Notes under the pieces: generated by a model | Databases searched by the model: none | What the model was told of the DNA's origin: nothing | What the model saw: only the letters and a program-made list of their open reading frames with translations | Source: a virus | Length of the DNA stretch: 64,000 bases | Strand: one strand, 5' to 3' | IMG/VR virus record: IMGVR_UViG_3300022723_000177 | Location: 1-64,000 of that record | Shown: positions 1 through 64,000 of the stretch, in pieces | Numbering within the stretch: position 1 is the first letter of the stretch | Layout of the letters: each line of letters begins with the position of its first letter | Position numbers and translations under genes: made by a program

Positions 1-180
1 CCCCCGCCCCTGCCCCGCCCCCGCCTCACCCTGGCCCTGGCCCCGCTCCTGCCTCACCCTGGCCCTGCCCCCGCCCCTGCCCTGCCCCGCCCCTGCCTCA
101 CCCTGCCTCACCCGGGCCCTGCACCGCCCTGGGCTCTGTGGGCCCCGCCCCTCTGGTAGCCGTGCGGGCCCTCGCGGGCG
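1..180. repeat. C-rich low-complexity repeat tract (units such as cccctgccccgcccc and ctcaccctggccctg); the complementary strand carries many G3-G5 runs with G-quadruplex potential
   Basis: Direct reading. cccctgccccgcccc recurs at about 1, 77 and again at 1025-1040. No convincing ORF. Confidence 0.6.
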
Positions 181-195
181 CGTGCAGGCGAAACT

Positions 196-220
196 TTTGT
201 TGGCACCCCCTGCCAACAAA
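196..220. promoter_or_regulatory. Perfect 10-bp inverted repeat with a 5-nt loop (tttgttggca ccccc tgccaacaaa); operator or terminator-like hairpin
   Basis: Reverse complement of tttgttggca equals tgccaacaaa. It sits in the non-coding left region. Confidence 0.5.
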
Positions 221-477
221 TGTTGCACCTCAGTGCCAAGTGTCGAACCCACAGGCATCCCGGCGGCAGCTACCACCCTAACCCCCTGATACATAAAGAC
301 TTTCTAGCGTTCCGCTGGCACTACACCCACCGAAACCGGACGGTTTTGGATCGGCAACTAGGCCGCACAAGCCCCTGAATTTACTAATCTTTTTCAACGC
401 ACAGCCCTAGGCTCTCTGCCCACGGGGGCTCGATCGTTCTGCGCACCCCCTGCCGCCGAACCCCACCCCCTTGGGGA

Positions 478-497
478 CCCGCGGGGTACCCCGCGGG
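478..497. promoter_or_regulatory. 20-bp perfect palindrome cccgcggggtaccccgcggg (candidate operator)
   Basis: Self-complementary 20-mer. A related cccgcgggg copy lies at about 555-565. Confidence 0.5.
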
Positions 498-518
498 GCA
501 TTAATTACCGACCCCTGT

Positions 519-535
519 GCACAATATTTGTGCAT
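519..535. promoter_or_regulatory. AT-rich palindrome TGCACAA-TAT-TTGTGCA (operator or promoter-like) inside the regulatory region
   Basis: 7-bp arms are exact reverse complements. Local AT-rich island in a 68% GC genome. Followed by three TGAAAT direct repeats at about 580-625 spaced about 19 bp apart. Confidence 0.45.
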
Positions 536-728
536 ATTTGAAAAACTCGGGATTCCCGCGGGGCCCCAATTCCAGAATCCTGAAATTCCTGCTCGAGTGA
601 AATTATCGATTTCGCTGAAATAGGCGACACAGAAGTGTGTAACTGGTCGGGCACCGCGCGGCGAGGTATGCTGCGCGCTCACTGCCGGCGCAGGGGCCGG
701 TCCAACTACCCTCGAGAGGAATACGCTC

Positions 729-1019
729 ATGGCAATTGTTCAGGCCGAGCTCGACACGCTCAACACCGCCATCGCCGCGGTCGACACCGCGATGGACACC
801 GTCATCGCTGGCTGGGAAACCGGCGACGATCTCACCTTCACCCCCGGCACCGCGTTCGAATCGCTGACCGTCGGCCCCCAGACGTTCAAGAACGAGAACG
901 ACGGTTCCACCTTCATCGGCTCCGACGAGGCCCGCGCGCTGGGCAACACGAACCAGGCCGTTCAGAACATCTACGCGCTCCTGAGCCTCGGCGTCTGGAG
1001 CTCCACGGTCGCTGCGTAG
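729..1019 (+). CDS. Hypothetical small protein (96 aa)
   Basis: First clean ATG ORF after the regulatory region. No recognisable domain. Confidence 0.45.
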   Translation: MAIVQAELDTLNTAIAAVDTAMDTVIAGWETGDDLTFTPGTAFESLTVGPQTFKNENDGSTFIGSDEARALGNTNQAVQNIYALLSLGVWSSTVAA

Positions 1020-1338
1020 GGCCTTACCCCTGCCCCGCCCCGCGTCGGACGCGCTACCCCGGCGCGGGGCACCCCCGTGATCAAACCGAGAGGAGTAGAA
1101 CATGCATATCCCATAGAAGGAGATAGCAGATGTTCTACTCGCGCTCGCGCTTCAATCATCCTCTCAGCAAGATCCAGGGCTTCGAAGACTGGTTCTACAC
1201 GGGCGGTAGTCGAAAGTTCGGCCACATGCCCTCGAAGAAGGGGAACCGCCGCTAGCCCAGTGCAAAGTGCCAAGGTGCCTCGTACCTCGGCCTCCTAGAG
1301 CCCTAGAGCCCCCACCACACCGAAGACGGAGAACACCC

Positions 1339-1635
1339 ATGCCGGATTCCGATGCCCCCATGCCGCGCGAACTCGCCGAAGCGATCGCGGATGCGATCGC
1401 GGATGCGAGCGCCCGCGAAGCAGAAGCCCAGACCGGCGTGGTCGAGCTCGATCGCGCACCCACCCACGAGGAGCTCGAGCGCCTCGCCAAAGCGGGCGTG
1501 ACCGAAATTCGCCTCACCGAACCACCGGCAGAGCCCTTCGGCACCCTCGAGTTCGTGCCCGAAGGAGACGGCGTTGAAGAGAGTCCAGGCGAGCTCAAGC
1601 CCAACCAACGCCCCTGCACCTTCACTCGCCGGTAG
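1339..1635 (+). CDS. Hypothetical acidic small protein (about 98 aa)
   Basis: ATG at 1339 preceded by gaagacggaga (RBS-like). Coding-like composition. Confidence 0.45.
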   Translation: MPDSDAPMPRELAEAIADAIADASAREAEAQTGVVELDRAPTHEELERLAKAGVTEIRLTEPPAEPFGTLEFVPEGDGVEESPGELKPNQRPCTFTRR

Positions 1636-1645
1636 GAGCGGGCGC

Positions 1646-2275
1646 TTGGCACTTGGCACTTCGCCCGCCAAGAAGAAGCAGACCCGCCGCAAGAAAGGCA
1701 CAGCCTCCGAGGTGTGCTCGAAGTGCGGCGAGCGGCCTCCGCAGCGCAAGCACAACTACTGCCAGCCGTGCAAGCGCGCGTACGACCGCGAGCGGTACCT
1801 ACGACAGCGCACGAAGATCATCGCTGGGACGAAAAAGCGCGTGGCGACCAACCGCGAGAAGCTGATGGAGTTGAAGGCCGGGCGCGTCTGCGTCGACTGC
1901 GACGTGCAGTACGGTCCGCACGTGCTGCAGTTCGACCACCGCGACCCATCGAAGAAGCACATGAACGTGTCCGACATGATCGGGCGTGGATACGCGTGGA
2001 AGAAGATCGTCATCGAGATCGAGAAGTGTGACGTGGTCTGCGCGAATTGCCACGCCGAGCGGACCTTCCGAACCCGCGGGCGGAAGAAGGCCAAAGCGCC
2101 GGGCGGGAACCGACCTGAGCCGTCGACCGAGAAAGAGCGCGATGAGCAGATCCTGCAGGAGACGCTCGAGGAGATGCGCTCGAGGCTGGGGCTTCCTGGG
2201 GACGAGGAGCTGACCGAGCTCAGGGAAACGCTGAATAGGGGGCTCCGCGCGCCAGAGCGGGATCACGAGTACTGA
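1646..2275 (+). CDS. HNH endonuclease
   Basis: Translation shows CxxC...VCVDCD...QFDHRDP...N...CANCH, the HNH/zinc-finger nuclease signature. Start assigned to the TTG at 1646 (AGGAG 7 nt upstream); the start is uncertain. Confidence 0.65.
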   Translation: MALGTSPAKKKQTRRKKGTASEVCSKCGERPPQRKHNYCQPCKRAYDRERYLRQRTKIIAGTKKRVATNREKLMELKAGRVCVDCDVQYGPHVLQFDHRDPSKKHMNVSDMIGRGYAWKKIVIEIEKCDVVCANCHAERTFRTRGRKKAKAPGGNRPEPSTEKERDEQILQETLEEMRSRLGLPGDEELTELRETLNRGLRAPERDHEY

Positions 2276-2315
2276 GGTAGAATAGCTCTCCCAGACGCTC
2301 ATCCAGGAGATCGCC

Positions 2316-2717
2316 ATGACCAAAGGCTTCAATCACTACGCCCGCGCGCTGGATGACCCTGCCGCGAATTCCTACGACATCATCACCCCGGCCGAGAGCG
2401 AGCTGCTGGTGGTCACGCACATCCGCTACACCTGCATTGCGACCGCCACGGTAGGGACTCGCACAGGCCGCATCCGCCTGACAGATCCGAACCCCGGGCC
2501 GACCACAGCCCTGGTGGTGGACCTGCAGGCCCCGAATGTCGCGGCGAGCGCGAACACCCGGATCAGCTTCGGCGTTGGGATGCCAGACGACGCGGGGGTG
2601 TCCGTACCCATCGCGCCCATCGAGGTCGCCCCAGGGTGGACGCTGTTCATCGGGAACACGGGCCTGATCGACGCCGACGATCGCGTCTACGTGGGGGTGT
2701 ACGGCTACACGATGTAG
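2316..2717 (+). CDS. Hypothetical protein (133 aa)
   Basis: Good RBS (caggagatcgccATG). No recognisable domain. Confidence 0.55.
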   Translation: MTKGFNHYARALDDPAANSYDIITPAESELLVVTHIRYTCIATATVGTRTGRIRLTDPNPGPTTALVVDLQAPNVAASANTRISFGVGMPDDAGVSVPIAPIEVAPGWTLFIGNTGLIDADDRVYVGVYGYTM

Positions 2718-2893
2718 TGCGTCACCTTTCCTGCGCGTCGGTCCACTCACGCCCAGCAGCTCCAAGCAGCGGCCCCGCAGGGATGGTTGCTCCCACCAAC
2801 CTCTCACCCCCCAGAGCCCTGCGGGGCCCATTTTGGCCTCAAGTTCCGGTGCGGACGGTCGATACGCATGAAGAGACTGACGGAGGACTCATC

Positions 2894-3475
2894 ATGAAGG
2901 TCGCGGTCTACGCGCGCGTGTCGAAGGCAGACGGCTCCCAGACCGTCGAGAATCAGCTCGGGCCCCTACGGGCGTACCTGGGCTCCAGGGGCGACGACGT
3001 CGCCGCGGAGTTCGTGGAACACGCCTCGGGAGCCGACGAGAACCGCAGCGAGCTCGGCGCGCTCCTCGAAAGGCTCGACGAGTTCGACGCGATCGCGATC
3101 GTGAAGCTCGACCGGCTCGCCCGCAGCGTCCACCACCTCACCTCTCTGGCCCGCGAGCTCGAGAGCCGTGGCGTCGACCTGATCGTGAAGGATCAGGGCA
3201 TCGATACCAGCACACCGGCCGGGAAACTGATGTTCCACGTCCTCGGCGCGGTCGCGGAGTTCGAGCGCGACCTGATCGTCGAGCGCACCAAGGCCGGCCT
3301 GGCCCGCGCCCGACGGGAAGGCAAGCAGGTCGGCCGCCCGCGCCTCCAGATCGACCTCGACCAGGCCCGCGCGGTGCTCCTGCGCGAGGGCAGCTACGCG
3401 AAGGCAGCGCGTGAGCTCGGGGTCCCCGCGACCACGCTCCGGCGCCACCTCCGCGAGGAAGGGGCTTCAGCGTGA
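2894..3475 (+). CDS. Small serine recombinase (resolvase/invertase family)
   Basis: MKVAVYARVSKADGSQ N-terminus with the catalytic Ser motif YxRVSxxxQ. C-terminal HTH (AKAARELGVPATTLRRHL). ggagga RBS 6 nt upstream of the ATG at 2894. Confidence 0.85.
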   Translation: MKVAVYARVSKADGSQTVENQLGPLRAYLGSRGDDVAAEFVEHASGADENRSELGALLERLDEFDAIAIVKLDRLARSVHHLTSLARELESRGVDLIVKDQGIDTSTPAGKLMFHVLGAVAEFERDLIVERTKAGLARARREGKQVGRPRLQIDLDQARAVLLREGSYAKAARELGVPATTLRRHLREEGASA

Positions 3476-3503
3476 GGTGGGCTCCGAAGGATCCGGGCGT
3501 TCG

Positions 3504-3647
3504 ATGAGCGCAGAAGCCGAGTCGATGCCGGAAACATTCCCGGTAGGATGCGCGTGGTGCAGGACCGTCTACACGTGGAGCCTGGTGTGCGGGTCGGACG
3601 GGATCTGTGACGCCTGTCTTGCGAAGGTCGGAGGAGAAGACGAATGA
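3504..3647 (+). CDS. Small zinc-ribbon protein (CxxC...CxxC)
   Basis: GCAWCRT...GICDAC in the translation. Stop overlaps the next start (ATGA). Confidence 0.4.
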   Translation: MSAEAESMPETFPVGCAWCRTVYTWSLVCGSDGICDACLAKVGGEDE

Positions 3648-3931
3648 GCGCCGAGGTTCCCGAAGAACAGACCCGCCCTGAGCTCGAGGAAGAGCTCCGC
3701 GAGATCGAGAAGCAGATCGAGCAGCTCATGGAGCTAGATCCACGCGAGCTCGCAGGCGGTGCGCTCGACCTGGTGATCCACGCGAACGCCGCGGCGGCAG
3801 CACCGGGCGTGACAGAGGAGCAGCTGAAGTTTCACGTCGCTGGCCTTTCTCGCTGTGTCTTCGTGCTCGCCCGCCGGGTTCAACGCGACCACCCGCGCCA
3901 GCGCGTGACCACACCGGAGAACGGATCATGA
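3644..3931 (+). CDS. Hypothetical acidic protein (95 aa)
   Basis: ATGA-coupled to the upstream ORF. Coding-like. Confidence 0.5.
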   Translation: MSAEVPEEQTRPELEEELREIEKQIEQLMELDPRELAGGALDLVIHANAAAAAPGVTEEQLKFHVAGLSRCVFVLARRVQRDHPRQRVTTPENGS

Positions 3932-4107
3932 GGATCCTCGTGCTTGCGCCCGCTCTCACGCTTCTGCTGCCCAGCATGGCTTGCGTCGCGCCGACCGGGC
4001 CGAAATCCCCGGAGTTCCGCGCCCAACAAGAGCGCGCCCGCCAAGGGTACTACGACTACCAGACTCGCCGGAGGCTGAGGCAGATCGAACAGAACACCGC
4101 CCACTAG
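3928..4107 (+). CDS. Small secreted protein or lipoprotein (59 aa) with N-terminal signal peptide
   Basis: MRILVLAPALTLLLPSMAC... Not in the supplied ORF track because it is shorter than 60 aa. ATG at 3928, TAG at 4105-4107. Confidence 0.4.
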   Translation: MRILVLAPALTLLLPSMACVAPTGPKSPEFRAQQERARQGYYDYQTRRRLRQIEQNTAH

Positions 4108-4171
4108 GAGGTGGCGCTCGGCTTCGGCTGGGCTACGCTGCGCCCACAACCCACCTGAATCGGAGGCTCCC

Positions 4172-4462
4172 ATGCAGAAGCGGTTCCTGGCTCTCGTGTT
4201 CTCCCTGTTCTTGGCGTTCGGCTGCGCCTACACCTCGGTCGACAAAGGCGGCGACGTCAAGCAGTACGCGTTCGGCCAGGCCGAGACCACGCACGGCGAG
4301 TGCGCGTACCCCGACGAGGGCACGCCCGAGGGTGAAGCGACCATCGATGGCGCCAACTGCACCCGCAGTTCCGGCGGTGCGTTGTCCGACACCATCGGTG
4401 GTGTCTTCGGGCAGCTGACCGACGTGCTCAAGGGGTTTCTTCCGGCTGGTTTTTCTAGCTAG
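4172..4462 (+). CDS. Secreted protein or lipoprotein (signal peptide ending LAFGC)
   Basis: MQKRFLALVFSLFLAFGCAYTS... with ggaggctccc RBS. Confidence 0.6.
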   Translation: MQKRFLALVFSLFLAFGCAYTSVDKGGDVKQYAFGQAETTHGECAYPDEGTPEGEATIDGANCTRSSGGALSDTIGGVFGQLTDVLKGFLPAGFSS

Positions 4463-4473
4463 TCCCTTCTGAC

Positions 4474-5280
4474 ATGCCCCGCATCCCCAGCTTCAGCTAT
4501 TCCAGGCTGACGTGCCTCGAGAAGTGCGAGCACCAGTATGTGACTCGCTACGTGAAGCGCGTCTACCTCAAGACCAACTCCGTCGAGAGCTTCGTCGGCG
4601 TCCTCATCCACGAGATCATCGAGAAGGCCGCCGAGCGTGGGCACCTCGAGCTTCTACCCGCGTGGGAGTACCTGTCCGAGCGATGGGAGAAGGAGTTCAA
4701 CCCTCGCGTTCATTACGACGTCCGCCAGCTAGGAGAAGACCACTGGAAGGACCACGCGATGAGGTGCGTGAAGAACTACCTGACCGGCTCCCTCGTGCCT
4801 CCAGACTGGGAGACCATCGGGCTCGAGTACCGCATGAGCTACGGCCTGCTCGATGATCCACCGGCGAAGTTTACCGGGATCGTGGATCGGCTCATCCGGC
4901 GCAACGGCGCGTACAAAGTCGAAGACTTCAAGACCGGGAAGCCCCAACCGCGCAAGTACTTCGAGCGCGACCAACAGCTTCCTCTCTACGCCTACCTCGT
5001 GGCCCGCGCATTCGCGGTGCCCGAGAACGAAACCATCGAGGTGAACAGGCACTACCTCTCGAGCGGAGAGATCCAGCCGCTCTTCGTGACCAGCGAGAGG
5101 CGAAATGCAGCGTGGCGGTGGGCCCAGGAGACCGCGCAGAAGGCGCGGAAGCTGGAAGCGGCGGCCAAGGCCGAACAGACCCGCGGAAAGCCGCACCGGA
5201 GCCCCCTGTGCGACTGGTGCGACTACAAGAAGGAGCACTGCGACGCATGGCGGAAGAGTACGAGCACGGACCCGCTGTAG
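4474..5280 (+). CDS. PD-(D/E)XK nuclease, Cas4/RecB-family exonuclease-like, with Fe-S Cys cluster
   Basis: N-terminal SFSYSRLTCLEKCEHQY. D...EDFKTGK nuclease core. C-terminal CDWCDYKKEHCDAW supplies three Cys plus the N-terminal Cys. Confidence 0.75.
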   Translation: MPRIPSFSYSRLTCLEKCEHQYVTRYVKRVYLKTNSVESFVGVLIHEIIEKAAERGHLELLPAWEYLSERWEKEFNPRVHYDVRQLGEDHWKDHAMRCVKNYLTGSLVPPDWETIGLEYRMSYGLLDDPPAKFTGIVDRLIRRNGAYKVEDFKTGKPQPRKYFERDQQLPLYAYLVARAFAVPENETIEVNRHYLSSGEIQPLFVTSERRNAAWRWAQETAQKARKLEAAAKAEQTRGKPHRSPLCDWCDYKKEHCDAWRKSTSTDPL

Positions 5281-5825
5281 ATCTCGACATCGTCGACCCG
5301 GAGGCCCGACGTGTCTACGTGGATGAGCTGCTATTCAAGGTAGGTCCACACGGGCAGTCGATCACCCACCGAGCGATCCTGTCGTTGGCGAAGACCCCCG
5401 AACCGATCGAGATCTGGGTCTCGAGCCTCGGCGGAGATGTAACCGTCGCGTTCGCGCTTTATGACTTGATCCGGGTGATCCCCAATCACGTGACGACCGT
5501 CTACTCAGGCATGGTCGCCAGCGCCGCCTGTGTGATCGCGGTGGCGGGGGATGAGCGGCTAGTCATGCCGAACGCGTCGATGCTCTGGCACCACTGTACG
5601 ACCGAGCTCGAGGGCTCTCCTGTGCAGCTACTCCACGATGCTGCGCAGGTAGAGGAGATCGCCAAGCGGTATGCGAAGATCATGGCGCGCCACTCGTCCA
5701 AGACGGCTAGGTTCTGGGAGAAGCTCTACGAGGACCACCAGGACCACATCTTCAACGCCGAAGAGATCGTGAGCCTTGGGTGCGGGGACCGGATTCTGAA
5801 GCCGCGAAGGAAGAAGAACGCGTGA
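5247..5825 (+). CDS. ClpP-like (S14 family) serine protease
   Basis: IWVSSLGGDV...YSGMVASAACVIA...MLWHH matches ClpP motifs (GxxAS nucleophile, His region). Start at the internal ATG at 5247, overlapping the upstream nuclease by 34 nt. Confidence 0.7.
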   Translation: MAEEYEHGPAVDLDIVDPEARRVYVDELLFKVGPHGQSITHRAILSLAKTPEPIEIWVSSLGGDVTVAFALYDLIRVIPNHVTTVYSGMVASAACVIAVAGDERLVMPNASMLWHHCTTELEGSPVQLLHDAAQVEEIAKRYAKIMARHSSKTARFWEKLYEDHQDHIFNAEEIVSLGCGDRILKPRRKKNA

Positions 5826-6391
5826 CCATCGCCGAGCTCGTCAAGGAGATCCTCGAGTGGATCTACCATCTCTGGCCGATCCGCCTCGTCAACGAGTGGG
5901 AGCAAGGGATTCTCGTGCGAAGCGGCACGATCGTGCGTACCTTGAACCATGACGACGGGATCCTCAAGAGCGGGTTCCACGCGTATCTACCCTTCCGCGA
6001 CTCGATCCTCACCGAGGACGCGAACATCGACATTCTCGATACAGATTACCAGGCGCTCACCACGAACGACGGCGTGCGAATCACTGTCTCGGCGATGATG
6101 CGCTTCCGAATTGTCGCGCTGGATCGCTTCTACCGGAAGATCCAAGACCCGACGAACACCCTCCAGAACGCAATGCAGGCCGCGGTCAGCCGCGCGGTTC
6201 CTCACCTGACCTGGTACGCAGAAGACGAGAGTGAAGATGTTCCGCGCCCCGAATTCGGCTTCGAGCTCTGTACGGAGCTCGAATCAGAGATCGCCGACGA
6301 CGCCGACGACTGGGGAATCCACGTGCTCGCGGTAGACATCGCGAACCTCACCGACGCACAGATTCTGCGGGTGCTCACTGACGGGGAGTAG
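5822..6391 (+). CDS. SPFH/band-7 (stomatin/prohibitin-like) domain protein
   Basis: VNEWEQGILVRSGTIVRTL...GFHAYLPF...EDANIDILD...LTTNDGVRITVSAMMRFRI is the band-7 core. GTG start at 5822 overlaps the ClpP-like stop (GTGA). Confidence 0.75.
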   Translation: MTIAELVKEILEWIYHLWPIRLVNEWEQGILVRSGTIVRTLNHDDGILKSGFHAYLPFRDSILTEDANIDILDTDYQALTTNDGVRITVSAMMRFRIVALDRFYRKIQDPTNTLQNAMQAAVSRAVPHLTWYAEDESEDVPRPEFGFELCTELESEIADDADDWGIHVLAVDIANLTDAQILRVLTDGE

Positions 6392-6418
6392 GCTAGGCTC
6401 CGGGAGAACGGAGGCCCA

Positions 6419-8029
6419 ATGAACCCTCAACAGCTCCCCGAGAAGTTTCTGGACTTCGAGTGGTTCGCGAACCGGTTCTTCTCCATTCGCGATCGGTCTG
6501 CGAATCTGATCCCGTTCGCGATGAACCCGCTCCAGAAAACTCTCTACCCAAACCTAAACGGCCACGACGACGTGCTGAAGGCGCGGAAGGGAGGGGTGTC
6601 GACGCTCATCGATCTGCTGGCACTCCACCGCGCGCTAACGCGCATGAATCAAAACTGCCTGATCGTGGCCCACCGGAAGGATTCCGCCCTGGAACTCTTC
6701 CGCATCGTGCGTACTGCGTACGACCATCTACCCGACCAGCTCCGCCCCCGCCTCAAGGTCGACACCAGGACCGAGCTCGAGTTCGCCGGCATCGGTAGCC
6801 GCATCTCAGTACAGACCGCGCGCACCAGCGACATCGGTCGTGCGTCTACCATCGACTTCCTTCATTGCTCTGAGATCGCGTTCTGGGACGAGCCCCAAAA
6901 GATCATGGCCGCAGCGGGCGCTGCACTCGGCGATGGCTCGGAGGTGTACCGAGAGTCGACGCCGAACGGCGCGGGTAACTACTGGCACACGGAGTGGATC
7001 AAGGGAAAGGCGCGCCAGTCCGGCTATCAACCGCACTTCTTTGATTGGCGCGTTGAACCGTCCTACCGAATCCGCGAGGCCAACGCGTTGCGGGACCCAG
7101 AGGAGTTCCATCCCGACGGGACCCCGAAGTTCCAGCGCGACGCAGACCGAGAGTTCGTGTTCAATGAGGAGGAGCGGGCTCTCGAGCTCGATCCGCACCA
7201 GGCTCGGTGGCGGCGGCGCAAGAAGAAGGAGCACGGTGACCTGTTCAAGCAGGAGTACCCCGAGGACGACATCACCTGCTTCATCACCTCAGGCGCGAAT
7301 TTCTTCGACATCGCGTTGGTGCAGAAGCAGTACGATGCGCTCGCGACCTTCATGCGTCAGGGCACGCTACTGAAGCGCGAGGAGCCTGCGCTCGGGATGA
7401 AGATCTGGCACAGCTTCAGTGACAAAGACTGGATGCATTGTGAGTTCGTGATCGGCGCAGACACCTCGGAGGGGCTGGTTGGCGACGGGGATGAGGACCA
7501 CGGCGATTTCTCGGCCGCGACGATTCTTGAGAAGCGGACCGGTCTGCAGGTGGCCACCATGCATGGTCTGTGGGAGCCCTACGAGTTCGCCCACGTTCTG
7601 GCCAAGGCGGGGACGCTCTTCGCTACGCCGGCGGGCGGAGCGGCCCTCCTCGGGGTAGAGCGCAACGAGTACGGCCACGCGGTATTGAACGAGCTCCTAC
7701 GTCACATCAAGTACCCGAATCTCTACTACCACACCGACTTCGACGAGCAGCGCGGGCGCCACATCCGCAAACTCGGTTGGCGGACGAATGCCGGGACCCG
7801 GCCGCTCATGCTCGGAGACCTCCAGAAGGCCCTTGGGAAGGGGTACTTCCGGCCGCGCGACCCAGAGTTCCTAGCTGAGTGCATGCAGTTCGTTCGAAAA
7901 CGGAACGGTCGTCCCGAAGCCCAGCAAGGATGTTTCGACGACCGAGTGATCAGCGCGGCGATCGCCTGGCAGATGCGCCAGACCTATTCAAGCGTCCCCC
8001 TCGTGGGCACGAACATAGACGTAGGGTAG
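6419..8029 (+). CDS. terL: Terminase large subunit
   Basis: ATPase motifs (LKARKGGVST Walker-A-like, HCSEIAFWDE Walker B, STPNG). C-terminal nuclease-like region. 536 aa. Position ahead of the portal gene. Confidence 0.9.
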   Translation: MNPQQLPEKFLDFEWFANRFFSIRDRSANLIPFAMNPLQKTLYPNLNGHDDVLKARKGGVSTLIDLLALHRALTRMNQNCLIVAHRKDSALELFRIVRTAYDHLPDQLRPRLKVDTRTELEFAGIGSRISVQTARTSDIGRASTIDFLHCSEIAFWDEPQKIMAAAGAALGDGSEVYRESTPNGAGNYWHTEWIKGKARQSGYQPHFFDWRVEPSYRIREANALRDPEEFHPDGTPKFQRDADREFVFNEEERALELDPHQARWRRRKKKEHGDLFKQEYPEDDITCFITSGANFFDIALVQKQYDALATFMRQGTLLKREEPALGMKIWHSFSDKDWMHCEFVIGADTSEGLVGDGDEDHGDFSAATILEKRTGLQVATMHGLWEPYEFAHVLAKAGTLFATPAGGAALLGVERNEYGHAVLNELLRHIKYPNLYYHTDFDEQRGRHIRKLGWRTNAGTRPLMLGDLQKALGKGYFRPRDPEFLAECMQFVRKRNGRPEAQQGCFDDRVISAAIAWQMRQTYSSVPLVGTNIDVG

Positions 8030-8053
8030 ACTCAGCCACCAGGAGGCCTGTTC

Positions 8054-9895
8054 ATGGCTCGCATGCCCACCCTTTCGCTCACCTCGGCCTCGCGCCGGCT
8101 CCGCCGGACGAAGGAAGGTCCCGGAGCGATCTTCGACATCACCGAGCGCCGCCACATGCGGTTCAATCTCTACGAGGAGCACTGGCGCTTCCTCTACGAG
8201 AGCTACATCGGTGGACCCGAGTACGTCTACAAGGGCTTCGAACAGGTTGGCGCCAACGCGCGCGGGATCTTCGATCTGAACCGCCGCAACCTCTTCCAGT
8301 TCCACCGCGAGAGCTCGAGCGAGTACCGCGAGCGCTTGCTCCGCGCACATCGGAACAACTACACCAAGAAGGTCGTGGACCAGATGCGCTCGTTCATCGC
8401 GCGCAAGCCGCCCGAACGGAAGACTGACGGCGTACCTACGCCCATCGCGGAGTTCTGGAAGAACAGCGATGGTCGACACCGAAACATCGACCGAACCATG
8501 ATGCTCGTGCTCCAGTGGATGCTGGTGTTCGGGGTGATCTGGATCCAGATCGACAAACCAGATCGCACCTTTCTCAATTTCGAGGACGAGCTTCGCGAAG
8601 GCGTACCCTTCATGAAGTTCCACATGCCGTTCGATGTACTAGACGGGGGTTTCGATGACCTAGGTGAGCCGCGCTGGGTCCTCACACGAGAGCTTGTGCG
8701 GCAGGACGAAGACCCGATGCAAGGGACTCCCGTCGAGACGATCTTCACTCTCTGGGAACCCAATCAGATGCGGAAGTTCGTGAAGCAGAACGTAACGCGC
8801 GAGGATCCGCGTCCGTTCGTGCAGGTAGGAGAGACCGTCTTTCACGACCTCGGCAGGGTGCCGTTTCGCGCCGTGCGCTTCACAGAGAGCGAGGACCCGT
8901 TCGTTACCGCCGGAATGGTGGATGACATCGCCTCGGTCGATCGCGACATCTTCAACAAGCAGTCTCAGCTGGACACGATCATCCTCGACCAGGTGTTCTC
9001 GCAGCTCGTGATCCCCGCAGACGCTGTACTCATGAACACGCCGGATCGCGCGGAGATGAACGGCGCCTCTGTCCGTGCGAACCGCGAGATCGCCCGTGAG
9101 CGTCTCATCGAGATGAGCACCAAGCGCGCGTTCTTGTTCAACGGGAATACCGCGCATCCGCCGCGCTTCATTTCGCCCGACGCAGAACAGGCGGGGACGC
9201 TGCGCGAGGAGATTTCCGGCCTCATCGACGAGGTCTACCGCATGGCCGGCCTGTCTGGAATGGTGGGGCGTGAGGTGAAGACGCAGAGCGGCGTGTCGAA
9301 GGCCTATGACTTCGATCGCATGAACAAGATCATGACGTTCGCCGCGCAGGAGCTGCAGAACGCAGATGAGTGGGCTGCCGAGGTAGTGCTCGAGTGGATG
9401 CGACCTGAAGAACAGCCCGCGTTCCAGCAACGCAAGCGCATCACGAACGACTTTGTCCAGTACCCGGACAACTTCGACATCATGGGGCTGCTCGAAAGCC
9501 TGGACATCGCGTTCCGCACAGATGAGTACAATCTGCATTCGCCGACCGCGTCTGCGCGGATCCGAAAGAAGCTGCTGGTGAAGATGTTCCCCGAGGCCAC
9601 CGAGGATGAACTCGAAGAGATGGTGGCGGAGATCGACCAGGTGCTCGAGCGCGAAAAGAAGATGCAAAAGGACGGACCGCTGGGAACGGCTGGCCTGCTC
9701 CAGCAGTCCGAAGAGGAGCTCGAGCGCATCGCGAACGGGGACTCTCAGGAACCGGCGGTGGGCAACGCCCGCCGAGGGCGAAACGTGAACCTCTCAGAGG
9801 TTCGCGGGCAGGGCGGAGGAGCGCGCGGCCCCGGCCGCGGCGAGCCGACTAGGCCGACCACCCAGCAGGCCCGGCAAGCCGGAGACTCTACCTAG
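8054..9895 (+). CDS. Portal protein (putative)
   Basis: 613-aa ORF directly after terL, with the size and acidic C-terminus typical of portal proteins. No motif-level confirmation is possible by eye. Confidence 0.65.
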   Translation: MARMPTLSLTSASRRLRRTKEGPGAIFDITERRHMRFNLYEEHWRFLYESYIGGPEYVYKGFEQVGANARGIFDLNRRNLFQFHRESSSEYRERLLRAHRNNYTKKVVDQMRSFIARKPPERKTDGVPTPIAEFWKNSDGRHRNIDRTMMLVLQWMLVFGVIWIQIDKPDRTFLNFEDELREGVPFMKFHMPFDVLDGGFDDLGEPRWVLTRELVRQDEDPMQGTPVETIFTLWEPNQMRKFVKQNVTREDPRPFVQVGETVFHDLGRVPFRAVRFTESEDPFVTAGMVDDIASVDRDIFNKQSQLDTIILDQVFSQLVIPADAVLMNTPDRAEMNGASVRANREIARERLIEMSTKRAFLFNGNTAHPPRFISPDAEQAGTLREEISGLIDEVYRMAGLSGMVGREVKTQSGVSKAYDFDRMNKIMTFAAQELQNADEWAAEVVLEWMRPEEQPAFQQRKRITNDFVQYPDNFDIMGLLESLDIAFRTDEYNLHSPTASARIRKKLLVKMFPEATEDELEEMVAEIDQVLEREKKMQKDGPLGTAGLLQQSEEELERIANGDSQEPAVGNARRGRNVNLSEVRGQGGGARGPGRGEPTRPTTQQARQAGDST

Positions 9896-9971
9896 GAGTT
9901 GCCGGCCGGGTTCCTCGGGGGTACACTGCGCACTACCAGCGCATGGCGTGCCGGGGAAACGGAGAAGACGG

Positions 9972-10838
9972 ATGTCCGAAGAGAACAAGAACAAGAACGG
10001 CGGCGAAGGTGATGAGAGCGGCGAGAACAAGCCCAGCCAGGTTCAGATGACCCAGGAGCAGATCGAAGAGCTGATCAACAAGGCCTACGCGCGCGGCGCG
10101 AAGAACTCCCGGGAGGGCAAGGAAGCCCGCGAGACCGCAGAGCGCCTCGAGAAGATGGAAGCCGACAAGGCCAAGGTCGAGGCAGAGCTCGAGGAGCTGA
10201 AGAAGCGCGCCGCCCAGGGCGGCGCAGGCGGCGGCGCAGGCGGCGGCGCAGGCGGCGGCGCAGGCGGCGGCGCAGGCGGCGGCGACGGAGCTGGTAGCCC
10301 CGAGGTCACTCAGCTCCAGGACCAGATCGAGACCCTCAAGAAGAACTACAACGACCGCATCGAGACCCTGACCGGAGAGATCGCGTCCGAGCGGAAGGAA
10401 AAGGAAGCCCGAGACCTGAGGCTGATCCTGAGTGACCTGAAGGGCTCGGCGATCGCAGCGGCAACAAAGGGCGGAGCTGCAGACCCCGAGGATGTGTTCA
10501 TCCTGATGAACTCCAGGGGGCTGTTCAAGATCGACGAGGACACAGGTCGGTGGCACGTTACGGGCCCCGACGGCAAGGTAGTCCTCGATGTCGAGGCGGG
10601 TGGCGACCCGATGGCCTTGGAGAAGGGCATCGAACGCTGGATGGACCAGAACCCGCGAGTGAAGCGGGGGACGGGGCGCACGGGCGGAGGCCCGGGTGGT
10701 GGTGAGGGAGGTTCCCACACCGAAGTGCCTATCGGAGGAGACAAGACCCTGAACCTGGACGGCGCATCGCCGTCTCAGATCTTCGCGAACAAGGATGCGA
10801 TCCTGGCGAAGATCAAGTCGGGCGGTCTCCAGCGCTAG
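9972..10838 (+). CDS. Scaffolding protein (coiled-coil, with a (GGAGGG)5 linker)
   Basis: Charged coiled-coil-type sequence between portal and capsid genes. ATG at 9972 with ggag RBS. Internal tandem DNA repeat at 10216-10277. Confidence 0.6.
   Translation: MSEENKNKNGGEGDESGENKPSQVQMTQEQIEELINKAYARGAKNSREGKEARETAERLEKMEADKAKVEAELEELKKRAAQGGAGGGAGGGAGGGAGGGAGGGDGAGSPEVTQLQDQIETLKKNYNDRIETLTGEIASERKEKEARDLRLILSDLKGSAIAAATKGGAADPEDVFILMNSRGLFKIDEDTGRWHVTGPDGKVVLDVEAGGDPMALEKGIERWMDQNPRVKRGTGRTGGGPGGGEGGSHTEVPIGGDKTLNLDGASPSQIFANKDAILAKIKSGGLQR
10216..10277 (+). repeat. Tandem 12-bp repeat (ggcggcgcaggc) x5 encoding a (GGAG)n flexible linker inside the scaffold gene
   Basis: Direct reading of the sequence. 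Confidence 0.8.
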
Positions 10839-10868
10839 GCTGAACCCTGATCCGAAAGGAACAAGGCA

Positions 10869-11780
10869 ATGGCCAACATCAGTCTTGGTGAAGTCGATGT
10901 CGCCATCCCGGAGTTCTGGTCCTCGGTCGCCCTCGGCGCCCTGAAGGCGAACACCGTAATGGCGCAGCTCGTCCGGCGCGACTTCGACGCAGAGGTCGCC
11001 ACGGTCGGCGACACGGTGAATGTGATCCGACGTGGCTCGCTTGTTGTCAACGACAAGTCGATCAACTCGGGCGTCACGCTCCAGAACCCCACGCAGACGA
11101 AGCTCCCGATCGTCCTTGACCAGCACAAGGAGGTGTCCTTTCTCATCGAAGACATCGCCAGTGCGAAGGCCATCGACGACGCTGTGAACTTCGTCGAGGA
11201 TGCCGCGATCGTCATCGCGGAGGATGTGGATCTCGCGCTACTCAACCTGTACGTGAACGCCGGCTCGTTCGTCGGCGCGTTCACGGACGACCTCGATGTC
11301 CCTGTCGTGGTGGCTGCTCGGCGCGCCCTGAACGACCAGAAGTGCCCGCAGCGCGGACGCGTGCTGGTTGTGGGGTCCGGTCCGGAGGCTTCGCTGCTGA
11401 ACAAGGTCGAGTTCACGAGCTCGGACTTCGGCGGCGACGTGAGTCGTATGGCCGTGATCGAGGCGAACCTCGGTCGCAAGTACGGCTTCGACTTCTTCAT
11501 GGACCAGCAGACGGTCGAGGCGAGCGCCAACCAGGTGAGCAACATCGCGTTCCACCGCGATGCGTTCGTCCTGATCACGCGGCTCCTGCCCATCCCGCCC
11601 CCGAGCACCGGCGCCCAGGCGTCAGCGGTGTCGGAGGATGGCGTCGCGATGCGCGCGATCCGGTCCTACAACATTCAGCAGCTCGGCATGCAGATGACGA
11701 TCGACATCCTCTACGGTGTCAAGGCTCTGCGCGCTGACACGCACGCTGTCGAGGTCCGGTCGAACAACGCGACCAGCTAG
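10869..11780 (+). CDS. Major capsid protein (putative)
   Basis: 303-aa ORF with strong RBS (gaaaggaacaaggcaATG) immediately after the scaffold gene. Canonical position. Confidence 0.7.
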   Translation: MANISLGEVDVAIPEFWSSVALGALKANTVMAQLVRRDFDAEVATVGDTVNVIRRGSLVVNDKSINSGVTLQNPTQTKLPIVLDQHKEVSFLIEDIASAKAIDDAVNFVEDAAIVIAEDVDLALLNLYVNAGSFVGAFTDDLDVPVVVAARRALNDQKCPQRGRVLVVGSGPEASLLNKVEFTSSDFGGDVSRMAVIEANLGRKYGFDFFMDQQTVEASANQVSNIAFHRDAFVLITRLLPIPPPSTGAQASAVSEDGVAMRAIRSYNIQQLGMQMTIDILYGVKALRADTHAVEVRSNNATS

Positions 11781-11915
11781 GACCACGACTCCTGGTGAAC
11801 GCGGGGCGTCCTTCGGGGCGTCCCGCCGACATCGCCGGGCAGGGCAGGCGACTTGGTGGGTCTCCTCCGTCCCCGTCTTGGCGTGCGCGCCCTGCCCGGC
11901 TTTGACGGAGGCCCC

Positions 11916-12251
11916 ATGGCAGAAGACGCTGCGGCCATCATCAATGAGGCCGCCACGAAGCGAGAGAAGAGTTCCGGCATCTCCGTGGGCGCGCCCAGCG
12001 CCGAGCGGAACCCCTTCCGCGAGATCCACGTCGTGGAGTTCGAGGCGCCCCCCTGCGAGCAATACCCTAAGGGCGCGATCCTCTACATCATGCCACACCA
12101 GGTGCAGAAGCACATGATGATGTACCCTGGTGGTCGTGTCCTCCGCGACATCAAGAAGGTCGTCCCCCGCGGCGCGCGGCCTTCAGGGCGTCGGGCGCGA
12201 GGCCACGTCGACCCGCAGACCTTCCTGCAGGGTGCGAAGGTGGAGCAGTAG
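11916..12251 (+). CDS. Hypothetical head-associated protein
   Basis: ggaggccccATG at 11916. The long inverted repeat 11834-11903 lies upstream. Confidence 0.45.
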   Translation: MAEDAAAIINEAATKREKSSGISVGAPSAERNPFREIHVVEFEAPPCEQYPKGAILYIMPHQVQKHMMMYPGGRVLRDIKKVVPRGARPSGRRARGHVDPQTFLQGAKVEQ

Positions 12252-12758
12252 ATGGCCCTTCCCGTTCTCGACCCTACGCCCGGAGGCGCGTCAGCCAACA
12301 CGTACGCCACCCTTGCCGAAGGCAACGCCTACTTCGAGGTGCGCCCCGGCAGCGAGGTGTGGCAGGATGCCGGAACCGATGAACGCACCAAGGGGTTGCT
12401 CTTCGCCGTTGTGTTGATCGACCGCGAGATCTACTACGACCGGAAGTTCTCCGCTGGCCAAGCGCTGAAATTCCCGCGCAGCAACCAGAGTGACTCCGAC
12501 GGTGACCCGATCATCTTCACCGACATCAAGCACGCCCAGTTCGAGCAAGCGCTCGATCTCATGAAGGGTGAGTACTTCGACCGTCTCGAGTTCCTCGAGC
12601 AGAAGCAAATGGGTGTCCGGCAGATCACGACTGACGAGACCCAAGTCCGTATGATTCCCTCATGGCCAGAGAACATGCCCGTTTACGCGCTCGCGCCCAC
12701 CGCTCGGCAGCTTCTGCTGCCCTACATCGAGAGTACGGTACGTCTCGGGAGGGCGTAA
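12252..12758 (+). CDS. Head-tail connector/adaptor-like protein (putative)
   Basis: Position and size only. ATG immediately after the upstream stop. Confidence 0.45.
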   Translation: MALPVLDPTPGGASANTYATLAEGNAYFEVRPGSEVWQDAGTDERTKGLLFAVVLIDREIYYDRKFSAGQALKFPRSNQSDSDGDPIIFTDIKHAQFEQALDLMKGEYFDRLEFLEQKQMGVRQITTDETQVRMIPSWPENMPVYALAPTARQLLLPYIESTVRLGRA

Positions 12759-13733
12759 ATGGCGAGCGACTTCCCGCCCATCAACCGAACGGAAGCCCAG
12801 ATCGTCGGACGAGTTTTCGAGGACGAGGTCCGCGATCTCATCGACATCTGGAACACCACCGAGCAGCGCCTGATCGAACTGGGGCGCGACCCGATCTTCT
12901 TCGCCTCGCTTGGCTCCGGCGCCAGTGGAGCCGCCGCGGCGCAGCAGCGCGCTACCGAGCTCATTCGCGAAGTGCGAAGCGCCCTACAATCGATGACCTC
13001 GGCCACCATCACCTGGTCCGACGCCCTGTTCGTTCAGGCCGGCGCCGCGGCTACGTTCACGGTGGAGAGTGCAGCGACACAGGGGCTGACTGCGGGGGCG
13101 TTGGGGGCACCGAACGCGGATTCGATCCGCCTCATCCTCGAGGATCTACTCACGGACACCGAGTTCGCCGAAAGCTCGGCACTTCGCACTATGCGTCGCT
13201 TCTACCGAAATACCCAGCAGACGGTGCTGCCGGAGGGAGTGATCAACGCGAACCTGGCGATCTCGGAGGCGAGGATGGAGAATGTGAGCCAGCGCTCGCG
13301 CCGCCTCGCGAACGAGTTCGACAAGGTCGTCGGCCAAGGCAAGTTCGTGCTGGTGAATGGCCAACGCTTCCAGCTCACCACCTACGCGGACCTGGTCGGT
13401 CGCACCCGCCTAGTAGAAGCGAATACCGTGGGATCGCTCCGAACCAACGTCGCGATGGGCAACGATCTGGTCCGGGTGTCCGACCACGGGAAGACAGACC
13501 CCAACTGCGACCGGTTCGCGGGGAAGGTGTTTTCGATCTCAGGGCAGAGCCGGCGATTTCCTCGCCTCCGCGAGGTTCCTCCCTTCCACCCCCGGTGCAA
13601 GCACATCCTGCTACCCTTCGTCACGGAGTTCAAGAGCCCCCGCGAGCTCGAGTTCGCGGAGGCCCGCAGCCGAGACCGTGTTGAGGCCGGCGTCAGCATC
13701 GAGGAGTTCTTCAGTGTCCGTGGCGCTTCCTAA
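12759..13733 (+). CDS. Phage head morphogenesis protein (Mu gpF / SPP1 gp7 family)
   Basis: C-terminal CDRFAGKVFS...PPFHPRCKHIL matches the Phage_Mu_F signature (PPxHxxCRC-type motif). Confidence 0.7.
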   Translation: MASDFPPINRTEAQIVGRVFEDEVRDLIDIWNTTEQRLIELGRDPIFFASLGSGASGAAAAQQRATELIREVRSALQSMTSATITWSDALFVQAGAAATFTVESAATQGLTAGALGAPNADSIRLILEDLLTDTEFAESSALRTMRRFYRNTQQTVLPEGVINANLAISEARMENVSQRSRRLANEFDKVVGQGKFVLVNGQRFQLTTYADLVGRTRLVEANTVGSLRTNVAMGNDLVRVSDHGKTDPNCDRFAGKVFSISGQSRRFPRLREVPPFHPRCKHILLPFVTEFKSPRELEFAEARSRDRVEAGVSIEEFFSVRGAS

Positions 13734-14073
13734 GACAGCGCTGAACGTGCGCGACCTGGACATCGTCCGTCCCGCCCGCGACCAGGAGGTCGGCGGCGAC
13801 GGGACCGAGCGGCTGATGCATCGGCGTCTCCGCGCCCGGTTCACGGAGCGCTCGGAGTTCTCGCGGGACGCCCAGGGGCGCTCGCGGATCATCATCGGGG
13901 TCATGCTCATCCCGAAGACGGACCCGAAGACCGGGAAGCTCGTGGACATCCAGGGCGGCGACAAGGTCCGGTTTTCGGACTACCGCGGGGTGCGGCAGGA
14001 GCGCGAGGTCGCTCTGGCGAAGCCTGTGACCCCGCTCGGGCGGATCGATCACCTCCGCGTGGAGCTGATCTGA
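13714..14073 (+). CDS. Hypothetical virion protein
   Basis: ORF track 13678-14073. GTG at 13714 chosen to avoid overlap with the upstream gene. Confidence 0.4.
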   Translation: MSVALPKTALNVRDLDIVRPARDQEVGGDGTERLMHRRLRARFTERSEFSRDAQGRSRIIIGVMLIPKTDPKTGKLVDIQGGDKVRFSDYRGVRQEREVALAKPVTPLGRIDHLRVELI

Positions 14074-14507
14074 TGGCGGAGTTCCGCGTCGAGCTCATCG
14101 GCGGCGATCAGGTGCTGCGGCGCCTCGAGCGCTACCGGAAGAAGGTGACCACCCAGACGGTGCCCGTCACGCTGAACGCGGGCGCTCTGGCGATCCTCGA
14201 GGCCTCGATCAACCTGGCTCCGGTGCTCACTGGCGACCTCATCCGGAGCGCCCGGATCGCACGACCGAAGCCCGCCCCCGGGGCGACAAGCCGAATCATC
14301 TCCTACGGCGTGGACTACGCCGAGAAGCAGCACGAGGACACCTCTCTCAACCCAGGGCCGGTCACCCGCGAGAAGCCGGCTACGGTCGACGGGCCGCCTG
14401 GGCCGAAGTACCTCGAGCGTCCGTTCCGTCGGCTAGCGCCGGAGATCCGGAAGCGCCTGGCCGCCGAGACCAAACGCGACGCCCGTGTAGCCGGGCAAGG
14501 GTCCTAG
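14073..14507 (+). CDS. HK97 gp10-like head-tail joining protein (putative)
   Basis: Size and position. ATGA coupling to the upstream ORF. Confidence 0.45.
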   Translation: MAEFRVELIGGDQVLRRLERYRKKVTTQTVPVTLNAGALAILEASINLAPVLTGDLIRSARIARPKPAPGATSRIISYGVDYAEKQHEDTSLNPGPVTREKPATVDGPPGPKYLERPFRRLAPEIRKRLAAETKRDARVAGQGS

Positions 14508-14948
14508 ATGGCCAGCATCCCCGACGAACCGCTGCTCGACGACGAGATCGCGAAGTACCTGGCCGCCCAAGGTCTCGGGAATCTGTTCAGCGCGGCGGTG
14601 AAGCCCCGGGACGAGTTCACGATCTTCGTCGGCGAGGAGCCGGAGCGCCAGAACAAGACCATCACGGTGAGCGAGATCGGGGGGAACCCGCCGATCAACA
14701 CGTTCGGAGAGAACCGATCCTTTTCGATCCGAACCAGGTCGCAGACCTACAAGGAAGCGAAAGCCACAGCGCAGCGAATCCATCGTGCGCTTCACTACGA
14801 GCAGGGTATACTGGAGCCTGCGATCCTTGTCGCTCTGATCACTGCTGACACGAACCCCGTGCCGCTGGGCAGGGACGACAACCGGCGGTATGTGTTCACC
14901 CAGACGTTCACGGCCATCGTGAAGACGCTACAGCCCCTCAGCCCGTAA
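14508..14948 (+). CDS. Tail completion/terminator-like protein (putative)
   Basis: Position between the connector genes and the major tail protein. Confidence 0.45.
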   Translation: MASIPDEPLLDDEIAKYLAAQGLGNLFSAAVKPRDEFTIFVGEEPERQNKTITVSEIGGNPPINTFGENRSFSIRTRSQTYKEAKATAQRIHRALHYEQGILEPAILVALITADTNPVPLGRDDNRRYVFTQTFTAIVKTLQPLSP

Positions 14949-14963
14949 GGAGGCACCACACCC

Positions 14964-16061
14964 ATGGGTTCCATCGAGACTCGTCCCAGCCAGAATGCGA
15001 TGACCTCGAACAATGTCCAGATCGGACAACCGTTCGTGGAGATCGGCCTGAAGACAGGCACCAACACCTTCGACGCGTACCGCACGCTCGGCATCCTCAG
15101 TTCATCGGCCATCGCCAAAGAGATCGAGACCGTTGCGCTGCGGAGTTCGCACAGCGGTACCAGCGTTCTGGTCCGCGAGCTCGTGCGCCAGTTCGAAGCT
15201 CGGCTCAACGTCGAGACCTTCGAGTGGTCTGCTGAGAACATGCAGCTTGCGTTTGCTTCTGCGACCAGCACGCCCATCAGTGCCGCGGTCACCCCGGTCG
15301 TGGACGAAGAGGTGTTCCTCTCCGGCGACACGGCGACGTGGGCGGACCTCGCGAACCCGAACGTGCTGGAGTCTCCCTCGTTCGTCGCCACCTGCGCGAC
15401 GATCACGGACGAAGAGGTCGGGACCGGTGACGGAACGAGCGGTAGCTCCCTGGGCGACTTCTCTCTGGACTTCAAGCCCCTCGACACCGTGACCGACGTA
15501 GCCAGCGTCTCCGTAGGGGGCGTAGCGTTCACGCCCATCGCGGTGGGCGCCGCGTCTTCGGGCAATGAGGTCGAGATCGAAGACTACGGGGACGACACCA
15601 CGAACGCCGGCCGGATGCAGTTCTTCGTCGCAGGCGTTGCTGCGGATGTGACTGGGGCGATTCTGGCAACCTACACCCCTGGCCACACGCTGACAGAGAA
15701 CACGACCTACGCCGTGGACTACCAGGATGGTCGGATTCGGGCGCTGCTCCTCGGTGCGACCGATGTGCTGAAGCCCAACCAGCCACTCTTCGTAGACTAC
15801 AGCTACAACGCGTTCGATGGCGTCGACCTCAGCCCGTACACCCAGTTCGTGTTCGAGGCCCGCGCCCGGGTGCGGCTGCTCACGGACGTCGGCATCAACA
15901 TCGTCTGGCCGATCCCTTCCGTGAACGTACGGCTGACGGACGACGACGTGGAGTTCGCGGACGACGACTTCGGGTCGCTCGCGCTCTCGGTAACACTGAT
16001 CGACGACGGCTCGGCCACGCCCTACGGCACCATGAGCGTCTACGAAGAGGACGCCGCGTAG
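14964..16061 (+). CDS. Major tail protein (putative, with Ig-like C-terminal region)
   Basis: 365 aa, Thr/Ser/Val-rich and beta-rich. Located just upstream of the G/GT chaperone and tape measure genes. Confidence 0.6.
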   Translation: MGSIETRPSQNAMTSNNVQIGQPFVEIGLKTGTNTFDAYRTLGILSSSAIAKEIETVALRSSHSGTSVLVRELVRQFEARLNVETFEWSAENMQLAFASATSTPISAAVTPVVDEEVFLSGDTATWADLANPNVLESPSFVATCATITDEEVGTGDGTSGSSLGDFSLDFKPLDTVTDVASVSVGGVAFTPIAVGAASSGNEVEIEDYGDDTTNAGRMQFFVAGVAADVTGAILATYTPGHTLTENTTYAVDYQDGRIRALLLGATDVLKPNQPLFVDYSYNAFDGVDLSPYTQFVFEARARVRLLTDVGINIVWPIPSVNVRLTDDDVEFADDDFGSLALSVTLIDDGSATPYGTMSVYEEDAA

Positions 16062-16146
16062 GCACCATACGCCGCAAACGTACGCCTAGCCCCACCAGGA
16101 AGCCAAGCCCGGTGGGGCACATTTTCATCTGACGGAGGAGGAGTGC

Positions 16147-16644
16147 ATGAGCGAGGAAAGCGCAGAGATCATCGGGAAGTCCGAAGAGATCATGCTCGGT
16201 ACCAAGGACGTGAGGCTGTCCACAGGAGACATTGTTCATCTCCGGCCGTGGGGCATTCGCACTTCGAGGAAGATCGTCTCGAATGTGAAGACGGTGCTCG
16301 CGATGTTCCGCGTGTCGCAGACCGGGCAGGGCCTCGGTGCTCTGGTGCAGGGTAGCTACGACACGATCATCAACATCGTGGCCGCGTCTTCCGGGATCGC
16401 GGTCGAGGAGCTCGACACCGACGACTTTCTCCTCGAGGATCTGCTGAGGCTGGCCGCCGGGGTTATCGAGGTGAACTTCCGCGAGCGCCCGGGAGGCGGC
16501 CTGGGAAAAGCGATCGAGGAGCTGATGGACCTGACCGACGAGCTGTTCGGGGCTCCGGAGACGGAGAGCGAGACGACGACGGCGACGGATACTCCTCCGA
16601 CGAAGCCGCAGCAGCCTTCGGAAGGTGTGTCGAGCTCCTCGTAG
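16147..16644 (+). CDS. Tail assembly chaperone (gpG-like)
   Basis: Acidic 165-aa ORF immediately upstream of the tape measure. The -1 frame is open across its stop codon (see 16560-17012). Confidence 0.6.
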   Translation: MSEESAEIIGKSEEIMLGTKDVRLSTGDIVHLRPWGIRTSRKIVSNVKTVLAMFRVSQTGQGLGALVQGSYDTIINIVAASSGIAVEELDTDDFLLEDLLRLAAGVIEVNFRERPGGGLGKAIEELMDLTDELFGAPETESETTTATDTPPTKPQQPSEGVSSSS

Positions 16645-17012
16645 CCAACGGGCACGACAAGCATCAGGTTCTAGACTACACTCCCGAGGAGATCGCTCTC
16701 TTCGTGTGCCTGATCCAAAAGAGGCGCTCCTACGAGCTCCTTGAAACCACCCAAGCCGGTGGTGTCAGCACTGCGTTCGGGTTCACGGGCGACGCCAAGA
16801 TCATGCAGACCTATGCCAAGAGCATCGGTCTCGGGAAGGACGCGTCGAATCTGAAGAGCGGCATTCCTGCTGAGTTCCGTCAACTCATGCGGGAGGTGAA
16901 CAAGGGCAAGCTAGAGAAGGCGAAACAGGGTGGCGACCGAAGTCGGAACACTACTGGTCAGGCTCGAAGCCCGCGTCGACCAACTCGAGCGCGGCCTCGC
17001 CAGGGGCAATAG
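16560..17012 (+). other. Probable -1 frameshift extension (gpT part of a G-T tail chaperone fusion)
   Basis: Frame 0 has no stop from before 16560 through 17012 and overlaps the 3' end of the G gene (frame 1), as in the conserved siphovirus G/GT arrangement. The slippery site was not pinpointed. Confidence 0.4.
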
Positions 17013-19374
17013 GAGCATCTCCGGGTTCGAGCGCCGCTCGCGGCGTTCGTTCTCCAACGTAGGGAGGAGCCTCTCCCGCCTCGGTCGGCGCTTCACAGGT
17101 ATCGGCGCGCTCATCGGCGCCGCGGCCGCGACTTTCGGCGCCGCCCAGTTCGTATCCGCCTCGATCGATGCCGCTTCTGCGGTAGACGAGTTCGAGATCC
17201 GTCTTGCTGCGCTCACCGGGTCACAACGCATTGCCGGCCAGGCCCTAGCCGAGCTCACACAGTTCGCGGCCGGAGTCGCGCCGAGCTTGCGCGATATCAT
17301 CGAGGCCGCGGCCACCCTCGGATCGGTCGCGCTGGGCTCCGCAGAACGCATCAACGTCCTCACCAGGACCGCGGTCAACGTGGCGGCGATCACCGGCCTG
17401 ACACTCGAGCAGGCCTCGCAGAATTTGCAGCGGACCCTATCGGCAGGCATCGGCGCCGCGGACCTCTTCCGCGAGCGTGGCGTCCGCGCGATCGTCGAGG
17501 CGATCTCCGAGATCCCGAATCTGATCGACGCGCCTCTCGCAACAGTGGAGACCGCACTCCAGAAGGTCTTCGGCCCCGACGGGGTCTTCGGCCAGGCGGG
17601 CCAGGCATTCGCTGACACCCTCCCCGGCGCGTTGTCGGTCACGGGCGACGCGCTGTTCCAGCTGCAGAGCGCATTCGGAGAGGCGCTCTCGCCGGTGATC
17701 ATCACCCTCCTACGCGACCGCATCATCCCACTCTTTGAGCGCCTGACCAAAGCAATCAGCAACAACGAGGCCAGGATCCGGGACGGACTGGTCGGCGCGT
17801 TCAACACGCTGCTGAGCGTCGTACGTACGGTCCTTCCTCTCATGACCGACGCACTCAGTATCACGGTGCTCGTATTTCGGACCGCCGACACCGTGGTGAA
17901 GAGCATCTTTAACTCCGTGAATCAGCTCGACGCGGGCATCGCGAGAGTGCTGAACAAGGTGTTCCTTCTCTCCGATGAGGGGCTCGCCGCCAACGAGGCC
18001 GCAGCGAGGGCCTCCCAGGAAGCGTCTAACCAGTCCGAGCGCGACCTACTCGCAGCCGAGCGTGCCTTCGACGATCTACGGACCACAGTAGATGCGATTG
18101 TTGAAGGACTCCAGGACATCAACCCCGACGGCGTTGAAGCGGCAGCCGACGCGGCTGAGCGCGCCGCCGCCCAGGAGGGAGCCCTCCGGGTGGTGCTCAC
18201 GACGCTGCAGGCAGCGGTCGACCCACGTGCCGCGCGTCAGGCGCTACAGGCCCAGACCTCGATCCAACGGACGCTGGACCAGCAGAACCAGGCGCTGATC
18301 CGGCGCCGGTCGACGCAGATCGCTGAGCTCTTCACGGTCGAGCGCCAGACGCGCCAGCTCGCGGAGCAGGTCGCCACGGTCACGCGCCTCGCTGAGGTGG
18401 AGGTGGAGCGTGCCCGGAACGCCCTCGCCACGGCGGAGGCCGCCGACGTGGGCCTCCTGACAGCCGAGCAGCAGGAGCAGCGCGATGCCGCGATCCTGGT
18501 CCTCCGGCGGAACATCCTCGCGGCCGAGGAGCGCCTACAACGAGTCCGCGCCACCGGCGCTCGTGCGAACCAAGTTGCGACCCAACGCGAGGCCGAGGCG
18601 GCCGACAGGGTTGAGACCACGCGGGTTCGAACCGGGGCGACCCTGCAGGCGCTGACGAACACCATCGACGCGGTTCGCGAGCTAGATGAGCGACGCGCCC
18701 AGGTGCTACAGACGCAGCTTGACATCTTGCAGGCACAGCCGGGTACGTTGGAGCAGTTCAGTGAACGGCTGACCCAGCAGCTGGATAAAGCCAATGACGA
18801 GCTGAACAAGCTATCTGCCAAAAGGGACGACACTTTCATCGCGCTCGGGTCCGTGCTGCAAACTTCGATCGCGGACGCGCTTTCGGGAGCTTTCGACGAA
18901 GGCGGCATCAACTTCGCAGAATCCTTGGCGGATCTGTCCGGTACCCTTCTACAGGAATCCTTGACCGAGGTCACGGAGGATCTAGCCGATTCCCTCGACT
19001 CGCTCTTCGAGAATATCGGGGGCGGCGTTGGGGCCGGCATCGCTGGAGCACTAGGCATCGCCACAGGGCTGATTGGCAGTCTGCTCAGGGACACCGAGCG
19101 GGATACCGGCGCCTCCCAGGTCGCGTCGATTGTGGACGATGCCACACCCCTCCGCGGGGTGGTGCGCGGAGACACGAACGTGCCGATTTTCCAGATCGGG
19201 CGGCAGATTCAAGAGGCGTTCGCTACTACTGAGAACCTGCTGCGGCAGGGCAACGAGACGCGGGATCAGATTCTGCGGGCTCTGATTGGGAGCGAGTCCA
19301 ACGCCGACACCACGGATCAGGTCGACGATGCATTCCAGCAGCTGCTGGGCGCTGAGTCGTCGAGCCTGGCATAG
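16930..19374 (+). CDS. Tail tape measure protein
   Basis: 814 aa, Ala/Leu-rich helical protein following the G/GT chaperones. GTG start at 16930. Confidence 0.85.
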   Translation: MATEVGTLLVRLEARVDQLERGLARGNRSISGFERRSRRSFSNVGRSLSRLGRRFTGIGALIGAAAATFGAAQFVSASIDAASAVDEFEIRLAALTGSQRIAGQALAELTQFAAGVAPSLRDIIEAAATLGSVALGSAERINVLTRTAVNVAAITGLTLEQASQNLQRTLSAGIGAADLFRERGVRAIVEAISEIPNLIDAPLATVETALQKVFGPDGVFGQAGQAFADTLPGALSVTGDALFQLQSAFGEALSPVIITLLRDRIIPLFERLTKAISNNEARIRDGLVGAFNTLLSVVRTVLPLMTDALSITVLVFRTADTVVKSIFNSVNQLDAGIARVLNKVFLLSDEGLAANEAAARASQEASNQSERDLLAAERAFDDLRTTVDAIVEGLQDINPDGVEAAADAAERAAAQEGALRVVLTTLQAAVDPRAARQALQAQTSIQRTLDQQNQALIRRRSTQIAELFTVERQTRQLAEQVATVTRLAEVEVERARNALATAEAADVGLLTAEQQEQRDAAILVLRRNILAAEERLQRVRATGARANQVATQREAEAADRVETTRVRTGATLQALTNTIDAVRELDERRAQVLQTQLDILQAQPGTLEQFSERLTQQLDKANDELNKLSAKRDDTFIALGSVLQTSIADALSGAFDEGGINFAESLADLSGTLLQESLTEVTEDLADSLDSLFENIGGGVGAGIAGALGIATGLIGSLLRDTERDTGASQVASIVDDATPLRGVVRGDTNVPIFQIGRQIQEAFATTENLLRQGNETRDQILRALIGSESNADTTDQVDDAFQQLLGAESSSLA

Positions 19375-19389
19375 ACGGAGGAGATAGAG

Positions 19390-19716
19390 ATGGAGCGGAT
19401 CCAGGAACCCGGCATCACCGTGAGCACCGAGGGCCTATCCTTTCGCCACGGCGACGGGAGCAAGACCGAGATCGCCCTGCTCGAGGACATCTGCGAAGCG
19501 CCCGAGCCGAACCTCAACGTGACGAACGCGCTGCTCTGGGCGGTCTTTGCGCAGCTGGTTCGCCTCAACGAGCAGATTTCCAAGGCCGCTTCTGCGACCG
19601 GGGATGCATCGCAGCGCGCAGACGACGCGATCAAGAAGACCATGAACGCCCTCAAGGGGCACGGTATCGATCTCGGGTCAGCCATGAGCGCTAGCGGCGT
19701 GGAGGCACAAGAGTAG
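19390..19716 (+). CDS. Hypothetical protein (108 aa)
   Basis: ggaggagatagagATG RBS. Confidence 0.5.
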   Translation: MERIQEPGITVSTEGLSFRHGDGSKTEIALLEDICEAPEPNLNVTNALLWAVFAQLVRLNEQISKAASATGDASQRADDAIKKTMNALKGHGIDLGSAMSASGVEAQE

Positions 19717-19719
19717 AAC

Positions 19720-21336
19720 ATGGCACTGCAGCTCCTGCAGAATCTGGATGCGGCTGACGACACCCCGTACTTCACCACAGGGAACTTCGCAGCGGCGGAC
19801 TGGCGCCCTCGAAACAATTGGCAAGGACTTACGATCCCAGGCGCAAGCAAGTACTACCCGCGCTTGGGAGTGTTCTACATGGGCGGCCTGCCGACTTCGG
19901 GCAACCGCTACGCGGTGGTAGACCCGAACCTACAGGACAACGCGTCCTCGATCTTCGGCACCTTCACCCACAACGCGGGCTTCCGCGCCGGGCCTGTGAT
20001 AGGTGAGTGGAACAAGGGCACCAACGAGCAGAAGGTGTATCTCGGGTCCTTCGGGTCTGGTGGAAAGCTGGCGGAGGTGGACCCCGCTGCGCTTTCGGTG
20101 CAGTTGGTTCCGAACCCCTACACCAACTTCGGGTCGGAGCAGTCGGTCAACGGCAACGGCACCCTCGACGAGGGCTTCTACAATATCTTCGGATCCGCAT
20201 CGACGTTTCTAGGATCGTGGATCATCTTCGAGACCCTGAACAAAGCCTATGCCTGCAACGCGCGAGTGCGCCAAGGAGGTACGACTCGAGACAACGCCTA
20301 CATCGAGGTAGACCTCACCACCGGGGATGCGATCGAGTACTTCCCGACCGGTGACCGTCTCATCTGTCGCTATGATGGCGGTGGCGGAGATCGCGAGGGT
20401 CCGCAGATCGATGGCGACTCGTTCTCGATGATCAACCAGCAGTTCTTCGAGGACGACGACAGCACGCTTTCTCAACCGAAGGGGTTCCTGTTCATGAACT
20501 CCGAGCGGCTGGTAAAGACCGGAAATCTCCGATACATCTACACCCAGGTGGTGGACTGGAACCCTTTCGAGGTCACTGCATCGCCGGGCAATCCGATTCG
20601 CGTTCACGCCCGCGTACGCGACATCTCGCGCATCGAGGTAGAGGAGAATCAGATCGGCTCCGCGACCAACGGCGTAGGGACCGTCGAGACCAACTCCGGA
20701 AGCCTCATCCTTGACCCCACCACCGAGAGGGTGTTCCTACCTTCCCGGGCGTCTTCGTTCTCCGGTTCGTTGACCACCGGTGAAGCAGCGATCACGATCT
20801 TCAGTCTAGGCGCGGAGCTCGAGGAGCTGACCCGACCGGCGGCAATCAACGAGGTAGAGACCAACAAGGTAGTGTCGTTTCAGACGCAGGCTCTCGGGTC
20901 ACTCAATGAGAAGATCTCCGGAGAGGAAGTGACGGCAACACTGCAGCGCGTGACCACTCTCGGCGAGACGCTCGACGTCTCCGGCGCGAGCCCCGGCGAC
21001 TCGATCGCTGTAGAGAACGGGCCGATCACCGAAGTGCTCGCTCCGCCCGTCGAAGTACGCAAGAACGGAACCCCTCTCGTCGAAGGTGGGGGCAACGACT
21101 ACACAGTGGATTTCGCGAACGGGGAGATCGACTTCATCTCCCCGGAGCCGGTGAGCACAGAGGCATACGACATCGACTATCCGCACTTCGAAACCCCGGC
21201 TGATCCGCCGCACGGCACCCTGCGCGGCACCACCACGCGCACGGATGAGAGCGGTGTTGCGCAGTTCCAGGCGGAGTATCCGGACGACGCGGACCTCGAG
21301 AACCAGGTGGACCAGCTGGTAGTGACGACTGACTGA
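19720..21336 (+). CDS. Tail protein (distal tail or baseplate candidate)
   Basis: First large ORF after the tape measure, 538 aa. Confidence 0.55.
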   Translation: MALQLLQNLDAADDTPYFTTGNFAAADWRPRNNWQGLTIPGASKYYPRLGVFYMGGLPTSGNRYAVVDPNLQDNASSIFGTFTHNAGFRAGPVIGEWNKGTNEQKVYLGSFGSGGKLAEVDPAALSVQLVPNPYTNFGSEQSVNGNGTLDEGFYNIFGSASTFLGSWIIFETLNKAYACNARVRQGGTTRDNAYIEVDLTTGDAIEYFPTGDRLICRYDGGGGDREGPQIDGDSFSMINQQFFEDDDSTLSQPKGFLFMNSERLVKTGNLRYIYTQVVDWNPFEVTASPGNPIRVHARVRDISRIEVEENQIGSATNGVGTVETNSGSLILDPTTERVFLPSRASSFSGSLTTGEAAITIFSLGAELEELTRPAAINEVETNKVVSFQTQALGSLNEKISGEEVTATLQRVTTLGETLDVSGASPGDSIAVENGPITEVLAPPVEVRKNGTPLVEGGGNDYTVDFANGEIDFISPEPVSTEAYDIDYPHFETPADPPHGTLRGTTTRTDESGVAQFQAEYPDDADLENQVDQLVVTTD

Positions 21337-22424
21337 TGGCGCTCGACGGCCTGGACATCGATTTCTTCCTGAGCGTGGATGGCACGACGGGAGACGCGCA
21401 GCCGGACCCGAACGATTCCCTCGGTGGGGCCCGAAGCTCTGCCCGCCTAGACGCCCGCGAAGATACGGTCTCGGCTTCTGCAAACGACGCGGAGCTTGAT
21501 GCACCTACGTTCAGCGCAGGCCCGGATCCTACTGGTAGCTACCTACTGTTCGTGAACGGCGGGCTCTTCCTCGAGTTTCGCAAGATCATCGGCTGGGACC
21601 AGGGCAACAGCCGGGTATTCTTCGAGCACCCCTTCTCTGGCACGCCCGCCGGCGGCTTCCGAACCTACCTTCCGAACAACCTCTTCAGCGACATGGACGC
21701 TACGGAGAGCTCTGGGGGCGGCACGCGGTACCGCGCGATCTTCGTGCAGAACAACACGGGGGTGTCGCTCGGAAGCTATAGGATGTACCTGCGCCCAGCG
21801 ATTCCTGGCCCGATCGATTTCAACCTCGCTGTGGGGAACCCGAACTTCCTGAACAAGAACCCGGTCATCAGCGTGATCGCCGACGAGTTCACGGCGCCTG
21901 ACCTCTCGAGCGACGCTCAGTTCACCACTACGGCCGTGGCCTTCGGCGATCCGCTAGGCCCCGACGGGAGCTTCCCACCCGGCACGAACTCGCTCGACAA
22001 CACCCCGATGTCGCGTGCGGTCTGGCTCCGCTCGGTGATCTCCGGTATCAACTACGGCATCGAGGACACGGTCCACCTGCTCGTCCTAGCCGCGAGCAAC
22101 ACCGGAGGTGACCCAGATCCGATCGGCTCTGCTGCCCTGATCGTCTTCGGCGCGGCGGGCTACACTCCGGACATCCAGGTGGCCCCGGACCGCAAGCCCA
22201 GGATCGCCGGAGGATCTCTCCTCGAGACCCGTATCACTGCACTGGAGACCGGGCTCGGGGTACCCGACCAGACGGTCACTCACTCCGTGACGTCTGGTCC
22301 AGGCTCGATTGAGCAGGGCGACCCCGGCCTCACGGACGAGGACGGCGACAACCGGGCGTCGTATATCTCATCGGCAGACCCGCTCGATGCGGGCGCGTCG
22401 GTGGAGATCACCACGGAAGCGTAG
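21336..22424 (+). CDS. Tail protein
   Basis: ATGA-coupled to the upstream ORF. 362 aa. Confidence 0.55.
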   Translation: MALDGLDIDFFLSVDGTTGDAQPDPNDSLGGARSSARLDAREDTVSASANDAELDAPTFSAGPDPTGSYLLFVNGGLFLEFRKIIGWDQGNSRVFFEHPFSGTPAGGFRTYLPNNLFSDMDATESSGGGTRYRAIFVQNNTGVSLGSYRMYLRPAIPGPIDFNLAVGNPNFLNKNPVISVIADEFTAPDLSSDAQFTTTAVAFGDPLGPDGSFPPGTNSLDNTPMSRAVWLRSVISGINYGIEDTVHLLVLAASNTGGDPDPIGSAALIVFGAAGYTPDIQVAPDRKPRIAGGSLLETRITALETGLGVPDQTVTHSVTSGPGSIEQGDPGLTDEDGDNRASYISSADPLDAGASVEITTEA

Positions 22425-22426
22425 GC

Positions 22427-23083
22427 ATGGCAACTGCATCAGCTCTCTTCACGATCAAGCTGGGAACCAGCACGACTGTCACGACCGACCTGATCCTTCT
22501 CGGGAGCGGATCGCAGGGGGACCCCTACGCGCAGCGAGTGCTCACACACCCAGACGGAGCAAACTTCTCGCCGATCGTTTACTGGAACAACCCCGATCGA
22601 AGTTTCAACATCGACAACGATGTGCTCCGCGCCCCCGTCAACCGGACGGTTCTGACCGAGACCGGAACACGCGTGATCAGCCTTGATCGCTTTGAAGAAG
22701 ACACGATCATCACGGAGATCTGGTCTGCGGCAGAGGGCCTGAAGTTCGCTATGCCGACGTTCTTGTTCCGGCAGCTCTACGAGTACTACGTGAATCGCCC
22801 CGCGCTTTCGATCACAAACCAAGAGTACATCCAGTGGCAGCCACGCGACAAGAATTCGAACACCTACAACGTGATCATCCTACGTCTCGCGGTTGGCGGC
22901 GGCGACCAGAACAACCAGCTCTTCGACATCGCCGACTTCCGTCCTGTCGGCGGCGTAAATGACCCGCGCGGAAACGCGGGGACCATCTTCGGTCCGCTAG
23001 ATGACCTTGACGTGACGCCCACCGGCGTGATCGATCGCTCGGTAGTGTTTCAATTCAAGATCGTGAACACGGTGACGCCGTAA
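22427..23083 (+). CDS. Tail protein
   Basis: 218 aa, tightly packed in the tail module. Confidence 0.5.
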   Translation: MATASALFTIKLGTSTTVTTDLILLGSGSQGDPYAQRVLTHPDGANFSPIVYWNNPDRSFNIDNDVLRAPVNRTVLTETGTRVISLDRFEEDTIITEIWSAAEGLKFAMPTFLFRQLYEYYVNRPALSITNQEYIQWQPRDKNSNTYNVIILRLAVGGGDQNNQLFDIADFRPVGGVNDPRGNAGTIFGPLDDLDVTPTGVIDRSVVFQFKIVNTVTP

Positions 23084-24738
23084 TGGGCCGCACACTCACC
23101 CCGTTGCTGAACGCCGCCATTCTGGACATGGTGCGAGAGCCCGGACACCAGCTGTTCATTTACGACGTCCGGAGCTCGTCTACCACCATCGGCGACATCG
23201 TGCGCGAGGCTTCGCTCGACCCGCTCTCGGAAGCGACGGACTTTTCCGGCGTGAACCCGTCCACCGTCGTCGAAGAGACGGCCGGGAACTACACGAATCA
23301 AGGGATCGCGAGCTCGAGCGTGACAGTCCGCATCGTGGACGAGAACGGGTTGCTCGACCCGCTGCTTGTGTTGGATGACCCACTCGCCGCAGGACGCTGG
23401 TTCCGTAAGGGGAACGTCGTACGTCTGGCTGAAGGTGACCTTAGGGTGCCGACCAGCGATTGGCCGATCACGTTCACCGGCGAGATCATCGGTCAACCCG
23501 GCTACGTGCGCGACCGCGAGGGGCAGTCTGTGCTGGAGTTTCGCGCGCTCTCGCGCGAGCGACACTTTCTGCAGTACAACAACACCTCCGAGAGCTTCCC
23601 GGCAGCGACCACGTATCGCGCCATGGCAGAATCCATCGCGGAGAATGACATGGGGCTCGATCCGGACGAGATCGAGTTTGCTCAGTTCGGCACCACCGCC
23701 AGCAGCTTGGCCGTCACGCAGTTTGTGGATGAGCCTCCGCTGGTGTCCATCGCGAAGCTGATGTTCGTGGACGGCTTCATGCCGCGCTTCAACGGCGAAG
23801 GCAAGCTGACCCAGACGACGGGCACGATCGGAGCCGCGGCCACGCGCGTCTACGACGACGCCGGCCTCATCCGCCGCATCGAGCGGCCGTTCTCGGACGT
23901 GGAGCCGGCGACCAGCGTATGTGTTGTCGGGCTCGAGGACACGCTCACCCGCATCGACCAACCGAAGCAGGATCTGCGGAACACGACGATCACCACCGGC
24001 TACTTCACTCAGGACGAGGAGATCGAGATCTACTGGAGCGACGACCGCTCGGTCGTCGCCGACAACGTGGAGTTCCGCGTGAACCGCTCAGTGAACGCCG
24101 GCATCACACTCCTCGGCGGAAACGAGGGCTTCACGTTGATCCCTGCACCGAGCGATCCGCTGAAGCCCGCGGTTGGATCGATCGGGGCGCGCATTGAGAT
24201 CACCACCGGCTTCACCGCCGGCCTGATCATCACGATCACCGGCGCATACATCGCCGCGTCATTCATCCCCGATACGGTGGTTTCGCTCATCGGTGGGAGC
24301 ACTATCTCGGTGGGCCGAGCGATTCAGGCTGCGCTACTCGCGTCGATTCTGATCATCATGACCAGGCTCGGTCGCGGCGACTACACCTTCGCGGGCAGCC
24401 CGCTCGAGTACGTCTACAGGGAGATCCGTGCGTGCGCTCGGGCCGAAGATGTAGGGGCCTTCGACCTGAACGAGATCGTGGTCGAGAACCACTTGGTCAG
24501 CACCCAGAGTCTCGCCGACGCGTTGGCCCGCGACGTGCTCCTGCGCGAGAATGCCGCCCAGAACCCCCGCCGCGTCTCCGCGATCTACGACCCCGCCCTA
24601 GAGGTGGACGACATCTTCGAGGTGTCGGGGCGCCGCTATCTGATCGAGCGCATTCGCCGAAACCTCGGACGGGGCGTCGGCGACGTCGGACTCGCTGAGT
24701 ACCAGTGTGTGGAAGTCACACCAGGGGTGGCGCCGTGA
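23083..24738 (+). CDS. Tail protein (551 aa)
   Basis: ATGG overlap with the upstream stop. Confidence 0.55.
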   Translation: MGRTLTPLLNAAILDMVREPGHQLFIYDVRSSSTTIGDIVREASLDPLSEATDFSGVNPSTVVEETAGNYTNQGIASSSVTVRIVDENGLLDPLLVLDDPLAAGRWFRKGNVVRLAEGDLRVPTSDWPITFTGEIIGQPGYVRDREGQSVLEFRALSRERHFLQYNNTSESFPAATTYRAMAESIAENDMGLDPDEIEFAQFGTTASSLAVTQFVDEPPLVSIAKLMFVDGFMPRFNGEGKLTQTTGTIGAAATRVYDDAGLIRRIERPFSDVEPATSVCVVGLEDTLTRIDQPKQDLRNTTITTGYFTQDEEIEIYWSDDRSVVADNVEFRVNRSVNAGITLLGGNEGFTLIPAPSDPLKPAVGSIGARIEITTGFTAGLIITITGAYIAASFIPDTVVSLIGGSTISVGRAIQAALLASILIIMTRLGRGDYTFAGSPLEYVYREIRACARAEDVGAFDLNEIVVENHLVSTQSLADALARDVLLRENAAQNPRRVSAIYDPALEVDDIFEVSGRRYLIERIRRNLGRGVGDVGLAEYQCVEVTPGVAP

Positions 24739-25457
24739 GGTCGATCAAGAACGTCATCCGCCGCGAGGTGCTCGCGCGCCAGCAGACCATCGTGGGTACG
24801 GTGATCCGCCAGCGCCAGATCTCGTCGTTCGACAGCTCCATCGACGGGGCCCCCGTCTGGAACTGCGACGTGGAAATCGGCAGCAACCGGATCCTGATGA
24901 GCGTGCCCATCAAGCTTAGTGGCACCGGGCGCGCGTTCTACGCGGACCGCGGCCAGACGGTGCTCCTGCGTCGCAATGCCCAGGGGCGCTTCGAGATCAT
25001 CGGGCCTGGTGATCGCATCACATCGCCGCTGGTGATCAAGACCTACAACGTCTCAGACGGTTCTGAGGTAACGAGCACGAGCCGAGGTACCACCTTCGAG
25101 GTCGTGCCGCTCGAGTTCTATCAGGGCACCTCGATGAAGGGGAACCCGGACGTGACCTTCGATCAGGTCCCGGCCGCGAACGACACCATCACCCGCTCGG
25201 CGGGGAGCTTTATCGATGACGGGTTCATCGTGGGCCAGACAATCGTGATCGGCAAGCAGAGCCAGGAGAATGCCGGTATCCTGGGGGCAACGATCGCCGC
25301 GGTGACCACTTCTCAGCTCGAGTTCGCCGGGGACCCGTTGGTTGACGAAGGCCCAATCGAATGTACGATTGGCGTATCCGGCACGAGCCTCTGGAACGAC
25401 GGCTCCACCCCATTCCCGCTCGTCCGCCTGGTGGACGCTGACGGCAACCCGGTCTAG
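24735..25457 (+). CDS. Tail protein
   Basis: GTG at 24735 overlapping the upstream TGA (GTGA). ORF track 24705-25457. Confidence 0.5.
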   Translation: MRSIKNVIRREVLARQQTIVGTVIRQRQISSFDSSIDGAPVWNCDVEIGSNRILMSVPIKLSGTGRAFYADRGQTVLLRRNAQGRFEIIGPGDRITSPLVIKTYNVSDGSEVTSTSRGTTFEVVPLEFYQGTSMKGNPDVTFDQVPAANDTITRSAGSFIDDGFIVGQTIVIGKQSQENAGILGATIAAVTTSQLEFAGDPLVDEGPIECTIGVSGTSLWNDGSTPFPLVRLVDADGNPV

Positions 25458-25466
25458 GAGAGGACC

Positions 25467-26558
25467 ATGGCCAACAAGATTGTCGTAGGCGCGAGCTATT
25501 TCGAAGGGTTCGACAACGGTCAAGGGATCGGCGCGAGCAACTACTTCGACTATGCGCCGGACTTCAACACCAACTTCGCGACGATCCGCACCACCATCAA
25601 CCAGATGATCGACGAGATCACCGCGACTCAAGGGCAGAACTCGGTACTCGGGCTGGACCTGATGAGGGTCGACGGGCCCGACTTTTCGAACGACACCGAC
25701 GGGGTCATCGGCTACCACAGCTACATCACGACGATCGGGGCTCCGACGAGCGAGGTGGACGTCACCGCTGGCCAGGCTGTGGTGAGCGGGCTGCGTGTAG
25801 CGAGCGGCTCGCCGGCCAGCCTCGTGGGCTTCGGGGGCGCAGCCACTCTCGAGGTGTTTGTCCAATCAGACGGCGTGCCCGACATCGCAGCGTCCACTCC
25901 GGTTGGGAGTCTGCACATTGCCGATGCTGTCTGGGACGGCGCGGCCTTCACGGATGTCACGCGCGTCGGATACATCTTCAACGATGGCGATGCTCACCAG
26001 CAGACGCTCGCGCGACCGGCGACAGGCGACTTCGCTCTCGCTCAGTTCGAGCACCCCGGCGAGCGGTTCGAGGCGCTCGAGGCTGTGGTCAAGGACCCCG
26101 CCGTGCAGCCGCGGTTCGAGGTGACTCGCGCCACGACCCAGTCGATCGGCGCCAGCACCAACGAGACCATCGACAACCCGGTGGCGATCAGCTGGACGGC
26201 GAATCCCACGGAGACTCCTTCAGGCACTCCGCCCACCGGGTGGATCACGCCGAGCTCCACCGACGTGGATGTCCCCACGGATCAGGACGGATGGTACGTG
26301 ATCACGGGAAGGGTAACCTTCGACGGTGTCGCTGCAGCAACCGACGTGATCAGTGTAGGGATCTACATCAATGGCTCCATGGTAGCTCGCGACGTTCGGA
26401 ACCGCATCGGAACGGCTACGCCAGACCCGGAGATCGCCGTGACATGGCAGGGACCGTTGGTCGCTACCGACACAATCACCCTCGAGGTGACTCAGGACAA
26501 CGCGGCGTCCCAGGACATCAACTCCGCGGAGATGTCAGGCATCCGGATCTGGGAGTAG
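25467..26558 (+). CDS. Tail fibre or baseplate-associated protein
   Basis: 363 aa with gagaggaccATG RBS. Confidence 0.55.
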   Translation: MANKIVVGASYFEGFDNGQGIGASNYFDYAPDFNTNFATIRTTINQMIDEITATQGQNSVLGLDLMRVDGPDFSNDTDGVIGYHSYITTIGAPTSEVDVTAGQAVVSGLRVASGSPASLVGFGGAATLEVFVQSDGVPDIAASTPVGSLHIADAVWDGAAFTDVTRVGYIFNDGDAHQQTLARPATGDFALAQFEHPGERFEALEAVVKDPAVQPRFEVTRATTQSIGASTNETIDNPVAISWTANPTETPSGTPPTGWITPSSTDVDVPTDQDGWYVITGRVTFDGVAAATDVISVGIYINGSMVARDVRNRIGTATPDPEIAVTWQGPLVATDTITLEVTQDNAASQDINSAEMSGIRIWE

Positions 26559-26609
26559 CCCGTAGATCGGTGATCGGGTAGAATGCCGGCTCACCCACGA
26601 GGACCAAAT

Positions 26610-27290
26610 ATGCCGATCACGCTCAGACTACTGCTTCTCGCCCTGGTACTGCTTTGCGGCTCCGCCTATACCTGCAACGACGGACCCCGCCGCGCGGCTC
26701 TAGTGGGCGATACCACGAACGCGTGGCAGACAGGGATCCAGTCGAACTTCGTGTGGACCTTCGACGACTTCACGGTAGATGGAGAGACGCTCTACGAGCA
26801 GTTCACGAGCGGACACCTGGACGCAGCGCTCGCTCCAGGAGCGCCCTATGACGTGATCCACATGCAGTTCGGTCACGCGTCACTCCCTCCCTTTGGCGCC
26901 CAGGCGACGCCGGCACAGTTTCAAACGCAGATGGTCGTTGTGTCTCAGCACTTGCTGCAGTACGCCGATCGGGTCGTGGTGACCGTGCCGCCGGAGCGTG
27001 CACCGATTTGCCCGGTGCCGCCCGACGTCAACCCTGATCCCGCAATCGGCCCGTGTTGGGAGGTGGCGGTGGACAGCCTCGACATCGCCGACTACCGACC
27101 CTCCTTGCTGCTCATCCCTACGCTGAGCCCTGAGATCCGCTTTGGCAAGGACCTACACAACCTGATCAACCGCAACGCCTGCTACGACGACAGCGCGGAC
27201 CGCAACCACTTCGATGCCACCTGCAACGATGAGGTCGAGCAGCACATGCGGGACCTGTTCACCGTCCTGTACGCGGAGGGCCTTGAGTGA
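26610..27290 (+). CDS. Secreted or lipoprotein with a degenerate SGNH/GDSL-hydrolase-like pattern
   Basis: MPITLRLLLLALVLLCGSAYTC signal sequence. GDTTNAW (block-I-like, Thr in place of Ser) and C-terminal DRNHFD (DxxH catalytic-dyad-like). Confidence 0.45.
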   Translation: MPITLRLLLLALVLLCGSAYTCNDGPRRAALVGDTTNAWQTGIQSNFVWTFDDFTVDGETLYEQFTSGHLDAALAPGAPYDVIHMQFGHASLPPFGAQATPAQFQTQMVVVSQHLLQYADRVVVTVPPERAPICPVPPDVNPDPAIGPCWEVAVDSLDIADYRPSLLLIPTLSPEIRFGKDLHNLINRNACYDDSADRNHFDATCNDEVEQHMRDLFTVLYAEGLE

Positions 27291-28516
27291 CTATCCTGCG
27301 TGGGGTGATCGTCCCCAGCCACAACGACCTGCCTGGGCTCACTACCGGTGATCCGCACACGCAGTACGCGTTCCTGGCGGGGCGCGCTAGTGGGCAGACG
27401 CTCATCGGCGGTACGGCTGTGGGCGAGGATCTGACCCTCCAGGCGTCCACCACGCAGAACGCCACCAACGCGGTTCGGCTCGATACGCGGTTGGCGATGG
27501 ATGAGACGTGGCACGCTACCGGCGCGCTGTACCCCTTCACCCTTGGTGGCACCTACACCGAGACGGCGCTGGCCGCGACCGGCACCTTCAATCTGAACGG
27601 TACGGTCAACGTTAACACCATCGGCTTTCTGTACGACATCGTGCTGGCCAACATGACGTTCAACCAACAGGTTGCGCCGCTGATCGCCGCGTTCCAGCTG
27701 TTTCGCGCCAACGTGACTATCCAGAACAACGGCGCCAACACGCTCATGACGGCGATCGTCTTGAACGGCACGGTCATCCACAAGACCAACGCCACGGGTG
27801 GGGTGTGCCTGATCTCGGGACGCTACGAGGGCTCGCGCTCTGCCCCGCGCTACAACGCAGACACTAGCGGAGACACCCTCACCCACACCCAAGGCTCGCT
27901 GGGCTTCAACTACCAGCCCGAATTCACGACCGTTGCCGGTGCCGCCGTGAACATGGGCCCGCTGATTGGGTTCCAGTCTCTCGGTCCCACCGTGCAGGGA
28001 TCTAGTCCAGGCACCGTTACGTACAGCGACTATTGGGGTTTCTCGATGAGCCACCCCTCGGCCCTGGCCACAACCGCGGGCACAGTGGCCGCGTTTCAGT
28101 CATTTCTGCAGCCGGGCACCAACCGATTCTTCCTACGCAACACTGGGGCCGCACGCTCCAATTTCGGCGGCGGCAACGTCTTCAACATCGGTGAGCTGGC
28201 AGGCGTTGTCTCGGTGGATCCTGCGCTTGGGTCCAGCCAGAACAACTACGCTGGGTGGGTTGGCTCGACCACGCTGCGCATCACTCCTTCGGCGGCCATT
28301 TCACTCACCGGCCTCAGCGCTACCACGGCCGAGGTTGGCACCATCCTCCACATCCTGAACATGTCGGCGGTCAATACCCTGACGCTTGTTCACGAGTCAG
28401 GGGCTAGCTCCGCAGCCAACCGTTTCTTCTTTTCAACTGGCGCGAACCTGGTGATCCAACCGCTCCAGATTGTTACCGTCATGTACACCAACACTCGATG
28501 GAGGCGAATCGAATGA
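27287..28516 (+). CDS. Tail fibre protein
   Basis: N-terminal SHNDLPGLTTGDPHTQY matches the conserved phage tail-fibre N-terminal motif (HxxL.GL..GD.H.QY). Gly/Thr/Asn-rich beta repeats follow. GTG start overlaps the upstream TGA. Confidence 0.7.
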   Translation: MTILRGVIVPSHNDLPGLTTGDPHTQYAFLAGRASGQTLIGGTAVGEDLTLQASTTQNATNAVRLDTRLAMDETWHATGALYPFTLGGTYTETALAATGTFNLNGTVNVNTIGFLYDIVLANMTFNQQVAPLIAAFQLFRANVTIQNNGANTLMTAIVLNGTVIHKTNATGGVCLISGRYEGSRSAPRYNADTSGDTLTHTQGSLGFNYQPEFTTVAGAAVNMGPLIGFQSLGPTVQGSSPGTVTYSDYWGFSMSHPSALATTAGTVAAFQSFLQPGTNRFFLRNTGAARSNFGGGNVFNIGELAGVVSVDPALGSSQNNYAGWVGSTTLRITPSAAISLTGLSATTAEVGTILHILNMSAVNTLTLVHESGASSAANRFFFSTGANLVIQPLQIVTVMYTNTRWRRIE

Positions 28517-28668
28517 GCGGACACCGCGCGGTACCCGAGGAGCTGTTCAAGGCAATCCACGACCTGCTGATGAGCGAGCTGCCGATGGCGAAGGCTGAGC
28601 CCTATGTTCAGGCTCTCCGCCAGTGCGACTCGGTCAAGATCACGGGCACCGCTGACCAGGAGGAGTAA
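28513..28668 (+). CDS. Small hypothetical protein (51 aa)
   Basis: ATG at 28513 and TAA at 28666-28668 abutting the next ATG. Below the ORF-track length cut-off. Confidence 0.3.
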   Translation: MSGHRAVPEELFKAIHDLLMSELPMAKAEPYVQALRQCDSVKITGTADQEE

Positions 28669-29195
28669 TGGCCTTCATCGTCGCCTTCTTTACGACCGAC
28701 GGCGCCCCCGCCACGGGCCTGAGTCCGACCGTCCGCATTCGCCGGACGGACACGGGTGCGCTCGTGGAGACGGACACGGCGATGACGGAGTTGGGCGACG
28801 GCGGCTACGCCCGCAGCTTTGTCCCGTCGCCCTCGCTCGAGTACGCCATCCGAGCCGACAAGGGCTCGGGCAATGACTTCGAGCGCTACGTCTACGGCTA
28901 CTTGAGCGGCGCGGAGGCTGACCCGTCGGCCATCGCGGACGCGGTCTGGGACGAGGCGCTCGCTGGGCACGGAACGCTCACGACTACCGGAGGAGCCATG
29001 ACGCTCCTGCTCGGCGCGCTACGCAATGCCCAGCTGGACACCTCGAACTCCGCGCAGTGGGTGATCTTGGTGAAAGATCCGGCGGATGACAACACGGTGT
29101 TGCTGACCATGAATCTCGACGACCAGGACGGGAACGCGATCAACGACGCGAACCCGATCCAAGGTACGTTCGTGGCGAACAAGGAGCCAGTTTAA
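28668..29195 (+). CDS. Hypothetical tail-associated protein
   Basis: 175 aa ORF with caggaggagtaATG RBS. Confidence 0.5.
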   Translation: MAFIVAFFTTDGAPATGLSPTVRIRRTDTGALVETDTAMTELGDGGYARSFVPSPSLEYAIRADKGSGNDFERYVYGYLSGAEADPSAIADAVWDEALAGHGTLTTTGGAMTLLLGALRNAQLDTSNSAQWVILVKDPADDNTVLLTMNLDDQDGNAINDANPIQGTFVANKEPV

Positions 29196-29281
29196 CGCCG
29201 CCGCCCCCGTAGGTGGGGTGGCGCCCACTATGATGATCTTCCCGCTAGCCCGATTCACCCGCGGACTCTAAGGAGTCGACA

Positions 29282-29818
29282 ATGCTGATGCCCGTACCCG
29301 ACGTGGGCTTCCCGATGGATGGGGGCAGCGGCGGGGACCTACCCAATTCAGGCGTGGTGAAACTCGCCCTACCCGCACCCCTGGTCCTCAAGGTCCCCGG
29401 GAGGGTGAAGCTTCGGGTCGTCTCTGATACACTGGGGGACATGGCCGGAGTATCCGTTCCGAACGCGCCTGAGACTTTCGAAATCAAGCGCAACGATCTG
29501 CTGCCCACGTACGACGTCGAGGTCTTCGACGCCGACGACCAGCCCGTGGATCTGTCCGCGGCGACGGACGTGTTCTTCACGATGCAGAGCGACGACGCGA
29601 CGCTGAAGATCAATCGTCAGCCGGGCTCCGTAGAGCTCGGTTCAGACAGCGTGACCCAGAGCGTGCTGCGTTACCCGTGGTCCGCCGGAGACACGGACGA
29701 GAGCGGCCGCTTCATCGCGGAGTTCGAGGTGGTCTTCGCCGCAGGCAAGCGAACCTTCCCCGCCTCTCGCCTCCAGGCCCTCGAGATCCAGATCATCGAC
29801 GACCTTGACGCGACCTAG
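29282..29818 (+). CDS. Hypothetical tail-associated protein (Ig-like?)
   Basis: 178 aa ORF with aaggagtcgacaATG RBS. Confidence 0.5.
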   Translation: MLMPVPDVGFPMDGGSGGDLPNSGVVKLALPAPLVLKVPGRVKLRVVSDTLGDMAGVSVPNAPETFEIKRNDLLPTYDVEVFDADDQPVDLSAATDVFFTMQSDDATLKINRQPGSVELGSDSVTQSVLRYPWSAGDTDESGRFIAEFEVVFAAGKRTFPASRLQALEIQIIDDLDAT

Positions 29819-29832
29819 AGAGGGGCCCGCCC

Positions 29833-30081
29833 GTGCCCGAGCAGACGACCGACCAGAAGATTGACCGGATGCTAGAGACGATCGCCCGGATCGACGAACG
29901 CACCAAGAACATCGCAGAGAACTCCAAGGAGAGACTCGCGGCCGCGCACGCGCGGATGGACGGCATCAGCGAGGACGTGCGCGAAGTACGCCGGGCGAGC
30001 GTCAAAGCCGGAACCGCGACCGGCGGAGGCACAGCCGCCATTCTCGCCCTGATCCAGTATCTGTTCCGGGGTGACCTGTGA
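29833..30081 (+). CDS. Holin-like small membrane protein (putative)
   Basis: 82 aa with a charged N-terminus and a single C-terminal hydrophobic segment (GTATGGGTAAILALIQYLF). It sits immediately upstream of the endolysin and overlaps its start. Confidence 0.45.
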   Translation: MPEQTTDQKIDRMLETIARIDERTKNIAENSKERLAAAHARMDGISEDVREVRRASVKAGTATGGGTAAILALIQYLFRGDL

Positions 30082-30617
30082 GCCACAGCTTCGCATTCCA
30101 CGCGGCGCTCGACTTCTCCCTGAAGTGGGAGGGCGGCTACGTGAATCACCCGAACGATCCGGGCGGCGAGACCAAGTACGGAATCTCCAAGCGCGCCCAT
30201 CCCGACGTCGACATCGCCGCGCTCACGAAGCAGCAGGCGGCCGACATCTACCACAAGAAGTACTGGACGAAGATCCGCGGCGACGAGCTCCCTCGAGGCG
30301 TTTCCATGGCGGTCTTCGACTACGCGATCCACGGCGGTGTGTCGCGCGCCATCCGAGGTCTCCAGCGGGCCGTCGGGGGCGTCGCGGTCGATGGGCAGCT
30401 CGGGCCCATCACGCTGGGGGCCGCCCGGCAGGCCGTACACGACCTAGGCAACGCGGAGCTTGCGTACCGGGTCGTCGACCGCCGGGTGGCCCACCTCGCC
30501 GGCCTCGTGCGCCGCGCACCCGAGCGCTACGGCGTGTTCCTGCACGGCTGGCTTCGCCGCACCCACGATCTCGTGCGCGAGCTCGCCAGCACCCCTGAAT
30601 TCAACACGGGGACCTAA
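30078..30617 (+). CDS. Endolysin: glycoside hydrolase family 108 lysozyme with C-terminal peptidoglycan-binding domain
   Basis: FSLKWEGGYVNHPNDPGGETKYGI is the GH108 N-terminal signature. The C-terminal region resembles PG_binding_3. Confidence 0.85.
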   Translation: MSHSFAFHAALDFSLKWEGGYVNHPNDPGGETKYGISKRAHPDVDIAALTKQQAADIYHKKYWTKIRGDELPRGVSMAVFDYAIHGGVSRAIRGLQRAVGGVAVDGQLGPITLGAARQAVHDLGNAELAYRVVDRRVAHLAGLVRRAPERYGVFLHGWLRRTHDLVRELASTPEFNTGT

Positions 30618-30621
30618 GAGG

Positions 30622-31524
30622 ATGCACGCCCTTGTACTCAGCGGCGGGGGAGCGCTGGGTGCCTGGAGCGCCGGCGCGGCCTCCGAGATCGTCCGCTTCT
30701 TCGCCACCACCCACGAACCGATCGCGCTCATCTCCGGGACCTCCGTCGGCGCGGCCAACGCGGCGAAGCTGGTCCAGGACGGGCCCGACCCGCTACTCGA
30801 GCTCTGGCGCAACGTCACCCGCAGGGACGTCTACGTGCGAGGTGCCGCGGGCCCACTGACCTCGGCCTACCGGCTCCTGCGGGGGCGCCCTCTCTACGAC
30901 ACCCGGCCCCTCGCCGCACTGCTCGGTCGCGAGCTCAGCGCGGCCAAGATCGCGGCCTCTCGCTGTGAGCTTCGCGTCCACGCAGCCGATCTAGGCTCCA
31001 GGGCTCTGGTGACCTGGACCGGGCGCTCTCCGGGCCTCCTGGAGGCAATCCGCGGATCCATGGCGATCCCTGGGTTGTTCCCGCCGGTGAGGGTGGGCGG
31101 CCTGGCCCTGGTCGACGGTGGGGTCGTGGCCAACGCCCCGATCGGTCCGGCGATCCGCGCGGGGGCGACGCGCGTGACAGTCCTGCACCCGGACAACGAG
31201 GTGGTGGTGCCCCCGAGGGAGGCCGAGGAGCTGCTGCGGCCGAAGAGCGTCACGCCGGCCTGGCTGTGGGATCGCTCGGCACTTCGCACTTTGAAGCGCT
31301 CGCTCGAGATCATGTTGACCGGCCACATGGAGCGGGACATCCGGATGACGCGCATGGCGAATCAGCTCGACAGCTACCGGACGGTGCGGCTCGACGTGAT
31401 CTCGCCCCCGACCGCACTCGACCCAGACGGCGGAGCACTACTGGACTTCCGGCGCGAGGTTCTCGACGCCCTGCTCGAGCGCGGGATCCGTGACGGCCGG
31501 CGATGGATCCGGAGGCGCGCCTAG
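30622..31524 (+). CDS. Patatin-like phospholipase
   Basis: LVLSGGGALGAWSAG (oxyanion hole), GTSVG (GxSxG nucleophile) and a later DGG (catalytic Asp). Start at the internal ATG at 30622, with a GAGG-type RBS upstream and a 1-nt overlap with the endolysin stop. Confidence 0.8.
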   Translation: MHALVLSGGGALGAWSAGAASEIVRFFATTHEPIALISGTSVGAANAAKLVQDGPDPLLELWRNVTRRDVYVRGAAGPLTSAYRLLRGRPLYDTRPLAALLGRELSAAKIAASRCELRVHAADLGSRALVTWTGRSPGLLEAIRGSMAIPGLFPPVRVGGLALVDGGVVANAPIGPAIRAGATRVTVLHPDNEVVVPPREAEELLRPKSVTPAWLWDRSALRTLKRSLEIMLTGHMERDIRMTRMANQLDSYRTVRLDVISPPTALDPDGGALLDFRREVLDALLERGIRDGRRWIRRRA

Positions 31525-31533
31525 TTTCTCTCT

Positions 31534-31615
31534 TGGCGCCGGCGGGGATCGAACCCGCGTTTCCCAGTGAGTAGCGACCTCACACAGGGTGTCCTAACCG
31601 CTAGACGACGGCGCC
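31534..31615 (-). tRNA. tRNA-like element with atypical anticodon arm
   Basis: The minus-strand sequence folds by eye into a 7-bp acceptor stem GGCGCCG/CGGCGCC, a D-arm GTCT-AGCGGTTA-GGAC, and a T-arm GCGGG-TTCGATC-CCCGC (GGTTCGATCC box). The anticodon region does not fold canonically, and no CCA is encoded. Confidence 0.5.
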
Positions 31616-31782
31616 ACAGGATCATTCGGCGGGGCAGGCTCGAGGTCGCTGCACGACTCGAAGAAATGGCAGCGGCTGCAGAGCAGCTTGCATTTCCTGG
31701 GCTCGAGTTCGGCCCCGCAGTTCGGGCAGATCACTTCACATAGGCAGAGCTGATGGTCGCGAAGCGTTCCGACCACGCCCAT
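31594..31782 (-). CDS. Small zinc-ribbon protein
   Basis: CPNCGAELEPRKCKLLCSRCHFFESC. ATG at 31782. Confidence 0.4.
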   Translation of the reverse strand: MGVVGTLRDHQLCLCEVICPNCGAELEPRKCKLLCSRCHFFESCSDLEPAPPNDPVAPSSSG

Positions 31783-32081
31783 TCGTTCATGACGTAGCAC
31801 TGAAACTCGTGGTCTTCGAGCTCGAGGTTGCACTCGGTGCAGAGTTCCAGCTGCCTGATCGCGCGCTCGTAGTCCTTGGAGTGGTCCTCGGGCTCAGGCA
31901 GGTCGAAGAAGAGGTTGACGTCTTCTCCGTGCTCGAGCGCCTCGAGGCGCGCCTTGAGCTGAATGCGGACTTCGTCGCGCCAGCCGTCCACGGCCTCTCC
32001 GTACTCGTGGTCGTGGTCGGCGGCGTTGGCGCGGAGGATCTCCAGGATCCCGGCCTTCTGGTAAGTGAGCTTGCTCTTCAT
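31731..32081 (-). CDS. Hypothetical acidic protein (116 aa)
   Basis: Coding-like composition. First gene of the leftward operon's distal end. Confidence 0.5.
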   Translation of the reverse strand: MKSKLTYQKAGILEILRANAADHDHEYGEAVDGWRDEVRIQLKARLEALEHGEDVNLFFDLPEPEDHSKDYERAIRQLELCTECNLELEDHEFQCYVMNEWAWSERFATISSAYVK

Positions 32082-32425
32082 TGTCGATTCCTCCGTGCAA
32101 TCTGTCTAGCGATCGCGTTGATGTGATCTGGGAACCCCCGGTGGTGGAAGCCGGTGCCGGCCTTCAGTGCCTCGAGGTCCATGATCTTTTCGAAGTGCCA
32201 GACCCCGGCATCCTTCGCCTCGTCGAAGCGCTCGATCAGCTCAAGGCAGAGAGCGTCGAACGGCGAGTCGGGGATCGCTGAGATCGCGTGTTCGTAGTAG
32301 AGCCGCGACAAAATCGCGTAGGCATTGACGAGGCGGCGGAGACTCCCTGGGAAAGGGGGACCAGAGACGAGGGACACGAAGTACTCCTCGTACGCCTCCG
32401 CCGCGTCGTCAAGCCAGTCGCTCAC
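32078..32425 (-). CDS. Hypothetical protein (115 aa)
   Basis: ATGA-coupled to the downstream gene. Confidence 0.5.
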   Translation of the reverse strand: MSDWLDDAAEAYEEYFVSLVSGPPFPGSLRRLVNAYAILSRLYYEHAISAIPDSPFDALCLELIERFDEAKDAGVWHFEKIMDLEALKAGTGFHHRGFPDHINAIARQIARRNRQ

Positions 32426-32516
32426 GGCGCCCAGTACATCCAGGTGCTAGTGAGTAGCGGAAGAACGTGTTCGGCGAAGTAGATACCGAACGCCGCTCCA
32501 ACGAGCATCTTCGTCA

Positions 32517-33038
32517 TCAGAAGATGCTCCGGCCCGCTTCTGCGAAGCAGGGGCCGACCGTGTCGAGATCCGTGCCGAACTCACCCGTGCCGGTGGTACA
32601 CTGCCCGCGTCCGGGGGTGAAGTTGCCCGACGCGTCCGTACCGAAGTAGCCCCACGACTGGACGATCCCGTCCCCATCGATGTCGGCCTGGGCGTCGATG
32701 GTGAACTGCTGTCCGACCACCGCGACGGCGTAGTTGAAGTACACGTTGCCCGTAGGCGCCCAACCGATCCTGTCGAAATCGACGCTGGGGGTCCACGGCT
32801 GCTTCTCCGAAGCGAGCGCGGTAGTGGGGTTCACCGCAGCCGCGACGTAGCGGCCGAACTCCGCCTCGTACGAGACCTCGGCCGTCCGGATCGCCGCGAT
32901 GTTCACCTTGCCTTCGGTGCTCTTCGCGGCCTTCTGGAACTTCAGAAAGTTCGGGATGGCGATGCTCGCCAGGATGCCCACGATTGCGACGCACACCATG
33001 AGCTCGATCAGAGTGAAACCGTTCTGTCGACGTACCAT
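32517..33038 (-). CDS. pilA: Type IV pilin (PilA-like major pilin with class III prepilin signal)
   Basis: MVRRQNG|FTLIELMVCVAIVGILASIAIPNFLKFQ gives the prepilin peptidase site G|F, Glu+5 and a hydrophobic alpha-1 helix, closely matching the Myxococcus xanthus PilA N-terminus. GGAGGA RBS 7 nt upstream of the ATG at 33038. C-terminal Cys pair. Confidence 0.85.
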   Translation of the reverse strand: MVRRQNGFTLIELMVCVAIVGILASIAIPNFLKFQKAAKSTEGKVNIAAIRTAEVSYEAEFGRYVAAAVNPTTALASEKQPWTPSVDFDRIGWAPTGNVYFNYAVAVVGQQFTIDAQADIDGDGIVQSWGYFGTDASGNFTPGRGQCTTGTGEFGTDLDTVGPCFAEAGRSIF

Positions 33039-33077
33039 TTTCGATCCTCCGTCTTCCGTCAATGTAGCCGTGTTCGG

Positions 33078-33317
33078 CTACTCGGGTTGCTGGCTTGAGT
33101 GCCAGGCCTCGTCCGCCTCTTCGATGAGGCGGTCAAGATTGTTGCTGAAGATCGCCGCGCGACGCGGCGCCGGGAAGTTTTTCCTGCCGAAGGTCACGAG
33201 CAGGACGAGTGCGTCGATGATCTCGCACACCGCGTAAGCCATGAGCTGGAACCGCTCGATCTTTCGGCCCTTCGGGCTCTCGGCCTCGAGTGAAGTGCTC
33301 TTGATCCATCCGTCCAT
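33078..33317 (-). CDS. Hypothetical small protein
   Basis: Only the C-terminal 79 codons of ORF 33078..33782 look protein-like; the upstream part is SR-rich out-of-frame-looking sequence. Confidence 0.35.
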   Translation of the reverse strand: MDGWIKSTSLEAESPKGRKIERFQLMAYAVCEIIDALVLLVTFGRKNFPAPRRAAIFSNNLDRLIEEADEAWHSSQQPE

Positions 33318-33352
33318 CTCGGCCTGTTTCTTCAGGTCGGCCCAGAATACGC

Positions 33353-33595
33353 TCAGCTTCGACACGATGCACCTTCCTTTCGCTGTCGTTGTAGGTGGAG
33401 CACCGCAGCGTAGGCCTTCTGATACTCCTCGTCGAGGATCTGCCGCAGTGCGAGCACTGTCTCGTTCGGGTGCCTCGGCGGCAGCCCGTCGTAGATGTCT
33501 TCCGCCGCGAGGCGGGTCACGAACTCTCGGAGCTCTTTCCCGAGCTCGGCCGTCCGCGGGCGCGGCGCACGCCGCTTCATTCGGTGGTCCTTCAT
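33353..33595 (-). CDS. Hypothetical basic protein (80 aa)
   Basis: ATG at 33595 overlaps the upstream stop (ATGA). Confidence 0.45.
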   Translation of the reverse strand: MKDHRMKRRAPRPRTAELGKELREFVTRLAAEDIYDGLPPRHPNETVLALRQILDEEYQKAYAAVLHLQRQRKEGASCRS

Positions 33596-33894
33596 GACAC
33601 GATACCTCCACAGACCGAGCACTCTCTGGACTGGTCCGGCTGATGTCCTTCCACCAGACAACGGCCGACCGCGACGCTGAGGTCGTCACACCCGTGCTCG
33701 GCGTGAAGCTCGAGCAGATCGTTCGGCCTGTGCAGCGTGCCCATCGCGAGAGGCTCCGACTGAATGTATTCCTCGTACTCATCGTAGAGCTCGCGGCTCA
33801 GATTGCGGGCACCGCCTCGCGGAGTGTTCCTGTGTTTCATCGCGCCAGCACGCCGGAAGTGGGCGTCAACGGCATTCCAGTCTCGGGCTTTCAT
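33592..33894 (-). CDS. Hypothetical protein (100 aa)
   Basis: Coding-like; part of the leftward operon. Confidence 0.45.
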   Translation of the reverse strand: MKARDWNAVDAHFRRAGAMKHRNTPRGGARNLSRELYDEYEEYIQSEPLAMGTLHRPNDLLELHAEHGCDDLSVAVGRCLVEGHQPDQSRECSVCGGIVS

Positions 33895-33898
33895 CTCG

Positions 33899-34141
33899 TT
33901 ACCTCCTGCAGACCTTGGCCGGCCGGAAAGACCTGATGGGCCCCTTCGGCGGGATCACCTTGACGATCGGTCCGTCCTTGTCTTCGGTGATCATGAAGAC
34001 CTTACCCACGAAGCCCGGGATGATGAACCCCCTGGACTGTCGCGGAGGGACGTGAACCTCGTCGCCATCCACCACTGTAGCACCGTCACCCACTTCTACG
34101 CTCTCGAGGCGCCGCGGCACGAACTCAGGCTCCGGAGAAAC
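33899..34141 (-). CDS. Hypothetical protein
   Basis: 3' part of ORF 33899..34249. Start placed at the internal GTG (34141 or 34120) to avoid the upstream gene's stop at 34125. Confidence 0.35.
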   Translation of the reverse strand, partial: VSPEPEFVPRRLESVEVGDGATVVDGDEVHVPPRQSRGFIIPGFVGKVFMITEDKDGPIVKVIPPKGPIRSFRPAKVCRR

Positions 34142-34550
34142 TGCTTCCTTCTTCGCCTCCTCCCGCTCCGGACGGCGGGCCCGCGCCTTGCGCTCCTTGC
34201 TCTTCCCGGGCGGCTTGCGCCGCGCCTTCTTCGAACCTCTTGCGGCCACTGTGTCCCCCTTTCAAGGATACGTTTCGGTGCGCGGCTTCAAAAACCTGAG
34301 AGATCTTTTCGTCGCCATCCAAGAAAAGTCTCTCCCGCTTCTCGCGCTGGATCTTCTCGTGGATCTCGACCGGGGTCGCCGCGAACGCGAACATGGTTCC
34401 GTATGGAGTGTAGAGATCCCATCCCGCGAGACTCCCGCCCGAGTAGATCGGCACCACCATGAACCTGTCCTCGAGCGTGACCGCGTTTGGTACCAGCGGC
34501 GGCCACTCCGCCTCCGCCAGCAGCTGCTCGAGACGCTCGTCGGGAGTCAT
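34125..34550 (-). CDS. Hypothetical protein
   Basis: MTPDERLEQLLAEAEW...; ATG at 34550 abuts the radical-SAM gene stop. Confidence 0.45.
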   Translation of the reverse strand: MTPDERLEQLLAEAEWPPLVPNAVTLEDRFMVVPIYSGGSLAGWDLYTPYGTMFAFAATPVEIHEKIQREKRERLFLDGDEKISQVFEAAHRNVSLKGGHSGRKRFEEGAAQAAREEQGAQGAGPPSGAGGGEEGSSFSGA

Positions 34551-35479
34551 GACACGAACATCCCACACGATGCGGCCACGTCTTCACCGACACGCTCGAT
34601 CACTTTGATCTTCGGCTTGTATCCAGCGAACATATGGAGCTCGCGCTCGATGGTCTGCCCGTAGTGTGTGCGTGCCACCCATGAGGACTCTTCGCTGTGC
34701 CCCTCGGCCGGCGGGTTATACCTGACGAAGGTGAAGTCAGCGCGGAGCCCCGCCTCGCGGACCGCTTTCGCGACGGCGACTGCGTCCGTCAGCGAATCGT
34801 TCTCGCCGCGGATCAGCGCGTAGTGGATCCGCACGATCTTCTTCGAGTGCTGCTGCCACTCCGCCAGGAGATCGAGCGCCATTGACGGATCCATCGCGCG
34901 CGGAAGCCAACGCCTTCGGAAGTCGGGGTCCACAGAGTAGAGTGAGTAGTAGATCTCCGGCTGCACGAACGGGAACATCTGCGGAAGCGTGATGTCCTCG
35001 AGCCCGAGCGCCTGGTCCTCGCGCTTCTTCGGCATGATCGTCGACACCAGGAACCGCGGCATCAGTCCGAGACCGCGGCCGGCGTCGTAGAGACCCTTGA
35101 AGATGTCCTGGCTCTTCTCGCGGAACACTTGGCTGTCGAGCGGCTCGCCGCGGGCCATGAAGTTGTAGTGGACCACGCGCGCACGAATGCCCCCGTCTAG
35201 GGCGCGGTCGCGCTCGATCGGGTCGAACACGTCGTAGAGCACGGCGCGTGCCTGCTCGAGGATCCGCGTGACCTCCAGATCCCGGTACCTGGTCTGCCCG
35301 GTCTGGGTCAGGTGACACATGCGGCAGGCCTGGGCGCAGCCCGTCTGAGTCGAGAGGTAGCAGGCGACGTAGTCGTCGTGGCGTCTGACGTAGCGAGCCT
35401 CGATCTTCCCGAGTGCCCTCTCCCACACCAGGTTCACGCTGTCATCAATCTCGCTGTCTTGCCGGATGTAGCCGCTCAT
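34547..35479 (-). CDS. Radical SAM enzyme, RlmN/Cfr-like (putative RNA C-methylating enzyme)
   Basis: ACYLSTQTGCAQACRMCH carries the CxxxCxxC 4Fe-4S/SAM motif in the RlmN/Cfr context (SSQxGCxxxCxFC). C-terminal ASCGMF resembles the conserved RlmN second-cysteine AACGQL motif. 310 aa, shorter than cellular RlmN. Confidence 0.7.
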   Translation of the reverse strand: MSGYIRQDSEIDDSVNLVWERALGKIEARYVRRHDDYVACYLSTQTGCAQACRMCHLTQTGQTRYRDLEVTRILEQARAVLYDVFDPIERDRALDGGIRARVVHYNFMARGEPLDSQVFREKSQDIFKGLYDAGRGLGLMPRFLVSTIMPKKREDQALGLEDITLPQMFPFVQPEIYYSLYSVDPDFRRRWLPRAMDPSMALDLLAEWQQHSKKIVRIHYALIRGENDSLTDAVAVAKAVREAGLRADFTFVRYNPPAEGHSEESSWVARTHYGQTIERELHMFAGYKPKIKVIERVGEDVAASCGMFVS

Positions 35480-35664
35480 GACGCGCGGCCCTTCAGCCAG
35501 CGCACGACGTGCGGCGAGAGGTCGAGCCCCGCGGCCTCGTAGTGGTCGAGGACTTCCTGCGCCGTGACTTGGCCGGTCTTCACGAGCTGGCGGATGCCCA
35601 TGCTCTTCGCGTGGCGGTGTGAGAGCAGCTTCACCACTTCTTTCTGTCCGCGCTCTTTCGTCAT
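35476..35664 (-). CDS. Small hypothetical HTH-like protein (62 aa)
   Basis: ATGA-coupled to the downstream gene. Confidence 0.45.
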   Translation of the reverse strand: MTKERGQKEVVKLLSHRHAKSMGIRQLVKTGQVTAQEVLDHYEAAGLDLSPHVVRWLKGRAS

Positions 35665-35861
35665 ACGTCTTCTCCCTTCGCCCGAGCGAGCTCGAGCGTC
35701 ACCGCATCCAGCTGAATCTGGAGCATCGTGTTCTTCCGGCGGAGCTCCTGCGCTTCCGCCACCGAGGTATCGCGCGCCCTGCCGAGTGTCTTCAGCTTAC
35801 CGACCGCTTCGGCTAGGCGCGCCTCGTAGTACTCGCGTTCGGCGTCAGCCGTGGTCTGCAT
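35661..35861 (-). CDS. Small coiled-coil protein
   Basis: MQTTADAEREYYEARLAEAVGKLK... Internal ATG start at 35861. Confidence 0.45.
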   Translation of the reverse strand: MQTTADAEREYYEARLAEAVGKLKTLGRARDTSVAEAQELRRKNTMLQIQLDAVTLELARAKGEDV

Positions 35862-35865
35862 GTCA

Positions 35866-36342
35866 TTAGCCACGCTTGGCCTCGCTTTCACCGAGCAGCT
35901 TACTGAGCGCGGTAAGCCGGCGGTCGAACTCCGAACGCGGAGCGTCGAGGTCGATGATGAACGCCGTGGAGCGCGGCACTTCATCGTGTTTCCACGAGCC
36001 GCTGTACTGGTTCAGATTCGCGAGCACCGCCTCCGCAATCTTCAGTGCGCGCTTCTCCGCCTTGATCAGCGGAGATCGTAGCCGGTAGGTGTTCCCCCCT
36101 GCGCGCGTCTCATCGCGCACAATCGCCATTTCGCGGTAGCGCCTCTCCTCGGCGGTGAAGTTGTACTCGACCATCACTTCGTAGAAGAACTGCTCCTCCC
36201 CGTCGTACGATCCGGACTCTTGCTCAATGTCGCGGTACCTGCCGCAGCGAGCGCACGGACTCGCGACATCCGCCATCGAGACCATCAGCTCGAACGCACT
36301 CACACACTCAGCGTTGGGGCAGTAGCAGACGCAGCGCCTCAT
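35866..36342 (-). CDS. Hypothetical Cys-rich protein (zinc-binding?)
   Basis: CVCYCPNAEC...CARCGRY in the translation. Confidence 0.5.
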   Translation of the reverse strand: MRRCVCYCPNAECVSAFELMVSMADVASPCARCGRYRDIEQESGSYDGEEQFFYEVMVEYNFTAEERRYREMAIVRDETRAGGNTYRLRSPLIKAEKRALKIAEAVLANLNQYSGSWKHDEVPRSTAFIIDLDAPRSEFDRRLTALSKLLGESEAKRG

Positions 36343-36538
36343 TTCCGCTCCTCGCTGCGGTCGAGTTTGCGGAGCTCGATCATCGCGCTGAGCGCAACCT
36401 TGTAGAACAGCACCTCGAGCTCGTGCCTGGTGAGGGAGCGTTTCGTAAGCTGGCCACCGCCGTGGCCGGGGCGTCCTTCGAACGCGTGCTGCATCTGTGC
36501 GCGAGCGATATAGCGTGCTAGGTCTTGAGCGGATGCCA
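36339..36538 (-). CDS. Hypothetical small protein (first gene of the leftward operon after the non-coding island)
   Basis: ATG at 36538. The motif copy at 36670-36686 lies about 130 bp upstream in the same orientation. Confidence 0.45.
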
Positions 36539-36988
36539 TGTTCTCTCCCCCTGGTGGGTTCAACGAGGCCTTCGGAGCGGAGCGGTGAGGGATGAACGAC
36601 GGTGCATACTGTATGCGGTGCGTTCGCCGCCTCTCTCCGAAGGCTGATGTATCACAATGCAAGCCGCGAGCCAAGTGCAAAGTGCCACGAGACCGCGCAC
36701 AGCGGCTTCCCAGTTCTGGCGCCACTGGAACCGGTGACGAGGCGTGTCACTAGGTGCCGCAAAATGCGGCTCTGCCACATTAGCTCCGTCCGAGGCCGGC
36801 CCCGGACGGTTCGGACCCGTCGAGTGATTCTGGTCCCTCAGGCTCCTGAGGGGTTGGGCTTTCCATGGCGCTGTAAGCCACCCACACCTCTCTGCGAGAA
36901 ACGCGCCCGGTCCAGTTGCAATCGGGACACCCTTGGGTGGTGGCTCCACAGCCCGCGCACGCTACTACCCGCCAACGGACGAGCCGCC

Positions 36989-37198
36989 TCACTCAGGTAT
37001 CCTCCAGTTCGTCGCGATCTCGCGCTCGCGGTGTTGACGCAGGTGCCTGTGAAGCCCGGATTTGGTACGGATCGGCACTTCGCACGTTGCACACCAGCAG
37101 TACCCCATGACGTGGAAGAACGCCTCGACGTCGCTGTCCAGACCGACGCGGCAGTAGCTCACGTCCCGAGCTCTACGACCCACCCGAAGCTCCGCCAA
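36989..37198 (-). CDS. Small zinc-finger-like protein (C..C...H..H)
   Basis: GYCWCATCEVPIRTKSGLHRHLRQH in the translation. Confidence 0.3.
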   Translation of the reverse strand: MAELRVGRRARDVSYCRVGLDSDVEAFFHVMGYCWCATCEVPIRTKSGLHRHLRQHREREIATNWRIPE

Positions 37199-37392
37199 CG
37201 CTCGAGAGTCGGGGCCATCGGGGCTCCGTGCGTCTGAGACCTGGACTCGAGCAAAAGCGTTCGCTGCTCACGGCCTTCGAGGTCCCGCGCATCCTCGGGG
37301 CGTACTGGGAAGCACGCGTCATACCGGAGCATGTCGAACGGGAAGTCACCCCTGCCGCTGACGGTAAATCGCACGATCTTCTTAGAAGCCAT
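37159..37392 (-). CDS. Hypothetical protein (77 aa)
   Basis: AAGGAG RBS on the minus strand 8 nt upstream of the ATG at 37392. Confidence 0.5.
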   Translation of the reverse strand: MASKKIVRFTVSGRGDFPFDMLRYDACFPVRPEDARDLEGREQRTLLLESRSQTHGAPMAPTLERWRSFGWVVELGT

Positions 37393-37942
37393 CTTGAGTC
37401 TCCTTCTTCGGGATCAGCGGGTGAAGCAGCACCGGCGCGTAGCCGATCGCCTCGGGACACACGTTCACGTAGCGCTTGTCAGGGAGCTTGTGGTAGTCGA
37501 TGCCACCGTATTCCCCCGTGACCCTCCAGGACGCTGAGATCGTCTTGCTGTGTACGTGCCCGTGGACGTTGATGCGCCCGCGGAGCTCGTCAGGATGGAT
37601 CGGCGCGTGCGAGAGCCACGCCTTCTGACCCTTCTTGCGTTTGTAGTAGACGAGCCCGAACACCTCTTCGAAGACCTTGAGATACTCCCAGGTCGGAAGG
37701 TGGTCGTGGTTCCCGCGCACCAGGAACTTCGTGCCGGGCAGCGAGCCGAGCTTCACGAGCGCCTCGCTAGAGAACGCCGAGTCCCCCAGGACCCAGACCT
37801 TGTCGCGCGGGTTCACCACCGAGCACCAGCCATCCATGAGGCACTGCTCGTGTTCCTCCATGGTCTCGAACGGGCGAAACTCCGTGATACGCTTGTGGCC
37901 GAAGTGGAGGTCGCTGATGGCCCACGTGTTGATCGGTTTCAT
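37382..37942 (-). CDS. Calcineurin-like metallophosphoesterase (Ser/Thr phosphatase family)
   Basis: ISDLHFGH, GNHD and GHVH motifs. ATG at 37942 with GGGAGGGGG upstream. Confidence 0.8.
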   Translation of the reverse strand: MKPINTWAISDLHFGHKRITEFRPFETMEEHEQCLMDGWCSVVNPRDKVWVLGDSAFSSEALVKLGSLPGTKFLVRGNHDHLPTWEYLKVFEEVFGLVYYKRKKGQKAWLSHAPIHPDELRGRINVHGHVHSKTISASWRVTGEYGGIDYHKLPDKRYVNVCPEAIGYAPVLLHPLIPKKETQDGF

Positions 37943-38238
37943 TCCCCCTCCCAAGCCTTCACCATCCGGCGCACGAACGAAAGCTCAGCGCCGGGCTGGG
38001 GCACTGCCGGGCCCGGGCGTACGCACCGCCGGCAGGTCTCCGGGTCGTTTCGGTCTTTGGTGTCTTCGCCGAACGCGGCACCCACAGCCTCTCCTAGCGC
38101 CTCGAGGTCGTCGAGCATTTTCGCGGCGCCATCACGCTCGCGCCCGCATACCTCGTCGACGGAGATCCGGGCGTCGAGGGCGTCGTAGGCACTGATCGCG
38201 GCGCGAGTCCGTGCGAGATCCGGGAGCTCGCGGCTCAT
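37939..38238 (-). CDS. Hypothetical protein (99 aa)
   Basis: ATGA-coupled to the downstream gene. Confidence 0.45.
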   Translation of the reverse strand: MSRELPDLARTRAAISAYDALDARISVDEVCGRERDGAAKMLDDLEALGEAVGAAFGEDTKDRNDPETCRRCVRPGPAVPQPGAELSFVRRMVKAWEGE

Positions 38239-38504
38239 CGAGGCCCCTCCGGAAGCACCGCCCAGTGAGTCACACGGTCAACCAAGTATCCGTCGCGACC
38301 CTGCAGTACCCACCCATTCGGAATGAAGTCGCGCTCCCATTCGGGGCAAGAGGCAGAAGGCATGCGCAGGCGTCCTATCATGGCGCCCTCGCGCTCGGCT
38401 ACCCAGATCAGCACCTCGATCGATTCGACCCAGTCACCGAAGTCTCCATCGACCGACGGCGGCGGAGACTGTTCGTTCGTGGGAATCCAGATTGTGGTTG
38501 TCAT
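38235..38504 (-). CDS. Hypothetical protein (89 aa), first gene of the leftward operon
   Basis: Start adjacent to the divergent intergenic region. Confidence 0.45.
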   Translation of the reverse strand: MTTTIWIPTNEQSPPPSVDGDFGDWVESIEVLIWVAEREGAMIGRLRMPSASCPEWERDFIPNGWVLQGRDGYLVDRVTHWAVLPEGPR

Positions 38505-38599
38505 CTGTTTCTCTCTTCAAAACTACGTATCGGTGAGTGCGCCGGAACCTTTAGGCGGTGTTGCGAAAATCTCACGGCGGACGAACTTTGTCAATCATG

Positions 38600-38614
38600 G
38601 ACGCAAATTGCGTC
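38600..38614. promoter_or_regulatory. Palindrome gacgcaa-a-ttgcgtc in the divergent promoter region
   Basis: Exact inverted repeat. A TTGACA hexamer (read on the minus strand) lies at about 38586-38591. Confidence 0.4.
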
Positions 38615-38675
38615 ACCTATTCCGCTCCAGATGTACTCACCCCCGAGGCGCCTCAGCCAGGCGCTCGTCGCGGCG

Positions 38676-38705
38676 TTGCTATTTTGGCACGAGGGTTGCT
38701 ATATC
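38676..38705 (+). promoter_or_regulatory. Sigma-70-like promoter candidate (TTGCTA - 18 nt - TATATC) for the rightward replication operon
   Basis: Hexamers read directly, about 50 bp upstream of the ATG at 38753. Confidence 0.35.
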
Positions 38706-38752
38706 GCCTGGCACAACAACACGGTCCACGGACCACGAAAGGGGTTTCGAAA

Positions 38753-39784
38753 ATGGCATTCTCTCCCTACATGAACGGCATGAGCGCAGAGCAGATCCGC
38801 AGCGGCATCCAGAGCATGGATCCGGGACGCCGCTCGTCGCTGATCTCCCGCGCCTTCCCCGGCACTCCGCTGCCGAAGGGCCTGACGGTCGCCGAGGCCC
38901 TGCACGAGGCCGGTGCGAACTTCAACGTCACGATGGCTCCTCAGCACACGAAGAATCCGGTGACGGGTGAGTGGCAGGAGAGTCGCAAGAGCGTCGGCCT
39001 GCTGCGGACGGACACGGGCGCCGAGGTCGGCTCGGCCACGGGCTCCTACGGAATCATCCAGTCGGTGGACTGCTTCGCGGCGGCCCAGGCGCTCGTCGAG
39101 CGCGGCACCCTCAGCCTGGACTTCTGCCAGGTAGTCGACGGAGGAGCGAAGGTTCGGCTCGGCGGCCTCATCGGGTCGAGCACAATCTACCAGGCGAGCC
39201 GCCCGGATGACGCGGACATCCTGGCCCACTTCGTGCTCTTCGAGGCGAATCACTCCGGTGCAGGCAAGAGCACGGGTCAGCTCTACACGCTGCGGCTGGC
39301 CTGCTTCAATGGCATGACTTCGAAGGAGCTCGCCGGCCAGTTCGGGATCGCCCACTACGCCAACGGCACGAAGAAGATGCTCGAGGCCTCGGCGGCGCTG
39401 CTGCATGTCCACGAAGCCGCGGTCGAGGAGGCCGCGATCTTCCAGCGCCTCGCGCTTCACGAGCTCTCGCTCACGCGCTTCCGCGAGTTCGCCGTTGACC
39501 TGCTCGACGACACGCGCGGGTTCTGCGACGTGGATGAGGACTCTAAGGCGCGCGTCACGCGTCGGGTGAACGACATCGAGGAGCTCGAGAACTACTTCCT
39601 GAAGGGCGCAGGCAACGCCGGCCGGACTCACTACGACGCGTACAACGCGGTCACGGACTGGCTCACGCCTCGGCGGGAGCGCCTGAAGGATGCGCAGGCC
39701 TTCGCCAAGCGGTTCGAGTCGACGACCAGCGGCAACGCAGCTACTGTCAGGAGCCGCGCGCTCAATCTGCTGAGCCGCTGGTAA
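38753..39784 (+). CDS. Phage/plasmid-related protein (possibly DUF932-like)
   Basis: 343 aa. Start at the internal ATG at 38753. Family assignment is from memory of DUF932 features only. Confidence 0.5.
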   Translation: MAFSPYMNGMSAEQIRSGIQSMDPGRRSSLISRAFPGTPLPKGLTVAEALHEAGANFNVTMAPQHTKNPVTGEWQESRKSVGLLRTDTGAEVGSATGSYGIIQSVDCFAAAQALVERGTLSLDFCQVVDGGAKVRLGGLIGSSTIYQASRPDDADILAHFVLFEANHSGAGKSTGQLYTLRLACFNGMTSKELAGQFGIAHYANGTKKMLEASAALLHVHEAAVEEAAIFQRLALHELSLTRFREFAVDLLDDTRGFCDVDEDSKARVTRRVNDIEELENYFLKGAGNAGRTHYDAYNAVTDWLTPRRERLKDAQAFAKRFESTTSGNAATVRSRALNLLSRW

Positions 39785-39823
39785 GATCTCGGTCCGGCAG
39801 CACACAAGGTGCGGCTGGAACGG

Positions 39824-39849
39824 GCCCGGGGGTAGCCAATCCCCCGGGC
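39824..39849 (+). terminator. GC-rich hairpin gcccggggg-tagccaat-cccccgggc (terminator or attenuator candidate)
   Basis: 9-bp perfect stem directly after the 39784 stop. No U-tract. Confidence 0.4.
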
Positions 39850-39861
39850 TCAGGAGGCACG

Positions 39862-40128
39862 ATGCCGACGAAGAGAAGAGTCGCTGGTGCGGGCGCCCAG
39901 AAAGGGCACTCCGCAAGAACAAACCCCCGGCGACTGCTGTGGGACACATTCAAGGAGCTCGGTCCAGGTCGACCGGCCACGGTCCGTGAGCTCGAGAAAG
40001 GCACAGGCCTAGGGCGTTCGTTCCTCGGCACGCTCTGCAGACAGCTCGAGAGGCGCGGCCGTATCCGCCGCATTCAGCTCCCGAAAGGAAAAGGCGACGC
40101 CTGGGTTCTGATCGCGTCACCTTCCTAG
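39862..40128 (+). CDS. Winged-helix DNA-binding protein (putative transcriptional regulator)
   Basis: RPATVRELEKGTGLGRSFLGTLCRQLERRGRIRRIQ is wHTH-like. 88 aa. Confidence 0.5.
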   Translation: MPTKRRVAGAGAQKGHSARTNPRRLLWDTFKELGPGRPATVRELEKGTGLGRSFLGTLCRQLERRGRIRRIQLPKGKGDAWVLIASPS

Positions 40129-40164
40129 CCCGTCGGGCACTCACCCGGTATCCTGTGTCGCAAC

Positions 40165-40205
40165 GGCCGCCTCGGAGGTAATAGCATTCTCCCTCCGGGG
40201 CGGCC
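40165..40205 (+). terminator. Strong stem-loop ggccgcctcggagg-(13 nt)-cctccggggcggcc
   Basis: 14-bp stem with one G-U pair, between the wHTH gene and the repeat-protein gene. Confidence 0.45.
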
Positions 40206-40234
40206 CACCTTCACACCCACACGAGGTACCTGAC

Positions 40235-40849
40235 ATGGCGAACCGAGACCCCGCCGCGCTGCGCGCTGTCGCAGCGGGCAAGCCCGCGGCCCTCGCGGCC
40301 CTCACTGCGAACGACGCCACGGCGCTCACCACCGGCGGGGCCGCGGTCCTGGCCACGGCCGACGCGGACGTGCTCGACAACATGCGTGTCAGGATCGGCG
40401 AAATTGCTGCTGTCCTGGACTCCTACGGCATGGTGACCGGGACCCCGGACTCGAACTCCCTCAAGGAGCTTGCGGCCGGACGCTCGCGACCACAGGCGGC
40501 GCTCACTACGGCAGATGCCACGGCGCTCACCACCGCGGGCGGCACCGACCTGCAGACCACGGACGCGGATGTCATCGACAACATGCGCGCTCGGGTCCTC
40601 GAGATCGAGGCCCGGCTCACCTCACACGGGGTGCTGGCCGGCTCGTCGGTACCCTCGAGCCTCCGCGCGACCGCGGCCGGCAAGCCTGGGCCGGGCGCAA
40701 CGCTCACGGCGGCAGACGCCACGGCAGTATCAACCGGCGGATCTGACGACCTACGCACGGCGGACTCGGATGTCATCGACGCAGTGCGTACGCGGATCGG
40801 AGATCTGGAGACCCGTCTCGAGGCGATGGGGATGCTGCCCGAGAGTTAG
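40235..40849 (+). CDS. Protein composed of three about 66-aa tandem repeats
   Basis: Repeats AALTANDATALTTGGAAVLATADADVLDNMRVRIGEIAAVLDSYGMV, AALTTADATALTTAGGTDLQTTDADVIDNMRARVLEIEARLTSHGVL and ATLTAADATAVSTGGSDDLRTADSDVIDAVRTRIGDLETRLEAMGML. Confidence 0.6.
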   Translation: MANRDPAALRAVAAGKPAALAALTANDATALTTGGAAVLATADADVLDNMRVRIGEIAAVLDSYGMVTGTPDSNSLKELAAGRSRPQAALTTADATALTTAGGTDLQTTDADVIDNMRARVLEIEARLTSHGVLAGSSVPSSLRATAAGKPGPGATLTAADATAVSTGGSDDLRTADSDVIDAVRTRIGDLETRLEAMGMLPES

Positions 40850-40952
40850 GTCCACAGATCGTCCTCCACCCCAGGCGCCCGTTTGCACCTTGCAGGCGGG
40901 CGCCCTCATTTGGTAGAGTGCGGACACTGACTGTAGGAGGAGGCAGCAGGGT

Positions 40953-42782
40953 TTGGCCAGCATCGGCTACGACGCAGAATCTGATTCACTCGAGCTGAAG
41001 TTCCCATACGATCTAGGCCTCGTCGAGAAGGCCAAGACGATCTTCGGGTACTCCTGGGTGAAGTCCCGGAAATGTTGGCGCTACCCCGCTTCGGTGGACG
41101 TGGCGCGGCAGATCGTGGATGTCTTCGACCCAGACGTAGGGCCGGGCTTCGCCGGCTGGTGGACGGAGGCTACGCGGGCGCGGCGTGCCGCGGACAACGC
41201 GCGGGCTTTGCTCAACGGCGGGGCGGAGCTCTCCGGCGACCTAGAGCTCGACTACCACAAGCCCTCCTACGATCACCAGCATCGCTACTGCGTCTGGGCC
41301 GCCACGCGTGACCTGGCCGGCGTGACCTACCGCGCACAGTTCAGCCAACAGGGCACCGGGAAGACGAAGTCCGAGATCGACATCACGGTCTGGGAGATCA
41401 AGAGGGGGATTTGCCCCGGTATGGTCCTGGTGTTCTGTCCTAACAGCGTGAAGCGGAACTGGAAGACCGAGTTCTACGAGTTCTCCCCTGGCGGTCTCTT
41501 CCACCCCGTCGCGATCGATGGTAGTGCTCCTCAGAAGGTCGGGCTCCTCGAGAACCTCCCAATCATCGCGAGCAGCACCGGCGAAATCCCCGTAGCCATC
41601 ATCAACTACGACGTACTCAGCCAGCCTTCGCAGAAGGGTGTGCTCGAGAGGCTTCGCACCATGGCAGCCAAAGGCCTCTTCGGGAAGGTGATCTTCGACG
41701 AGTCTCAGATGGTGAAGAACTCGAAGAGCGGGCGCGGGGCGAACGCGTTCCTGCTCGCGAAGGAGATCCCCGTCAAGGTCGTCATGACTGGGACTCCCTA
41801 CACGCAGAGCCCGCTCGACGCCTTCAACCAGATGCGGGTGCTCTCGACTGAGATCCTCGGCGCAAACTTCCACGCGTTCAAGCGCCACCACGTCGAGATG
41901 GGTGGGTGGCAGGGCCGCGAGGTCGTCGGCTACCGCCACGAGGACGAGCTCGAGGAGAAAGTGAATCGGCACGCGTACCGAGTTCTGCTCGAGGACTGCG
42001 TCGACATGCCCGAGGAGATCGACGTCACCCGCGTGTGCGACATGAGCCCAGAGCAGATCCGCGTGACCAAGGAGGTCCGCAGCCAGCTGCTGGCGGTGCT
42101 CGAGGGCGAAGACGCACAGGCGGTGATGCTTTCGGCGAGCAACGCGCTGTCGAAGCTCGTGCGATTCAACCAGATCACTTCTGGCTTCATCGAAGATGAC
42201 CGTGGGCGCCGCAAGCGCTTCGAACCGAACCCGAAGCTGGACTTGCTCATGGAGATCGTGAACGGCGAGGTTCCCGCAGACGAGAAGATCGTGGTCTGGT
42301 GTGCGTTCAAGGCCGACGTGCGCGCGATCTCTGACAAGCTCACCGAGCTGAAGATGGACCACGCTACCTACTTCGGGGACATGCCTGACGAGAAGCGCGC
42401 TCGAGAGGAAGATCGCTTCCGAACGAGTGACACCTGTCGGGTCATGGTGGCCACTCCTGATACGGGCGGGATCGGTCTGAACTGGCAGGCCGCCTGCTGG
42501 TGCATCTTCTACAGCTACGGCTTCAATTGGGGGCTCATCGACCAAGCTCGAGCACGGATCCGCCGCATCACTCAGAAGCAGCGGATGCAGTTCGTCTGGC
42601 TCGTCGCAGAGAACCCGGAGACCCGACGCGCGTCACACGGCGTGAGTTCGGGGATCAACAGCTGGACGCTGCAGAACCTGAAGGAGAAGTCGGACATCGC
42701 GGAGTTCATGACGGGGGACTTCAGGAAGAAGTCCGGGGTAGATCCGCGATCTATGTTGAAGCAGGCCCTGGAGGTAGTGTGA
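40953..42782 (+). CDS. SF2 helicase (SNF2/DEAD-like)
   Basis: GTGKT Walker A, VIFDESQ (DExQ box), and C-terminal motif VI-like QARARIRRITQ. TTG start at 40953. Confidence 0.8.
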   Translation: MASIGYDAESDSLELKFPYDLGLVEKAKTIFGYSWVKSRKCWRYPASVDVARQIVDVFDPDVGPGFAGWWTEATRARRAADNARALLNGGAELSGDLELDYHKPSYDHQHRYCVWAATRDLAGVTYRAQFSQQGTGKTKSEIDITVWEIKRGICPGMVLVFCPNSVKRNWKTEFYEFSPGGLFHPVAIDGSAPQKVGLLENLPIIASSTGEIPVAIINYDVLSQPSQKGVLERLRTMAAKGLFGKVIFDESQMVKNSKSGRGANAFLLAKEIPVKVVMTGTPYTQSPLDAFNQMRVLSTEILGANFHAFKRHHVEMGGWQGREVVGYRHEDELEEKVNRHAYRVLLEDCVDMPEEIDVTRVCDMSPEQIRVTKEVRSQLLAVLEGEDAQAVMLSASNALSKLVRFNQITSGFIEDDRGRRKRFEPNPKLDLLMEIVNGEVPADEKIVVWCAFKADVRAISDKLTELKMDHATYFGDMPDEKRAREEDRFRTSDTCRVMVATPDTGGIGLNWQAACWCIFYSYGFNWGLIDQARARIRRITQKQRMQFVWLVAENPETRRASHGVSSGINSWTLQNLKEKSDIAEFMTGDFRKKSGVDPRSMLKQALEVV

Positions 42783-43102
42783 GTGAAGCTGCTGTTCTGA
42801 TCCGAGGTGCGGGTGCTGTCATCTGGAACGATGGCGGGCAGGATCGCGTCGTGGACTCCCCCGACATCACCGTGTGTCCGAGCGGGCTCGTGGTCTGGCG
42901 ACACCCGGACAACGGTGCCTACCACATCAGCTACGGCATCGAGGCGGCGATCACAGAGGTGGAGTACTTCCTCCCGAGCGGCCTACCGAGCGCGGGCGAG
43001 GACGCGCCACCGAGCTGCGACAAGTGCCTGGACTCAAACGACATCGTCGCGGGCATGCGCCCGCCGCGTTGTCCGCAATGCAACCGTAAGGCATTCAACT
43101 AG
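42779..43102 (+). CDS. Hypothetical protein with C-terminal zinc ribbon (CDKC...CPQC)
   Basis: GTG at 42779 overlapping the helicase stop (GTGTGA). Confidence 0.45.
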   Translation: MSEAAVLIRGAGAVIWNDGGQDRVVDSPDITVCPSGLVVWRHPDNGAYHISYGIEAAITEVEYFLPSGLPSAGEDAPPSCDKCLDSNDIVAGMRPPRCPQCNRKAFN

Positions 43103-43113
43103 GAGGAGACCCC

Positions 43114-43566
43114 GTGGCCGAGGCACCGGAACCCCAGGACGAGGAGCTCTTCAGCGAGCTCATGCGTCAATACGACCAGATCGACGAGCAGCTCGCAGAG
43201 GTCGACATCCGCAAGAAGGAGCTCGACGAGGCGAAGAAACACGTCCGGGCTCTGCTCAAGGACTGCGTCGAGAACATGGGGCTCGGGCCTGGGGCCACGC
43301 TGCCCATCGATGGGCTCGGGAAGTTCAGCTTCACAACCCAACGCTACTACCACTGCCCAGCCGACCGCCGACAGGACTTCGTTGGTTACCTGATCGAACG
43401 CGGCGAAGAGGCCGTGCTCTCCGTCGGGAAGAGCGACCTGAACCAGTGGGCTGAAGACATGAAGCAGACCGAGCAGGCGGTCCCGCCCTACATCACGTTC
43501 CACGAGGATCGTTTCGTTCCTCGCATTTCGCTCGAGGCCTCCAAGGTCCGGCGACAGAAGAGCTAG
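43114..43566 (+). CDS. Hypothetical coiled-coil protein (150 aa)
   Basis: Clean ORF with gaggagaccccgtgg RBS region. Confidence 0.5.
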   Translation: MAEAPEPQDEELFSELMRQYDQIDEQLAEVDIRKKELDEAKKHVRALLKDCVENMGLGPGATLPIDGLGKFSFTTQRYYHCPADRRQDFVGYLIERGEEAVLSVGKSDLNQWAEDMKQTEQAVPPYITFHEDRFVPRISLEASKVRRQKS

Positions 43567-43575
43567 GAGGCTCAC

Positions 43576-44448
43576 ATGACCGAGACGAACGCACTGACTG
43601 TGTTCAGCGAGCTGGAGGTCCCGGCAGCTGTTGGCAACCGCATCCTGGACATGGTCCCGGACTTCACCGAACTCTCTCGCGACGAACAGCTGCAGTACGT
43701 CGAGTTCTTCCTCTCACAGGCGGAGAACACGACCGAGAATGTGAAGTCTCGGTTCCCACAGATCACCGTCAAGCACGCGGGGGCCAACGCGATCGAGCTC
43801 CCCGTCGCCCTTGGTCAGGACACCCCAGCGCTCGTGCGCGAGTTCGAGGGGATCCTTCTCTACCAGTATCTGACCAAGGCGTACTGGGCGCAGAAGTACG
43901 GACAAGGGCGAAGCGGGCCGCCGGACTGCGCGTCGCTCGATGCGCTCAAGCCCTACACCTCCGAGGACCGTCGGGTCAGCGAGTCGTGCATCAGTTGCCC
44001 GATGAATCGCTTCGGCACCGCGAAGCGGGACGACGGCACGAGCTCGCGGGGGAAGGCCTGTCGCGACCAGAAGCGGGTGATCCTCGCCCTTGATGACCAC
44101 GAACTGCCGTGCCGGCTGTCGTGCTCGGCCGCGAACATCAAGGCGCTCGACGGCTACCTGAACGATTTGCGCGACCAGGGTAGCCCGATCGGCACCGTGA
44201 TCACGAAGATCCGCGCCGTCGGCCAGACTAGCGCTGACGGCGCAGACTTCACAGGCCTCGAGTTCTCGACGGTCCGACCGGTCACTCCGGAAGAGCTCCG
44301 GAACGTGATGAAGATGAAGGCCGCCTACCAGGACGACTTCCGCATGGGCGCCATCGAAGCCGATGAGGGCCGAGATGACGGTCCGGAGCCGGATCCCGAA
44401 GAGCGGGCTCAGGCGGCGAGGTCCCAGAAGGCCGCAGACGTGATGTAG
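43576..44448 (+). CDS. Hypothetical Cys-containing protein (possible recombination or replication accessory)
   Basis: 290 aa with ggaggctcacATG RBS. CISCP...C cluster. No family recognised with confidence. Confidence 0.5.
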   Translation: MTETNALTVFSELEVPAAVGNRILDMVPDFTELSRDEQLQYVEFFLSQAENTTENVKSRFPQITVKHAGANAIELPVALGQDTPALVREFEGILLYQYLTKAYWAQKYGQGRSGPPDCASLDALKPYTSEDRRVSESCISCPMNRFGTAKRDDGTSSRGKACRDQKRVILALDDHELPCRLSCSAANIKALDGYLNDLRDQGSPIGTVITKIRAVGQTSADGADFTGLEFSTVRPVTPEELRNVMKMKAAYQDDFRMGAIEADEGRDDGPEPDPEERAQAARSQKAADVM

Positions 44449-44457
44449 GAGGGGCGT

Positions 44458-44697
44458 ATGTCCCAACAGATCGACGGGCGTAAGTGCCCGACGTGTCGGT
44501 CGACGAACATTTCGCCGATCGAGAACAGCGCCCGGATGCACCAGTGCGCGAACGGACACCAGCTCGTAGAGCAGCACCGCGAAGGGATCTTCGGAGACGA
44601 GGTCTACTTCGTCCACCCGCAACGTAGCGGTCGGCGCGTCTTCACGAGCACTGAGAACCTTCCCGTTGCCGGGAAGACTGAACCGAAGGAACTGTGA
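44458..44697 (+). CDS. Zinc-ribbon protein (CPTC...C..H)
   Basis: KCPTCRSTNISPIENSARMHQCANGH in the translation. Confidence 0.45.
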   Translation: MSQQIDGRKCPTCRSTNISPIENSARMHQCANGHQLVEQHREGIFGDEVYFVHPQRSGRRVFTSTENLPVAGKTEPKEL

Positions 44698-45152
44698 TGG
44701 CACACCAGAAGAATGACTCCAAGGTTTCCGGCTTCAAGCTCGTGAAGAGCGGCCAGCCGAGCGACTTCGAGAACAACGTCCGGCAGGCGTTCGAGAAGAT
44801 CGAAGCAGGCGGCTGCAACATCGTCACGGCGGTCTACTCCGTTGCTGGGCGAGGACTGCACTGCATGGCTGTCCACTTCGAGGGCAGCGCTCGTGCCGTC
44901 GCGAAGGTTCTGCCCGAGATCGAGAACGTACAGCAGCGGGCGGTGCCGGTCGGGAAGCGCACCCCGGAGGACCCGGATCTCCGGAAGGCCGTGGAGCAGC
45001 AGCAGGCGCCTCCGAGGGTGGTGAACGAGACGCCTCCGGCGCGCACGGGTACTGGTGCCGGCGGCGTCGAGCCCGAGGCGTCCGAGGACGGCGATTCCGC
45101 GGGACCGCTGATGCCCGAGCAGATCGCTCGTGAGCAGGGAGCAAGCGCGTGA
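44694..45152 (+). CDS. Hypothetical protein (152 aa)
   Basis: ATGA-coupled to the upstream ORF. Confidence 0.45.
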   Translation: MMAHQKNDSKVSGFKLVKSGQPSDFENNVRQAFEKIEAGGCNIVTAVYSVAGRGLHCMAVHFEGSARAVAKVLPEIENVQQRAVPVGKRTPEDPDLRKAVEQQQAPPRVVNETPPARTGTGAGGVEPEASEDGDSAGPLMPEQIAREQGASA

Positions 45153-45433
45153 ATCGCGTCTCCCGCTACCTGCTGCACGGACGTTCACCCCATTACGTGA
45201 ACCCCTTCGAGCTCGGGATCTACTGGGTAGGTCTACTCACAATGGTTTTCGGCGCGCTTCACGTCTGGTGGCCTCTCGGCGTCATCACCGCCGGCTACAT
45301 CGTGATGAAGGAAGCGCTGCCATCCCACCCCAAGATCACTCTCCGGCACTTCGATGCGAAGAAAGCGGAGGGCGGCGAAGAGGGGCCTACCGAGAGCCCC
45401 CTCAACACGCCGAGTCCCGGCCAGTACATGTGA
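45149..45433 (+). CDS. Small membrane protein (2 TM)
   Basis: GIYWVGLLTMVFGALHVWWPLGVITAGYIVM hydrophobic stretches. Confidence 0.45.
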   Translation: MNRVSRYLLHGRSPHYVNPFELGIYWVGLLTMVFGALHVWWPLGVITAGYIVMKEALPSHPKITLRHFDAKKAEGGEEGPTESPLNTPSPGQYM

Positions 45434-45539
45434 AAGGAGGCGCCTTGTGAGGTCTCCCTTGACGAGCGTCAGCAAGCCGAAGCCGCGCCCGAAGCCTCGG
45501 CCTAGTCGATGACAAGCAGCTGACCCAGAATGTGATGGA

Positions 45540-47732
45540 TTGGCGGCCCGTCTCGCCTCCGGTGGGGCGGGCCGCATTGCTGAAGGACACCAGGTGAATA
45601 GCACCTACCCGACACACGAAGACGTTCTCCGTGTCCTGCACGCCCAGGGCTCGAAGTGGATCACCCTTGAAGTACTCGAGGCACACACGCGGATCGAACG
45701 AGACTGGCTCACAGCGGAAGGGGGCGACGAGACCTACCCCCGTATCGGCTTCAACAACGGTGTCTCCTGGTTCTTCGACAAAGACCGCCGTCCCGACATG
45801 AAGCACGGCTCCGGCAAGCAGAAGACTCACTGCGCTGGGGGCGTGCGCCGCACGCTGCTCGGGGACCTGGAGAAGGACACGCTGATCCTGTTCGAAGGTG
45901 AGCGCGACTGGCTCACGGCGCTGTCGCTCGGGTTCGACAACGCGATCTGCGCAGGCGGGATCCTGAACCTCGACGAGCACCAGTTCCAGCAGCTGGCGCA
46001 GAAAGCCGAGGTCGTGGTGTTCTTCGACAACGATGAGGAGGGGGTGAACGGAGCAAAGATCGTAGCTGCCCGTCTTCAGGACCACGGCTGTCTCGCCGCG
46101 AAGTGGGTCGTGCCGCCGATCGACGGCGACTTCTCCGAGTGGGTCGAGGGCTTCGAGGATGATCCGCGTGGCACTGTGCTGCACCGCATGACGAGCCAGG
46201 CGGAGAGGCTGAAGAAGGCCGACGCGAAGAAGATACTGAACGCCGGGACCAAGGCCAAGAAGAAAGACGACATCGTCGAGCATCCTTCGGATGAGTTCAC
46301 TACCTCGAGCGGCGACCTCGTCACATCCGTCTGGAGGCCGACCGATCCCGAGCACCCTCACCACGTAGACCTCGGAGGCAAGGCGGTGTTCGTGCGCCAC
46401 GACCTGGCCGCGTCCGAGAAGGCCGGGAGCCTGATCGTCGACTACATCAGCCGCTACACCGAGGCCCCAACGGAGACTGATGAGTTCGACGAAGTACCGG
46501 AGATCTACGGAGGTGGTCAGCGCGCGAAGAGCCACGCCCCAGACCGTCCGCCTGTCGTGGTACCTCTTGGAGGCCAGACCGTCAGCGACCGGATCATGGT
46601 ACTGCCGTCCGGGGCTCGCGAGCATGGATCGAGCGAGAAGCTCTGGGATGACGTGGTTGAGCTCATCGAGAAGTACTTCGTCTGTGCCCCGGCATTTGTT
46701 CACGCCATGGCTGCTTACACGTTTCTGACCTACCGCTATCGCGATGCGCGCTTCGAGGTGATCCCGTACCTCAGGGTGATCGGCCAGGCGGGAAGCGGAA
46801 AGACTCGATTCGCCCGCATCATGAAGGAGCTCTGCTTTCGCAGCCTGTTCGTCACGGGTATGCGTTCGCACCACATCTACCGAATCATCACCGGTTTCAA
46901 CGCCGGGGCCACGCTCGTGTTCGAGGAGTTCGACATGGGGACGCGCGGCGAAGAAAAGATGGAGTGGACCCGTATCCTCAACGCCGGGAACCAGTACGGC
47001 GTGAAGATCCCGCGGATGGGCGGCAAGAACTTCAGCGACGTCGAGTACTTCGACATCTTCGGTCCGAAGGTGATCTCGATGCACGAGGAGTTCGATGACG
47101 AGGGCCTGGCGCGTCGCTGCTTCGGAGTCGTGCTCGGGAAGATGGAGGTTCCCAAAGAGAAGTACTTCGCCGCTCTGCCGAACATCTTCTACCAGGAGAC
47201 GGCGATCCTCCGCGAGCGTTTGCTCGGGTGGCGATTCGCCAAGCGTGGGTTGCCTACGCGCACGCTCGGTGAAGAGCTCCAAGCTGGGATCAAGGGCGAG
47301 GTCTGGCAGACGGTGTTCCCGATGCTGGCCATGGTCCCCGCGGCTCGCCCCGAGGCGACAGCCGCGATCCTCGGGCTGGCGCAAAAGAGCCAGGCGCAGA
47401 TGAAGCTGGTGCGCGCCACCTCGCCCGTCGCTCAGGTGCTCGAGTCCACGATCTATGCTCATGACGATGACCGGGGCTGGACCGAGCTCCAGAACGTGCT
47501 CACCGAATTGCAACTGCGGGACCCCAACGCTAGGTGGACCACCCAGAAGGTCAACAAGTGTCTGCGAGAAGCGGGCCTAACCCCGCGCCGCACCATGAAG
47601 AAGATCGGCGAGCACATCTGGGTCGTCGATATTGACGACACCTTTCGTGGCGCCGTGGCCACGTACAAGCTGGAGATCGAGCAGCTCGCTCAAGAGAATG
47701 CGCGGGAGACTGCGCCGCAGGAGATCATGTGA
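45540..47732 (+). CDS. DNA primase (Toprim domain) fused to a P-loop NTPase (D5/VirE-like primase-helicase)
   Basis: Toprim LILFEGERDWLT ... VVVFFDNDEEG (E and DxD). Downstream VIGQAGSGKT Walker A. TTG start at 45540; the start is uncertain. Confidence 0.75.
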   Translation: MAARLASGGAGRIAEGHQVNSTYPTHEDVLRVLHAQGSKWITLEVLEAHTRIERDWLTAEGGDETYPRIGFNNGVSWFFDKDRRPDMKHGSGKQKTHCAGGVRRTLLGDLEKDTLILFEGERDWLTALSLGFDNAICAGGILNLDEHQFQQLAQKAEVVVFFDNDEEGVNGAKIVAARLQDHGCLAAKWVVPPIDGDFSEWVEGFEDDPRGTVLHRMTSQAERLKKADAKKILNAGTKAKKKDDIVEHPSDEFTTSSGDLVTSVWRPTDPEHPHHVDLGGKAVFVRHDLAASEKAGSLIVDYISRYTEAPTETDEFDEVPEIYGGGQRAKSHAPDRPPVVVPLGGQTVSDRIMVLPSGAREHGSSEKLWDDVVELIEKYFVCAPAFVHAMAAYTFLTYRYRDARFEVIPYLRVIGQAGSGKTRFARIMKELCFRSLFVTGMRSHHIYRIITGFNAGATLVFEEFDMGTRGEEKMEWTRILNAGNQYGVKIPRMGGKNFSDVEYFDIFGPKVISMHEEFDDEGLARRCFGVVLGKMEVPKEKYFAALPNIFYQETAILRERLLGWRFAKRGLPTRTLGEELQAGIKGEVWQTVFPMLAMVPAARPEATAAILGLAQKSQAQMKLVRATSPVAQVLESTIYAHDDDRGWTELQNVLTELQLRDPNARWTTQKVNKCLREAGLTPRRTMKKIGEHIWVVDIDDTFRGAVATYKLEIEQLAQENARETAPQEIM

Positions 47733-48718
47733 GCTTCAGGCCCTACATGCATGTGGAGAGGCTTGGCCACCCCGAGGTTGATGGCATCGAGATCGGCACC
47801 GTTCACGTCTTCCCCAAGCTTGACGGCACCAACGCTAGCGTCTGGGTCGAGTACGGCGACGACTCACCAGAGCTCCACGCCGGCTCTAGGCGGCGGCACC
47901 TGACACTCGAGGCGGACAACCACGGGTTTTGTCGGTGGGTCCACGAACAGTCGGCGGATCCGAGCTCACCTCTGCAGAAGCTGGACCAGCGCCATAGTGG
48001 GCGTGACTGGATCCTCTACGGCGAGTGGCTCGTGCCCCACACGATCAAGAAGTACCGCGACGACGCGTGGCGCCAGTTCTATGTGTTCGATGTCTACGAC
48101 CGCCTCTACGATCAGTACATCCCGTTCGAAGAGTATGAGCCTGAGCTCACCTCGGCTGGGCTCAATGTAGTCTACCCTCTCGCGATCGTGACGAACCCCG
48201 ACGACGCTGCGCTTCAGCGCCTGGTCAACCAGAACACCTACCTCATGCTCGACGGGCAGGGCGCCGGCGAGGGCGTGGTGCTCAAGAACTACGACTTTAC
48301 CAACGCGCACGGCCGTCAAACGTGGGCGAAGATCGTTCGCAACGAGTTCAAGGAAGACGCGCGCAAGGCAATGGGTGTCTCCGAGATCGACGGCAAGGAG
48401 CGCATCGAGACCAAGATCGCTCAGACGCTTTGCACTTCGCACTTGATCGACAAGACGCGACTCATGGTAGAGAAGATGGCGTTTGCCCAAAACGTTGATG
48501 GCTACGCCGAGCAGGATCCTGAGGCCTACGAACAGTGGCTCGCCAAGAACCGCGGAACGATCATCCCTCGCCTGCTCCAGACCGTGTTCTACGAGCTCGT
48601 ACGCGAGGAGATCTGGCACATGCTTAAGCTCGAGAAACGGCTGCCCACCATCGACTTCAAGCGTCTCCAGCAGGAGACCACTCTGGCAGTGAAGCGTCAC
48701 TGCTCGGACTTGTTCTGA
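47729..48718 (+). CDS. ATP-dependent polynucleotide ligase, Rnl2-like (RNA ligase or nick-sealing ligase)
   Basis: Motif I FPKLDGTNASVW (KxDGTN, compare T4 Rnl2 KIHGTN). 329 aa, similar to Rnl2 length. Not a classical KxDGxR DNA ligase. Confidence 0.6.
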   Translation: MSFRPYMHVERLGHPEVDGIEIGTVHVFPKLDGTNASVWVEYGDDSPELHAGSRRRHLTLEADNHGFCRWVHEQSADPSSPLQKLDQRHSGRDWILYGEWLVPHTIKKYRDDAWRQFYVFDVYDRLYDQYIPFEEYEPELTSAGLNVVYPLAIVTNPDDAALQRLVNQNTYLMLDGQGAGEGVVLKNYDFTNAHGRQTWAKIVRNEFKEDARKAMGVSEIDGKERIETKIAQTLCTSHLIDKTRLMVEKMAFAQNVDGYAEQDPEAYEQWLAKNRGTIIPRLLQTVFYELVREEIWHMLKLEKRLPTIDFKRLQQETTLAVKRHCSDLF

Positions 48719-48966
48719 TGCTGGTCGTGAAGGTGGAGCTCTGGCCGTTCGGCAACGAGGAGTCCAAGCGCACGCTCGGCACGATGCGGATCTCCAACGA
48801 CGCTACCGGGACAACGACACGCGGGAACTACAACGTCCGCGTCTTCAGCAGGGACGGCCGCGAAACGCACAAGGTGCGGGTCGAAAACTATCCCCGAAAA
48901 GCGCTCAGCGTCTGGGCGCTAGTGTATCAAGCGCTCGTACACTGCAGTTTCAGGAAGAATCTGTGA
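48718..48966 (+). CDS. Hypothetical protein (82 aa)
   Basis: ATGCTG overlap coupling with the upstream ORF. Confidence 0.45.
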   Translation: MLVVKVELWPFGNEESKRTLGTMRISNDATGTTTRGNYNVRVFSRDGRETHKVRVENYPRKALSVWALVYQALVHCSFRKNL

Positions 48967-49346
48967 TGGCCTGGCCGCAGGACGTCACCCGCGCGGATCT
49001 TTCGATCACCTACTACAAGGGCAGCGGCCCGGGTGGGCAGAACAAGAACAAGCGTGACACCGCCTGCAGGATCGTCCACGCGCCTACAGGGTTGTGGGCG
49101 ACCAGCGAGACACACCGCACGCAACCCCAGAACAAGACCGAGGCGTTCCGCCGCCTGGCCAAGAAGCTCGTCCCGATCATGAAGGGCGACAAGAAGGGTC
49201 CGGGGCTTCCGACCGAACGCATCCGCACCTACCACGAGAAGCGGGGCGTGACTGACACCCGGGTTCCTGGGCGAACCTTCGAGTACAAGAGAGTGCTCGA
49301 CGGCGACCTGGACGAAATCCTGAACGAACTGATGGAGGCACGATGA
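48963..49346 (+). CDS. Peptidyl-tRNA hydrolase domain protein (GGQ motif), ArfB/ICT1-like ribosome rescue factor
   Basis: YKGSGPGGQNKNKRDTACRIVHAPTGL...ETHRTQPQNKTEAF matches the class-I release factor GGQ domain (SGPGGQxVNKTDSAVRITHIPTGI...SQHKNK). Stand-alone 127 aa with a basic C-terminal tail, as in ArfB. Confidence 0.75.
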   Translation: MMAWPQDVTRADLSITYYKGSGPGGQNKNKRDTACRIVHAPTGLWATSETHRTQPQNKTEAFRRLAKKLVPIMKGDKKGPGLPTERIRTYHEKRGVTDTRVPGRTFEYKRVLDGDLDEILNELMEAR

Positions 49347-49843
49347 ACCGCAACCCGACTCCCGACGAGATGCTCGCACTGCTCGAGGCTGAAGAGCAGC
49401 TCGAGCCGATCGGCCCCGAGCCTGGCGTGATCGCCGAGCGCGAAGCGCGCGAAGCCCGCGAGGAAGAGGACGCAGCCGGCGGCATGCGCCCGCACACGAA
49501 GGAGAGCGCGGCCGAGCTCGAAGGCGTGGACCAGTTCCTGCCGCAGTTCCATCGCGGCGAGATCCTCAATTGGCGAGGCTGGTTCTTCCAGGTGCTCCAC
49601 CCGTCGAACGCGAATGGGCACATGGTGCTCCAGCCTGTAGGCCCCTCTAAGAAGCTCGTGAAGAGGATCCGACACAAGATCGAGAACCAGACGAAGGGCT
49701 TGGCCAAGGTCGAGACTCGCGATCGCAAGCGCGCCACCCGCAAGATGGCTCGTCAGAAGCGCGCCCTGCGTCGGCATACCAAGCGCGTGGCCGCCCGCCG
49801 CGCGGCGGAGAAGGCCCAAGCAGGCGAGAAGGTGTCGGCGTGA
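49343..49843 (+). CDS. Hypothetical basic protein (166 aa)
   Basis: ATGA-coupled to the ArfB-like gene. Confidence 0.45.
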   Translation: MNRNPTPDEMLALLEAEEQLEPIGPEPGVIAEREAREAREEEDAAGGMRPHTKESAAELEGVDQFLPQFHRGEILNWRGWFFQVLHPSNANGHMVLQPVGPSKKLVKRIRHKIENQTKGLAKVETRDRKRATRKMARQKRALRRHTKRVAARRAAEKAQAGEKVSA

Positions 49844-50544
49844 TGGCGTCGTCTTCGTTGGCAGTGCAGTACCCCGCTGAGTACCGCGTAAAAGGCACGC
49901 TCCAGTCAGTGCAGATCCCTGAGGACGGGCACGGAACCGGGAACATCTGGGACCTCCTCGCGCTCGGCGGTCTGCTGACCAGACACCACCACCAAAAGGC
50001 GGTGCTTGGGTGGGGTGGTGGAACCGTCGCTGCGCTGATTCGCTCGTTCCAGCCGTACTCGGTTTTCGACGCTGTGGAGGTCAACCGAGACGCTATCGAC
50101 GTCGCCTACTCGTGGGGTGTAGACTACCAGCCCCCTGGCCTTTGCCCTACGGACGTCACCGAATGGATCTTCGAGGAGTTCAAAGCGCACCTCCAAAGTG
50201 GCACCAGTCCGAGCTCCAGGCCCTACTCGTTGATCATCGAGGACACGTTCAAAGGCTACGAGAAGCCGGAGGGTTTCCCGGTGCCGAACTACCGAATGCT
50301 TAGCACTTTGACCGACACGCTCGTCGTGAACACGGTCGGTCGCGCGGCGCCGCGGACGCGGGCTATTCTGAAGGATCTCTATCCACGCGTGGTGAAGGTT
50401 GAGCTCGGTGGCCTGCTGAACCGCGTGTTCATCGCATCCACCCTCCGTGAAGAATGTACTGGGAAGGCGCTGCGGGCAGCGGCCTCAAAGCATGGGTGCT
50501 TCCAGCGAATTCTCGCCAACAACGTAAGGATCTCTCTGACATGA
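49840..50544 (+). CDS. Rossmann-fold protein, possibly SAM-dependent methyltransferase or spermidine-synthase-like
   Basis: KAVLGWGGGTVAALI ... DAVEVNRDAIDVA resembles motif I and the post-I acidic residue of class-I methyltransferases. Confidence 0.4.
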   Translation: MMASSSLAVQYPAEYRVKGTLQSVQIPEDGHGTGNIWDLLALGGLLTRHHHQKAVLGWGGGTVAALIRSFQPYSVFDAVEVNRDAIDVAYSWGVDYQPPGLCPTDVTEWIFEEFKAHLQSGTSPSSRPYSLIIEDTFKGYEKPEGFPVPNYRMLSTLTDTLVVNTVGRAAPRTRAILKDLYPRVVKVELGGLLNRVFIASTLREECTGKALRAAASKHGCFQRILANNVRISLT

Positions 50545-50963
50545 AGTGGTTTGATTGGGTCTTCGTCTGCATCATCATCGCCGGTTTTCTGGTGTTCTCG
50601 AGCCGCGGGGAGGCGTCTTGTCCTGCCGAGGTAGCTACGAACGTCGCGGCCCGCGCCGTAGGCGTGAACGATTGGGCGTGTGGTATCTGTACCTTGCCGC
50701 TCGGCCCAGGCGAGCTCGAGATCCAGTCGGTCGAGCTCTTCTTCGTCGACACTGGCGAACGCATCGATTGTTTCTCGATCACCAACGACGCCATGATCGT
50801 GGCGGGTTTTTCTCTGCCAACCTCGTCGAAGATCCGGTACATCAAAGCGAAGACCTACAGTGGGGCTAACTGCAGCGGACGGCCCAGCGTGGTGCCTAGC
50901 CCGAACCAGTGTTCCATTCGGCTCGAAGCGCCGTCGCCGCCGATGTTGACCGAGGTTCCCTAA
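50541..50963 (+). CDS. Membrane-anchored or secreted Cys-rich protein
   Basis: MKWFDWVFVCIIIAGFLVFSS N-terminal transmembrane/signal segment. Start at the internal ATG at 50541. Confidence 0.45.
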   Translation: MKWFDWVFVCIIIAGFLVFSSRGEASCPAEVATNVAARAVGVNDWACGICTLPLGPGELEIQSVELFFVDTGERIDCFSITNDAMIVAGFSLPTSSKIRYIKAKTYSGANCSGRPSVVPSPNQCSIRLEAPSPPMLTEVP

Positions 50964-51583
50964 TGGCCATCATCGACCTCGAGGACATCGTACCCAAGCC
51001 TCCGCCGAACTTCGTACCTCCCGACCACCAGGATAGTGAGAAGTGGGTGCGGGACGTGATCGCCTTCCACGAGCACATGCTCCAGAATTCCCCGAGCGAG
51101 CCGACCATCCAAAACGCTGGGGTGCGGAACCTTCGGCTCGACCTCATGGACGAAGAGTACGGCGAGTACCGTGGGGCTCTTGAGGACGACGATCTCGTCG
51201 AAATCGCGGATGCCTGCGTAGACATGATCTACGTCGCGATCGGGACCATGGTCGCGTACGGCATCCGGCCCGAGCCCATCTGGGACGAGGTCCACCAGAC
51301 GAACATGCAGAAAGAGCCGAAGGGCGCCAAACGCAAGGCGACGAAACCCAAGGGCTTCCGCAAGCCCAACGTCGCACGGCTGCTCCGGCTCCAGGGCTTC
51401 CGCTGCCCGATGAGTCACGCCAACACGCGGTGTGAACGTGTCCGCTCCCACCCCGGTGACTGTTTCTCGTGGGCGTGGATCAAGGTCGATGGACCCGCCG
51501 TGAAACGCGGGTTCTGGTTCGGATACCGCGGCTCCCTGCTGCTCGAGCCCGGCGACACCAACATCCCGGAGGACATCCCGTGA
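50963..51583 (+). CDS. MazG-like nucleoside triphosphate pyrophosphohydrolase
   Basis: EEYGEYRGALEDDDLVEIADACVDMIYVAIGTMVAYGIRPEPIWDEVHQTNMQK matches the MazG all-alpha NTP-PPase core (E..E...E..D metal ligands). ATG at 50963. Confidence 0.7.
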   Translation: MAIIDLEDIVPKPPPNFVPPDHQDSEKWVRDVIAFHEHMLQNSPSEPTIQNAGVRNLRLDLMDEEYGEYRGALEDDDLVEIADACVDMIYVAIGTMVAYGIRPEPIWDEVHQTNMQKEPKGAKRKATKPKGFRKPNVARLLRLQGFRCPMSHANTRCERVRSHPGDCFSWAWIKVDGPAVKRGFWFGYRGSLLLEPGDTNIPEDIP

Positions 51584-51608
51584 AGCTTCAAGTCGCCTTC
51601 GTCGAGAG

Positions 51609-52010
51609 GTGGACCCCTTGACCCACGTCGCCCACTTCCGGAAGGGCCGGACGCACCACGTTCTGCTTCTCGATGAGATCCACCCAGCGGTATGGGTCTT
51701 GGAGGGTGGCCACCTCGAGCACTTCAGGCTCGTACTCGGGCACGCCGGCATCCTCGGCTACCGCCAGACTGACACCAAACCAATCGAGGTGGCCACCCTC
51801 CAAGAGACGCTGCTGAAGCTGGGCAACCACGAAGACGTGAGGAAAGGCGAGCCCCTCACCTACTGCACCTACATGCATCTGACAGCTGAGCTCAAGGAGC
51901 TCTTCGAGGTCGGGTGGATACGAACAAGCTCGGTCATCTCGACCCTACAGATCCGTGACCGGCTGAAGCTCCTGGAGGAAACATGTCCGTCGAAGTCATT
52001 GGATTCGTAG
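51609..52010 (+). CDS. Hypothetical protein (133 aa)
   Basis: ORF-track call. Overlaps the kinase start. Confidence 0.4.
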   Translation: MDPLTHVAHFRKGRTHHVLLLDEIHPAVWVLEGGHLEHFRLVLGHAGILGYRQTDTKPIEVATLQETLLKLGNHEDVRKGEPLTYCTYMHLTAELKELFEVGWIRTSSVISTLQIRDRLKLLEETCPSKSLDS

Positions 52011-52669
52011 GCCGCCCTGGTTGCGGCAAGAGCACGTTGGCCGAATACCTCCTCGATGAGTACGGCTACATCGAGATCAACCTGCCCGCGAAGCTGCGCG
52101 AGGTCGTAGCGGTCGCCTTCGACTGGGATGTTGGGCGCCTGAACGACCTCGAGTACAAGGAGGCCCACGACAAGAGGTGGGCCCGGGCGAATGGGGACTA
52201 CCTGGTGCGGCGCGAGGCCATGATCGAGCTCTCGCAGGCGCTGCGTAGGTGCGACCCGAACTTCCTCACCAAGCACGCCGAGCGGGAGATCAACGACTGC
52301 TGCGCCCTGGGCCACGATCTGTTCGTGCTCCCCGAGATCCGAAGCGCCGCGGATGTAGCGCTTGTGCGCGCGCTCGGCGGAGAGTTCTGGAAGATCGAGA
52401 AGATCGGCGGCCCGCACGGCGCAACTGACCTCGACGAGCTCCCGGGCGACCTGATCCCCGACAACATCCTGCGCGCTCGTCATGGGCACGCGCGCGACCT
52501 GTTCGACCAGGCCGACATCATCCTCGAGAATCCACCCTCGCGGTCGGGCGTTGTGCGTTCCCCGGCGGATGGTGACTGCGGGGTGGTGCAGGTCGGCGGC
52601 GAGTGTGAACACCACTCTATCGATTGCGCCACGCCGGAAGCGTGGGATCGGGCGAGCAAGAACTCATGA
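51983..52669 (+). CDS. P-loop kinase (dNMP-kinase or polynucleotide-kinase-like)
   Basis: VIGFVGRPGCGKSTLAEYL Walker A at the N-terminus. 228 aa. Confidence 0.6.
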   Translation: MSVEVIGFVGRPGCGKSTLAEYLLDEYGYIEINLPAKLREVVAVAFDWDVGRLNDLEYKEAHDKRWARANGDYLVRREAMIELSQALRRCDPNFLTKHAEREINDCCALGHDLFVLPEIRSAADVALVRALGGEFWKIEKIGGPHGATDLDELPGDLIPDNILRARHGHARDLFDQADIILENPPSRSGVVRSPADGDCGVVQVGGECEHHSIDCATPEAWDRASKNS

Positions 52670-53127
52670 CGTGTTCTGAGTGCGAGCGGGTGGCCAGCTA
52701 CATGGCTGCTGATCCAGAACTCTATCGCGGTGATGAGCGGGCCTGCTCCGCGCACCGCGCACGAACCCGAGACGTGCCAGCTAACCCACTCTCTCAGTCG
52801 ACAAGGGCCAACCTAGTGGGTACATCGGGTAGGAGCGCCGCTGGCACCCGAACGTCGGGGTCATCAGACGTGACGGCGGGAGAGACCGCACCTGTTTCCG
52901 GGGGTGAGTGGGACGACGTCTTTTGGCGGCGCTGTTCACGGGCGCTCGGCGCACCGACGGAGAATCCGAGCGGTACGCCCCACCACCCTCTTCTGGTTCT
53001 GAAGTCTCTCCGCACCAAGTGGTGGAGTGAGGGAAGGCAAGCAACACTGAATGATCTCAAGAAGATCAAGGAGAAGCGAGATGCTGAGCAAGACAAACAT
53101 CAAGACGAAGATCGACCGAGGACGTGA
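52666..53127 (+). CDS. Hypothetical protein with N-terminal CxxC
   Basis: MTCSECERV... ATGA-coupled. Overlaps the next gene by 47 nt, so one of the two starts may be wrong. Confidence 0.35.
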   Translation: MTCSECERVASYMAADPELYRGDERACSAHRARTRDVPANPLSQSTRANLVGTSGRSAAGTRTSGSSDVTAGETAPVSGGEWDDVFWRRCSRALGAPTENPSGTPHHPLLVLKSLRTKWWSEGRQATLNDLKKIKEKRDAEQDKHQDEDRPRT

Positions 53128-53410
53128 CGGAAAGGGGCGGGGTAGCAAGGGCGTCCACTCCATCACCTTCGAGTTCGCTCGCCCCGACAACCGGGTGACG
53201 TCTACCCCGCTGCCGGTGCCGAGCTTCCGCGTCTTCAAGCGCAACGCGGAGTTCGCCTACTGCGAGCTACTCATGAACCTCGCGGAAGGCAAGGTGGCGA
53301 AGGCCGCCGAGCTCGCCGGCACGGACCGCTCCAGCTTCTACGCGCTGATGTATCGCTGCGGCTTCCGCAGGAAGAGCGGCAGGGCGTTGTCGCTTGGGGC
53401 GCGGCTGTAG
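53081..53410 (+). CDS. Small DNA-binding protein with Fis-type C-terminal HTH
   Basis: KVAKAAELAGTDRSSFYALMYRCG is Fis/NtrC-like HTH_8. gagaagcgagATG RBS. Confidence 0.5.
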   Translation: MLSKTNIKTKIDRGRDGKGRGSKGVHSITFEFARPDNRVTSTPLPVPSFRVFKRNAEFAYCELLMNLAEGKVAKAAELAGTDRSSFYALMYRCGFRRKSGRALSLGARL

Positions 53411-53778
53411 TGGAGCGGGATCCCACCGAAGAAGAGGTGTACCTGGCCTTGCGGGCCAGCAGTAGGGTCATGCGGGACTTCTCCTATACCGCGGCCTGCG
53501 TGGCCATCGGCGTCGGACTCATCGTCGGCTTCATCGCCTACGAGCTCGGGGTCAAGCGCGGCTACGCCCTTTGCGCGATGGAGGCCATCGAAACCGCCTC
53601 AACGCCCCCGCTCGCTGGGGACGAGGTGGTCGTGGAAGCCTCATGGCCTGGCACTTTGCACGTTGACACCAACGAGGACGAGCCGGCCACTCCCCACTGT
53701 ATCACTGCTCTGATCTGCTTCACCCCGTACGATCGGGCGCCGAAGATGGAGGCCAAGCACCATGCGGATCGCGATTGA
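53410..53778 (+). CDS. Small membrane protein
   Basis: AACVAIGVGLIVGFIAY transmembrane segment. GTG start. Confidence 0.4.
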   Translation: MERDPTEEEVYLALRASSRVMRDFSYTAACVAIGVGLIVGFIAYELGVKRGYALCAMEAIETASTPPLAGDEVVVEASWPGTLHVDTNEDEPATPHCITALICFTPYDRAPKMEAKHHADRD

Positions 53779-54196
53779 CTTCGATGGAGTGCTCCACAGC
53801 TACACGAGCGGCTGGACGGGGCAGGTCCCCTACGATCCTCCTGTCGACGGAGCGCAGCAAGCGATGGCGAAGTTGCTCGAGCAGGACCACAAGCTAGTGG
53901 TCTTCACCTGTCGAATTAACGCGACGGAAAAAGACGACCTGAATTCGTGGCAGGTACACAATGTGCTCCGCCAGTGGTTTCGGGCCAACGGCTTCCCTTC
54001 GGAGTTCTGGGATGATGACAAGCACGGGAGTGCTGTATTCACGACAAGCGACCTCGTCGAGATCACCGGGACCAAGCCCCACGCCGACATCTACATCGAC
54101 GACCGGGGTATGCGCTTCGAAGGTCACTGGAACGACGTCCTGCACGACCTTCAGGTCGAGACCGAGACGACCCCGTGGCACAAGCAGCCGGCCTGA
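53762..54196 (+). CDS. HAD-superfamily phosphatase (polynucleotide 3'-phosphatase / 5'-nucleotidase-like)
   Basis: MRIAIDFDGVL (DxDGV motif I), LVVFTCR (motif II Thr), K...ADIYIDDR (motifs III/IV). Confidence 0.6.
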   Translation: MRIAIDFDGVLHSYTSGWTGQVPYDPPVDGAQQAMAKLLEQDHKLVVFTCRINATEKDDLNSWQVHNVLRQWFRANGFPSEFWDDDKHGSAVFTTSDLVEITGTKPHADIYIDDRGMRFEGHWNDVLHDLQVETETTPWHKQPA

Positions 54197-54356
54197 TCAT
54201 CCTGGGGGCGCTGATGCTCGCGTGCGCTCACCCGCCGTGCCCTGCCTCACTGGACGGGGTTGAGGTCAGGGTAGACGGGGGACACACCAACAGCCCCGTC
54301 CCCGATTTCCGGGGCCAGTACGTGAGCGTCGGCGCCTCCTTCTACTTCAACACAGC

Positions 54357-54638
54357 ATGCATCGAGGAGACACAGGAATGACCGGTCTGCACGCTCCGGC
54401 CAAACAGGCAATCCGCCTGTGGCGGTGGCAAGACGCCCCGCCTCTGGTGCGAGACTTCTGCGAGTATCGGGGAGGCTACAACGATGTGCTCTGGGTGATG
54501 CTACTGCCCGAAGGCATGAAGCCCGCCGACGTGCCTCTCTCCCCGATCAATTTTTGCAGCGTGGGGATCCAAGAGCTCCACACGAAGCAGTACCTGATCA
54601 CCGGTTACAACCCCGGTGAGGACGAGGAAACCGAATGA
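54357..54638 (+). CDS. Hypothetical protein (93 aa)
   Basis: Coding-like ORF with ggagacacaggaATG RBS. Confidence 0.45.
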   Translation: MHRGDTGMTGLHAPAKQAIRLWRWQDAPPLVRDFCEYRGGYNDVLWVMLLPEGMKPADVPLSPINFCSVGIQELHTKQYLITGYNPGEDEETE

Positions 54639-55087
54639 AGATCTGGAACGTCCACTACCGGAAAACGGACGGGCTCCGCGTGCTCGAGCGCGGAGGCGTC
54701 ACGCTTTCATGCGGGTATGACCCGGAGACAGAGAAGCTTCACATCGGCGTCGCTGTCTGCTGCAGCAAGGACCACTACCACAAGCGGCGTGGCGCGTCGA
54801 TCGCGAGCGGTCGGCGAGACTTGGGTATGTTGTGCGATCGCCCTGACCTCGAGCCCGACCTCTACTACCGCGTGAACTGCCCGGCCGGCACCCCCATCAG
54901 CCGCATCTGGGCGGCACTCGATGGTACAGCTGCTGTGGCCAGGGCGCTCTACTCGAGGAGGGGCGAGGATCTCGACATGTTTTTCCTGCGAAAGGGTCCA
55001 CTGCCGGACACCGAGTTGCTGCAGACCGCGCTCAGCGGATACTTCGGCGAGGAAGAGAACGTCGAAGTCTCGGTGCATCGGGCGTGA
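54635..55087 (+). CDS. Hypothetical protein (150 aa)
   Basis: ATGA-coupled. Confidence 0.45.
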   Translation: MKIWNVHYRKTDGLRVLERGGVTLSCGYDPETEKLHIGVAVCCSKDHYHKRRGASIASGRRDLGMLCDRPDLEPDLYYRVNCPAGTPISRIWAALDGTAAVARALYSRRGEDLDMFFLRKGPLPDTELLQTALSGYFGEEENVEVSVHRA

Positions 55088-55380
55088 GTTCGCCGCAAGA
55101 GGACTATTGCCCCACGCGTGTCGTTTCCTACCCGCTCATGCTCGGGTATGGGTATCAGACCGCGCTCATCCCGCAGGGCTCCGAGATCCTGCACTTCGCG
55201 GGACACTACGGCTGCCCTATGATCTGGGTCAAGGCAAAAGTGATGGCGGAGAGCGTGGACCTGGGAGTCACGCTTTTCATCTGTCCAGACAACGCCGATC
55301 TACCTGAAGAGAAGCTCGACCACATTGGAACCTCTCACATCAACGGCATCGTGATGCACCTTTTCCGGAGGCCCGAATGA
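55084..55380 (+). CDS. Hypothetical protein (98 aa)
   Basis: Overlap-coupled. Confidence 0.45.
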   Translation: MSSPQEDYCPTRVVSYPLMLGYGYQTALIPQGSEILHFAGHYGCPMIWVKAKVMAESVDLGVTLFICPDNADLPEEKLDHIGTSHINGIVMHLFRRPE

Positions 55381-56033
55381 TCACCTGTGTCTCGGGCTCG
55401 CGCACCGTCAGGGATCGCGAGCTCGTGTATGATCTGCTCGACCGCACTCCCTGGGTGCCTACGCGTGTGAACCACGGGGCCGCAGGAGGGGTCGATCGCC
55501 TCGCACGTTCGTGGGCGCGGCTCAACGGCATCCCCGAGAGCCCCTGGCTCCCGCGCTGGATGGCGAGCGGGGGCGATGCAGGCAAGAGCGTCGACAAGGC
55601 CGCTGGTCTCAAACGCAACGCGCTGATGGTGCGGGCCAGCCAAGCGTTTGTAGCGATCTGGCATATGCCCTCCCGCGGCACCAAGCACGCCATCGGTTGC
55701 GCGAAGCACGGCGGGATCGTTCGCATGGTCTGGCAAAAGGCGCCACAGCGAGATTGGATGTTCCAGCTTTCGCTGCCTTGTCACACCGGCGAGCACTGGG
55801 TCGTAGGAAAGCCGGGCAAGAGCGAAGGACTGAATATCGTCACCGAAGTGTACGAGGAGCACCCCTACTCTCCGAAGGCCTGGGGATGGGACGGTGAGAA
55901 GAAGGTGTTCTTCCGCGTGACCGGCAAGGGCAGCGCCTACGAGAAGCGGATCGAGATCAACCCCGACGCTAGCGCCTGGCTGGCTGCAGACACTCCCCCC
56001 TACAACGAGATCGGAGACCCCAATGGGCGATGA
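55377..56033 (+). CDS. SLOG-fold protein (DUF2493 / DprA-Smf-like Rossmann domain) with C-terminal extension
   Basis: ITCVSGSRTVRD...HGAAGGVDRLARSWARLNGIP...RNALMVRASQAFVAIW...GTKHAIGCAKHGG matches the DUF2493/SLOG pattern. Confidence 0.55.
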   Translation: MITCVSGSRTVRDRELVYDLLDRTPWVPTRVNHGAAGGVDRLARSWARLNGIPESPWLPRWMASGGDAGKSVDKAAGLKRNALMVRASQAFVAIWHMPSRGTKHAIGCAKHGGIVRMVWQKAPQRDWMFQLSLPCHTGEHWVVGKPGKSEGLNIVTEVYEEHPYSPKAWGWDGEKKVFFRVTGKGSAYEKRIEINPDASAWLAADTPPYNEIGDPNGR

Positions 56034-56151
56034 GACCACGACGAGAACCTCGATGCGTTCATCGTCGCCCACCTGACCTCCGCCATCGAATTCACCACCA
56101 CGCAGGCCGAGCTCGAGGAGCAGGCCGAGCAGTCCAAGGAGACCAACTAAC

Positions 56152-56442
56152 ATGGACAGCACTTCCATCTATCTTGTCGGCGGGTTCGTTCTGCTCGGCA
56201 TCATACTCCTCGCGATCGGGTGCCTCTCCGGCCCAATCATCCGGGTCGAGACCTCCAAGGACCAGCGCAAGCTGGACGCTCAGAACGCGGCCCTGGAAAC
56301 CCAGCGGCGGAAGGAGAAGATCCTCGAAGAGCTCAAGCGTCAGGCGCAGGAGCCTGACAGCGGTTCCGAGATGCGTGGCCGCCCGACACGTCGCACTTCG
56401 CAGCGCGGTGCCCGCAACCCCAACCGCCGGCCGCGGGGCTAA
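56152..56442 (+). CDS. Small membrane protein (1 TM) with basic tail
   Basis: IYLVGGFVLLGIILLAIGCL transmembrane segment. Confidence 0.4.
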   Translation: MDSTSIYLVGGFVLLGIILLAIGCLSGPIIRVETSKDQRKLDAQNAALETQRRKEKILEELKRQAQEPDSGSEMRGRPTRRTSQRGARNPNRRPRG

Positions 56443-56459
56443 CCGCGGAGGGGACTGAC

Positions 56460-57284
56460 ATGACACACAGACACGAAGACTTCAAGGTGGAGCTCAAGGC
56501 CCTCGGCAAGACGCTCCTCGAGCAACGGCGCGCCAACCTGCACTCAGGCCAGAGCCTCGAGAGCGCGTGGAATCGTGGCTTCAACGCGGCGATTGAACAA
56601 GCAGCGGGGTGGCTCATGGGTGACCGCGTTCTAACGTCGATCTGTATCTCTCCCGAGAACCAGCTCCCCCCGAGCACCTACGAAAACCCAGAGGTCAAGA
56701 TCCCCGGATCCATCGGCGACGCGCGCGAGCAGAACGAGCTCAAGCTCGACGACCTGTCGCGGCGTCTGCTCGACGTTGTCGGAGAGTTCGAGGACCAGAT
56801 TTGCGAGGTGATCCTGGACCACCCCAAGATCAACGACGCACTCTCGCAGGTGGCGAAGGTCGAGGCGCTCCGGGCAGGCAGGATCCACTGCACAGATGAG
56901 GAGGTCCGTGAGATCGCCAGGCGTGTGTTCGCACAGGAAGCAGTGTCAACGGCGTTGCGAGAACAGTGGTCGCAGCTGGTGCGGGAGGAATGCGAGGCGT
57001 TCCTCTACAACCACCGCCACAGCGCTCGACCCCATGTCATGCCCGAGGGCGAGGACGAGCCGAATCGCTCTGGTGCGCGCCCTTTTCCCGAGCTGCCGGT
57101 GAAGACCCTGCGCGAAGCCCTCCATCCTGAGGGGTTCGGTATGGAGCGCCGCGAGGCCAAGAGCGAGGCCATCAAGGACGCAAAGCGCGTTGCCACAGAG
57201 CCGGGTGGACGCTTCACTCCGTTCAAGGCTGGGCGCCGCGACCAAGGCTTCAACACCACCCGGACCGAGAGTAGTGACAACTAG
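56460..57284 (+). CDS. Hypothetical protein (274 aa)
   Basis: Clean ORF with ggaggggactgacATG RBS. Confidence 0.5.
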   Translation: MTHRHEDFKVELKALGKTLLEQRRANLHSGQSLESAWNRGFNAAIEQAAGWLMGDRVLTSICISPENQLPPSTYENPEVKIPGSIGDAREQNELKLDDLSRRLLDVVGEFEDQICEVILDHPKINDALSQVAKVEALRAGRIHCTDEEVREIARRVFAQEAVSTALREQWSQLVREECEAFLYNHRHSARPHVMPEGEDEPNRSGARPFPELPVKTLREALHPEGFGMERREAKSEAIKDAKRVATEPGGRFTPFKAGRRDQGFNTTRTESSDN

Positions 57285-57313
57285 GCACTTCGCACTTCGA
57301 AAGGAACAATCGA

Positions 57314-57642
57314 TGGTGACCGAGATCCCTATGACCCCTACGGCGGAGACGTCGCTCGAGGACGAGGCCGAACAGCTCGCGTTCGAGAACTGGAGGGAGC
57401 TCCCGGAGACCGTGCGCGACGCCGCACGCGACCTCGGGCTCTTTCTGCGCCACGGCCAGACGTTCAACCGCCGCGGTGAGGTGCTCGAGCGCTTCCGCGT
57501 TCTGGTCCGCTTTCTCCAGCTCGAAGGAGACCGCCGGCACTTGGGCGACCGATTTCGCGCGGAGGCGCGCCGCATCGCCGTCGACCAGGTGCTGTGTGAG
57601 CCTCCTGTGCCGCCGCGGGACGGCTCGGAGACTCCTCGATGA
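57314..57642 (+). CDS. Hypothetical protein (109 aa)
   Basis: ATG at 57314, preceded 30 bp upstream by motif copy GGCACTTCGCACTTCG and aaaggaacaatcg RBS. Confidence 0.5.
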
Positions 57643-57863
57643 TGGCGTTTCTTCTCGACGTCTACCTGGTGGGCGCGGCCTTCACCGCGTTCGCGATCTG
57701 CTGGGGCCTGGGGAGCGACTCGGTCGACTCGGAGGACATCGTCGAACGGTGTGGGTACCCCCTCCTGGGGGCGGTCGCGGCCGTCATGGTCCTAATCTGG
57801 CCCGTGCCCTTCGTGATCGGGGTGGTTCAGCGATGGAAGTCGGGAAAGGACGTAGGGGGCTAG
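57639..57863 (+). CDS. Small membrane protein (2 TM)
   Basis: Two hydrophobic segments. ATGA-coupled. Confidence 0.45.
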   Translation: MMAFLLDVYLVGAAFTAFAICWGLGSDSVDSEDIVERCGYPLLGAVAAVMVLIWPVPFVIGVVQRWKSGKDVGG

Positions 57864-57917
57864 GATCGAGCGAGAACCGCGGGCCAGGCCGGCGCGCTGG
57901 CGCTCTCAGGAGGCTTC

Positions 57918-57955
57918 GAGGCTCCGCCCCATCGGTGGAGCCTCTTTTCGTTTCG
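57918..57955 (+). terminator. Rho-independent terminator (gaggctcc-12 nt-ggagcctc followed by ttttcgtttcg)
   Basis: 8-bp perfect stem plus T-rich tail, directly downstream of the 57863 stop. Confidence 0.6.
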
Positions 57956-58027
57956 GGCCCTCAGAGGGGATTCTGGGCTCCCGGACGAGACACCCCCGGG
58001 GTTCGGCACCGCCTTCGTCGCCGGGGT

Positions 58028-58043
58028 CGTTCCACGTGGAACG
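58028..58043. promoter_or_regulatory. 16-bp perfect palindrome cgttccacgtggaacg (operator candidate)
   Basis: Self-complementary. Located in the 760-bp non-coding region 57864-58626. Confidence 0.45.
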
Positions 58044-58626
58044 GAATCGTGCGTTGCGAGCACAACGAGCTGACGATGAGATCTCATTTTTGCGGCAGCC
58101 CGTGGCGAAGTGACGCACAGTCACCCTAGATGCCCAGTGCCAAGTGCCTAAGAAATAGGCACCGTGGCCAGTGTGCGCGGCCGGCGCGGACGGGCGAGGT
58201 GGGGGTGCCAACTTTGGCTGCACCCCTGAGCGCCCCGCGGGCGGCGCATACATTAGATCTGAGCCATCCACTCGGGGCTTGAAAGAGGAGAGCAAAATCA
58301 CCCGTGGGGGGTACCTCAGGGGAGGTATTGCACCTGCGGGGGCAGTTGGGGTGAGGTCAGTGATGCGTGGGGGCTTGGCACGGGGCCGGCGAGGGCCCTC
58401 ACTATCCAGCTAACCATATCCAGTACGCAACAGGAGACCCCTAGGTAGCGCGAGCTCCCCGTAGTTATATTCCTCTTTTCTTCTTCTTCAAGAGACAGAG
58501 GTACTCTATGGACGGACGGCGCTCGCTCTAGGTCGCTCTCTTGGCAAGGTGGATTGTGGATATCTGGAGAGCCTTGTGAAGAGCTCCCACCCTAGGTTAA
58601 TCTAGGCCGCGACCAGAGGAGACCCG

Positions 58627-59004
58627 ATGCTGAAGCTCGAGATTTACTTCGACGACGAGGCAGAGCTCGAGGCCTGGTGGAAGATCCGCGGGCGCGATCC
58701 AGCGGTCTGCCAGGATCCGCGGTTCCGGTGGGGGAGCGACGGGCGGCCGGGAGACTGTCTTCTGTGGAGCGGCCCGATGATGCGCTCAGCAGCACCCACC
58801 GCATTCATCGGGGACACCCAGGTCCATCTTCGACGCGCCGCGTGGATGGCCAAATACGGCGCACCGCGCTACACCGGGTTCGAGAACACGTGCGGGACTC
58901 CGCGTTGCGTCGCGCCAGAGCACACCCGGAACACCTCGCGCAGAGGGCCCAACGGTCTCGCGATGTACAAGCAGGTTCGGACTACGGAGGACGCGACGGG
59001 GTGA
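58627..59004 (+). CDS. HNH endonuclease (AP2/HNH homing-endonuclease-like)
   Basis: CLLWSGP...HLRRAAWMAKYG...NTCGTPRCVAPEHT matches C..W.G...HR...H.CdN..C.NP.HL. Confidence 0.55.
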   Translation: MLKLEIYFDDEAELEAWWKIRGRDPAVCQDPRFRWGSDGRPGDCLLWSGPMMRSAAPTAFIGDTQVHLRRAAWMAKYGAPRYTGFENTCGTPRCVAPEHTRNTSRRGPNGLAMYKQVRTTEDATG

Positions 59005-59387
59005 CAAAGACGATCGAGTCAGTTGAGGGGTTCGAAGAGCTCCACGAGATCCTGGCGGAGGCCTACAAACAAGCGACCCACGGGAAGGGGCAGCAGCGTC
59101 ACGGCCAGACCCGACCCTTCAATGAGCAGACGATCATGCGGGAGACCGAGCTCACTGGCTCTACCGGATTTGTGTCCGGGCAGGCGCGCAAGAAGATTCT
59201 CGAGGCCATGCGCCTGCGGCCCAGGCAGGCCAGACACGAGGTTCTCGGGGCGATCATCTACGCGGCCGCCGCGGGAATCTGGTACCGGAGGCTCGAAGAC
59301 GTCGAGAACGACAGCTTCGTGGGTGGCCACACGGTTCAGAACACGTTCTCACCCGCACAGCTTGCCCTATTCACGGACGAGGAGTAG
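59001..59387 (+). CDS. Hypothetical protein, possibly DUF550 (dATP/dGTP diphosphohydrolase N-domain-like)
   Basis: AYKQATHGKGQQRHGQTRPFNEQTIM. GTG start overlapping the upstream stop. Family assignment is tentative. Confidence 0.4.
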   Translation: MTKTIESVEGFEELHEILAEAYKQATHGKGQQRHGQTRPFNEQTIMRETELTGSTGFVSGQARKKILEAMRLRPRQARHEVLGAIIYAAAAGIWYRRLEDVENDSFVGGHTVQNTFSPAQLALFTDEE

Positions 59388-59390
59388 CAC

Positions 59391-61562
59391 TTGGGTAGCG
59401 CCGTTCAGATCAACGCACAGATTCCCACCACCGAAGACGAGTTCGATCAGATGGTCTTCGAGCCGCTGTACAAGCTTTCGAAGCGCGGCACCGTCCTGGT
59501 AGGCAACGACACTGAGACGACTAAGATCACACCTGCCCGCGGGTTCAACCCGTTCTATGGCCCGCGTATTGCGATGATCCAGTACTCGTGGAACGACGGA
59601 CCGGTCCCCTACGACGCCGCAGTGTGTCTACGCATGAAGCCCGGACTTGTGCGACTTCCCGAGCGCCCCGACACGAAGGCGAAGAACAAGCAGCTCCGTG
59701 CAGAGTGGCGAGAGGCCCACAAACAGTGGGTCGAGACCGGCGATGTCTCTGTGTGGCCGGAGTGGTGCGACCTCGAGGTCGAGCGCCCGTCCAACGTAGA
59801 CCCCGAGCATGTGATCCGGCGCATGAACGAGCTCACCGACGAGGGGCTCGTCTACGTCTACAAGAACATGATGTTCGACCTGCAGTTTCTCTGGATCGAC
59901 GGGTTCGTGATCCCGAAGATCGAGCAGCTGGAAGAGGTCGAGATTCAGAGCCACCTAACCGAGGACAAGCCCTGGCACAAAGGCAGGCGCGTGTCCCACC
60001 ACTTGGCGAGCCTTGCCGAGCGGCACCTGAACCGGGAAGCGGTGGGGGAAGGAAGGCTGGATCAATGGTTCAGCGACATGAAGGTCAAGAACGACTCCAA
60101 GGACTATTCCGCGGTTCCGTACGCTTCAATCCTTGGGCCATACGGATGCCACGACACCCGTGACACGCTCGACCTCTTTCACTTCTTCCAAGGCAAGCTC
60201 GACAAGCACGATGAGCAGAGCGCGCCGGGCCGCACGCTGCGCTGGCTTTACGAGGACGAGAAGCTCATCGCTCGCAACCTGGTCGAGAAGACGATGATCC
60301 CCGGGTTCGGTGTAGACCAAGGGACGGCCGACGAGCTCCTGGTGAAGCACGAGACCTCTCGAGACGAGATGGCCAGCACGCTCTACCAGATGACCGGCCG
60401 ACAGATCGACTGGAGTGGCGGTACCAACGAGCTCGCGAGCTACCTGTTCGACCCACCGGCAGAGGGGGGCCTCGGACTGGCTGTGCCGGAGTTCGGATGG
60501 ACGGATTCCGGAGAGCGCTCGGTGTCTCACAAGGTGCTCGAGGAGCTCGACACGCCGCTGACAGCGAAGATTCTTGAGTGGCGGACGTCGAACACGTTCA
60601 TCAACTCGTTCCTGGAGCCGATCGCGCGCTTCAACATCGAAGGCTTCATCCACCCGAACTTCCGTCTGGTGGCCGTGCGCACGGGGCGCCTGTCGTGCTC
60701 ACACCCGAACATGCAGAACCGACCCAAGGACAAGGATGTACGGTCGATGTTCGTGCCGCGCAAGGGCTACGTGCTGCTCGACGCGGACTACGACCAAGTA
60801 GAGATGCGGATCGCCGCCCACTACGCCTACCAAGTCTGCACGAAGGTGCCGACGGTTTGGTACAAGGCATGGGGGCGGAACCGGAAGAGCGTGGCGCCGG
60901 ATCGCAACGGGCTGTGGGAGGGCTTCGTCAACGACCCGGACTTCGACCCGCACCAGATCATGGCCGACCTCAGCGGGCTACCTCGCTCGAGGGAGCACGC
61001 CGGCCAGACGACATGCAAGGAAGTGAACTTCGGGATCCTCTATGGATCTGGCATTCGCGGAATGTGCAAGAACTATGGGTGGGAGCAGCGCAAGGCCAAG
61101 GACGTTCGCTCGTGGTTCTATAAGGCGTACCCCGAGATCGCACACCTGAAGGCGTTCATCGAGAAGCAGCTCGCGGACCGCGGGTGGATCGCGAACGAGT
61201 TCGGCCGCCGCTACTACATCGACAAGATGTACTTGGCGCTGAACTACCTGATCCAAGGCTGCGCCGGTGACCTCATCAAGCGCGCCAAGAACAAGCTATA
61301 CCTACTCGAGGACCAGCTCCGGGAGGAGTATGAGGGAGCCCACCCATTCCGGATCATCAACACCGTCCACGATGAGGTCGTGACGGAGGTCCGCGAGGAT
61401 CTGCTCGACGCGAAGTTTGTGAGTCGTGTAGACGCCGAGATGACCACATGGAAGAGGTATGACGGCTCGGACCTGTTCTGCGTTCCGATCACAGCCGGCT
61501 ACGCTGTGAGTGCCAGCAACTGGGGCGACCTCGAAGACTACGAGTGGAAGGAAGCGGCATGA
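59391..61562 (+). CDS. polA: DNA polymerase I family (family A) with 3'-5' exonuclease domain
   Basis: Motif A RLSCSHPNMQNRP, motif B KEVNFGILYGSG, motif C NTVHDEVV. An N-terminal exonuclease-like region is present. TTG start at 59391. Confidence 0.9.
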   Translation: MGSAVQINAQIPTTEDEFDQMVFEPLYKLSKRGTVLVGNDTETTKITPARGFNPFYGPRIAMIQYSWNDGPVPYDAAVCLRMKPGLVRLPERPDTKAKNKQLRAEWREAHKQWVETGDVSVWPEWCDLEVERPSNVDPEHVIRRMNELTDEGLVYVYKNMMFDLQFLWIDGFVIPKIEQLEEVEIQSHLTEDKPWHKGRRVSHHLASLAERHLNREAVGEGRLDQWFSDMKVKNDSKDYSAVPYASILGPYGCHDTRDTLDLFHFFQGKLDKHDEQSAPGRTLRWLYEDEKLIARNLVEKTMIPGFGVDQGTADELLVKHETSRDEMASTLYQMTGRQIDWSGGTNELASYLFDPPAEGGLGLAVPEFGWTDSGERSVSHKVLEELDTPLTAKILEWRTSNTFINSFLEPIARFNIEGFIHPNFRLVAVRTGRLSCSHPNMQNRPKDKDVRSMFVPRKGYVLLDADYDQVEMRIAAHYAYQVCTKVPTVWYKAWGRNRKSVAPDRNGLWEGFVNDPDFDPHQIMADLSGLPRSREHAGQTTCKEVNFGILYGSGIRGMCKNYGWEQRKAKDVRSWFYKAYPEIAHLKAFIEKQLADRGWIANEFGRRYYIDKMYLALNYLIQGCAGDLIKRAKNKLYLLEDQLREEYEGAHPFRIINTVHDEVVTEVREDLLDAKFVSRVDAEMTTWKRYDGSDLFCVPITAGYAVSASNWGDLEDYEWKEAA

Positions 61563-61741
61563 GCGCACGGCTGATGGTGAAGGTGTCTGCGATCGAGGTG
61601 GATCGGGCGATGAGGCGCACGGGCTCCCATGACTACGACATGGAGATCGACCTGAGCGACTGGCCGACCTTCGACGTTCCGGCCGACCTACTCAGACTCA
61701 AGGAGCACATCGAGGAGTACCTGGAGACAAGCTACTCGTGA
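61544..61741 (+). CDS. Small hypothetical protein (65 aa)
   Basis: Overlap-coupled to the polymerase gene. Confidence 0.4.
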   Translation: MEGSGMSARLMVKVSAIEVDRAMRRTGSHDYDMEIDLSDWPTFDVPADLLRLKEHIEEYLETSYS

Positions 61742-62244
61742 ACGAGGACACGCTCAAGAGCAAGTGGTGCCGCTACGCCAAGCGGGAGGGGTTCGCAACA
61801 AAGCGACTCGGTCCGCACCAAATCCCCGGACTCCCCGATCTTATTGCCATGGACCGGGGTCTCGAGCTCGAGACCAAATCGAAGCGTCGCGGGAGGTGCC
61901 ACTGGGTCGAGGCCAAGGTGGCGAAGCCGGTGAAGCGCTCGGGCTCGAATGTGTTCTCGGCGGATCGAGATGCTACCACGAAGCAGATCGAGTGGTTGGC
62001 GTTGTTCGCTGCTCTGGGTATCCCTTCGTGGTGGCTCGTTCTGTCAGAGGACTGCTGGGCCTTGGTGCCGGGTACGCAGATGACCCTCACCAAGGCAAAG
62101 TGGGATCAGCTGAAGCGTCCCTACAAGGGTGATGTCTACGAGCTCATGGACTCGACGACGCAGAACGCGGAGCAGCGCAAGCTCGCAGTCGCTGAGACCG
62201 ACGCTACGATGGAGGCTTGGGAACAGGAGCGCCTCAATGCCTAG
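61738..62244 (+). CDS. VRR-NUC domain nuclease (PD-(D/E)XK)
   Basis: GLPDLIAMDRG...ELETKSK matches D...E.K. 168 aa. Confidence 0.7.
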   Translation: MNEDTLKSKWCRYAKREGFATKRLGPHQIPGLPDLIAMDRGLELETKSKRRGRCHWVEAKVAKPVKRSGSNVFSADRDATTKQIEWLALFAALGIPSWWLVLSEDCWALVPGTQMTLTKAKWDQLKRPYKGDVYELMDSTTQNAEQRKLAVAETDATMEAWEQERLNA

Positions 62245-62956
62245 AGACACAGAGATCTACGGTGATGCGCAGTTCGCTACCGCTCACCCCGTGAAGGGTC
62301 CGAACGAGCTCTCGATTTCCACGCATGAATACCAGCTCGTGGTGCGCCTACTCGCCGAAAACTGGAAGATGCCGCAGGTGGTAGACGAAGTCGCCCGACA
62401 GTTCCCCGCTTCGGCGTGCTCTTACGGGGTGGTGCGCCGCATTAAGTCCACGCGACAACCCGAGATCAAGGCGCTCCGCGAGAAGATCAACAAACAGCTC
62501 GACGATCTATGGATCGCCAACAAACGCCAACGAGTGATCACGTTGCAGCGGATGTTCGAGGACGCGAACCGCTGGACCCCCGTGAAAGCGATTGAGACCA
62601 TCGAGAACGACGAAGCGGGGGACCCTGCGCGCCGTACGAGCCTTGTCTACAAGAAGGACTTCGGCGCGATGATCTCTGTGATCAAGGCTGTGCGGGAGGA
62701 GCTCGGAGAAGATGCAGGAGCCCGCGCAGCGACGTCGCTCGAGGATCTGGTGCGCCTAGCAGAGCAGAGCCGAGGTCTCGAGACCACCCACGAGAAGGGT
62801 GACAACCTCGAGGGCGCTGTGCCTGTGCAGGAAGACGCCATGCTGATCGACGTCCCTGCCCAGTACCGTACGCGCGGCAGTGATGATACCCGCGGCTTCA
62901 TCGATGGTGCAGAGGTGATCGACCAAGAAGACGAGGCCGGCGCCGACGTCGTCTAG
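62237..62956 (+). CDS. Hypothetical acidic protein with N-terminal HTH-like region
   Basis: ATG at 62237. HEYQLVVRLLAENWKMPQVVDEVARQF is helix-turn-helix-like. Confidence 0.5.
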   Translation: MPRDTEIYGDAQFATAHPVKGPNELSISTHEYQLVVRLLAENWKMPQVVDEVARQFPASACSYGVVRRIKSTRQPEIKALREKINKQLDDLWIANKRQRVITLQRMFEDANRWTPVKAIETIENDEAGDPARRTSLVYKKDFGAMISVIKAVREELGEDAGARAATSLEDLVRLAEQSRGLETTHEKGDNLEGAVPVQEDAMLIDVPAQYRTRGSDDTRGFIDGAEVIDQEDEAGADVV

Positions 62957-63035
62957 AGAAGCACCCCCACCCCCCAAGAAAAAGCACCCCCACCTTCCAG
63001 AGCACCCCCTGCTCTACCGCGGCTCACCTCACATT

Positions 63036-63165
63036 TTCGAGCTAACGATGAACTTTCGTTTTCGCTAACGATGAGTTTTCGTTTTTGTGGCACCCCGCGC
63101 GGTCGTGGTGTTTCAGTATTCCTGGAACGATCGATTTCAGTATTCCTGCAACGATCAACCGGCAA
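63036..63165. repeat. Two pairs of about 24-bp tandem direct repeats (gctaacgatgaNNtttcgtttt x2; tttcagtattcctgNaacgatcNa x2); iteron-like
   Basis: Direct reading. Preceded by three agcaccccc copies at 62961-63010. The non-coding block spans 62957-63352. Confidence 0.6.
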
Positions 63166-63352
63166 CTCGTGCGCATGTGCAACTCCACGGAAGTGGACCG
63201 GCAGGTCGGCACTGGTGACGCCGTAGGTTGTCACTCTGCGCGCTAGTTACGCGCCGAAACACCCCTAGACCGCGTCTGCGTGCTTGGCACGTGGTTCGCA
63301 TTGCTTCCGGAGCATGCGCCGAAATTCAATCGGCCGAAAGGGGATATACGAA

Positions 63353-63847
63353 ATGAGTACCCGATGCAGCATTTTTGTTTACGACCGGAATGGGCAACCT
63401 ACCGCGCAGCTGTACCACCACTGCGATGGGTACCCCGCGAATATGCTGGATCTGATAGGTACGGCCTACCGGAAGGCGCGCAAGGCGGGCCGCGCCGGCC
63501 ATGAGTGGGCCGCAAGCTTTCTCTGCGCGACCGACCCCGCGCAATTCTGCGTTGAGCCGATCGACGCGCGGTACGGGGACCTAGCGTACACCTATCACGT
63601 CCACCCCTACACACACGATACTGGCTCCGAGGTCTGGCGCGTGGAAGTGAAGGACGGAACCGGCGGGACCGGAGGGGAGCCCATGGTCGCCCTGTACTAT
63701 CACCCGAAAGCGGTAGGGATTGAGGGTCTCGGAGAAGGGGTACTGGACACTGACGCTATTCCCAACGCCCGCGGCGCCACACCCTTCGGGGTTCGACAGC
63801 GGCGCATCGCGAGATACGGTGTGGAAGTGGCCGACCGAAAAATCTGA
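63353..63847 (+). CDS. Hypothetical protein (164 aa)
   Basis: ATG at 63353 with atacgaaATG context. First gene after the repeat block. Confidence 0.45.
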   Translation: MSTRCSIFVYDRNGQPTAQLYHHCDGYPANMLDLIGTAYRKARKAGRAGHEWAASFLCATDPAQFCVEPIDARYGDLAYTYHVHPYTHDTGSEVWRVEVKDGTGGTGGEPMVALYYHPKAVGIEGLGEGVLDTDAIPNARGATPFGVRQRRIARYGVEVADRKI

Positions 63848-63925
63848 TTCAGGATGCGATTTTCCTCTCAAGGGTTTCGGCGCACCTACCGATAAGTAGA
63901 TCATATCAGCAAGGGGGAGCGACAA

Positions 63926-64000
63926 TGGTTCGAGCAGCTTTCATGATCGGCGCAGCGAGCGTGTTTCTCTACAGCCTTCTGCAGGTTGCTAACGCAGCGG
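63926..64000 (+). CDS. Partial ORF (5' end only) encoding a hydrophobic N-terminus
   Basis: agcaagggggagcgacaATG RBS, then MVRAAFMIGAASVFLYSLLQVANAA. Runs off the window. Confidence 0.35.

Follow-up and report, generated by a model that had tools for sequence, protein, structure and literature searches.

The question raised by this DNA of an uncultivated phage (a window of 64,000 nucleotides, the whole stretch analysed) is why pairs of direct GCACTT half-sites, one base apart, recur along it both near gene starts and inside genes. The earlier note had listed ten places and judged the motif over-represented. A shuffle control, as that note had asked for, bears this out: allowing up to one mismatch on both strands, GCACTTNGCACTT has 12 matches against 0.16 expected, and none of 100 dinucleotide-preserving shuffles reached 12. 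Five copies are perfect (1649, 31279, 36673, 48432 and 57285). The twin half-sites stand as described but are only part of a bipartite element. A second conserved box, GCCGrGnT (box A), precedes the first heptad by exactly 21 bp, giving a full site of about 37 bp that is asymmetric and of fixed spacing. The GCC of box A is present in 8 of 12 sites, whereas none of 2000 random site sets has it in more than 5, and a C occupies position -20 in all 12. No site has an insertion or deletion between box A and the heptads, as would suit a rigid reader.

A matrix built on the full 37-bp element finds 14 strong sites, two of them additional box A-bearing sites at 25–27 bits, where the shuffle maximum is 18. 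All ten places listed before carry the whole motif or part of it, although the list was incomplete, having overlooked sites 2, 4, 6 and 11. The copy given as 232–242 is there with two mismatches, and the partial copy at 56393, in which a good heptad stands beside a degenerate one (ACACGTC GCACTT), is validated by its upstream box. The three half-sites described near 1645 are a genuine three-heptad array.

Coordinates of the 37-bp sites and associated features in the window.
Feature	Position	Strand	Heptads	Box A	Bits	Context
Site 1	228..264	-	231-243 (ACACTTGGCACTG)	257-264 (GCCGGGAT)	33	left-end non-coding DNA
Site 2, left of divergent pair 1	1255..1291	-	1258-1270	1284-1291 (GCCGAGGT)	39	begins 3 nt past stop codon of gene 1130-1255
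Site 3, right of pair 1	1628..1664	+	1642-1661 (three)	1628-1635 (GCCGGTAG)		overlaps TTG start (1646) of HNH endonuclease gene
Site 4, left of pair 2	12967..13003	-	12970-12982	12996-13003 (GCCGAGGT)		antisense within minor head protein gene 12759-13733
Site 5, right of pair 2	13158..13194	+	13179-13191	13158-13165 (ACCGAGTT)		sense in minor head protein gene 12759-13733; box A codes conserved residues DTEF
Site 6, left of pair 3	30830..30866	-	30833-30845 (GCACCTCGCACGT)	30859-30866 (GCCGAGGT)	25	antisense within patatin-like gene 30622-31524; detected by full-length matrix only (shuffle maximum 18)
Site 7, right of pair 3	31258..31294	+	31279-31291	31258-31265	42	sense in patatin-like gene
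Site 8, left of pair 4	36670..36706	-	36673-36685	36699-36706		non-coding
Sigma-54-type promoter TTGGCTCGCGGCTTGC	36659..36674	-				directly abuts site 8; 120 nt upstream of ATG 36539
Site 9, right of pair 4	37054..37090	+	37075-37087	37054-37061		antisense in ORF 36989-37198(-), within codons of its C2H2-type zinc-finger pattern
Site 10, single	48404..48447	+	48425-48444 (ACGCTTT GCACTTC GCACTT)	48404-48411 (box A-like ATCGAGAC, in register with first, degenerate heptad)		sense in RNA ligase gene
Site 11, single	53630..53666	+	53651-53663	weak		sense in gene 53410-53778; 99 nt ahead of next start codon
Site 12, single	56365..56401	+	56386-56398 (ACACGTCGCACTT)	56365-56372 (TCCGAGAT)	27	sense, 62 nt ahead of ATG 56460
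Site 13, single	57264..57300	+	57285-57297	57264-57271	39	heptads within 28-bp gap from stop codon 57284 to ATG 57313; box A in upstream gene's last codons
Site 14	58132..58168	-	58135-58147	58161-58168		in 763-bp non-coding region after terminator 57918-57944
Weak, doubtful site	58350..58386	+			9-10	divergent from site 14, 224 bp to its right; overlaps sigma-54 -24-like TTGGCACG

To an origin in chance, codon bias or a repeated peptide we give practically no credence. The copies at 13179 and 31279 do both encode SALRT, as had been pointed out, and box A of the former coincides with DTEF codons conserved in a relative. However, a synonymous-codon shuffle, in which all proteins and codon usage are kept, expects 0.14 coding copies against the 8 observed, so the suggestion that the motif is a codon string for S-A-L-R falls, and with both shuffles expecting fewer than 0.2 copies this origin is already refuted. 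The eight coding copies are spread over different frames and both strands, those other than SALRT encoding ALGTS, CTSHL or GTLHV in other frames or running antisense; this, with the codon-preserving null, supports action at the DNA level. Four or five of 12 sites are intergenic, though non-coding sequence makes up only 8.4% of the DNA; P = 0.002 applies to five of 12, a count that takes in the two-mismatch site at 232, whereas among the 12 matches with at most one mismatch only four are intergenic. At three intragenic sites in two genes the encoded residues (SAL, TSAT and LCTSHL) are specific to the window where relatives are conserved or different, which points to selection on the DNA itself within genes.

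The sites are not placed at random. Eight of the 14 form four divergent pairs, 197–434 bp apart, with box A inside and the heptads outside, and all four close pairs are divergent (P ~2e-5 by simulation). The single sites of the right arm are all co-oriented with the transcription of their genes (4/4), while six of the 14 are not co-oriented with a gene, four being antisense within genes and two lying in long non-coding DNA. Nine are intragenic, some of them with no gene boundary within several hundred bp. Of the eight sites in sense orientation, four precede the next start codon by 16–134 nt and another by 274 nt, and one overlaps a start. The placements at gene starts that had been claimed hold: the 57285 site stops 16 nt short of its ATG, the 36673 site precedes the start at 36539 by 134 nt, and the 1649 site overlaps a TTG start.

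The earlier note had entertained a sigma-factor site as well as a regulator's. The phage does use sigma-54 promoters, with three canonical examples in the genome against 0.19 expected, and one of them (36659–36674) adjoins site 8, which sits between it and a candidate enhancer (36751–36768), a shared element, and overlaps the -24 box by 2 nt. Both boxes of the sigma-54 consensus TGGCACnnTTnTTGC (PMC8743547) have a counterpart in the motif, GGCAC for the -24 box and TTnGCA for the -12 box, and widespread intragenic sigma-54 sites offer a further likeness. The motif's GG-to-GC distance is nevertheless 4 bp too short, and GG-N10-GC spacing is satisfied at only two of 14 sites. From the coordinates of the boxes, their spacing would also be incompatible with sigma-70 geometry, and sigma-70 scans gave nothing at the sites. 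On orientation, spacing and these scans the motif was rejected as a sigma-70 or sigma-54 promoter. That it might instead represent a new promoter class, used by RNA polymerase with an unusual or phage-redirected sigma factor for which box A could be a phage co-factor docking site, would fit the bipartite form with fixed spacing, the position of most sense-oriented sites upstream of gene starts and the scarcity of sigma-70-like promoters in the window. We consider this decidedly unlikely, as the six sites without co-orientation are antisense to, or directed away from, any gene, the 57285 heptads are only 16 nt from the ATG and leave no room for a leader with a ribosome-binding site, and no gene for a sigma factor, RNA polymerase or enhancer-binding protein was found. 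A relative has a sigma-r4 protein, of which no homologue was found in this phage.

The divergent pairs bring to mind recombination. Paired inverted sites could flank invertible segments of 197–434 bp, and a site-specific recombinase, for instance the phage small serine recombinase (2894–3475), would flip them. Like Bacteroides-type invertons, which a global serine invertase acts upon, the four inverted-repeat pairs share one consensus at several loci with 200–430-bp segments, this phage has a Resolvase+HTH gene, and pair 4 flanks a non-coding, promoter-bearing region; in bacteria, invertons that lie within genes and create premature stop codons have been described (PMC10028968). Here, however, five or six sites lack an inverted partner nearby, the arms are asymmetric 37-bp sites that are always divergent and no more alike within a pair than across pairs, and a single orientation is seen in two independent assemblies. 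Inversion would truncate the minor head and patatin-like proteins, and recombination between the four right-arm sites, which are direct repeats, would delete essential genes. The resolvase recognition helix is nearly identical in the relative L002 (..ELGVPxTTLRR..), yet the motif is missing from the L002, L003, L004 and L100 loci, on which ground it was rejected as the resolvase's site. Recombination sites thus seem quite unlikely. The motif was also rejected as a MITE.

DNA-handling sites unrelated to transcription, such as polar fork or translocase barriers (Ter-like inverted pairs), centromere-like partition sites or programmed single-strand nick sites, are unlikely, though asymmetric, dispersed, largely intragenic sites in inverted pairs are what they might look like, an HNH endonuclease gene abuts the three-heptad site and ligase-related genes are present. 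Programmed nick sites occur in T5 and phiKMV-like phages; known phage nick sites are on one strand, whereas the sites here are on both. With several fork traps in its 66-kb genome, the phage would impede its own replication. For partition, the closest likeness is to the heptad operators/parS of plasmid pSM19035, contiguous copies of a 7-bp unit read cooperatively by the small RHH centromere-binding protein omega (ParB), a global regulator, but at least four contiguous heptads are needed there for full activity (PMC9499535), against two or three here. The plasmid sequence differs, its arrays hold 7–10 heptads in mixed orientation at few promoters rather than two or three direct heptads with a distant box A at 14 places, and Pfam and PHROGs scans recognised no ParA, ParB or RHH protein in this phage. 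The replication and packaging roles floated before fare no better: a separate cluster of 22–24-bp tandem repeats at 62959–63156 is the better candidate origin, and the motif was rejected as the replication iterons, while for a packaging element the sites are spread over 58 kb and inside genes. Action at the RNA level, through long-range duplexes between pair arms or as small RNA targets, is very improbable. A divergent pair in a transcript reads as reverse complement then motif and could pair over ~12–14 bp, and two sense-oriented sites are at translation starts. Against this, the arms of a pair show no co-variation, each fitting the common consensus, in pairs 1 and 4 the two arms have different heptad spacer bases, and the sequence between the arms of pair 4 shows no better folding than its shuffled versions (z = -1.29). 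A box A at fixed distance across a non-conserved spacer suits a protein that reads the double helix. Rfam gave no matching family, and the motif was rejected as an Rfam RNA.

Among phage operators the sites resemble mycobacteriophage stoperators and the C1 operators of P1, but are bipartite, largely intragenic and paired. The stoperators and operators of Cluster A mycobacteriophages (L5 gp71 / TipsytheTRex repressor) are likewise asymmetric and in many copies genome-wide; they are read by a monomer with two independent DNA-binding domains, occur at gene junctions and block elongating RNA polymerase in one orientation only (PMC9283540). They are, however, 13-mers of other sequence in short intergenic gaps, nearly all facing one way relative to transcription, in contrast to a 37-bp element with boxes 21 bp apart, one a direct heptad repeat, lying mostly within genes and in divergent pairs, and no homologue of their repressor turned up in the window. 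Some P1 C1 operators are paired, and looping between operators has been reported. These 22 dispersed, asymmetric 17-bp sites for one phage repressor (PMC8546580) set a precedent for phage operators of this kind, although their AT-rich consensus ATTGCTCTAATAAATTT is not bipartite and this phage encodes no C1-like protein.

When small ORFs were searched against Pfam, PHROGs and PDB sequences, the binding protein was not found and only weak HTH or zinc-finger hints emerged. The wHTH protein (39862–40128) and the Fis-type HTH protein (53051–53410) are reasonable candidate readers, though nothing ties either to the motif. The motif is absent from all close relatives compared, including the 21–22-kb loci of the four named above with their homologous minor-head gene, so protein and site offer no evolutionary co-variation. 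The phage has no recognised genes for a repressor, an integrase or partition, and may therefore be strictly lytic.

A regulator's binding site, of the roles proposed before, is still the best reading. We favour, tentatively and with somewhat less than even confidence, the view that the 14 sites are dispersed asymmetric operators or roadblocks for a putative DNA-binding protein, most likely phage-encoded. That nine are intragenic, unlike stoperators, speaks against it, as do the negative search for its protein, the want of a recognised repressor gene and the motif's absence from relatives, and for the four antisense sites a block of the reverse direction or a looping partner is an ad hoc explanation. 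As predicted from the sequence, one protein or small fixed complex would read box A and, two helical turns away, the direct GCACTT heptad pair; since two different elements would be read at rigid spacing, each bound site would be polar. Binding at site 8 (36685), which overlaps the -24 box, would occlude the sigma-54 promoter, and protein bound at gene junctions (57285) or at the 3′ ends of upstream genes would gate entry to the next gene. Back-to-back sites 200–430 bp apart may serve where both directions need control or where bound proteins pair by looping. Through such transcriptional blockage or looping, a single sequence-specific protein docking at all 14 sites, with a specificity presumably peculiar to this phage lineage, would divide the genome into expression modules.

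Allowing at most one mismatch, GCACTTNGCACTT has 12 matches on the two strands of the window, where 0.16 are expected from dinucleotide-preserving shuffles, and none of 100 such shuffles yielded 12. The lone hexamer GCACTT, with 38 copies against 22, shows only a mild enrichment, so the signal resides in the tandem arrangement, and since matches with two or more mismatches are close to their expected number, the sites form a discrete set. Gene calls were made from codon-position GC content and agree with those of the public assemblies carrying the sequence. When synonymous codons were shuffled across all genes, which keeps the proteins and codon usage and leaves four intergenic copies in place, the mean number of coding copies was 0.14 against the eight observed. 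The earlier note had cautioned that the motif might be a codon string for S-A-L-R peptides, an artefact that is resolved by the peptides at the coding copies (ALGTS, SALRT twice, CTSHL and GTLHV), the use of two frames and the two further copies that lie antisense. The motif thus survives both the shuffled and the codon-preserving null models, with the synonymous-codon shuffle and the frame analysis together ruling out a codon or peptide artefact, and the likelihood that it arose by chance is negligible. All ten places listed in the earlier note are present, though the minus-strand copy at 232 has two mismatches and that at 56393 one degenerate heptad, and three copies had been overlooked, at 1258-1270(-), 12970-12982(-) and 53651-53663(+); the finding is real and stronger than first reported. 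Scanning IMG/VR for GGCACTTCGCACTT produced 95 matches, each single and on an unrelated contig, which were taken as chance, and searching the full-text literature for the motif strings gave unrelated papers only, with no description of it.

Alignment of the sites in the motif orientation shows that conservation extends beyond the 13-mer, giving a 37-bp consensus, GCCGrGnT-N13-GCACTTnGCACTT. Counting from the first G of heptad 1, by whose position and strand each site is named here, box A (GCCGrGnT) occupies -21 to -14, with C at -20 in 12/12 sites and GCC at -21 to -19 in 8/12; in 2000 random sets of 12 oriented positions the top trinucleotide conservation anywhere in the 60 nt upstream was at most 5/12. 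The intervening 13 bp lack conservation and are free of indels at every site. Heptad 1 is preceded by G, with CT at -4/-3, and heptad 2 is followed by nGC, which looks like a decaying heptad register. The heptad period is exactly 7, with two strong heptads and weak flanking ones; three heptads are seen at 1642-1661 and at 48425-48444, and at site 48432 box A is in register with the third, degenerate upstream heptad. With a matrix covering -24 to +16 the known sites reach 22-42 bits, against a maximum of 18 bits for shuffled sequence, and two more emerge, 56386(+) with 27 bits and 30845(-) with 25 bits, both having a good box A. The total is therefore 14 sites, plus a doubtful one at 58371(+).

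These 14 asymmetric sites are dispersed over 58 kb. Nine are intragenic; eight are in the sense orientation, four antisense and two in non-coding DNA, and six point at no gene. Five (243, 1270, 36685, 57285 and 58147) are intergenic in a sequence of which only 8.4% is non-coding, an excess with P = 0.002 for 5/12 when the two-mismatch site at 232 is included. Four close pairs are formed (see table), all divergent with the heptads outside and box A inside, an arrangement that arose at a frequency of 2e-5 when 14 oriented sites were placed at random 200,000 times. The pair interiors are not AT-rich and have no homology to one another. In both intragenic pairs the antisense member begins exactly 223 nt past the start of the host gene (12759/12982 and 30622/30845), a common offset that may be coincidental. 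The four single sites of the right arm, 48432, 53651, 56386 and 57285, are all co-oriented with their genes and lie 274, 99, 62 and 16 nt, respectively, upstream of the next start codon.

Coordinates of the site pairs, sigma-54-type promoters, gene modules and candidate readers
Feature	Position	Strand	Detail
Site pair 1	1270/1649	-/+	379 bp apart
Site pair 2	12982/13179	-/+	197 bp apart
Site pair 3	30845/31279	-/+	434 bp apart
Site pair 4	36685/37075	-/+	390 bp apart
Sigma-54 promoter	36659-36674	-	120 nt before ATG 36539
Sigma-54 promoter	38684-38699	+	perfect match; 54 nt before RBS and ATG 38753; within over-long ORF 38558-39784
Sigma-54 promoter	63284-63299	+	54 nt before ATG 63353
Packaging, head, tail and terminal patatin-like genes	700-31524	+
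Accessory genes	31731-38503	-
Replication and nucleotide-metabolism genes	from ~38750	+
Candidate reader: C2H2-type ORF	36989-37198	-	coding sequence contains site 37075
Candidate reader: MarR-like wHTH	39862-40128
Candidate reader: Fis/NtrC-type HTH	53051-53410
Candidate readers: small ORFs			directly downstream of sites 36685 and 57285

The window belongs to a tailed-phage genome of ~66 kb and 63% G+C that is known from metagenomes only, where it is represented by a 65,843-bp JGI contig and, from SRR23862443, by two Logan contigs. INPHARED holds no DNA-level match to it, its terminase is less than 30% identical to that of any deposited phage, and portal patterns found no match in IMG/VR or in GTDB genomes. 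The closest relatives have ~50% portal identity, and de novo k-mer and heptad searches of ~21-22-kb loci from four of them (L002, L003, L004 and L100) revealed neither the motif nor an analogous heptad motif. Comparison with them is informative where sites lie inside genes. In the minor head gene the window encodes RSALQSM..TSAT and SSALRT where the relatives have RAELEAM..RERT and SSAQRT; box A of site 13179 re-uses the codons of a conserved DTEF, and one relative carries a proto-site, GCACAACGCACCC, at the position of this site. Similarly, LCTSHL in the RNA ligase gene is specific to the window. Such window-specific residues indicate that the sites arose in place through substitutions, some of them non-synonymous, and argue for a function of the DNA sequence itself.

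Several other features of the genome were noted. For the five left-end genes at 729-2717, which include an HNH endonuclease (1646-2275), the loci fetched from the four relatives contain no counterpart; the small serine recombinase (2894-3475), which adjoins the packaging genes, shows conservation across all four. Degenerate C-rich repeats (CCCCTGCCCCGCCCC and similar) occupy 1-140 at the left end of the contig, with an extra copy at 1027-1043 after the gene at 729-1019; the independent assemblies break at the left-end repeats, which may mark a genome end or packaging region. The Logan assembly also breaks at about seven copies of a 12-bp tandem repeat, GGCGGCGCAGGC, within a scaffold-like gene (10207-10290). 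A tRNA gene at 31534-31615(-), missed by ARAGORN and by an Rfam gathering-mode run, scores 47.7 bits against Rfam RF00005. Its anticodon-loop region has 21 nt against 11 in the model, an excess that may reflect an insertion or an intron, and GTDB genomes gave no exact match to the 3' end of the tRNA gene. Unusual cargo includes a patatin-like phospholipase (30622-31524), a protein with a type IV pilin N-terminal methylation motif (32517-33062(-)) and an RF-1-domain protein (48963-49346). Site 58147 lies in a non-coding region of 763 bp (57864-58626) that follows a strong intrinsic terminator at 57918-57944 and has a -24-like TTGGCACG at 58375. The sequence GCACCCCC has seven of its eight copies in non-coding DNA, at 203, 443, 1069, 58201(-), 62961, 62984 and 63002, and GTTGGCACCCCC is close to both non-coding heptad sites, 243 and 58147; these may represent a second regulatory motif. 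Three adjacent tandem-repeat pairs of 18-22 nt with a period of 23-24 bp, at 62959-63156 in 327 bp of non-coding DNA downstream from the DNA polymerase module, resemble iterons and form a candidate replication origin.

The closest precedents for the motif are mycobacteriophage stoperators and the C1 operators of phage P1. The stoperator of Cluster A mycobacteriophages has a 13-bp consensus of the GGTGGMTGTCAAG type. Like it, the motif is asymmetric and present in many dispersed copies, but it is 37 bp long and bipartite, and whereas stoperators lie at promoters or in short intergenic gaps with one facing, 9/14 of the sites are intragenic and their orientations are mixed. The reader of stoperators is a monomer that has two DNA-binding domains, and only one orientation of the site is effective (PMC9283540); no homologue of the corresponding immunity repressor, which combines an HTH with a further DNA-binding domain, was found by Pfam or PHROGs. 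The C1 operators of P1 are likewise dispersed and asymmetric and number 22 (PMC8546580). Contiguous 7-bp units are also seen in the operators of the RHH protein omega of pSM19035, which reads heptads and requires at least four contiguous ones for full activity (PMC9499535); unlike these WATCACW-type arrays at few promoters, the motif has two or three heptads of another sequence in 14 dispersed places, and the Pfam and PHROGs scans gave no hit to the RHH family. The motif differs from each of these systems in sequence, length, placement or orientation. Transposon or MITE ends were rejected, as pairs 1 and 4 have no common interior and the genes are uninterrupted relative to the relatives and to Pfam models, with pairs 2 and 3 lying within unbroken Pfam domains that align with the relatives without insertion. 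Replication-origin iterons were also rejected, the motif being dispersed and the tandem-repeat cluster (22-24 bp) at 62959-63156 separate from it, and the earlier suggestion of a replication recognition element is not supported. No known RNA family was matched at the sites by Rfam in gathering or E-value modes.

At one mismatch or fewer, TTGGCACGNNNNTTGC has three copies where 0.19 are expected, each upstream of and co-oriented with a gene start. All three match the sigma-54 consensus, TGGCACnnTTnTTGC (PMC8743547), and two sit in plainly non-coding DNA. The DUF932 gene, called as ORF 38558-39784, probably starts at ATG 38753 rather than at its longest-ORF start; a minus-strand ORF of ~88 aa at 38236-38503(-) occupies much of the apparent intergenic gap. 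A candidate enhancer (UAS) is the 18-nt palindrome-containing sequence CGCAWWWTGCGKCACCTA, found at 36751-36768(-) and 38602-38619(+), which precedes two of the promoters by 76-88 bp. Since no enhancer-binding protein or RpoN-like signature is encoded within the window, the phage seems to rely on sigma-54 and an activator supplied by its host, which implies that the host possesses sigma-54. A sigma-r4 protein of one relative has no homologue in the window. Site 36685 spans about -26 to -59 of the promoter at 36659-36674, between CGCAWWWTGCGKCACCTA and the -24 box, which it overlaps by 2 nt. Occupation of this site by a protein would hinder the closed complex or the contact between enhancer and promoter. 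The motif itself has GGCAC in common with the -24 box. The obligatory sigma-54 spacing GG-N10-GC is found at only 2/14 sites, 1654-1668 and the promoter abutting 36685, and the motif is therefore not a sigma-54 promoter (TGGCAC-N5-TTGC). Neither sigma-70-like promoters nor terminators were found at the sites, and with six sites aimed at no gene a sigma-70-type promoter, with its -35 and -10 hexamers 16-19 bp apart, was rejected as well; the idea of a sigma-factor element put forward in the earlier note is not borne out.

The proposal of a regulator binding site, also made there, is retained as the leading reading, and the sites are best classed with dispersed asymmetric phage operator sites; their structure and layout are new, and their function we infer. 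Tentatively, and at somewhat less than an even chance, they are polar operators or elongation roadblocks for one sequence-specific protein or fixed small complex. Such a reader would contact box A and the heptad pair on the same face of the DNA, two turns apart, and by reading both would form a polar complex. Positioned at module boundaries, the complexes could serve as operators or as roadblocks to elongation, and the back-to-back pairs could block in both directions or close a loop of 200-430 bp. The readers listed in the table are candidates only, the small ORFs among them being of 66 aa (36339-36539(-)) and 109 aa (57313-57642), and searching candidate binders against PDB sequences gave nothing useful. 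The C2H2-type ORF encodes 69 aa with a C-X2-C-X12-H-X3-H pattern, matching Pfam zf-C2H2 at E = 0.14 only, and site 37075 lies within its zinc-finger codons on the opposite strand. Half-sites that contain GCAC, TGCACCAnnnTGGTGCA for example, are recognised by HTH domains of the NtrC type, a likeness that is only a lead for the Fis/NtrC-type HTH protein.

It is unlikely that the sites are fork barriers, centromere sites or nick sites, for which no partner genes were recognised. That the pairs flank invertible segments is slightly less likely. The geometry of four inverted pairs 197-434 bp apart would fit, the genome has a Resolvase gene (2894-3475), and intragenic invertons that create stops are on record (PMC10028968). 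Against this, some sites are unpaired and some directly repeated, flipping would truncate a virion protein, with stop codons arising in place of any in-frame recoding, and the recognition helix of the resolvase is conserved in relatives without the motif, which also led to its rejection as the reader. Moreover, the JGI and Logan assemblies agree at pair 1 and at sites 53651-58147, a comparison of consensus assemblies, which could miss a minority orientation, with pairs 2-4 outside the fetched Logan loci. A new class of promoter is quite improbable, being disfavoured by the site orientations, the box geometry and the 16-nt gap at 57285. A promoter or closed-complex class arising from re-targeted host sigma-54 RNA polymerase is very improbable: the GGCAC would serve as the -24 core with a -12-like TTnGCA 4 bp nearer than in canonical promoters, and a phage factor on box A would offset the shorter spacing, as an analogue of sigma appropriation by T4 MotA/AsiA, the back-to-back pairs then giving divergent transcription or paired polar roadblocks within genes. 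Pairing at the RNA level is scarcely credible, as the two arms within a pair show no co-variation; in folding, the interior of pair 4 does not surpass shuffled sequence.

Dispersed asymmetric operators are known in few phage groups only (Cluster A mycobacteriophages, P1 and phiC31). If the operator reading is true, the sites would be an independent and structurally different example, bipartite and heptad-based, written into coding sequences at amino-acid cost and laid out as back-to-back pairs, in an uncultivated phage lineage that employs host sigma-54 promoters as well. Were binding to be shown, they would provide a compact polar 37-bp protein/DNA module and a test case for the evolution of a genome-wide set of regulatory sites inside genes; should the pairs prove instead to be inverted or nicked, they would constitute a phage-wide system of programmed DNA rearrangement or interruption.

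Follow-up and report, generated by a model that had tools for sequence, protein, structure and literature searches.

A ClpP-like protease gene overlapping a truncated SPFH gene in an uncultivated tailed phage: partners or chance neighbours?

In the NfeD (STOPP, PH1510)-stomatin (PH1511) pair of P. horikoshii, and likewise in YbbJ-QmcA of E. coli, the gene for a ClpP-fold protease lies upstream of, and overlaps, a gene for an SPFH protein. A novel, uncultivated tailed phage has two genes that can be described in the same words, preceded by a gene for a Cas4-like nuclease and followed directly, in the same orientation, by its terL-portal-scaffold-capsid genes. Is this trio a phage counterpart of the cellular protease-stomatin systems, as a sequence-only reading had proposed in crediting the protease-SPFH pair with the same architecture, is the ClpP-like protein a head maturation protease encoded out of its usual order, or are the genes simply neighbours? 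The source is IMGVR_UViG_3300022723_000177, positions 1-64,000, and the window referred to below is that whole 64,000-nt stretch. Its relevant features are as follows.

4172..4462, + strand: small lipoprotein gene, 96 aa, lipobox MQKRFLALVFSLFLAFGC (from sequence and hydropathy; context)
4474..5280, + strand: Cas4-like PD-(D/E)XK exonuclease, 268 aa (PF12705, PDDEXK_1, E 5e-26)
5247..5825, + strand: ClpP-family (S14) serine protease, 192 aa, soluble (PF00574, CLP_protease, E 4.5e-23)
5520..5522, + strand: codon of the predicted nucleophile Ser92 (GMVAS), aligned to S. aureus ClpP Ser98
5589..5591, + strand: codon of the predicted catalytic His115 (MLWHH), aligned to S. aureus ClpP His123
5742..5744, + strand: codon of the predicted catalytic Asp166 (HQDHIF), aligned to S. 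aureus ClpP Asp172
5822..5825, + strand: GTGA start/stop overlap of the ClpP-like and SPFH genes (sequence)
5822..6391, + strand: mini-SPFH protein, 189 aa, comprising an N-terminal amphipathic helix, SPFH1 and SPFH2 (PF01145, Band_7, E 3.9e-17)
5828..5872, + strand: N-terminal amphipathic helix, residues 3-17, IAELVKEILEWIYHL, a candidate in-plane membrane anchor (AF2 model)
6419..8029, + strand: terL, large terminase (phrog_2, E 9e-22; context)
8054..9895, + strand: portal protein (phrog_145, E 2e-50; context)
9948..10838, + strand: scaffolding protein, 296 aa, with a Gly/Ala repeat (phrog_206, E 1e-6; context)
10869..11780, + strand: P22-type major capsid protein, 303 aa, without delta domain (PF11651, E 4e-23; phrog_283, E 5e-42)

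Pfam profile search confirms the three domain calls, PDDEXK_1, CLP_protease and Band_7, and the matches are not due to chance since the HMM scores exceed the curated thresholds. The coordinates bear out that the protease gene is placed before terL and not after the portal gene; about 600 nt separate it from terL in one uninterrupted direction of transcription, and no sigma-70 promoter or terminator consensus is present within 3400-6500. The match of the scaffold gene to PF06810 (E 4e-4) is under the Pfam cut-off.

The most likely initiator of the protease gene is the ATG at 5247, as in the public gene call (P0174, 192 aa), and with it the first 34 nt of the gene lie within the end of the nuclease gene. 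Against PF00574 the product scores 82.5 bits, where the gathering cut-off is 20.2, and together with the triad this puts it in the ClpP peptidase family (MEROPS S14). The GMVAS serine and the MLWHH sequence that had suggested the family are indeed there, starting at residues 88 and 112, and on alignment the predicted Ser-His-Asp triad is seen to be intact. Bona fide ClpP proteins are its best solved relatives by PDB sequence matches. Its scores fall below the cut-offs of the models for cellular ClpP equivalogs (PRK12553, 85 bits with a cut-off of 228; TIGR00493, 43 bits with a cut-off of 309) and of NF045542 for ClpP-related head maturation proteases (72.4 bits with a cut-off of 120). No NfeD or any other Pfam domain besides PF00574 is found in it at E <= 0.01, and the ORFs neighbouring it have no match to NfeD. 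Its sole hydrophobic peak (KD19 1.8, residues 82-100) corresponds to the core of the active site.

The SPFH gene starts at the GTG at 5822, and about 50 homologues start at the same MT(L/I)GEL position; in the public gene call the start is at 5780 and the product has 203 aa. The GTGA overlap with the protease gene is present as described, and it is ordinary packing of this genome, as 4-nt overlaps occur at 15 of the 67 same-strand junctions in the window (22%). Assignment of the product to the SPFH/Band 7 superfamily was right: it scores 63.3 bits against PF01145, with a gathering cut-off of 23.6, and its AF2 model (pLDDT 95) finds stomatin by Foldseek (E 4e-13), and also HflK/C, QmcA and prohibitin. 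With the HflK/HflC equivalog TIGR01932 the score is 50.9 bits, under the cut-off of 134, and the match is confined to the N-terminal 110 positions. A TM helix had been suggested as a check; by hydropathy there is none, the maximum KD19 of 1.17 being under the TM range. The N-terminal amphipathic helix has a hydrophobic moment of 0.63 and a mean hydrophobicity of 0.40 (Eisenberg scale). In the AF2 model the chain ends after SPFH2, without coiled coil or C-terminal hydrophobic tail, and solved stomatin and HflK/C chains run some 80-230 residues past that end. The protein is strongly acidic, with a net charge of -19; a DNA-mimic role was considered from this charge and dropped, the family median being -4 and the acidity so not a family trait.

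The upstream gene was also correctly placed in the Cas4-like PD-(D/E)XK family, and in PHROGs it matches the exonuclease phrog_69 (E 5e-21). The signature of Cas4/AddB-type Fe-S nucleases is D...(D/E)xK, QxxxY and four cysteines, one N-terminal and the others in CX2CX5C. The phage protein has GIVD(138)RL, VE(150)DFK(153) and QQLPLY, with C14/C18 near the N-terminus and C246-x2-C249-x6-C256 further on, the spacing being x6 where x5 is canonical; x6 is also present in its orthologue, 42% identical, in a sister phage, L046. Against TIGR00372, for cas4 as the CRISPR equivalog, it reaches 19 bits with a cut-off of 65. It is probably the usual phage recombination exonuclease.

How far does the likeness to NfeD/STOPP-stomatin operons extend? 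It goes no further than the names of two Pfam families. Catalysis by STOPP 1510-N (PH1510) is with a Ser-Lys dyad, whereas that of the phage protease would be with the ClpP-type triad, Ser92-His115-Asp166. Neither the membrane segments of the NfeD protease nor the NfeD OB-fold at its C-terminus (PF01957) is present in the phage protease. Stomatin has a TM helix or hairpin as anchor where the phage SPFH protein has just its amphipathic N-helix, and the phage protein also lacks the stomatin coiled coil and, towards the C-terminus, the hydrophobic stretch cut by STOPP. An NfeD-stomatin pairing would be expected to recur in relatives, and that of ClpP and SPFH in phages does not, as comparison with the sister phages L046, L052 and L028 and with about 40 other loci makes plain.

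The SPFH gene is a member of a large family of truncated SPFH genes, here termed mini-SPFH, whose products of about 180 aa, with an amphipathic N-helix, SPFH1 and SPFH2, are matched end to end, form 387 clusters at 50% identity and nearly all come from phage-like contigs. Stomatin is the nearest match of the family profile (E 2e-19), which also matches PH1511 and QmcA; the median KD19 of family members is 1.26, with values over 1.6 in 22 of 165. Loci were gathered with a degenerate DNA pattern, yielding about 40 in a sample biased by that pattern, and the contexts in it are few, with many fragments shorter than 2 kb and with ORFs called by our own heuristic. Within the sample the commonest neighbours are terL and DNA polymerases. 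Seven loci, including that of the window, have mini-SPFH beside terL, and in the six others it is directly upstream of terL; many further members adjoin DNA polymerases and are far from terL. In L015 and L049, two loci of a second lineage, the gene that directly follows it encodes an unrelated prohead protease (S78/XkdF), within a head module. No ClpP homologue is near mini-SPFH in any other of the approximately 40 loci fetched, and the ClpP-SPFH adjacency is observed once, in the window.

SPFH/Band-7 genes were already known in phages, namely Vi01-like phages, the T4-like 44RR/Aeh1/RB43, DLP5, StarPlatinum and, as 'HflK', the uncultured-phage A0A6J7WFI0. Most of the annotated proteins, at 260-340 aa and with membrane or coiled-coil parts, are unlike mini-SPFH. 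A0A6J7WFI0, at 173 aa, is truncated in the same way, with a TM-score of 0.82 on the target. The SPFH protein of the window has no tblastn match in 50,697 cultured phages and recovered none of the annotated phage SPFH proteins. Word-index searches with the ClpP and SPFH proteins returned only the phage itself, and no relatives came out of IMG/VR scans in which the SPFH, terL and ClpP proteins each served as a single query.

L046 has 66% identity to the window in capsid, 51% in terL, 49% in portal and 32% in SPFH. Its gene order is Cas4 - 105-aa lipoprotein - SPFH - terL, and the gap of 250 nt between Cas4 and SPFH leaves no room for ClpP. The order in L052 and L028 is lipoprotein - SPFH (- terL), so that in all three a small lipoprotein gene is directly upstream of mini-SPFH; the homology of the sister-locus lipoprotein to that of the window is weak (E 0.006). 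In the clade to which the phage belongs, the position of mini-SPFH directly upstream of terL is conserved, and at the same locus in the sister phages the ClpP-like gene is missing. It could be elsewhere in the L046 genome, as the comparison spans about 7 kb of that contig.

Because the defining features are missing and the pairing is not conserved, the trio is best seen, with a probability of roughly 0.5, as separate accessory genes at the boundary between replication/recombination and late packaging genes, and not as a phage NfeD/STOPP-stomatin system. Since the related phages keep the SPFH gene only, the ClpP-SPFH pair is probably a chance neighbourhood, and the adjacency is most likely ordinary phage mosaicism. 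Mini-SPFH would be an accessory gene conserved in the clade. ClpP would have been acquired in this lineage alone, at a module boundary that tolerates insertions, and its product may be a soluble, self-compartmentalising protease acting independently of the SPFH protein. The mini-SPFH protein would be an oligomeric scaffold made with the late genes, perhaps held peripherally on the membrane by its amphipathic helix or by a partner protein, and could modulate a membrane-associated process of host or phage. A precedent for such attachment is found in B. subtilis, where the PspA operon encodes YdjI (SamI), an SPFH protein without TM segment that acts at the membrane via partner proteins (PMC8581546). 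YdjI is a much longer protein that also has a zinc finger and a C-terminal region, and is recruited by YdjG/H, linking PspA to the membrane; no YdjG/H-type partners were seen for the SPFH protein of the window. Two considerations go against the reading as separate accessory genes. Chance adjacency with overlap of genes whose cellular counterparts are known partners is not very likely, a rough estimate being 5-15% at a module-boundary hot spot, and the S78 protease neighbour in L015 and L049 hints at a recurring protease link.

What might the ClpP-like protein do instead? It could be the prohead maturation protease out of its usual order, entering procapsids and degrading the 296-aa scaffold, with the SPFH gene an unrelated neighbour. 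Its best PHROG matches are to head-maturation families (phrog_94 head maturation protease, E 5e-28, and also phrog_2976 and phrog_1684), capsid maturation protease is the annotation of most of its 979 matches in cultured phages, its gene and terL run in the same direction a short distance apart, and Pfam and PHROGs reveal no second protease in the head module of the window. ClpP-family (S14) head-maturation proteases such as P05 of Xanthomonas phage phiL7 and gp4 of mycobacteriophage cluster P are about 30% identical to it, belong to the same Pfam and PHROG families and have the conserved triad. Their genes are between portal and a capsid gene of about 395 aa, as are the close matches in Xanthomonas phages Valrath and phiL7, whereas that of the window comes two genes before terL, and this phage encodes its scaffold separately from a P22-type capsid of 303 aa. 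P22-like assembly with a separate scaffold usually needs no protease, and the short capsid here is of that kind. All the relatives seen, L046, L070, L071 and phage nickie, have homologous head genes in the order terL-portal-scaffold-capsid without a protease gene separating portal from capsid, and in L046 the genes before terL include none either. The score of 72 bits against NF045542 also counts against a head protease, as does the best cultured-phage match, the Clp protease-like protein of Myxococcus phage Mx1 (WNM70285.1; 33% identity, E 5e-14). Like that of the window, the Mx1 protein is free-standing, of about 190 aa and encoded outside the head module, in its case in the replication module. 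Its gene follows one for a primase-helicase and precedes one for a TM protein, not an SPFH protein; the notion that this 189-aa gene is a hidden SPFH or NfeD fails, with an hhalign probability of 0.2% and no Pfam match. Another good ClpP match, MT839851, has the canonical portal-protease arrangement. The suggestion of a displaced head protease, which had been offered as an alternative from the start, loses weight because the head modules of all relatives seen have no protease and, though to be taken seriously, is unlikely.

The ClpP-like and SPFH proteins may also be genuine partners, a protease and a scaffold reduced to the minimum and working as STOPP-stomatin or FtsH-HflK/C do. An oligomer of mini-SPFH would then recruit the protease, confine it or gate it, possibly at the membrane, and in a wider form of the idea mini-SPFH proteins may act as chaperones or regulators of phage head proteases. 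Partnership with proteases is general among SPFH proteins (PMC13086221). The two genes are adjacent with overlapping start and stop codons, the family profile is nearest stomatin, and in L015 and L049 a protease of unrelated type directly follows mini-SPFH. Yet such overlaps are generic in this genome, most mini-SPFH loci have no protease neighbour, the sister phages keep SPFH without ClpP, just two independent lineages have the association, and by rough estimate the adjacency is marginally above chance. The pair is also without NfeD domain, TM segment, coiled coil and C-terminal substrate tail. A functional pair is accordingly rather doubtful.

Very improbable is the proposal that the three genes serve anti-defence or superinfection exclusion as one module, or in a variant that mini-SPFH upstream of terL replaces the small terminase. 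In its favour, no small terminase is recognised upstream of terL in the window by Pfam or PHROGs, six other loci also have mini-SPFH immediately before terL, a lipoprotein gene accompanies it in the clade and the SPFH gene of Vi01-like phages adjoins a superinfection-exclusion gene. Against it, neither the protease nor the SPFH protein has a defence or anti-defence match in PADLOC, known small terminases do not resemble the SPFH fold, an 81-aa gene separates SPFH from terL in L017, and the order in L007 is terL-SPFH-portal. As a role for the family as a whole, that of small terminase was rejected, with many members adjoining polymerases far from terL and the protein of the window being acidic.

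The more solid result, and the better lead, is the mini-SPFH family itself, recurring as it does by terminase, portal, prohead protease and DNA polymerase genes. A bolder conjecture, which we consider quite unlikely, is that mini-SPFH proteins are a widespread and unrecognised class of phage factors that organise or gate late assembly, through terminase, portal or prohead protease, or replication at the membrane, and that in this phage one has recruited a free-standing ClpP-type protease to give a minimal soluble counterpart of STOPP-stomatin and FtsH-HflK/C. If the pair is functional, viruses too would use the cellular principle of a protease with an SPFH scaffold, in stripped-down soluble form, and it would provide a small and tractable model of protease control by SPFH domains.

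The phage genome in the window is of high GC content (about 63%), and its genes from the lipoprotein gene at 4172 to the capsid gene are tightly packed on the + strand.

Gene order around the protease and SPFH genes
4172-4462, +, lipoprotein of 96 aa, recognised from its sequence
4474-5280, +, PD-(D/E)XK/Cas4-like exonuclease (PF12705, E 5e-26)
5247-5825, +, ClpP-family protease (PF00574, E 4.5e-23)
5822-6391, +, SPFH/Band-7 protein (PF01145, E 3.9e-17)
after the SPFH gene, +, the large terminase gene terL, portal, scaffolding protein and 303-aa P22-type capsid protein, in that order

The sequence-only reading had placed a protease, SPFH and Cas4-like nuclease trio before terL, and all three have Pfam matches. 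With small gene-boundary corrections that observation is confirmed, since the motifs claimed for the protease, GMVAS (Ser92) and MLWHH (His115), are present and both starts are supported: 5247 agrees with the public gene call, and GTG 5822, the start that creates the GTGA overlap, lies at the position equivalent to the start of about 50 homologues. Public gene calls on a 65.8-kb JGI contig include one 99% identical to the SPFH protein (P0001) and one identical to the ClpP-like protein (P0174); a 10-kb Logan contig has the same gene order and encodes an identical ClpP-like protein. Genes for an HNH endonuclease (1574-2275; phrog_2255, E 1e-29) and a small serine recombinase (2881-3475; resolvase plus HTH, Pfam E 2e-41) are 3-4 kb upstream of terL, and nothing upstream of terL in the window was recognised as a small terminase. 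The scaffolding protein (9948-10838) has a perfect Gly/Ala repeat, GGAGGGAGGGAGGGAGGGAGGGDGAG, at about residues 90-115.

Interpretation of the trio is only partly supported. The proposed sameness of architecture with cellular NfeD/STOPP-stomatin operons is a likeness in name. STOPP has a Ser-Lys dyad, whereas the window protease has a predicted ClpP-type triad, Ser92/His115/Asp166, aligned to Ser98/His123/Asp172 of S. aureus ClpP, and neither an NfeD OB-fold nor a membrane segment, nor any Pfam domain besides PF00574, was found in it. A transmembrane helix is absent from the SPFH protein (maximum 19-residue Kyte-Doolittle hydropathy 1.17). Its AlphaFold model (pLDDT 95) comprises an N-terminal helix, SPFH1 and SPFH2 and goes no further, whereas in stomatin, HflK/C, QmcA and prohibitin a coiled coil, from which their cages are built, follows at this point. 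The C-terminal part of stomatin that is cut by STOPP thus has no counterpart in the window's protein. Since the N-terminal helix is predicted to be amphipathic (moment 0.63), peripheral membrane binding is plausible. With a net charge of -19 the SPFH protein stands at the extreme for its family (median -4), with much of the acidity within residues 133-163, overlapping a lower-confidence segment of the model (mean pLDDT 83, residues 131-140).

Comparison with sister phages bears on whether the protease belongs to the locus. Identities between the window and L046, a metagenome locus, are 66% for capsid, 51% for terL, 49% for portal, 42% for Cas4, 32% for SPFH and 31% for scaffold, which mark L046 as a true relative. 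Over the roughly 7 kb of L046 that was read, Cas4 is followed by a 105-aa lipoprotein, SPFH, terL, portal, scaffold and capsid, and the gap between Cas4 and SPFH, only 250 nt, is too short to hold a ClpP gene. In two further sisters, L052 and L028, the order is lipoprotein, SPFH (then terL). From these gene orders the conserved unit upstream of terL in the clade is Cas4, small lipoprotein and mini-SPFH (the truncated SPFH type of the window); the ClpP-like gene appears specific to the window's lineage, and the sisters seem to constitute its natural deletion. Compared with the structural genes, the SPFH gene has a much higher rate of evolution, in keeping with an accessory role. The lipobox lipoprotein gene accompanies mini-SPFH in the clade (window 4172-4462; L046 320-637; L052 1531-1800, -; L028 1313-1564, -), directly upstream of it in the sisters. 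The sister lipoproteins are homologous to one another (E 2e-10), that of the window being weakly similar to them (E 0.006), and the protein might work with the SPFH protein as its membrane or exclusion partner.

That the ClpP-like protein is an independently acquired accessory protease is given a probability of about 50%. It could instead be a displaced head protease, as PHROGs matches favour 'head maturation protease', but the NCBIfam head-protease model scores 72 bits, below its cut-off of 120. At around 30% identity, canonical head proteases, cellular ClpP and the Clp-like protein of Myxococcus phage Mx1 are all about equally far from it. Genes for canonical ClpP-type head proteases (for example phiL7 P05 and Valrath) lie between those for portal and capsid, the latter a protein of roughly 395 aa, whereas that of the best cultured match, in Mx1, follows a primase-helicase gene. 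Portal-scaffold-capsid of L070 (capsid 72% identical), and of L071 and phage nickie, which are more distant, contains no protease. Because the head modules of all relatives seen are protease-free, and the window has a P22-type capsid with a separate scaffold, a displaced head protease is rather doubtful and the accessory protease is preferred. At L022 4914-6046, in a replication module, the Mx1 gene is abutted by one whose 189-aa product has a TM helix at the N-terminus and a charged, repeat-like region, a protease-plus-membrane-protein pairing different from that of the window.

A functional minimal protease-scaffold pair of ClpP-like protein and mini-SPFH is unlikely, though retained because cellular SPFH proteins associate with proteases (PMC13086221) and mini-SPFH adjoins an unrelated prohead protease in two loci, L015 and L049. 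The GTGA overlap is no evidence of a dedicated pair, four-base start/stop overlaps being commonplace in the window (15 of 67 same-strand junctions; 30 of 67 have an overlap of some kind). An anti-defence module is disfavoured, PADLOC having no match for either protein.

Exhaustive HMMER searching of 1.84 billion representatives (E <= 1e-3) gave 387 mini-SPFH clusters, nearly all of 152-208 aa (median 180; the window member has 189) and aligning end to end. The family is mainly phage-borne, with no match in cultured phages by tblastn. A 173-aa 'HflK' of an uncultured phage (BFVD) has the same truncated fold; longer SPFH genes, with no function assigned, had already been noted in Vi01-like, T4-like and other phages. 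About 40 distinct loci came from IMG/VR, metagenomes, MAGs and exact-protein look-ups, a small sample in which the search pattern picks out family members of the WP...WEQG subset. Neighbours were annotated by Pfam, PHROGs and local phmmer/blastp clustering; many loci are fragments, in which neighbouring genes were called with an in-house ORF/GC3 heuristic. Within this sample terL is two or fewer genes away in seven loci (window, L007, L017, L026, L046, L052, L056), family-A or DnaE polymerases or other replication genes are near in about ten (L003, L010, L011, L013, L019/23, L020, L044, L063, L034), and MazZ-like and HD nucleotide hydrolases in L016, L031 and L045. In the L015/L049 subclade the gene directly downstream codes for an S78/XkdF prohead protease and lies within a head module, the capsid protein of which shares 45% identity with its counterpart in Vibrio phage J26. 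Among these loci only the window has a ClpP gene adjoining mini-SPFH.

Several neighbourhoods merit mention. In three phage-like contigs (L016 768-1946, L031 2655-3101, L045 57-629) mini-SPFH comes immediately after a dATP/dGTP diphosphohydrolase (PF18909, MazZ-like), and in L016 after an HD-domain protein too; 2-aminoadenine (Z-genome) phages typically have such genes. In L020 (6239-6916, -) and L044 (3363-4067, -), contigs also encoding a family-A DNA polymerase, the gene directly downstream of mini-SPFH encodes a GGDEF diguanylate cyclase (PF00990, E 7.5e-40). In large phage contigs of 85-178 kb, L010 (2719-3906, 8849-12124) and L011 (742-2010, 9781-13092), mini-SPFH comes right after a DnaE-type polymerase, and both encode a reverse transcriptase (RVT_1) and a ribonucleotide reductase split by an intein with an HNH domain. 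A lone copy (L067 3941-4498, -; 248 bits to the family profile) lies on the opposite strand amid cellular genes (RF3/prfC, Rce1-like CAAX protease) of a 119-kb Deltaproteobacteria MAG contig. Hence the family is not confined to viruses, and the locus may hint at the host group.

The adjacency is most likely explained by phage mosaicism, in which a lineage-specific ClpP-family gene would have been inserted beside mini-SPFH, a clade-conserved and putatively accessory gene, at the replication/packaging boundary. No promoter-like or terminator-like site was found between these genes and the late operon, and mini-SPFH would be made with the late genes. By its fold, and by analogy with the TM-less SPFH protein YdjI (PMC8581546), it may act as an oligomeric, peripherally membrane-associated scaffold, and the mini-SPFH family itself merits systematic neighbourhood study.

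Follow-up and report, generated by a model that had tools for sequence, protein, structure and literature searches.

A patatin-fold acyl hydrolase gene directly behind a GH108 endolysin gene in a metagenomic phage: a candidate third lysis enzyme

A siphovirus-like tailed phage genome of metagenomic origin (~64-66 kb, 63% GC) carries, at the end of its late operon, three tightly packed, co-directional genes on the + strand. They encode an 82-aa holin-like protein (29833..30081), a GH108 endolysin (30078..30617) and a 300-aa patatin-fold serine acyl hydrolase, a putative phospholipase or esterase (30622..31524). The stretch analysed here, hereafter called the window, comprises 64,000 nucleotides of this genome, and the three open reading frames lie at the positions that an earlier note on this DNA gave for them. 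On the best reading, which we hold tentatively and at somewhat less than even chances, the three genes constitute a lysis cassette that closes the late operon. With a similarly guarded degree of confidence, we propose that the patatin might act as a late lysis accessory, hydrolysing the envelope phospholipids after the holin fires. This reading is favoured by the intact motifs of the patatin, the spacing and codon composition of the genes, and the slot behind the endolysin, as well as by two precedents, the patatin cassette of phage WO and LysB of the mycobacteriophages.

The TGA stop codon of the 82-aa gene overlaps the GTG start codon of the endolysin gene within a GTGA sequence. Only 4 nt lie between the endolysin TAA and the patatin ATG, and the translation of the patatin is probably coupled to that of the endolysin. 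The GC3 values of the three genes range from 0.82, for the holin-like gene, to 0.88, which is the coding signature of the genome. These features bear on the main rival explanation, which is possible but rather unlikely: the patatin gene is cargo of the moron type, captured from a bacterium and lodged after the lysin at the end of the late operon, so that its adjacency to the lysis genes is positional only. The roles proposed for such cargo, to be given no more weight than the capture itself, are the remodelling or scavenging of host lipids during infection, a toxin released at lysis, and a conflict or virulence function. The patatin gene, flanked by the endolysin gene and a tRNA-like gene, is indeed the final gene of the late operon, ahead of a strand switch; the post-lysin end of a late operon is a classic cargo site, and the GC content of the 2-kb cassette interval (0.68) is slightly above that of the genome (~0.63). 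However, the GC3 of the patatin gene resembles that of the adjoining phage genes, and no promoter-like or terminator-like site of its own was found for it. Together with the 4-nt gap, this indicates that the patatin is probably expressed only with the late genes. In addition, no integrase was recognised in the window, where a small DNA invertase is the only such gene, and lysogenic conversion is therefore doubtful.

The patatin matches the Pfam Patatin profile (PF01734) over its full length (profile positions 1-191 of 191), with an E-value of 4.6e-26 and 92.6 bits against a cutoff of 27.7. Its motifs are S7-G-G-G10-A-L-G13, G39-T-S41-V-G43 and D165-G-G, of which GTSVG and DGG align with GTSMGA and DGGMV of PlpD. 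In an alignment of 13 sequences, S7, G8-10, G39, S41, G43, D165 and G166 are invariant. The alignment check on the catalytic Ser and Asp, named in the earlier note as one that might overturn its proposal, thus found both residues in every sequence. The Ser41/Asp165 dyad is intact, and the enzyme is predicted to be catalytically competent. An AlphaFold2 (AF2) model of the protein (pLDDT 86, pTM 0.86) has the patatin fold, and a Foldseek search with this model gave PlpD, CapV, CapE and potato patatin as the top matches (E-values of 1e-13 to 1e-10, probability 1.00). The profile match, the motifs and the fold together bear out the description of this protein as a patatin-like lipase. In the GGGx[K/R]G motif, Leu takes the place of the basic residue, as it does in P0002, P0004 and P0007, which means that the substrate may not be a phospholipid. 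The ATG start codon agrees with the homologues, which begin at the same point. The protein has a mass of 32 kDa and a pI of 10.8, and we found no transmembrane (TM) segment, signal peptide or lipobox in it; as judged from its sequence, it is cytoplasmic as made. A CBASS effector, RssA or another defence lipase was considered and rejected: the NCBIfam CBASS_lipase and RssA models score 34.9 bits (cutoff 200) and 26.3 bits (cutoff 272), both far short of the required score, and the locus lacks a partner gene; no CD-NTase is adjacent.

The 179-aa protein encoded upstream is a soluble, muramidase-type endolysin. It matches Pfam Glyco_hydro_108 (PF05838; 1.2e-25, 90.2 bits, cutoff 21.2), PG_binding_3 (PF09374; 4.5e-09, 36.8 bits, cutoff 24.6) and the endolysin family PHROG 315 (1.1e-50), and the WEGGY motif is present as KWEGGYVN. 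The assignment to a GH108 lysozyme with a peptidoglycan-binding domain is consequently sound. The absence of a hydrophobic N-terminus indicates that the endolysin has neither a SAR nor a signal sequence. Its relatives occur in 803 GenBank phage records, in which the commonest named hosts are diderm genera, and an outer-membrane step is therefore probably needed for lysis. The host is probably an LPS-type diderm. Three further searches concerned the host. The portal shares no more than ~30% identity with those of Pseudomonas and Rhizobium phages; a pilin scan across species genomes returned nothing; and a patatin-profile scan gave relatives of <=40% identity across many phyla, with no signal. 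The sequence lends no support to the suggestion of a "lipid-rich" host.

Is the 82-aa protein a holin? It consists of an N-terminal coiled coil and a Gly/Ala-rich, weakly hydrophobic C-terminus, and carries a conserved ARIDERT...AH.R(I/M)D motif. Its sole family match is PHROG 689 "holin", nearly full length at E = 0.004; Pfam, NCBIfam and PADLOC gave no match, a word-index homologue search returned the protein itself only, and tblastn against phages found nothing. Five relatives are present among 1.84 billion representatives, all 80-94 aa long with the same architecture, and all five keep the Gly/Ala-rich hydrophobic C-terminus. The single relative with a known context is a 97-aa protein at L083:5694-5987 (31% identity, pairwise E-value 9e-09), encoded directly upstream of a GH108 gene and the only one of the 5,565 ORFs in the GH108 loci to match. 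The synteny with an endolysin gene that characterises holins is thus conserved, in the GTGA overlap here and in the L083 homologue, and the L083 protein adds some support to the holin-like assignment. The single TM segment that had also been claimed is less secure: no segment reaches a Kyte-Doolittle mean of 1.6 over a 17-residue window, and the C-terminal segment GTATGGGTAAILALIQYLF has a mean of ~1.15 over 19 residues by hand calculation.

This poor TM candidate raises a different possibility, which we regard as very unlikely, that the patatin itself breaks down the inner membrane from the cytoplasmic side, so freeing the signal-less endolysin, either as the holin or together with one. The 82-aa protein would then, with as little likelihood, be a regulator or membrane anchor instead of a hole-former. 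The predicted cytoplasmic location and very basic character of the patatin fit such an activity, as does a fold closest to those of CapV and CapE, the defence effectors that kill the cell by breaking down its inner membrane from within. On the other hand, there is no sign of a timing mechanism, the 82-aa family keeps its C-terminal hydrophobic segment, and in L083 its member adjoins a GH108 gene without a patatin. The lack of an export signal also counts against the lysis role that we prefer: until lysis the patatin would be exposed to the inner membrane, unless regulated, and an active cytoplasmic phospholipase could harm that membrane too early.

The earlier note saw no spanin pair, and our searches agree. 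Neither a spanin pair nor a u-spanin is present in or beside the cassette, none of the cassette ORFs matches a spanin PHROG, and in the window, outside which lie ~1.8 kb of the 65.8-kb contig, no lipoprotein gene directly adjoins one for an N-terminal-TM protein. Nine membrane or lipoprotein candidates outside the cassette gave no spanin or holin PHROG match; scattered, unpaired candidates without a PHROG match lie at 3928-4107, 4172-4462, 53410-53778, 54175-54381 and 56152-56442. The lipoproteins at 3928-4462 were missed by a strict lipobox scan and came from the list of TM segments, and a relaxed scan kept only 4172-4462. Since small predicted lipoproteins and N-terminal-TM proteins thus exist elsewhere in the genome, the absence of spanins is not proven. 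In many related GH108 loci, the slot after the endolysin holds small ORFs with a TM segment or with a signal and Cys; in the best relative, L004, the ORF there is 93 aa long and has a signal at its N-terminus plus a Cys. Here, this position, the usual one for outer-membrane-breaking genes, is filled by the patatin, a rare placement that is suggestive of a lysis role.

The pairing itself is not conserved. No patatin was found within 6 kb of the related GH108 in any of 80 IMG/VR phage loci, and neither this GH108 nor the 82-aa protein occurs within 8 kb in any of the 80 loci with a viral patatin. Relatives of T4 lysozyme, lambda R, T7 amidase and the L087 amidase are likewise absent within 8 kb of the patatin (0/80 viral patatin loci). 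The endolysin-patatin arrangement is a singleton among the loci examined, which weakens the lysis reading and speaks for cargo. The contexts of the viral relatives, which are very varied, point in the same direction. The home of 47 of 78 viral patatin relatives is a different conserved module of three unannotated genes (bigX/smallX); the bigX/smallX neighbour family has no Pfam, PHROG or PDB-sequence match and is absent from the window. A PHROG census of the neighbours of the viral patatins matched 91 families, with no lysis family in the 25 commonest. In the phage-like contig L087, the patatin lies 2.4 kb beyond a full, canonical holin/Amidase_2/spanin-like set, which again weakens the lysis reading. 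The closest homologue of the patatin (43%) follows a metallophosphoesterase-like gene and not a lysin, and the cellular relatives are widespread "NTE family / RssA" proteins from many phyla, with <=40% identity over the matched segments, as would suit a gene of bacterial origin.

Some of these contexts bear on a further explanation, one we judge quite unlikely, in which the patatin is a tail or host-recognition accessory, a virion-associated or co-released lipolytic or esterase enzyme, and the holin-like and endolysin genes were merely inserted between it and the tail genes. Its target, by an equally improbable extension, would be the envelope at adsorption or entry, or surface lipids. In L154, a non-lysis context, the patatin closes the tail/structural operon 2.7 kb downstream of a homologue of the tail protein encoded at 23083-24738 of the window, with no lysin between them. 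In L108, L141 and L164, homologues of the tail-fibre-region proteins of the window lie within a few kb of patatins, and tail fibre, tail sheath, virion structural protein and glycosyltransferase families turn up in the neighbour census. However, the match in L141 is only a short repeated motif, most viral relatives are flanked by the bigX/smallX module, which the window lacks, two lysis genes separate the patatin from the tail genes, and no structural domain is fused to it. Literature searches found no characterised virion patatin in phages, and we know of none.

Close phage relatives were sought more widely. IMG/VR scans with the patatin and with the 178-aa and 409-aa tail-region proteins yielded none, and a patatin scan of JGI metagenome contigs and a megablast search of positions 28000-33000 against GenBank phages gave nothing. 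A tblastn search of the patatin against 50,697 phage records, with E-values up to 5, produced no genuine phage match and one spurious one, MT835771.1. This GenBank record was rejected as a phage precedent: it looks by eye like a mis-filed high-GC bacterial fragment, with ORF translations resembling a permease, a prephenate dehydratase and an acyltransferase. P0003 and P0033 were also set aside, as cellular loci and not phage contexts.

How would the patatin take part in lysis? On the lysis reading, the basic, signal-less enzyme would build up in the cytoplasm late in infection, alongside the endolysin, until the holin-like protein permeabilises the inner membrane and both enzymes reach the envelope. 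The endolysin would then cleave the murein. The Ser41/Asp165 dyad of the patatin would deacylate glycerophospholipids, chiefly those of the outer membrane's inner leaflet and of the damaged inner membrane. The lysolipids and free fatty acids thus released would destabilise the last barrier. The patatin would thereby achieve by enzymatic action the result that spanins reach through membrane fusion and that LysB brings about in the mycobacteriophages; it may replace spanins or only aid lysis. A holin-released patatin would represent a further, spanin-independent route through the Gram-negative outer membrane, by phospholipid deacylation, a generalisation that we find somewhat doubtful. It would nonetheless offer a concrete and testable candidate for how phages without recognisable spanins cross that membrane. 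A small, soluble and very basic lipase that works with an endolysin could also aid endolysin-based antibacterials, for which the outer membrane is a limiting obstacle. If the gene is cargo, it would be an ordinary instance of a captured gene sitting last in a late operon.

Among known systems, the Burkholderia prophages provide the precedent for cargo: patatin-like phospholipases in the islands PI-1710b-2 and PI-LB400-1 are counted as morons, and a prophage phospholipase occurs in group A Streptococcus (PMC2920897). The likeness is that of a phage-borne, patatin-like gene seen as accessory cargo. The Burkholderia genes, however, are prophage cargo with a proposed virulence role, while the present gene is joined to late lysis genes in a window with no recognisable integrase.

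The best structural matches, CapV, CapE and PlpD (Foldseek E-value ~1e-13, with a TMq of 0.72 to full-length CapV), are similar to the patatin in size and catalytic dyad. In contrast to CapV and CapE, the present enzyme is encoded by a phage and not in a defence island, and no cyclase is its neighbour. The architecture of PlpD includes POTRA and beta-barrel domains, both of which are lacking here.

Spanins are membrane-anchored, non-enzymatic fusion proteins, and disruptin is a small cationic peptide. The patatin gene takes the same slot, right behind the endolysin gene, as those of the spanins (Rz/Rz1, u-spanin) and disruptin, and our preferred reading gives its product their task, that of eliminating the outer membrane. 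The patatin differs from them in being an enzyme of 32 kDa that is predicted to be soluble and has neither a TM segment nor a lipobox.

LysB is a mycolyl-arabinogalactan esterase with a cutinase-like alpha/beta-hydrolase fold and a Ser-Asp-His triad. This lipolytic serine hydrolase is reported to be encoded directly behind the endolysin, to lack an export signal of its own and, in the third step of lysis, to act against the outer lipid barrier (PMC5707550, PMC8309991). The parallel with LysB drawn in the earlier note holds for the position and the proposed role and fails for ancestry: the only Pfam match of the present enzyme is Patatin, the fold search returned patatins only, and its dyad is Ser-Asp. 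Furthermore, the target of LysB is the mycolic-acid linkage in Actinobacteria, and many phages have conserved the enzyme, whereas this arrangement is a singleton, probably from a phage of an LPS-type diderm host. If the lysis reading is true, the patatin would take its place with two-component spanins, u-spanins and disruptin, as the counterpart of LysB for Gram-negative hosts.

A system of similar composition is that of the Wolbachia phage WO, for which a lytic cassette of a holin-like protein and a patatin-like phospholipase near the tail module has been proposed (Bordenstein and Bordenstein 2022, PMC9203015). In the same work, the WO holin-like protein is small, with a coiled coil and one hydrophobic segment, and Undavirus prophages related to WO have a GH108 lysozyme in the corresponding place, beside a holin-like gene (PMC9203015). 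The lytic role of the WO patatin was inferred from position (PMC9203015), as is the role proposed here. By tblastn, the present patatin shows no sequence likeness to phage patatins in the 50,697 records, among which the WO records are possibly not included. The WO holin-like protein has an N-terminal TM segment and a C-terminal coiled coil, an order that is reversed here, and no ankyrin gene adjoins the present cassette. In WO, the patatin stands in the lysozyme's place, in a host in which peptidoglycan is undetected, while here the GH108 gene is kept between the holin-like gene and the patatin gene. A lipolytic third lysis enzyme in this phage would lend indirect support to the proposal for WO and, in contrast to the replacement of the lysin by a patatin proposed there, would make this the first cassette in which an endolysin and a patatin act jointly.

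The three open reading frames proposed in the earlier note were confirmed at exactly the same coordinates: a gene for an 82-aa holin-like protein (29833-30081), an endolysin gene (30078-30617) and a patatin gene (30622-31524), all on the plus strand. The endolysin comprises the expected GH108 and PG_binding_3 domains (Pfam 1.2e-25 and 4.5e-09, respectively; PHROG 315 at 1e-50). It has no hydrophobic N-terminus, and therefore needs a holin for export. The stop codon of the 82-aa gene overlaps the endolysin start in the sequence GTGA, and the patatin ATG lies 4 nt past the endolysin stop. No promoter-like or terminator-like site was found between the three genes, which all share the codon-position GC pattern of the genome. 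The patatin is probably translationally coupled to the endolysin.

What kind of enzyme does the third gene encode? The predicted patatin domain is full-length (Pfam E-value 4.6e-26; score 92.6 bits, cutoff 27.7). Residues S7, G8-G10, G39, S41, G43, D165 and G166 are invariant across the protein and 12 aligned homologues, in line with the intact catalytic motifs described in the earlier note. The protein departs from the GGGx[K/R]G motif in that the usual basic residue is Leu, as it also is in its closest homologue and in a few more. The AlphaFold model made on the same alignment (pLDDT 86, pTM 0.86) matches PlpD, CapV, CapE (CBASS effectors) and potato patatin, with Foldseek E-values of 1e-13 to 1e-10 and TMq of at most 0.72. 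No signal peptide or transmembrane (TM) segment was found in the protein, and its pI is 10.8. The closest homologue is 43% identical, and its gene follows a metallophosphoesterase-like gene; cellular relatives share no more than 40% identity and come from many phyla, and viral proteins of this fold in BFVD are mostly from giant viruses. We file the protein as a patatin family member, and not as a LysB, a spanin or a member of the CapV family.

The 82-aa protein had been described as holin-like, with a single TM segment. A holin is plausible, but the TM assignment is less secure: the C-terminal segment is only weakly hydrophobic and falls short of a standard hydropathy threshold. The only family match is to PHROG 689 “holin” (E = 0.004). 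Searched in full with HMMER, 1.84 billion representatives yielded just five relatives of 80-94 aa, which all have in common the motif ARIDERT...AH.RID and a hydrophobic C-terminus rich in Gly and Ala. Among the 5,565 ORFs of 80 IMG/VR loci with a related GH108, there is one match (97 aa, 31% identity, pairwise E 9e-09), directly upstream of the GH108 gene of its own phage. In addition, the locus with the best GH108 relative (L004) encodes, upstream of GH108, an 89-aa protein that combines a coiled coil with a TM segment at its C-terminus. On these grounds we accept the 82-aa protein as a plausible membrane protein of the lysis cassette and a putative holin.

The window is a nearly whole siphovirus-like phage genome of 63% GC, and the same sequence is present on two contigs, one of 53.6 kb from Logan and one of 65.8 kb from JGI. 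The late block is one long plus-strand run, with the large terminase (6419-8029), portal (8054-9895), major head protein (10869-11780), a major-tail-like protein and the tape measure (16930-19374), and its tail/fibre genes reach 29818. After it come a minus-strand block (31731 to ~38200) and then replication genes for an SNF2 helicase, a Toprim primase, an RNA ligase and a family A DNA polymerase. No close phage relative was found in GenBank phages, nor in IMG/VR by scans with three window proteins; the portal is at most ~30% identical to those of Pseudomonas and Rhizobium phages. The host is probably diderm. No integrase was seen among the genes examined, and thus nothing points to a temperate lifestyle.

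Several other genes deserve mention. At 2894-3475 the plus strand encodes a small DNA-invertase-type serine recombinase (PHROG 125 at 2.3e-55). Among the products of the tail-fibre region, a protein of 226-235 aa (26583-27290, plus strand), for which no convincing family match was found, is strongly hydrophobic at residues 8-32; such a signal-peptide-like N-terminus is unusual in a tail module. The minus strand encodes a type IV pilin-like protein at 32517-33062 (Pfam N_methyl 2.3e-10, PHROG 3433 “pilin” 1.6e-13), with no relative in a scan of species genomes. A tRNA-like gene on the minus strand (31534-31615), 10 nt past the patatin stop, scores 47.7 bits against the Rfam tRNA gathering score of 29, while ARAGORN reports no tRNA anywhere in the window. 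It folds into a cloverleaf with ~10 additional nucleotides in the anticodon arm, which consists of 3 bp, an internal loop, 5 bp and the 7-nt loop GUCGCUA; a functional odd tRNA, a decoy and a remnant are candidate readings. Together with a small protein bearing a DNA-ligase N-terminal (Nlig-Ia) domain (32078-32425, minus strand), a radical-SAM-like protein (34547-35479, minus strand; 24.5 bits, under the Pfam cutoff of 29.5) and the RNA ligase (47729-48718, plus strand), this gene hints at RNA repair or modification functions.

Does the phage encode spanins? Small TM ORFs usually adjoin the endolysin in related GH108 loci, and in L004 an ORF with a signal/Cys feature follows it immediately. 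Downstream of the patatin there is the tRNA-like gene alone, on the opposite strand. The claim that no spanin pair is evident holds for the cassette and its flanks, and no spanin-style pairing was found among the small membrane and lipoprotein ORFs elsewhere in the window; scattered candidates exist, however, so absence is not proven. Two adjacent plus-strand genes for predicted lipoproteins, of 59 aa (3928-4107) and 96 aa with an LAFGC lipobox (4172-4462), lie between the DNA invertase and the nuclease/terminase region, and could encode superinfection-exclusion lipoproteins or unconventional outer-membrane lysis factors. The early/replication region encodes on the plus strand a 122-aa protein with one TM segment (53410-53778), a 96-aa protein with an N-terminal TM segment and a charged helix (56152-56442) and a 74-aa two-TM protein of class II holin-like topology (57639-57863); a 68-aa lipobox ORF lies at 54175-54381. 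None of these six has a PHROG match.

The local evidence favours a lysis role, because of the probable coupling, the position in the spanin slot, the intact active site, the probably diderm host and the lack of a recognisable spanin. The patatin would be made late and remain cytoplasmic, the holin lesion would give it access to the envelope, and there it would deacylate phospholipids of the outer membrane's inner leaflet and of the damaged inner membrane. That the patatin itself permeabilises the inner membrane, with the holin or in its place, we regard as very unlikely. A Ser41-dependent lysis phenotype, if shown, would raise the worth of the finding considerably.

The comparative evidence does not favour the lysis role, because the arrangement is unique among the loci compared, the relatives stand in other contexts and one of them occurs alongside a spanin-like gene. 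Patatin-after-endolysin is not a recurring design: no patatin lies within 6 kb in any of the 80 GH108 loci, and the protein matches no PHROG and, at E 1e-5, none of 50,697 GenBank phage records. Up to E = 5 there is one match, MT835771.1 (“UNVERIFIED: Bacteriophage sp.”, 1-9094), which we rejected: it looks like a mis-filed high-GC bacterial chromosomal fragment, with no phage genes seen and ORF translations that, judged by eye, are permease-, prephenate dehydratase- and acyltransferase-like. A profile scan found full-length patatin relatives on 147 IMG/VR contigs (24-37% identity). Within 8 kb of the patatin, none of the 80 loci retrieved from these contigs encodes the window's GH108 or 82-aa protein, or relatives of T4 lysozyme, lambda R, T7 amidase or Amidase_2. 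Instead, the patatin on 47 of 78 viral contigs sits in a conserved same-strand module, preceded by a 300-500-aa protein and followed by a 100-120-aa protein. These neighbours are related members of one unannotated family (for example L144:6083-7276, L148:6874-8004 and L098:8905-9264, within the retrieved loci L088-L167), which has no Pfam, PHROG or PDB-sequence match and does not occur in the window. Many contigs in this set measure 100-500 kb, and the arrangement appears to be a viral patatin module that is as yet uncharacterised.

A 42-kb phage-like contig of 70% GC (L087, JGI 3300014205) encodes at 6468-10975 a 96-aa TM protein, a 103-aa two-TM holin-like protein, an Amidase_2 and a 227-aa i-spanin-like protein, which looks like a complete lysis cassette; the contig's patatin relative, P0088, follows after 2.4 kb, past an HTH-like gene. 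We consider it rather unlikely that the window's patatin is a cargo gene at a post-lysin site, a reading for which Burkholderia prophage morons provide a precedent (PMC2920897). In a PHROG census, the neighbours of viral patatins include homing endonucleases, glycosyltransferases, tail fibre, tail sheath and virion proteins, and no lysis family is among the 25 commonest. In L154 a homologue of a window tail protein lies 2.7 kb upstream of the patatin, which ends the structural operon ahead of a strand switch, as in the window, but without a lysin. A tail-module or entry accessory is nevertheless distinctly improbable. We tentatively read the patatin as a lysis accessory, at somewhat less than an even chance; the observation in the earlier note is thus confirmed, and its interpretation partly supported.

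How does the cassette compare with known systems? Recent work on LysZ shows a greater variety of third lysis factors than formerly assumed (bioRxiv 10.1101/2025.06.24.661397). The closest proven functional analogue is mycobacteriophage LysB (PMC5707550, PMC8309991), although its fold and target differ from those of the window's patatin. In the literature, the idea that comes closest is the “patatin-based lytic cassette” of phage WO, in which a holin-like gene adjoins the patatin, while Undavirus prophages related to WO carry GH108 beside the homologous holin-like gene (PMC9203015). That proposal has a purely positional basis (PMC9203015), as does the case for lysis made here; the WO patatin, however, is proposed to replace the lysozyme, whereas the window has both GH108 and patatin.
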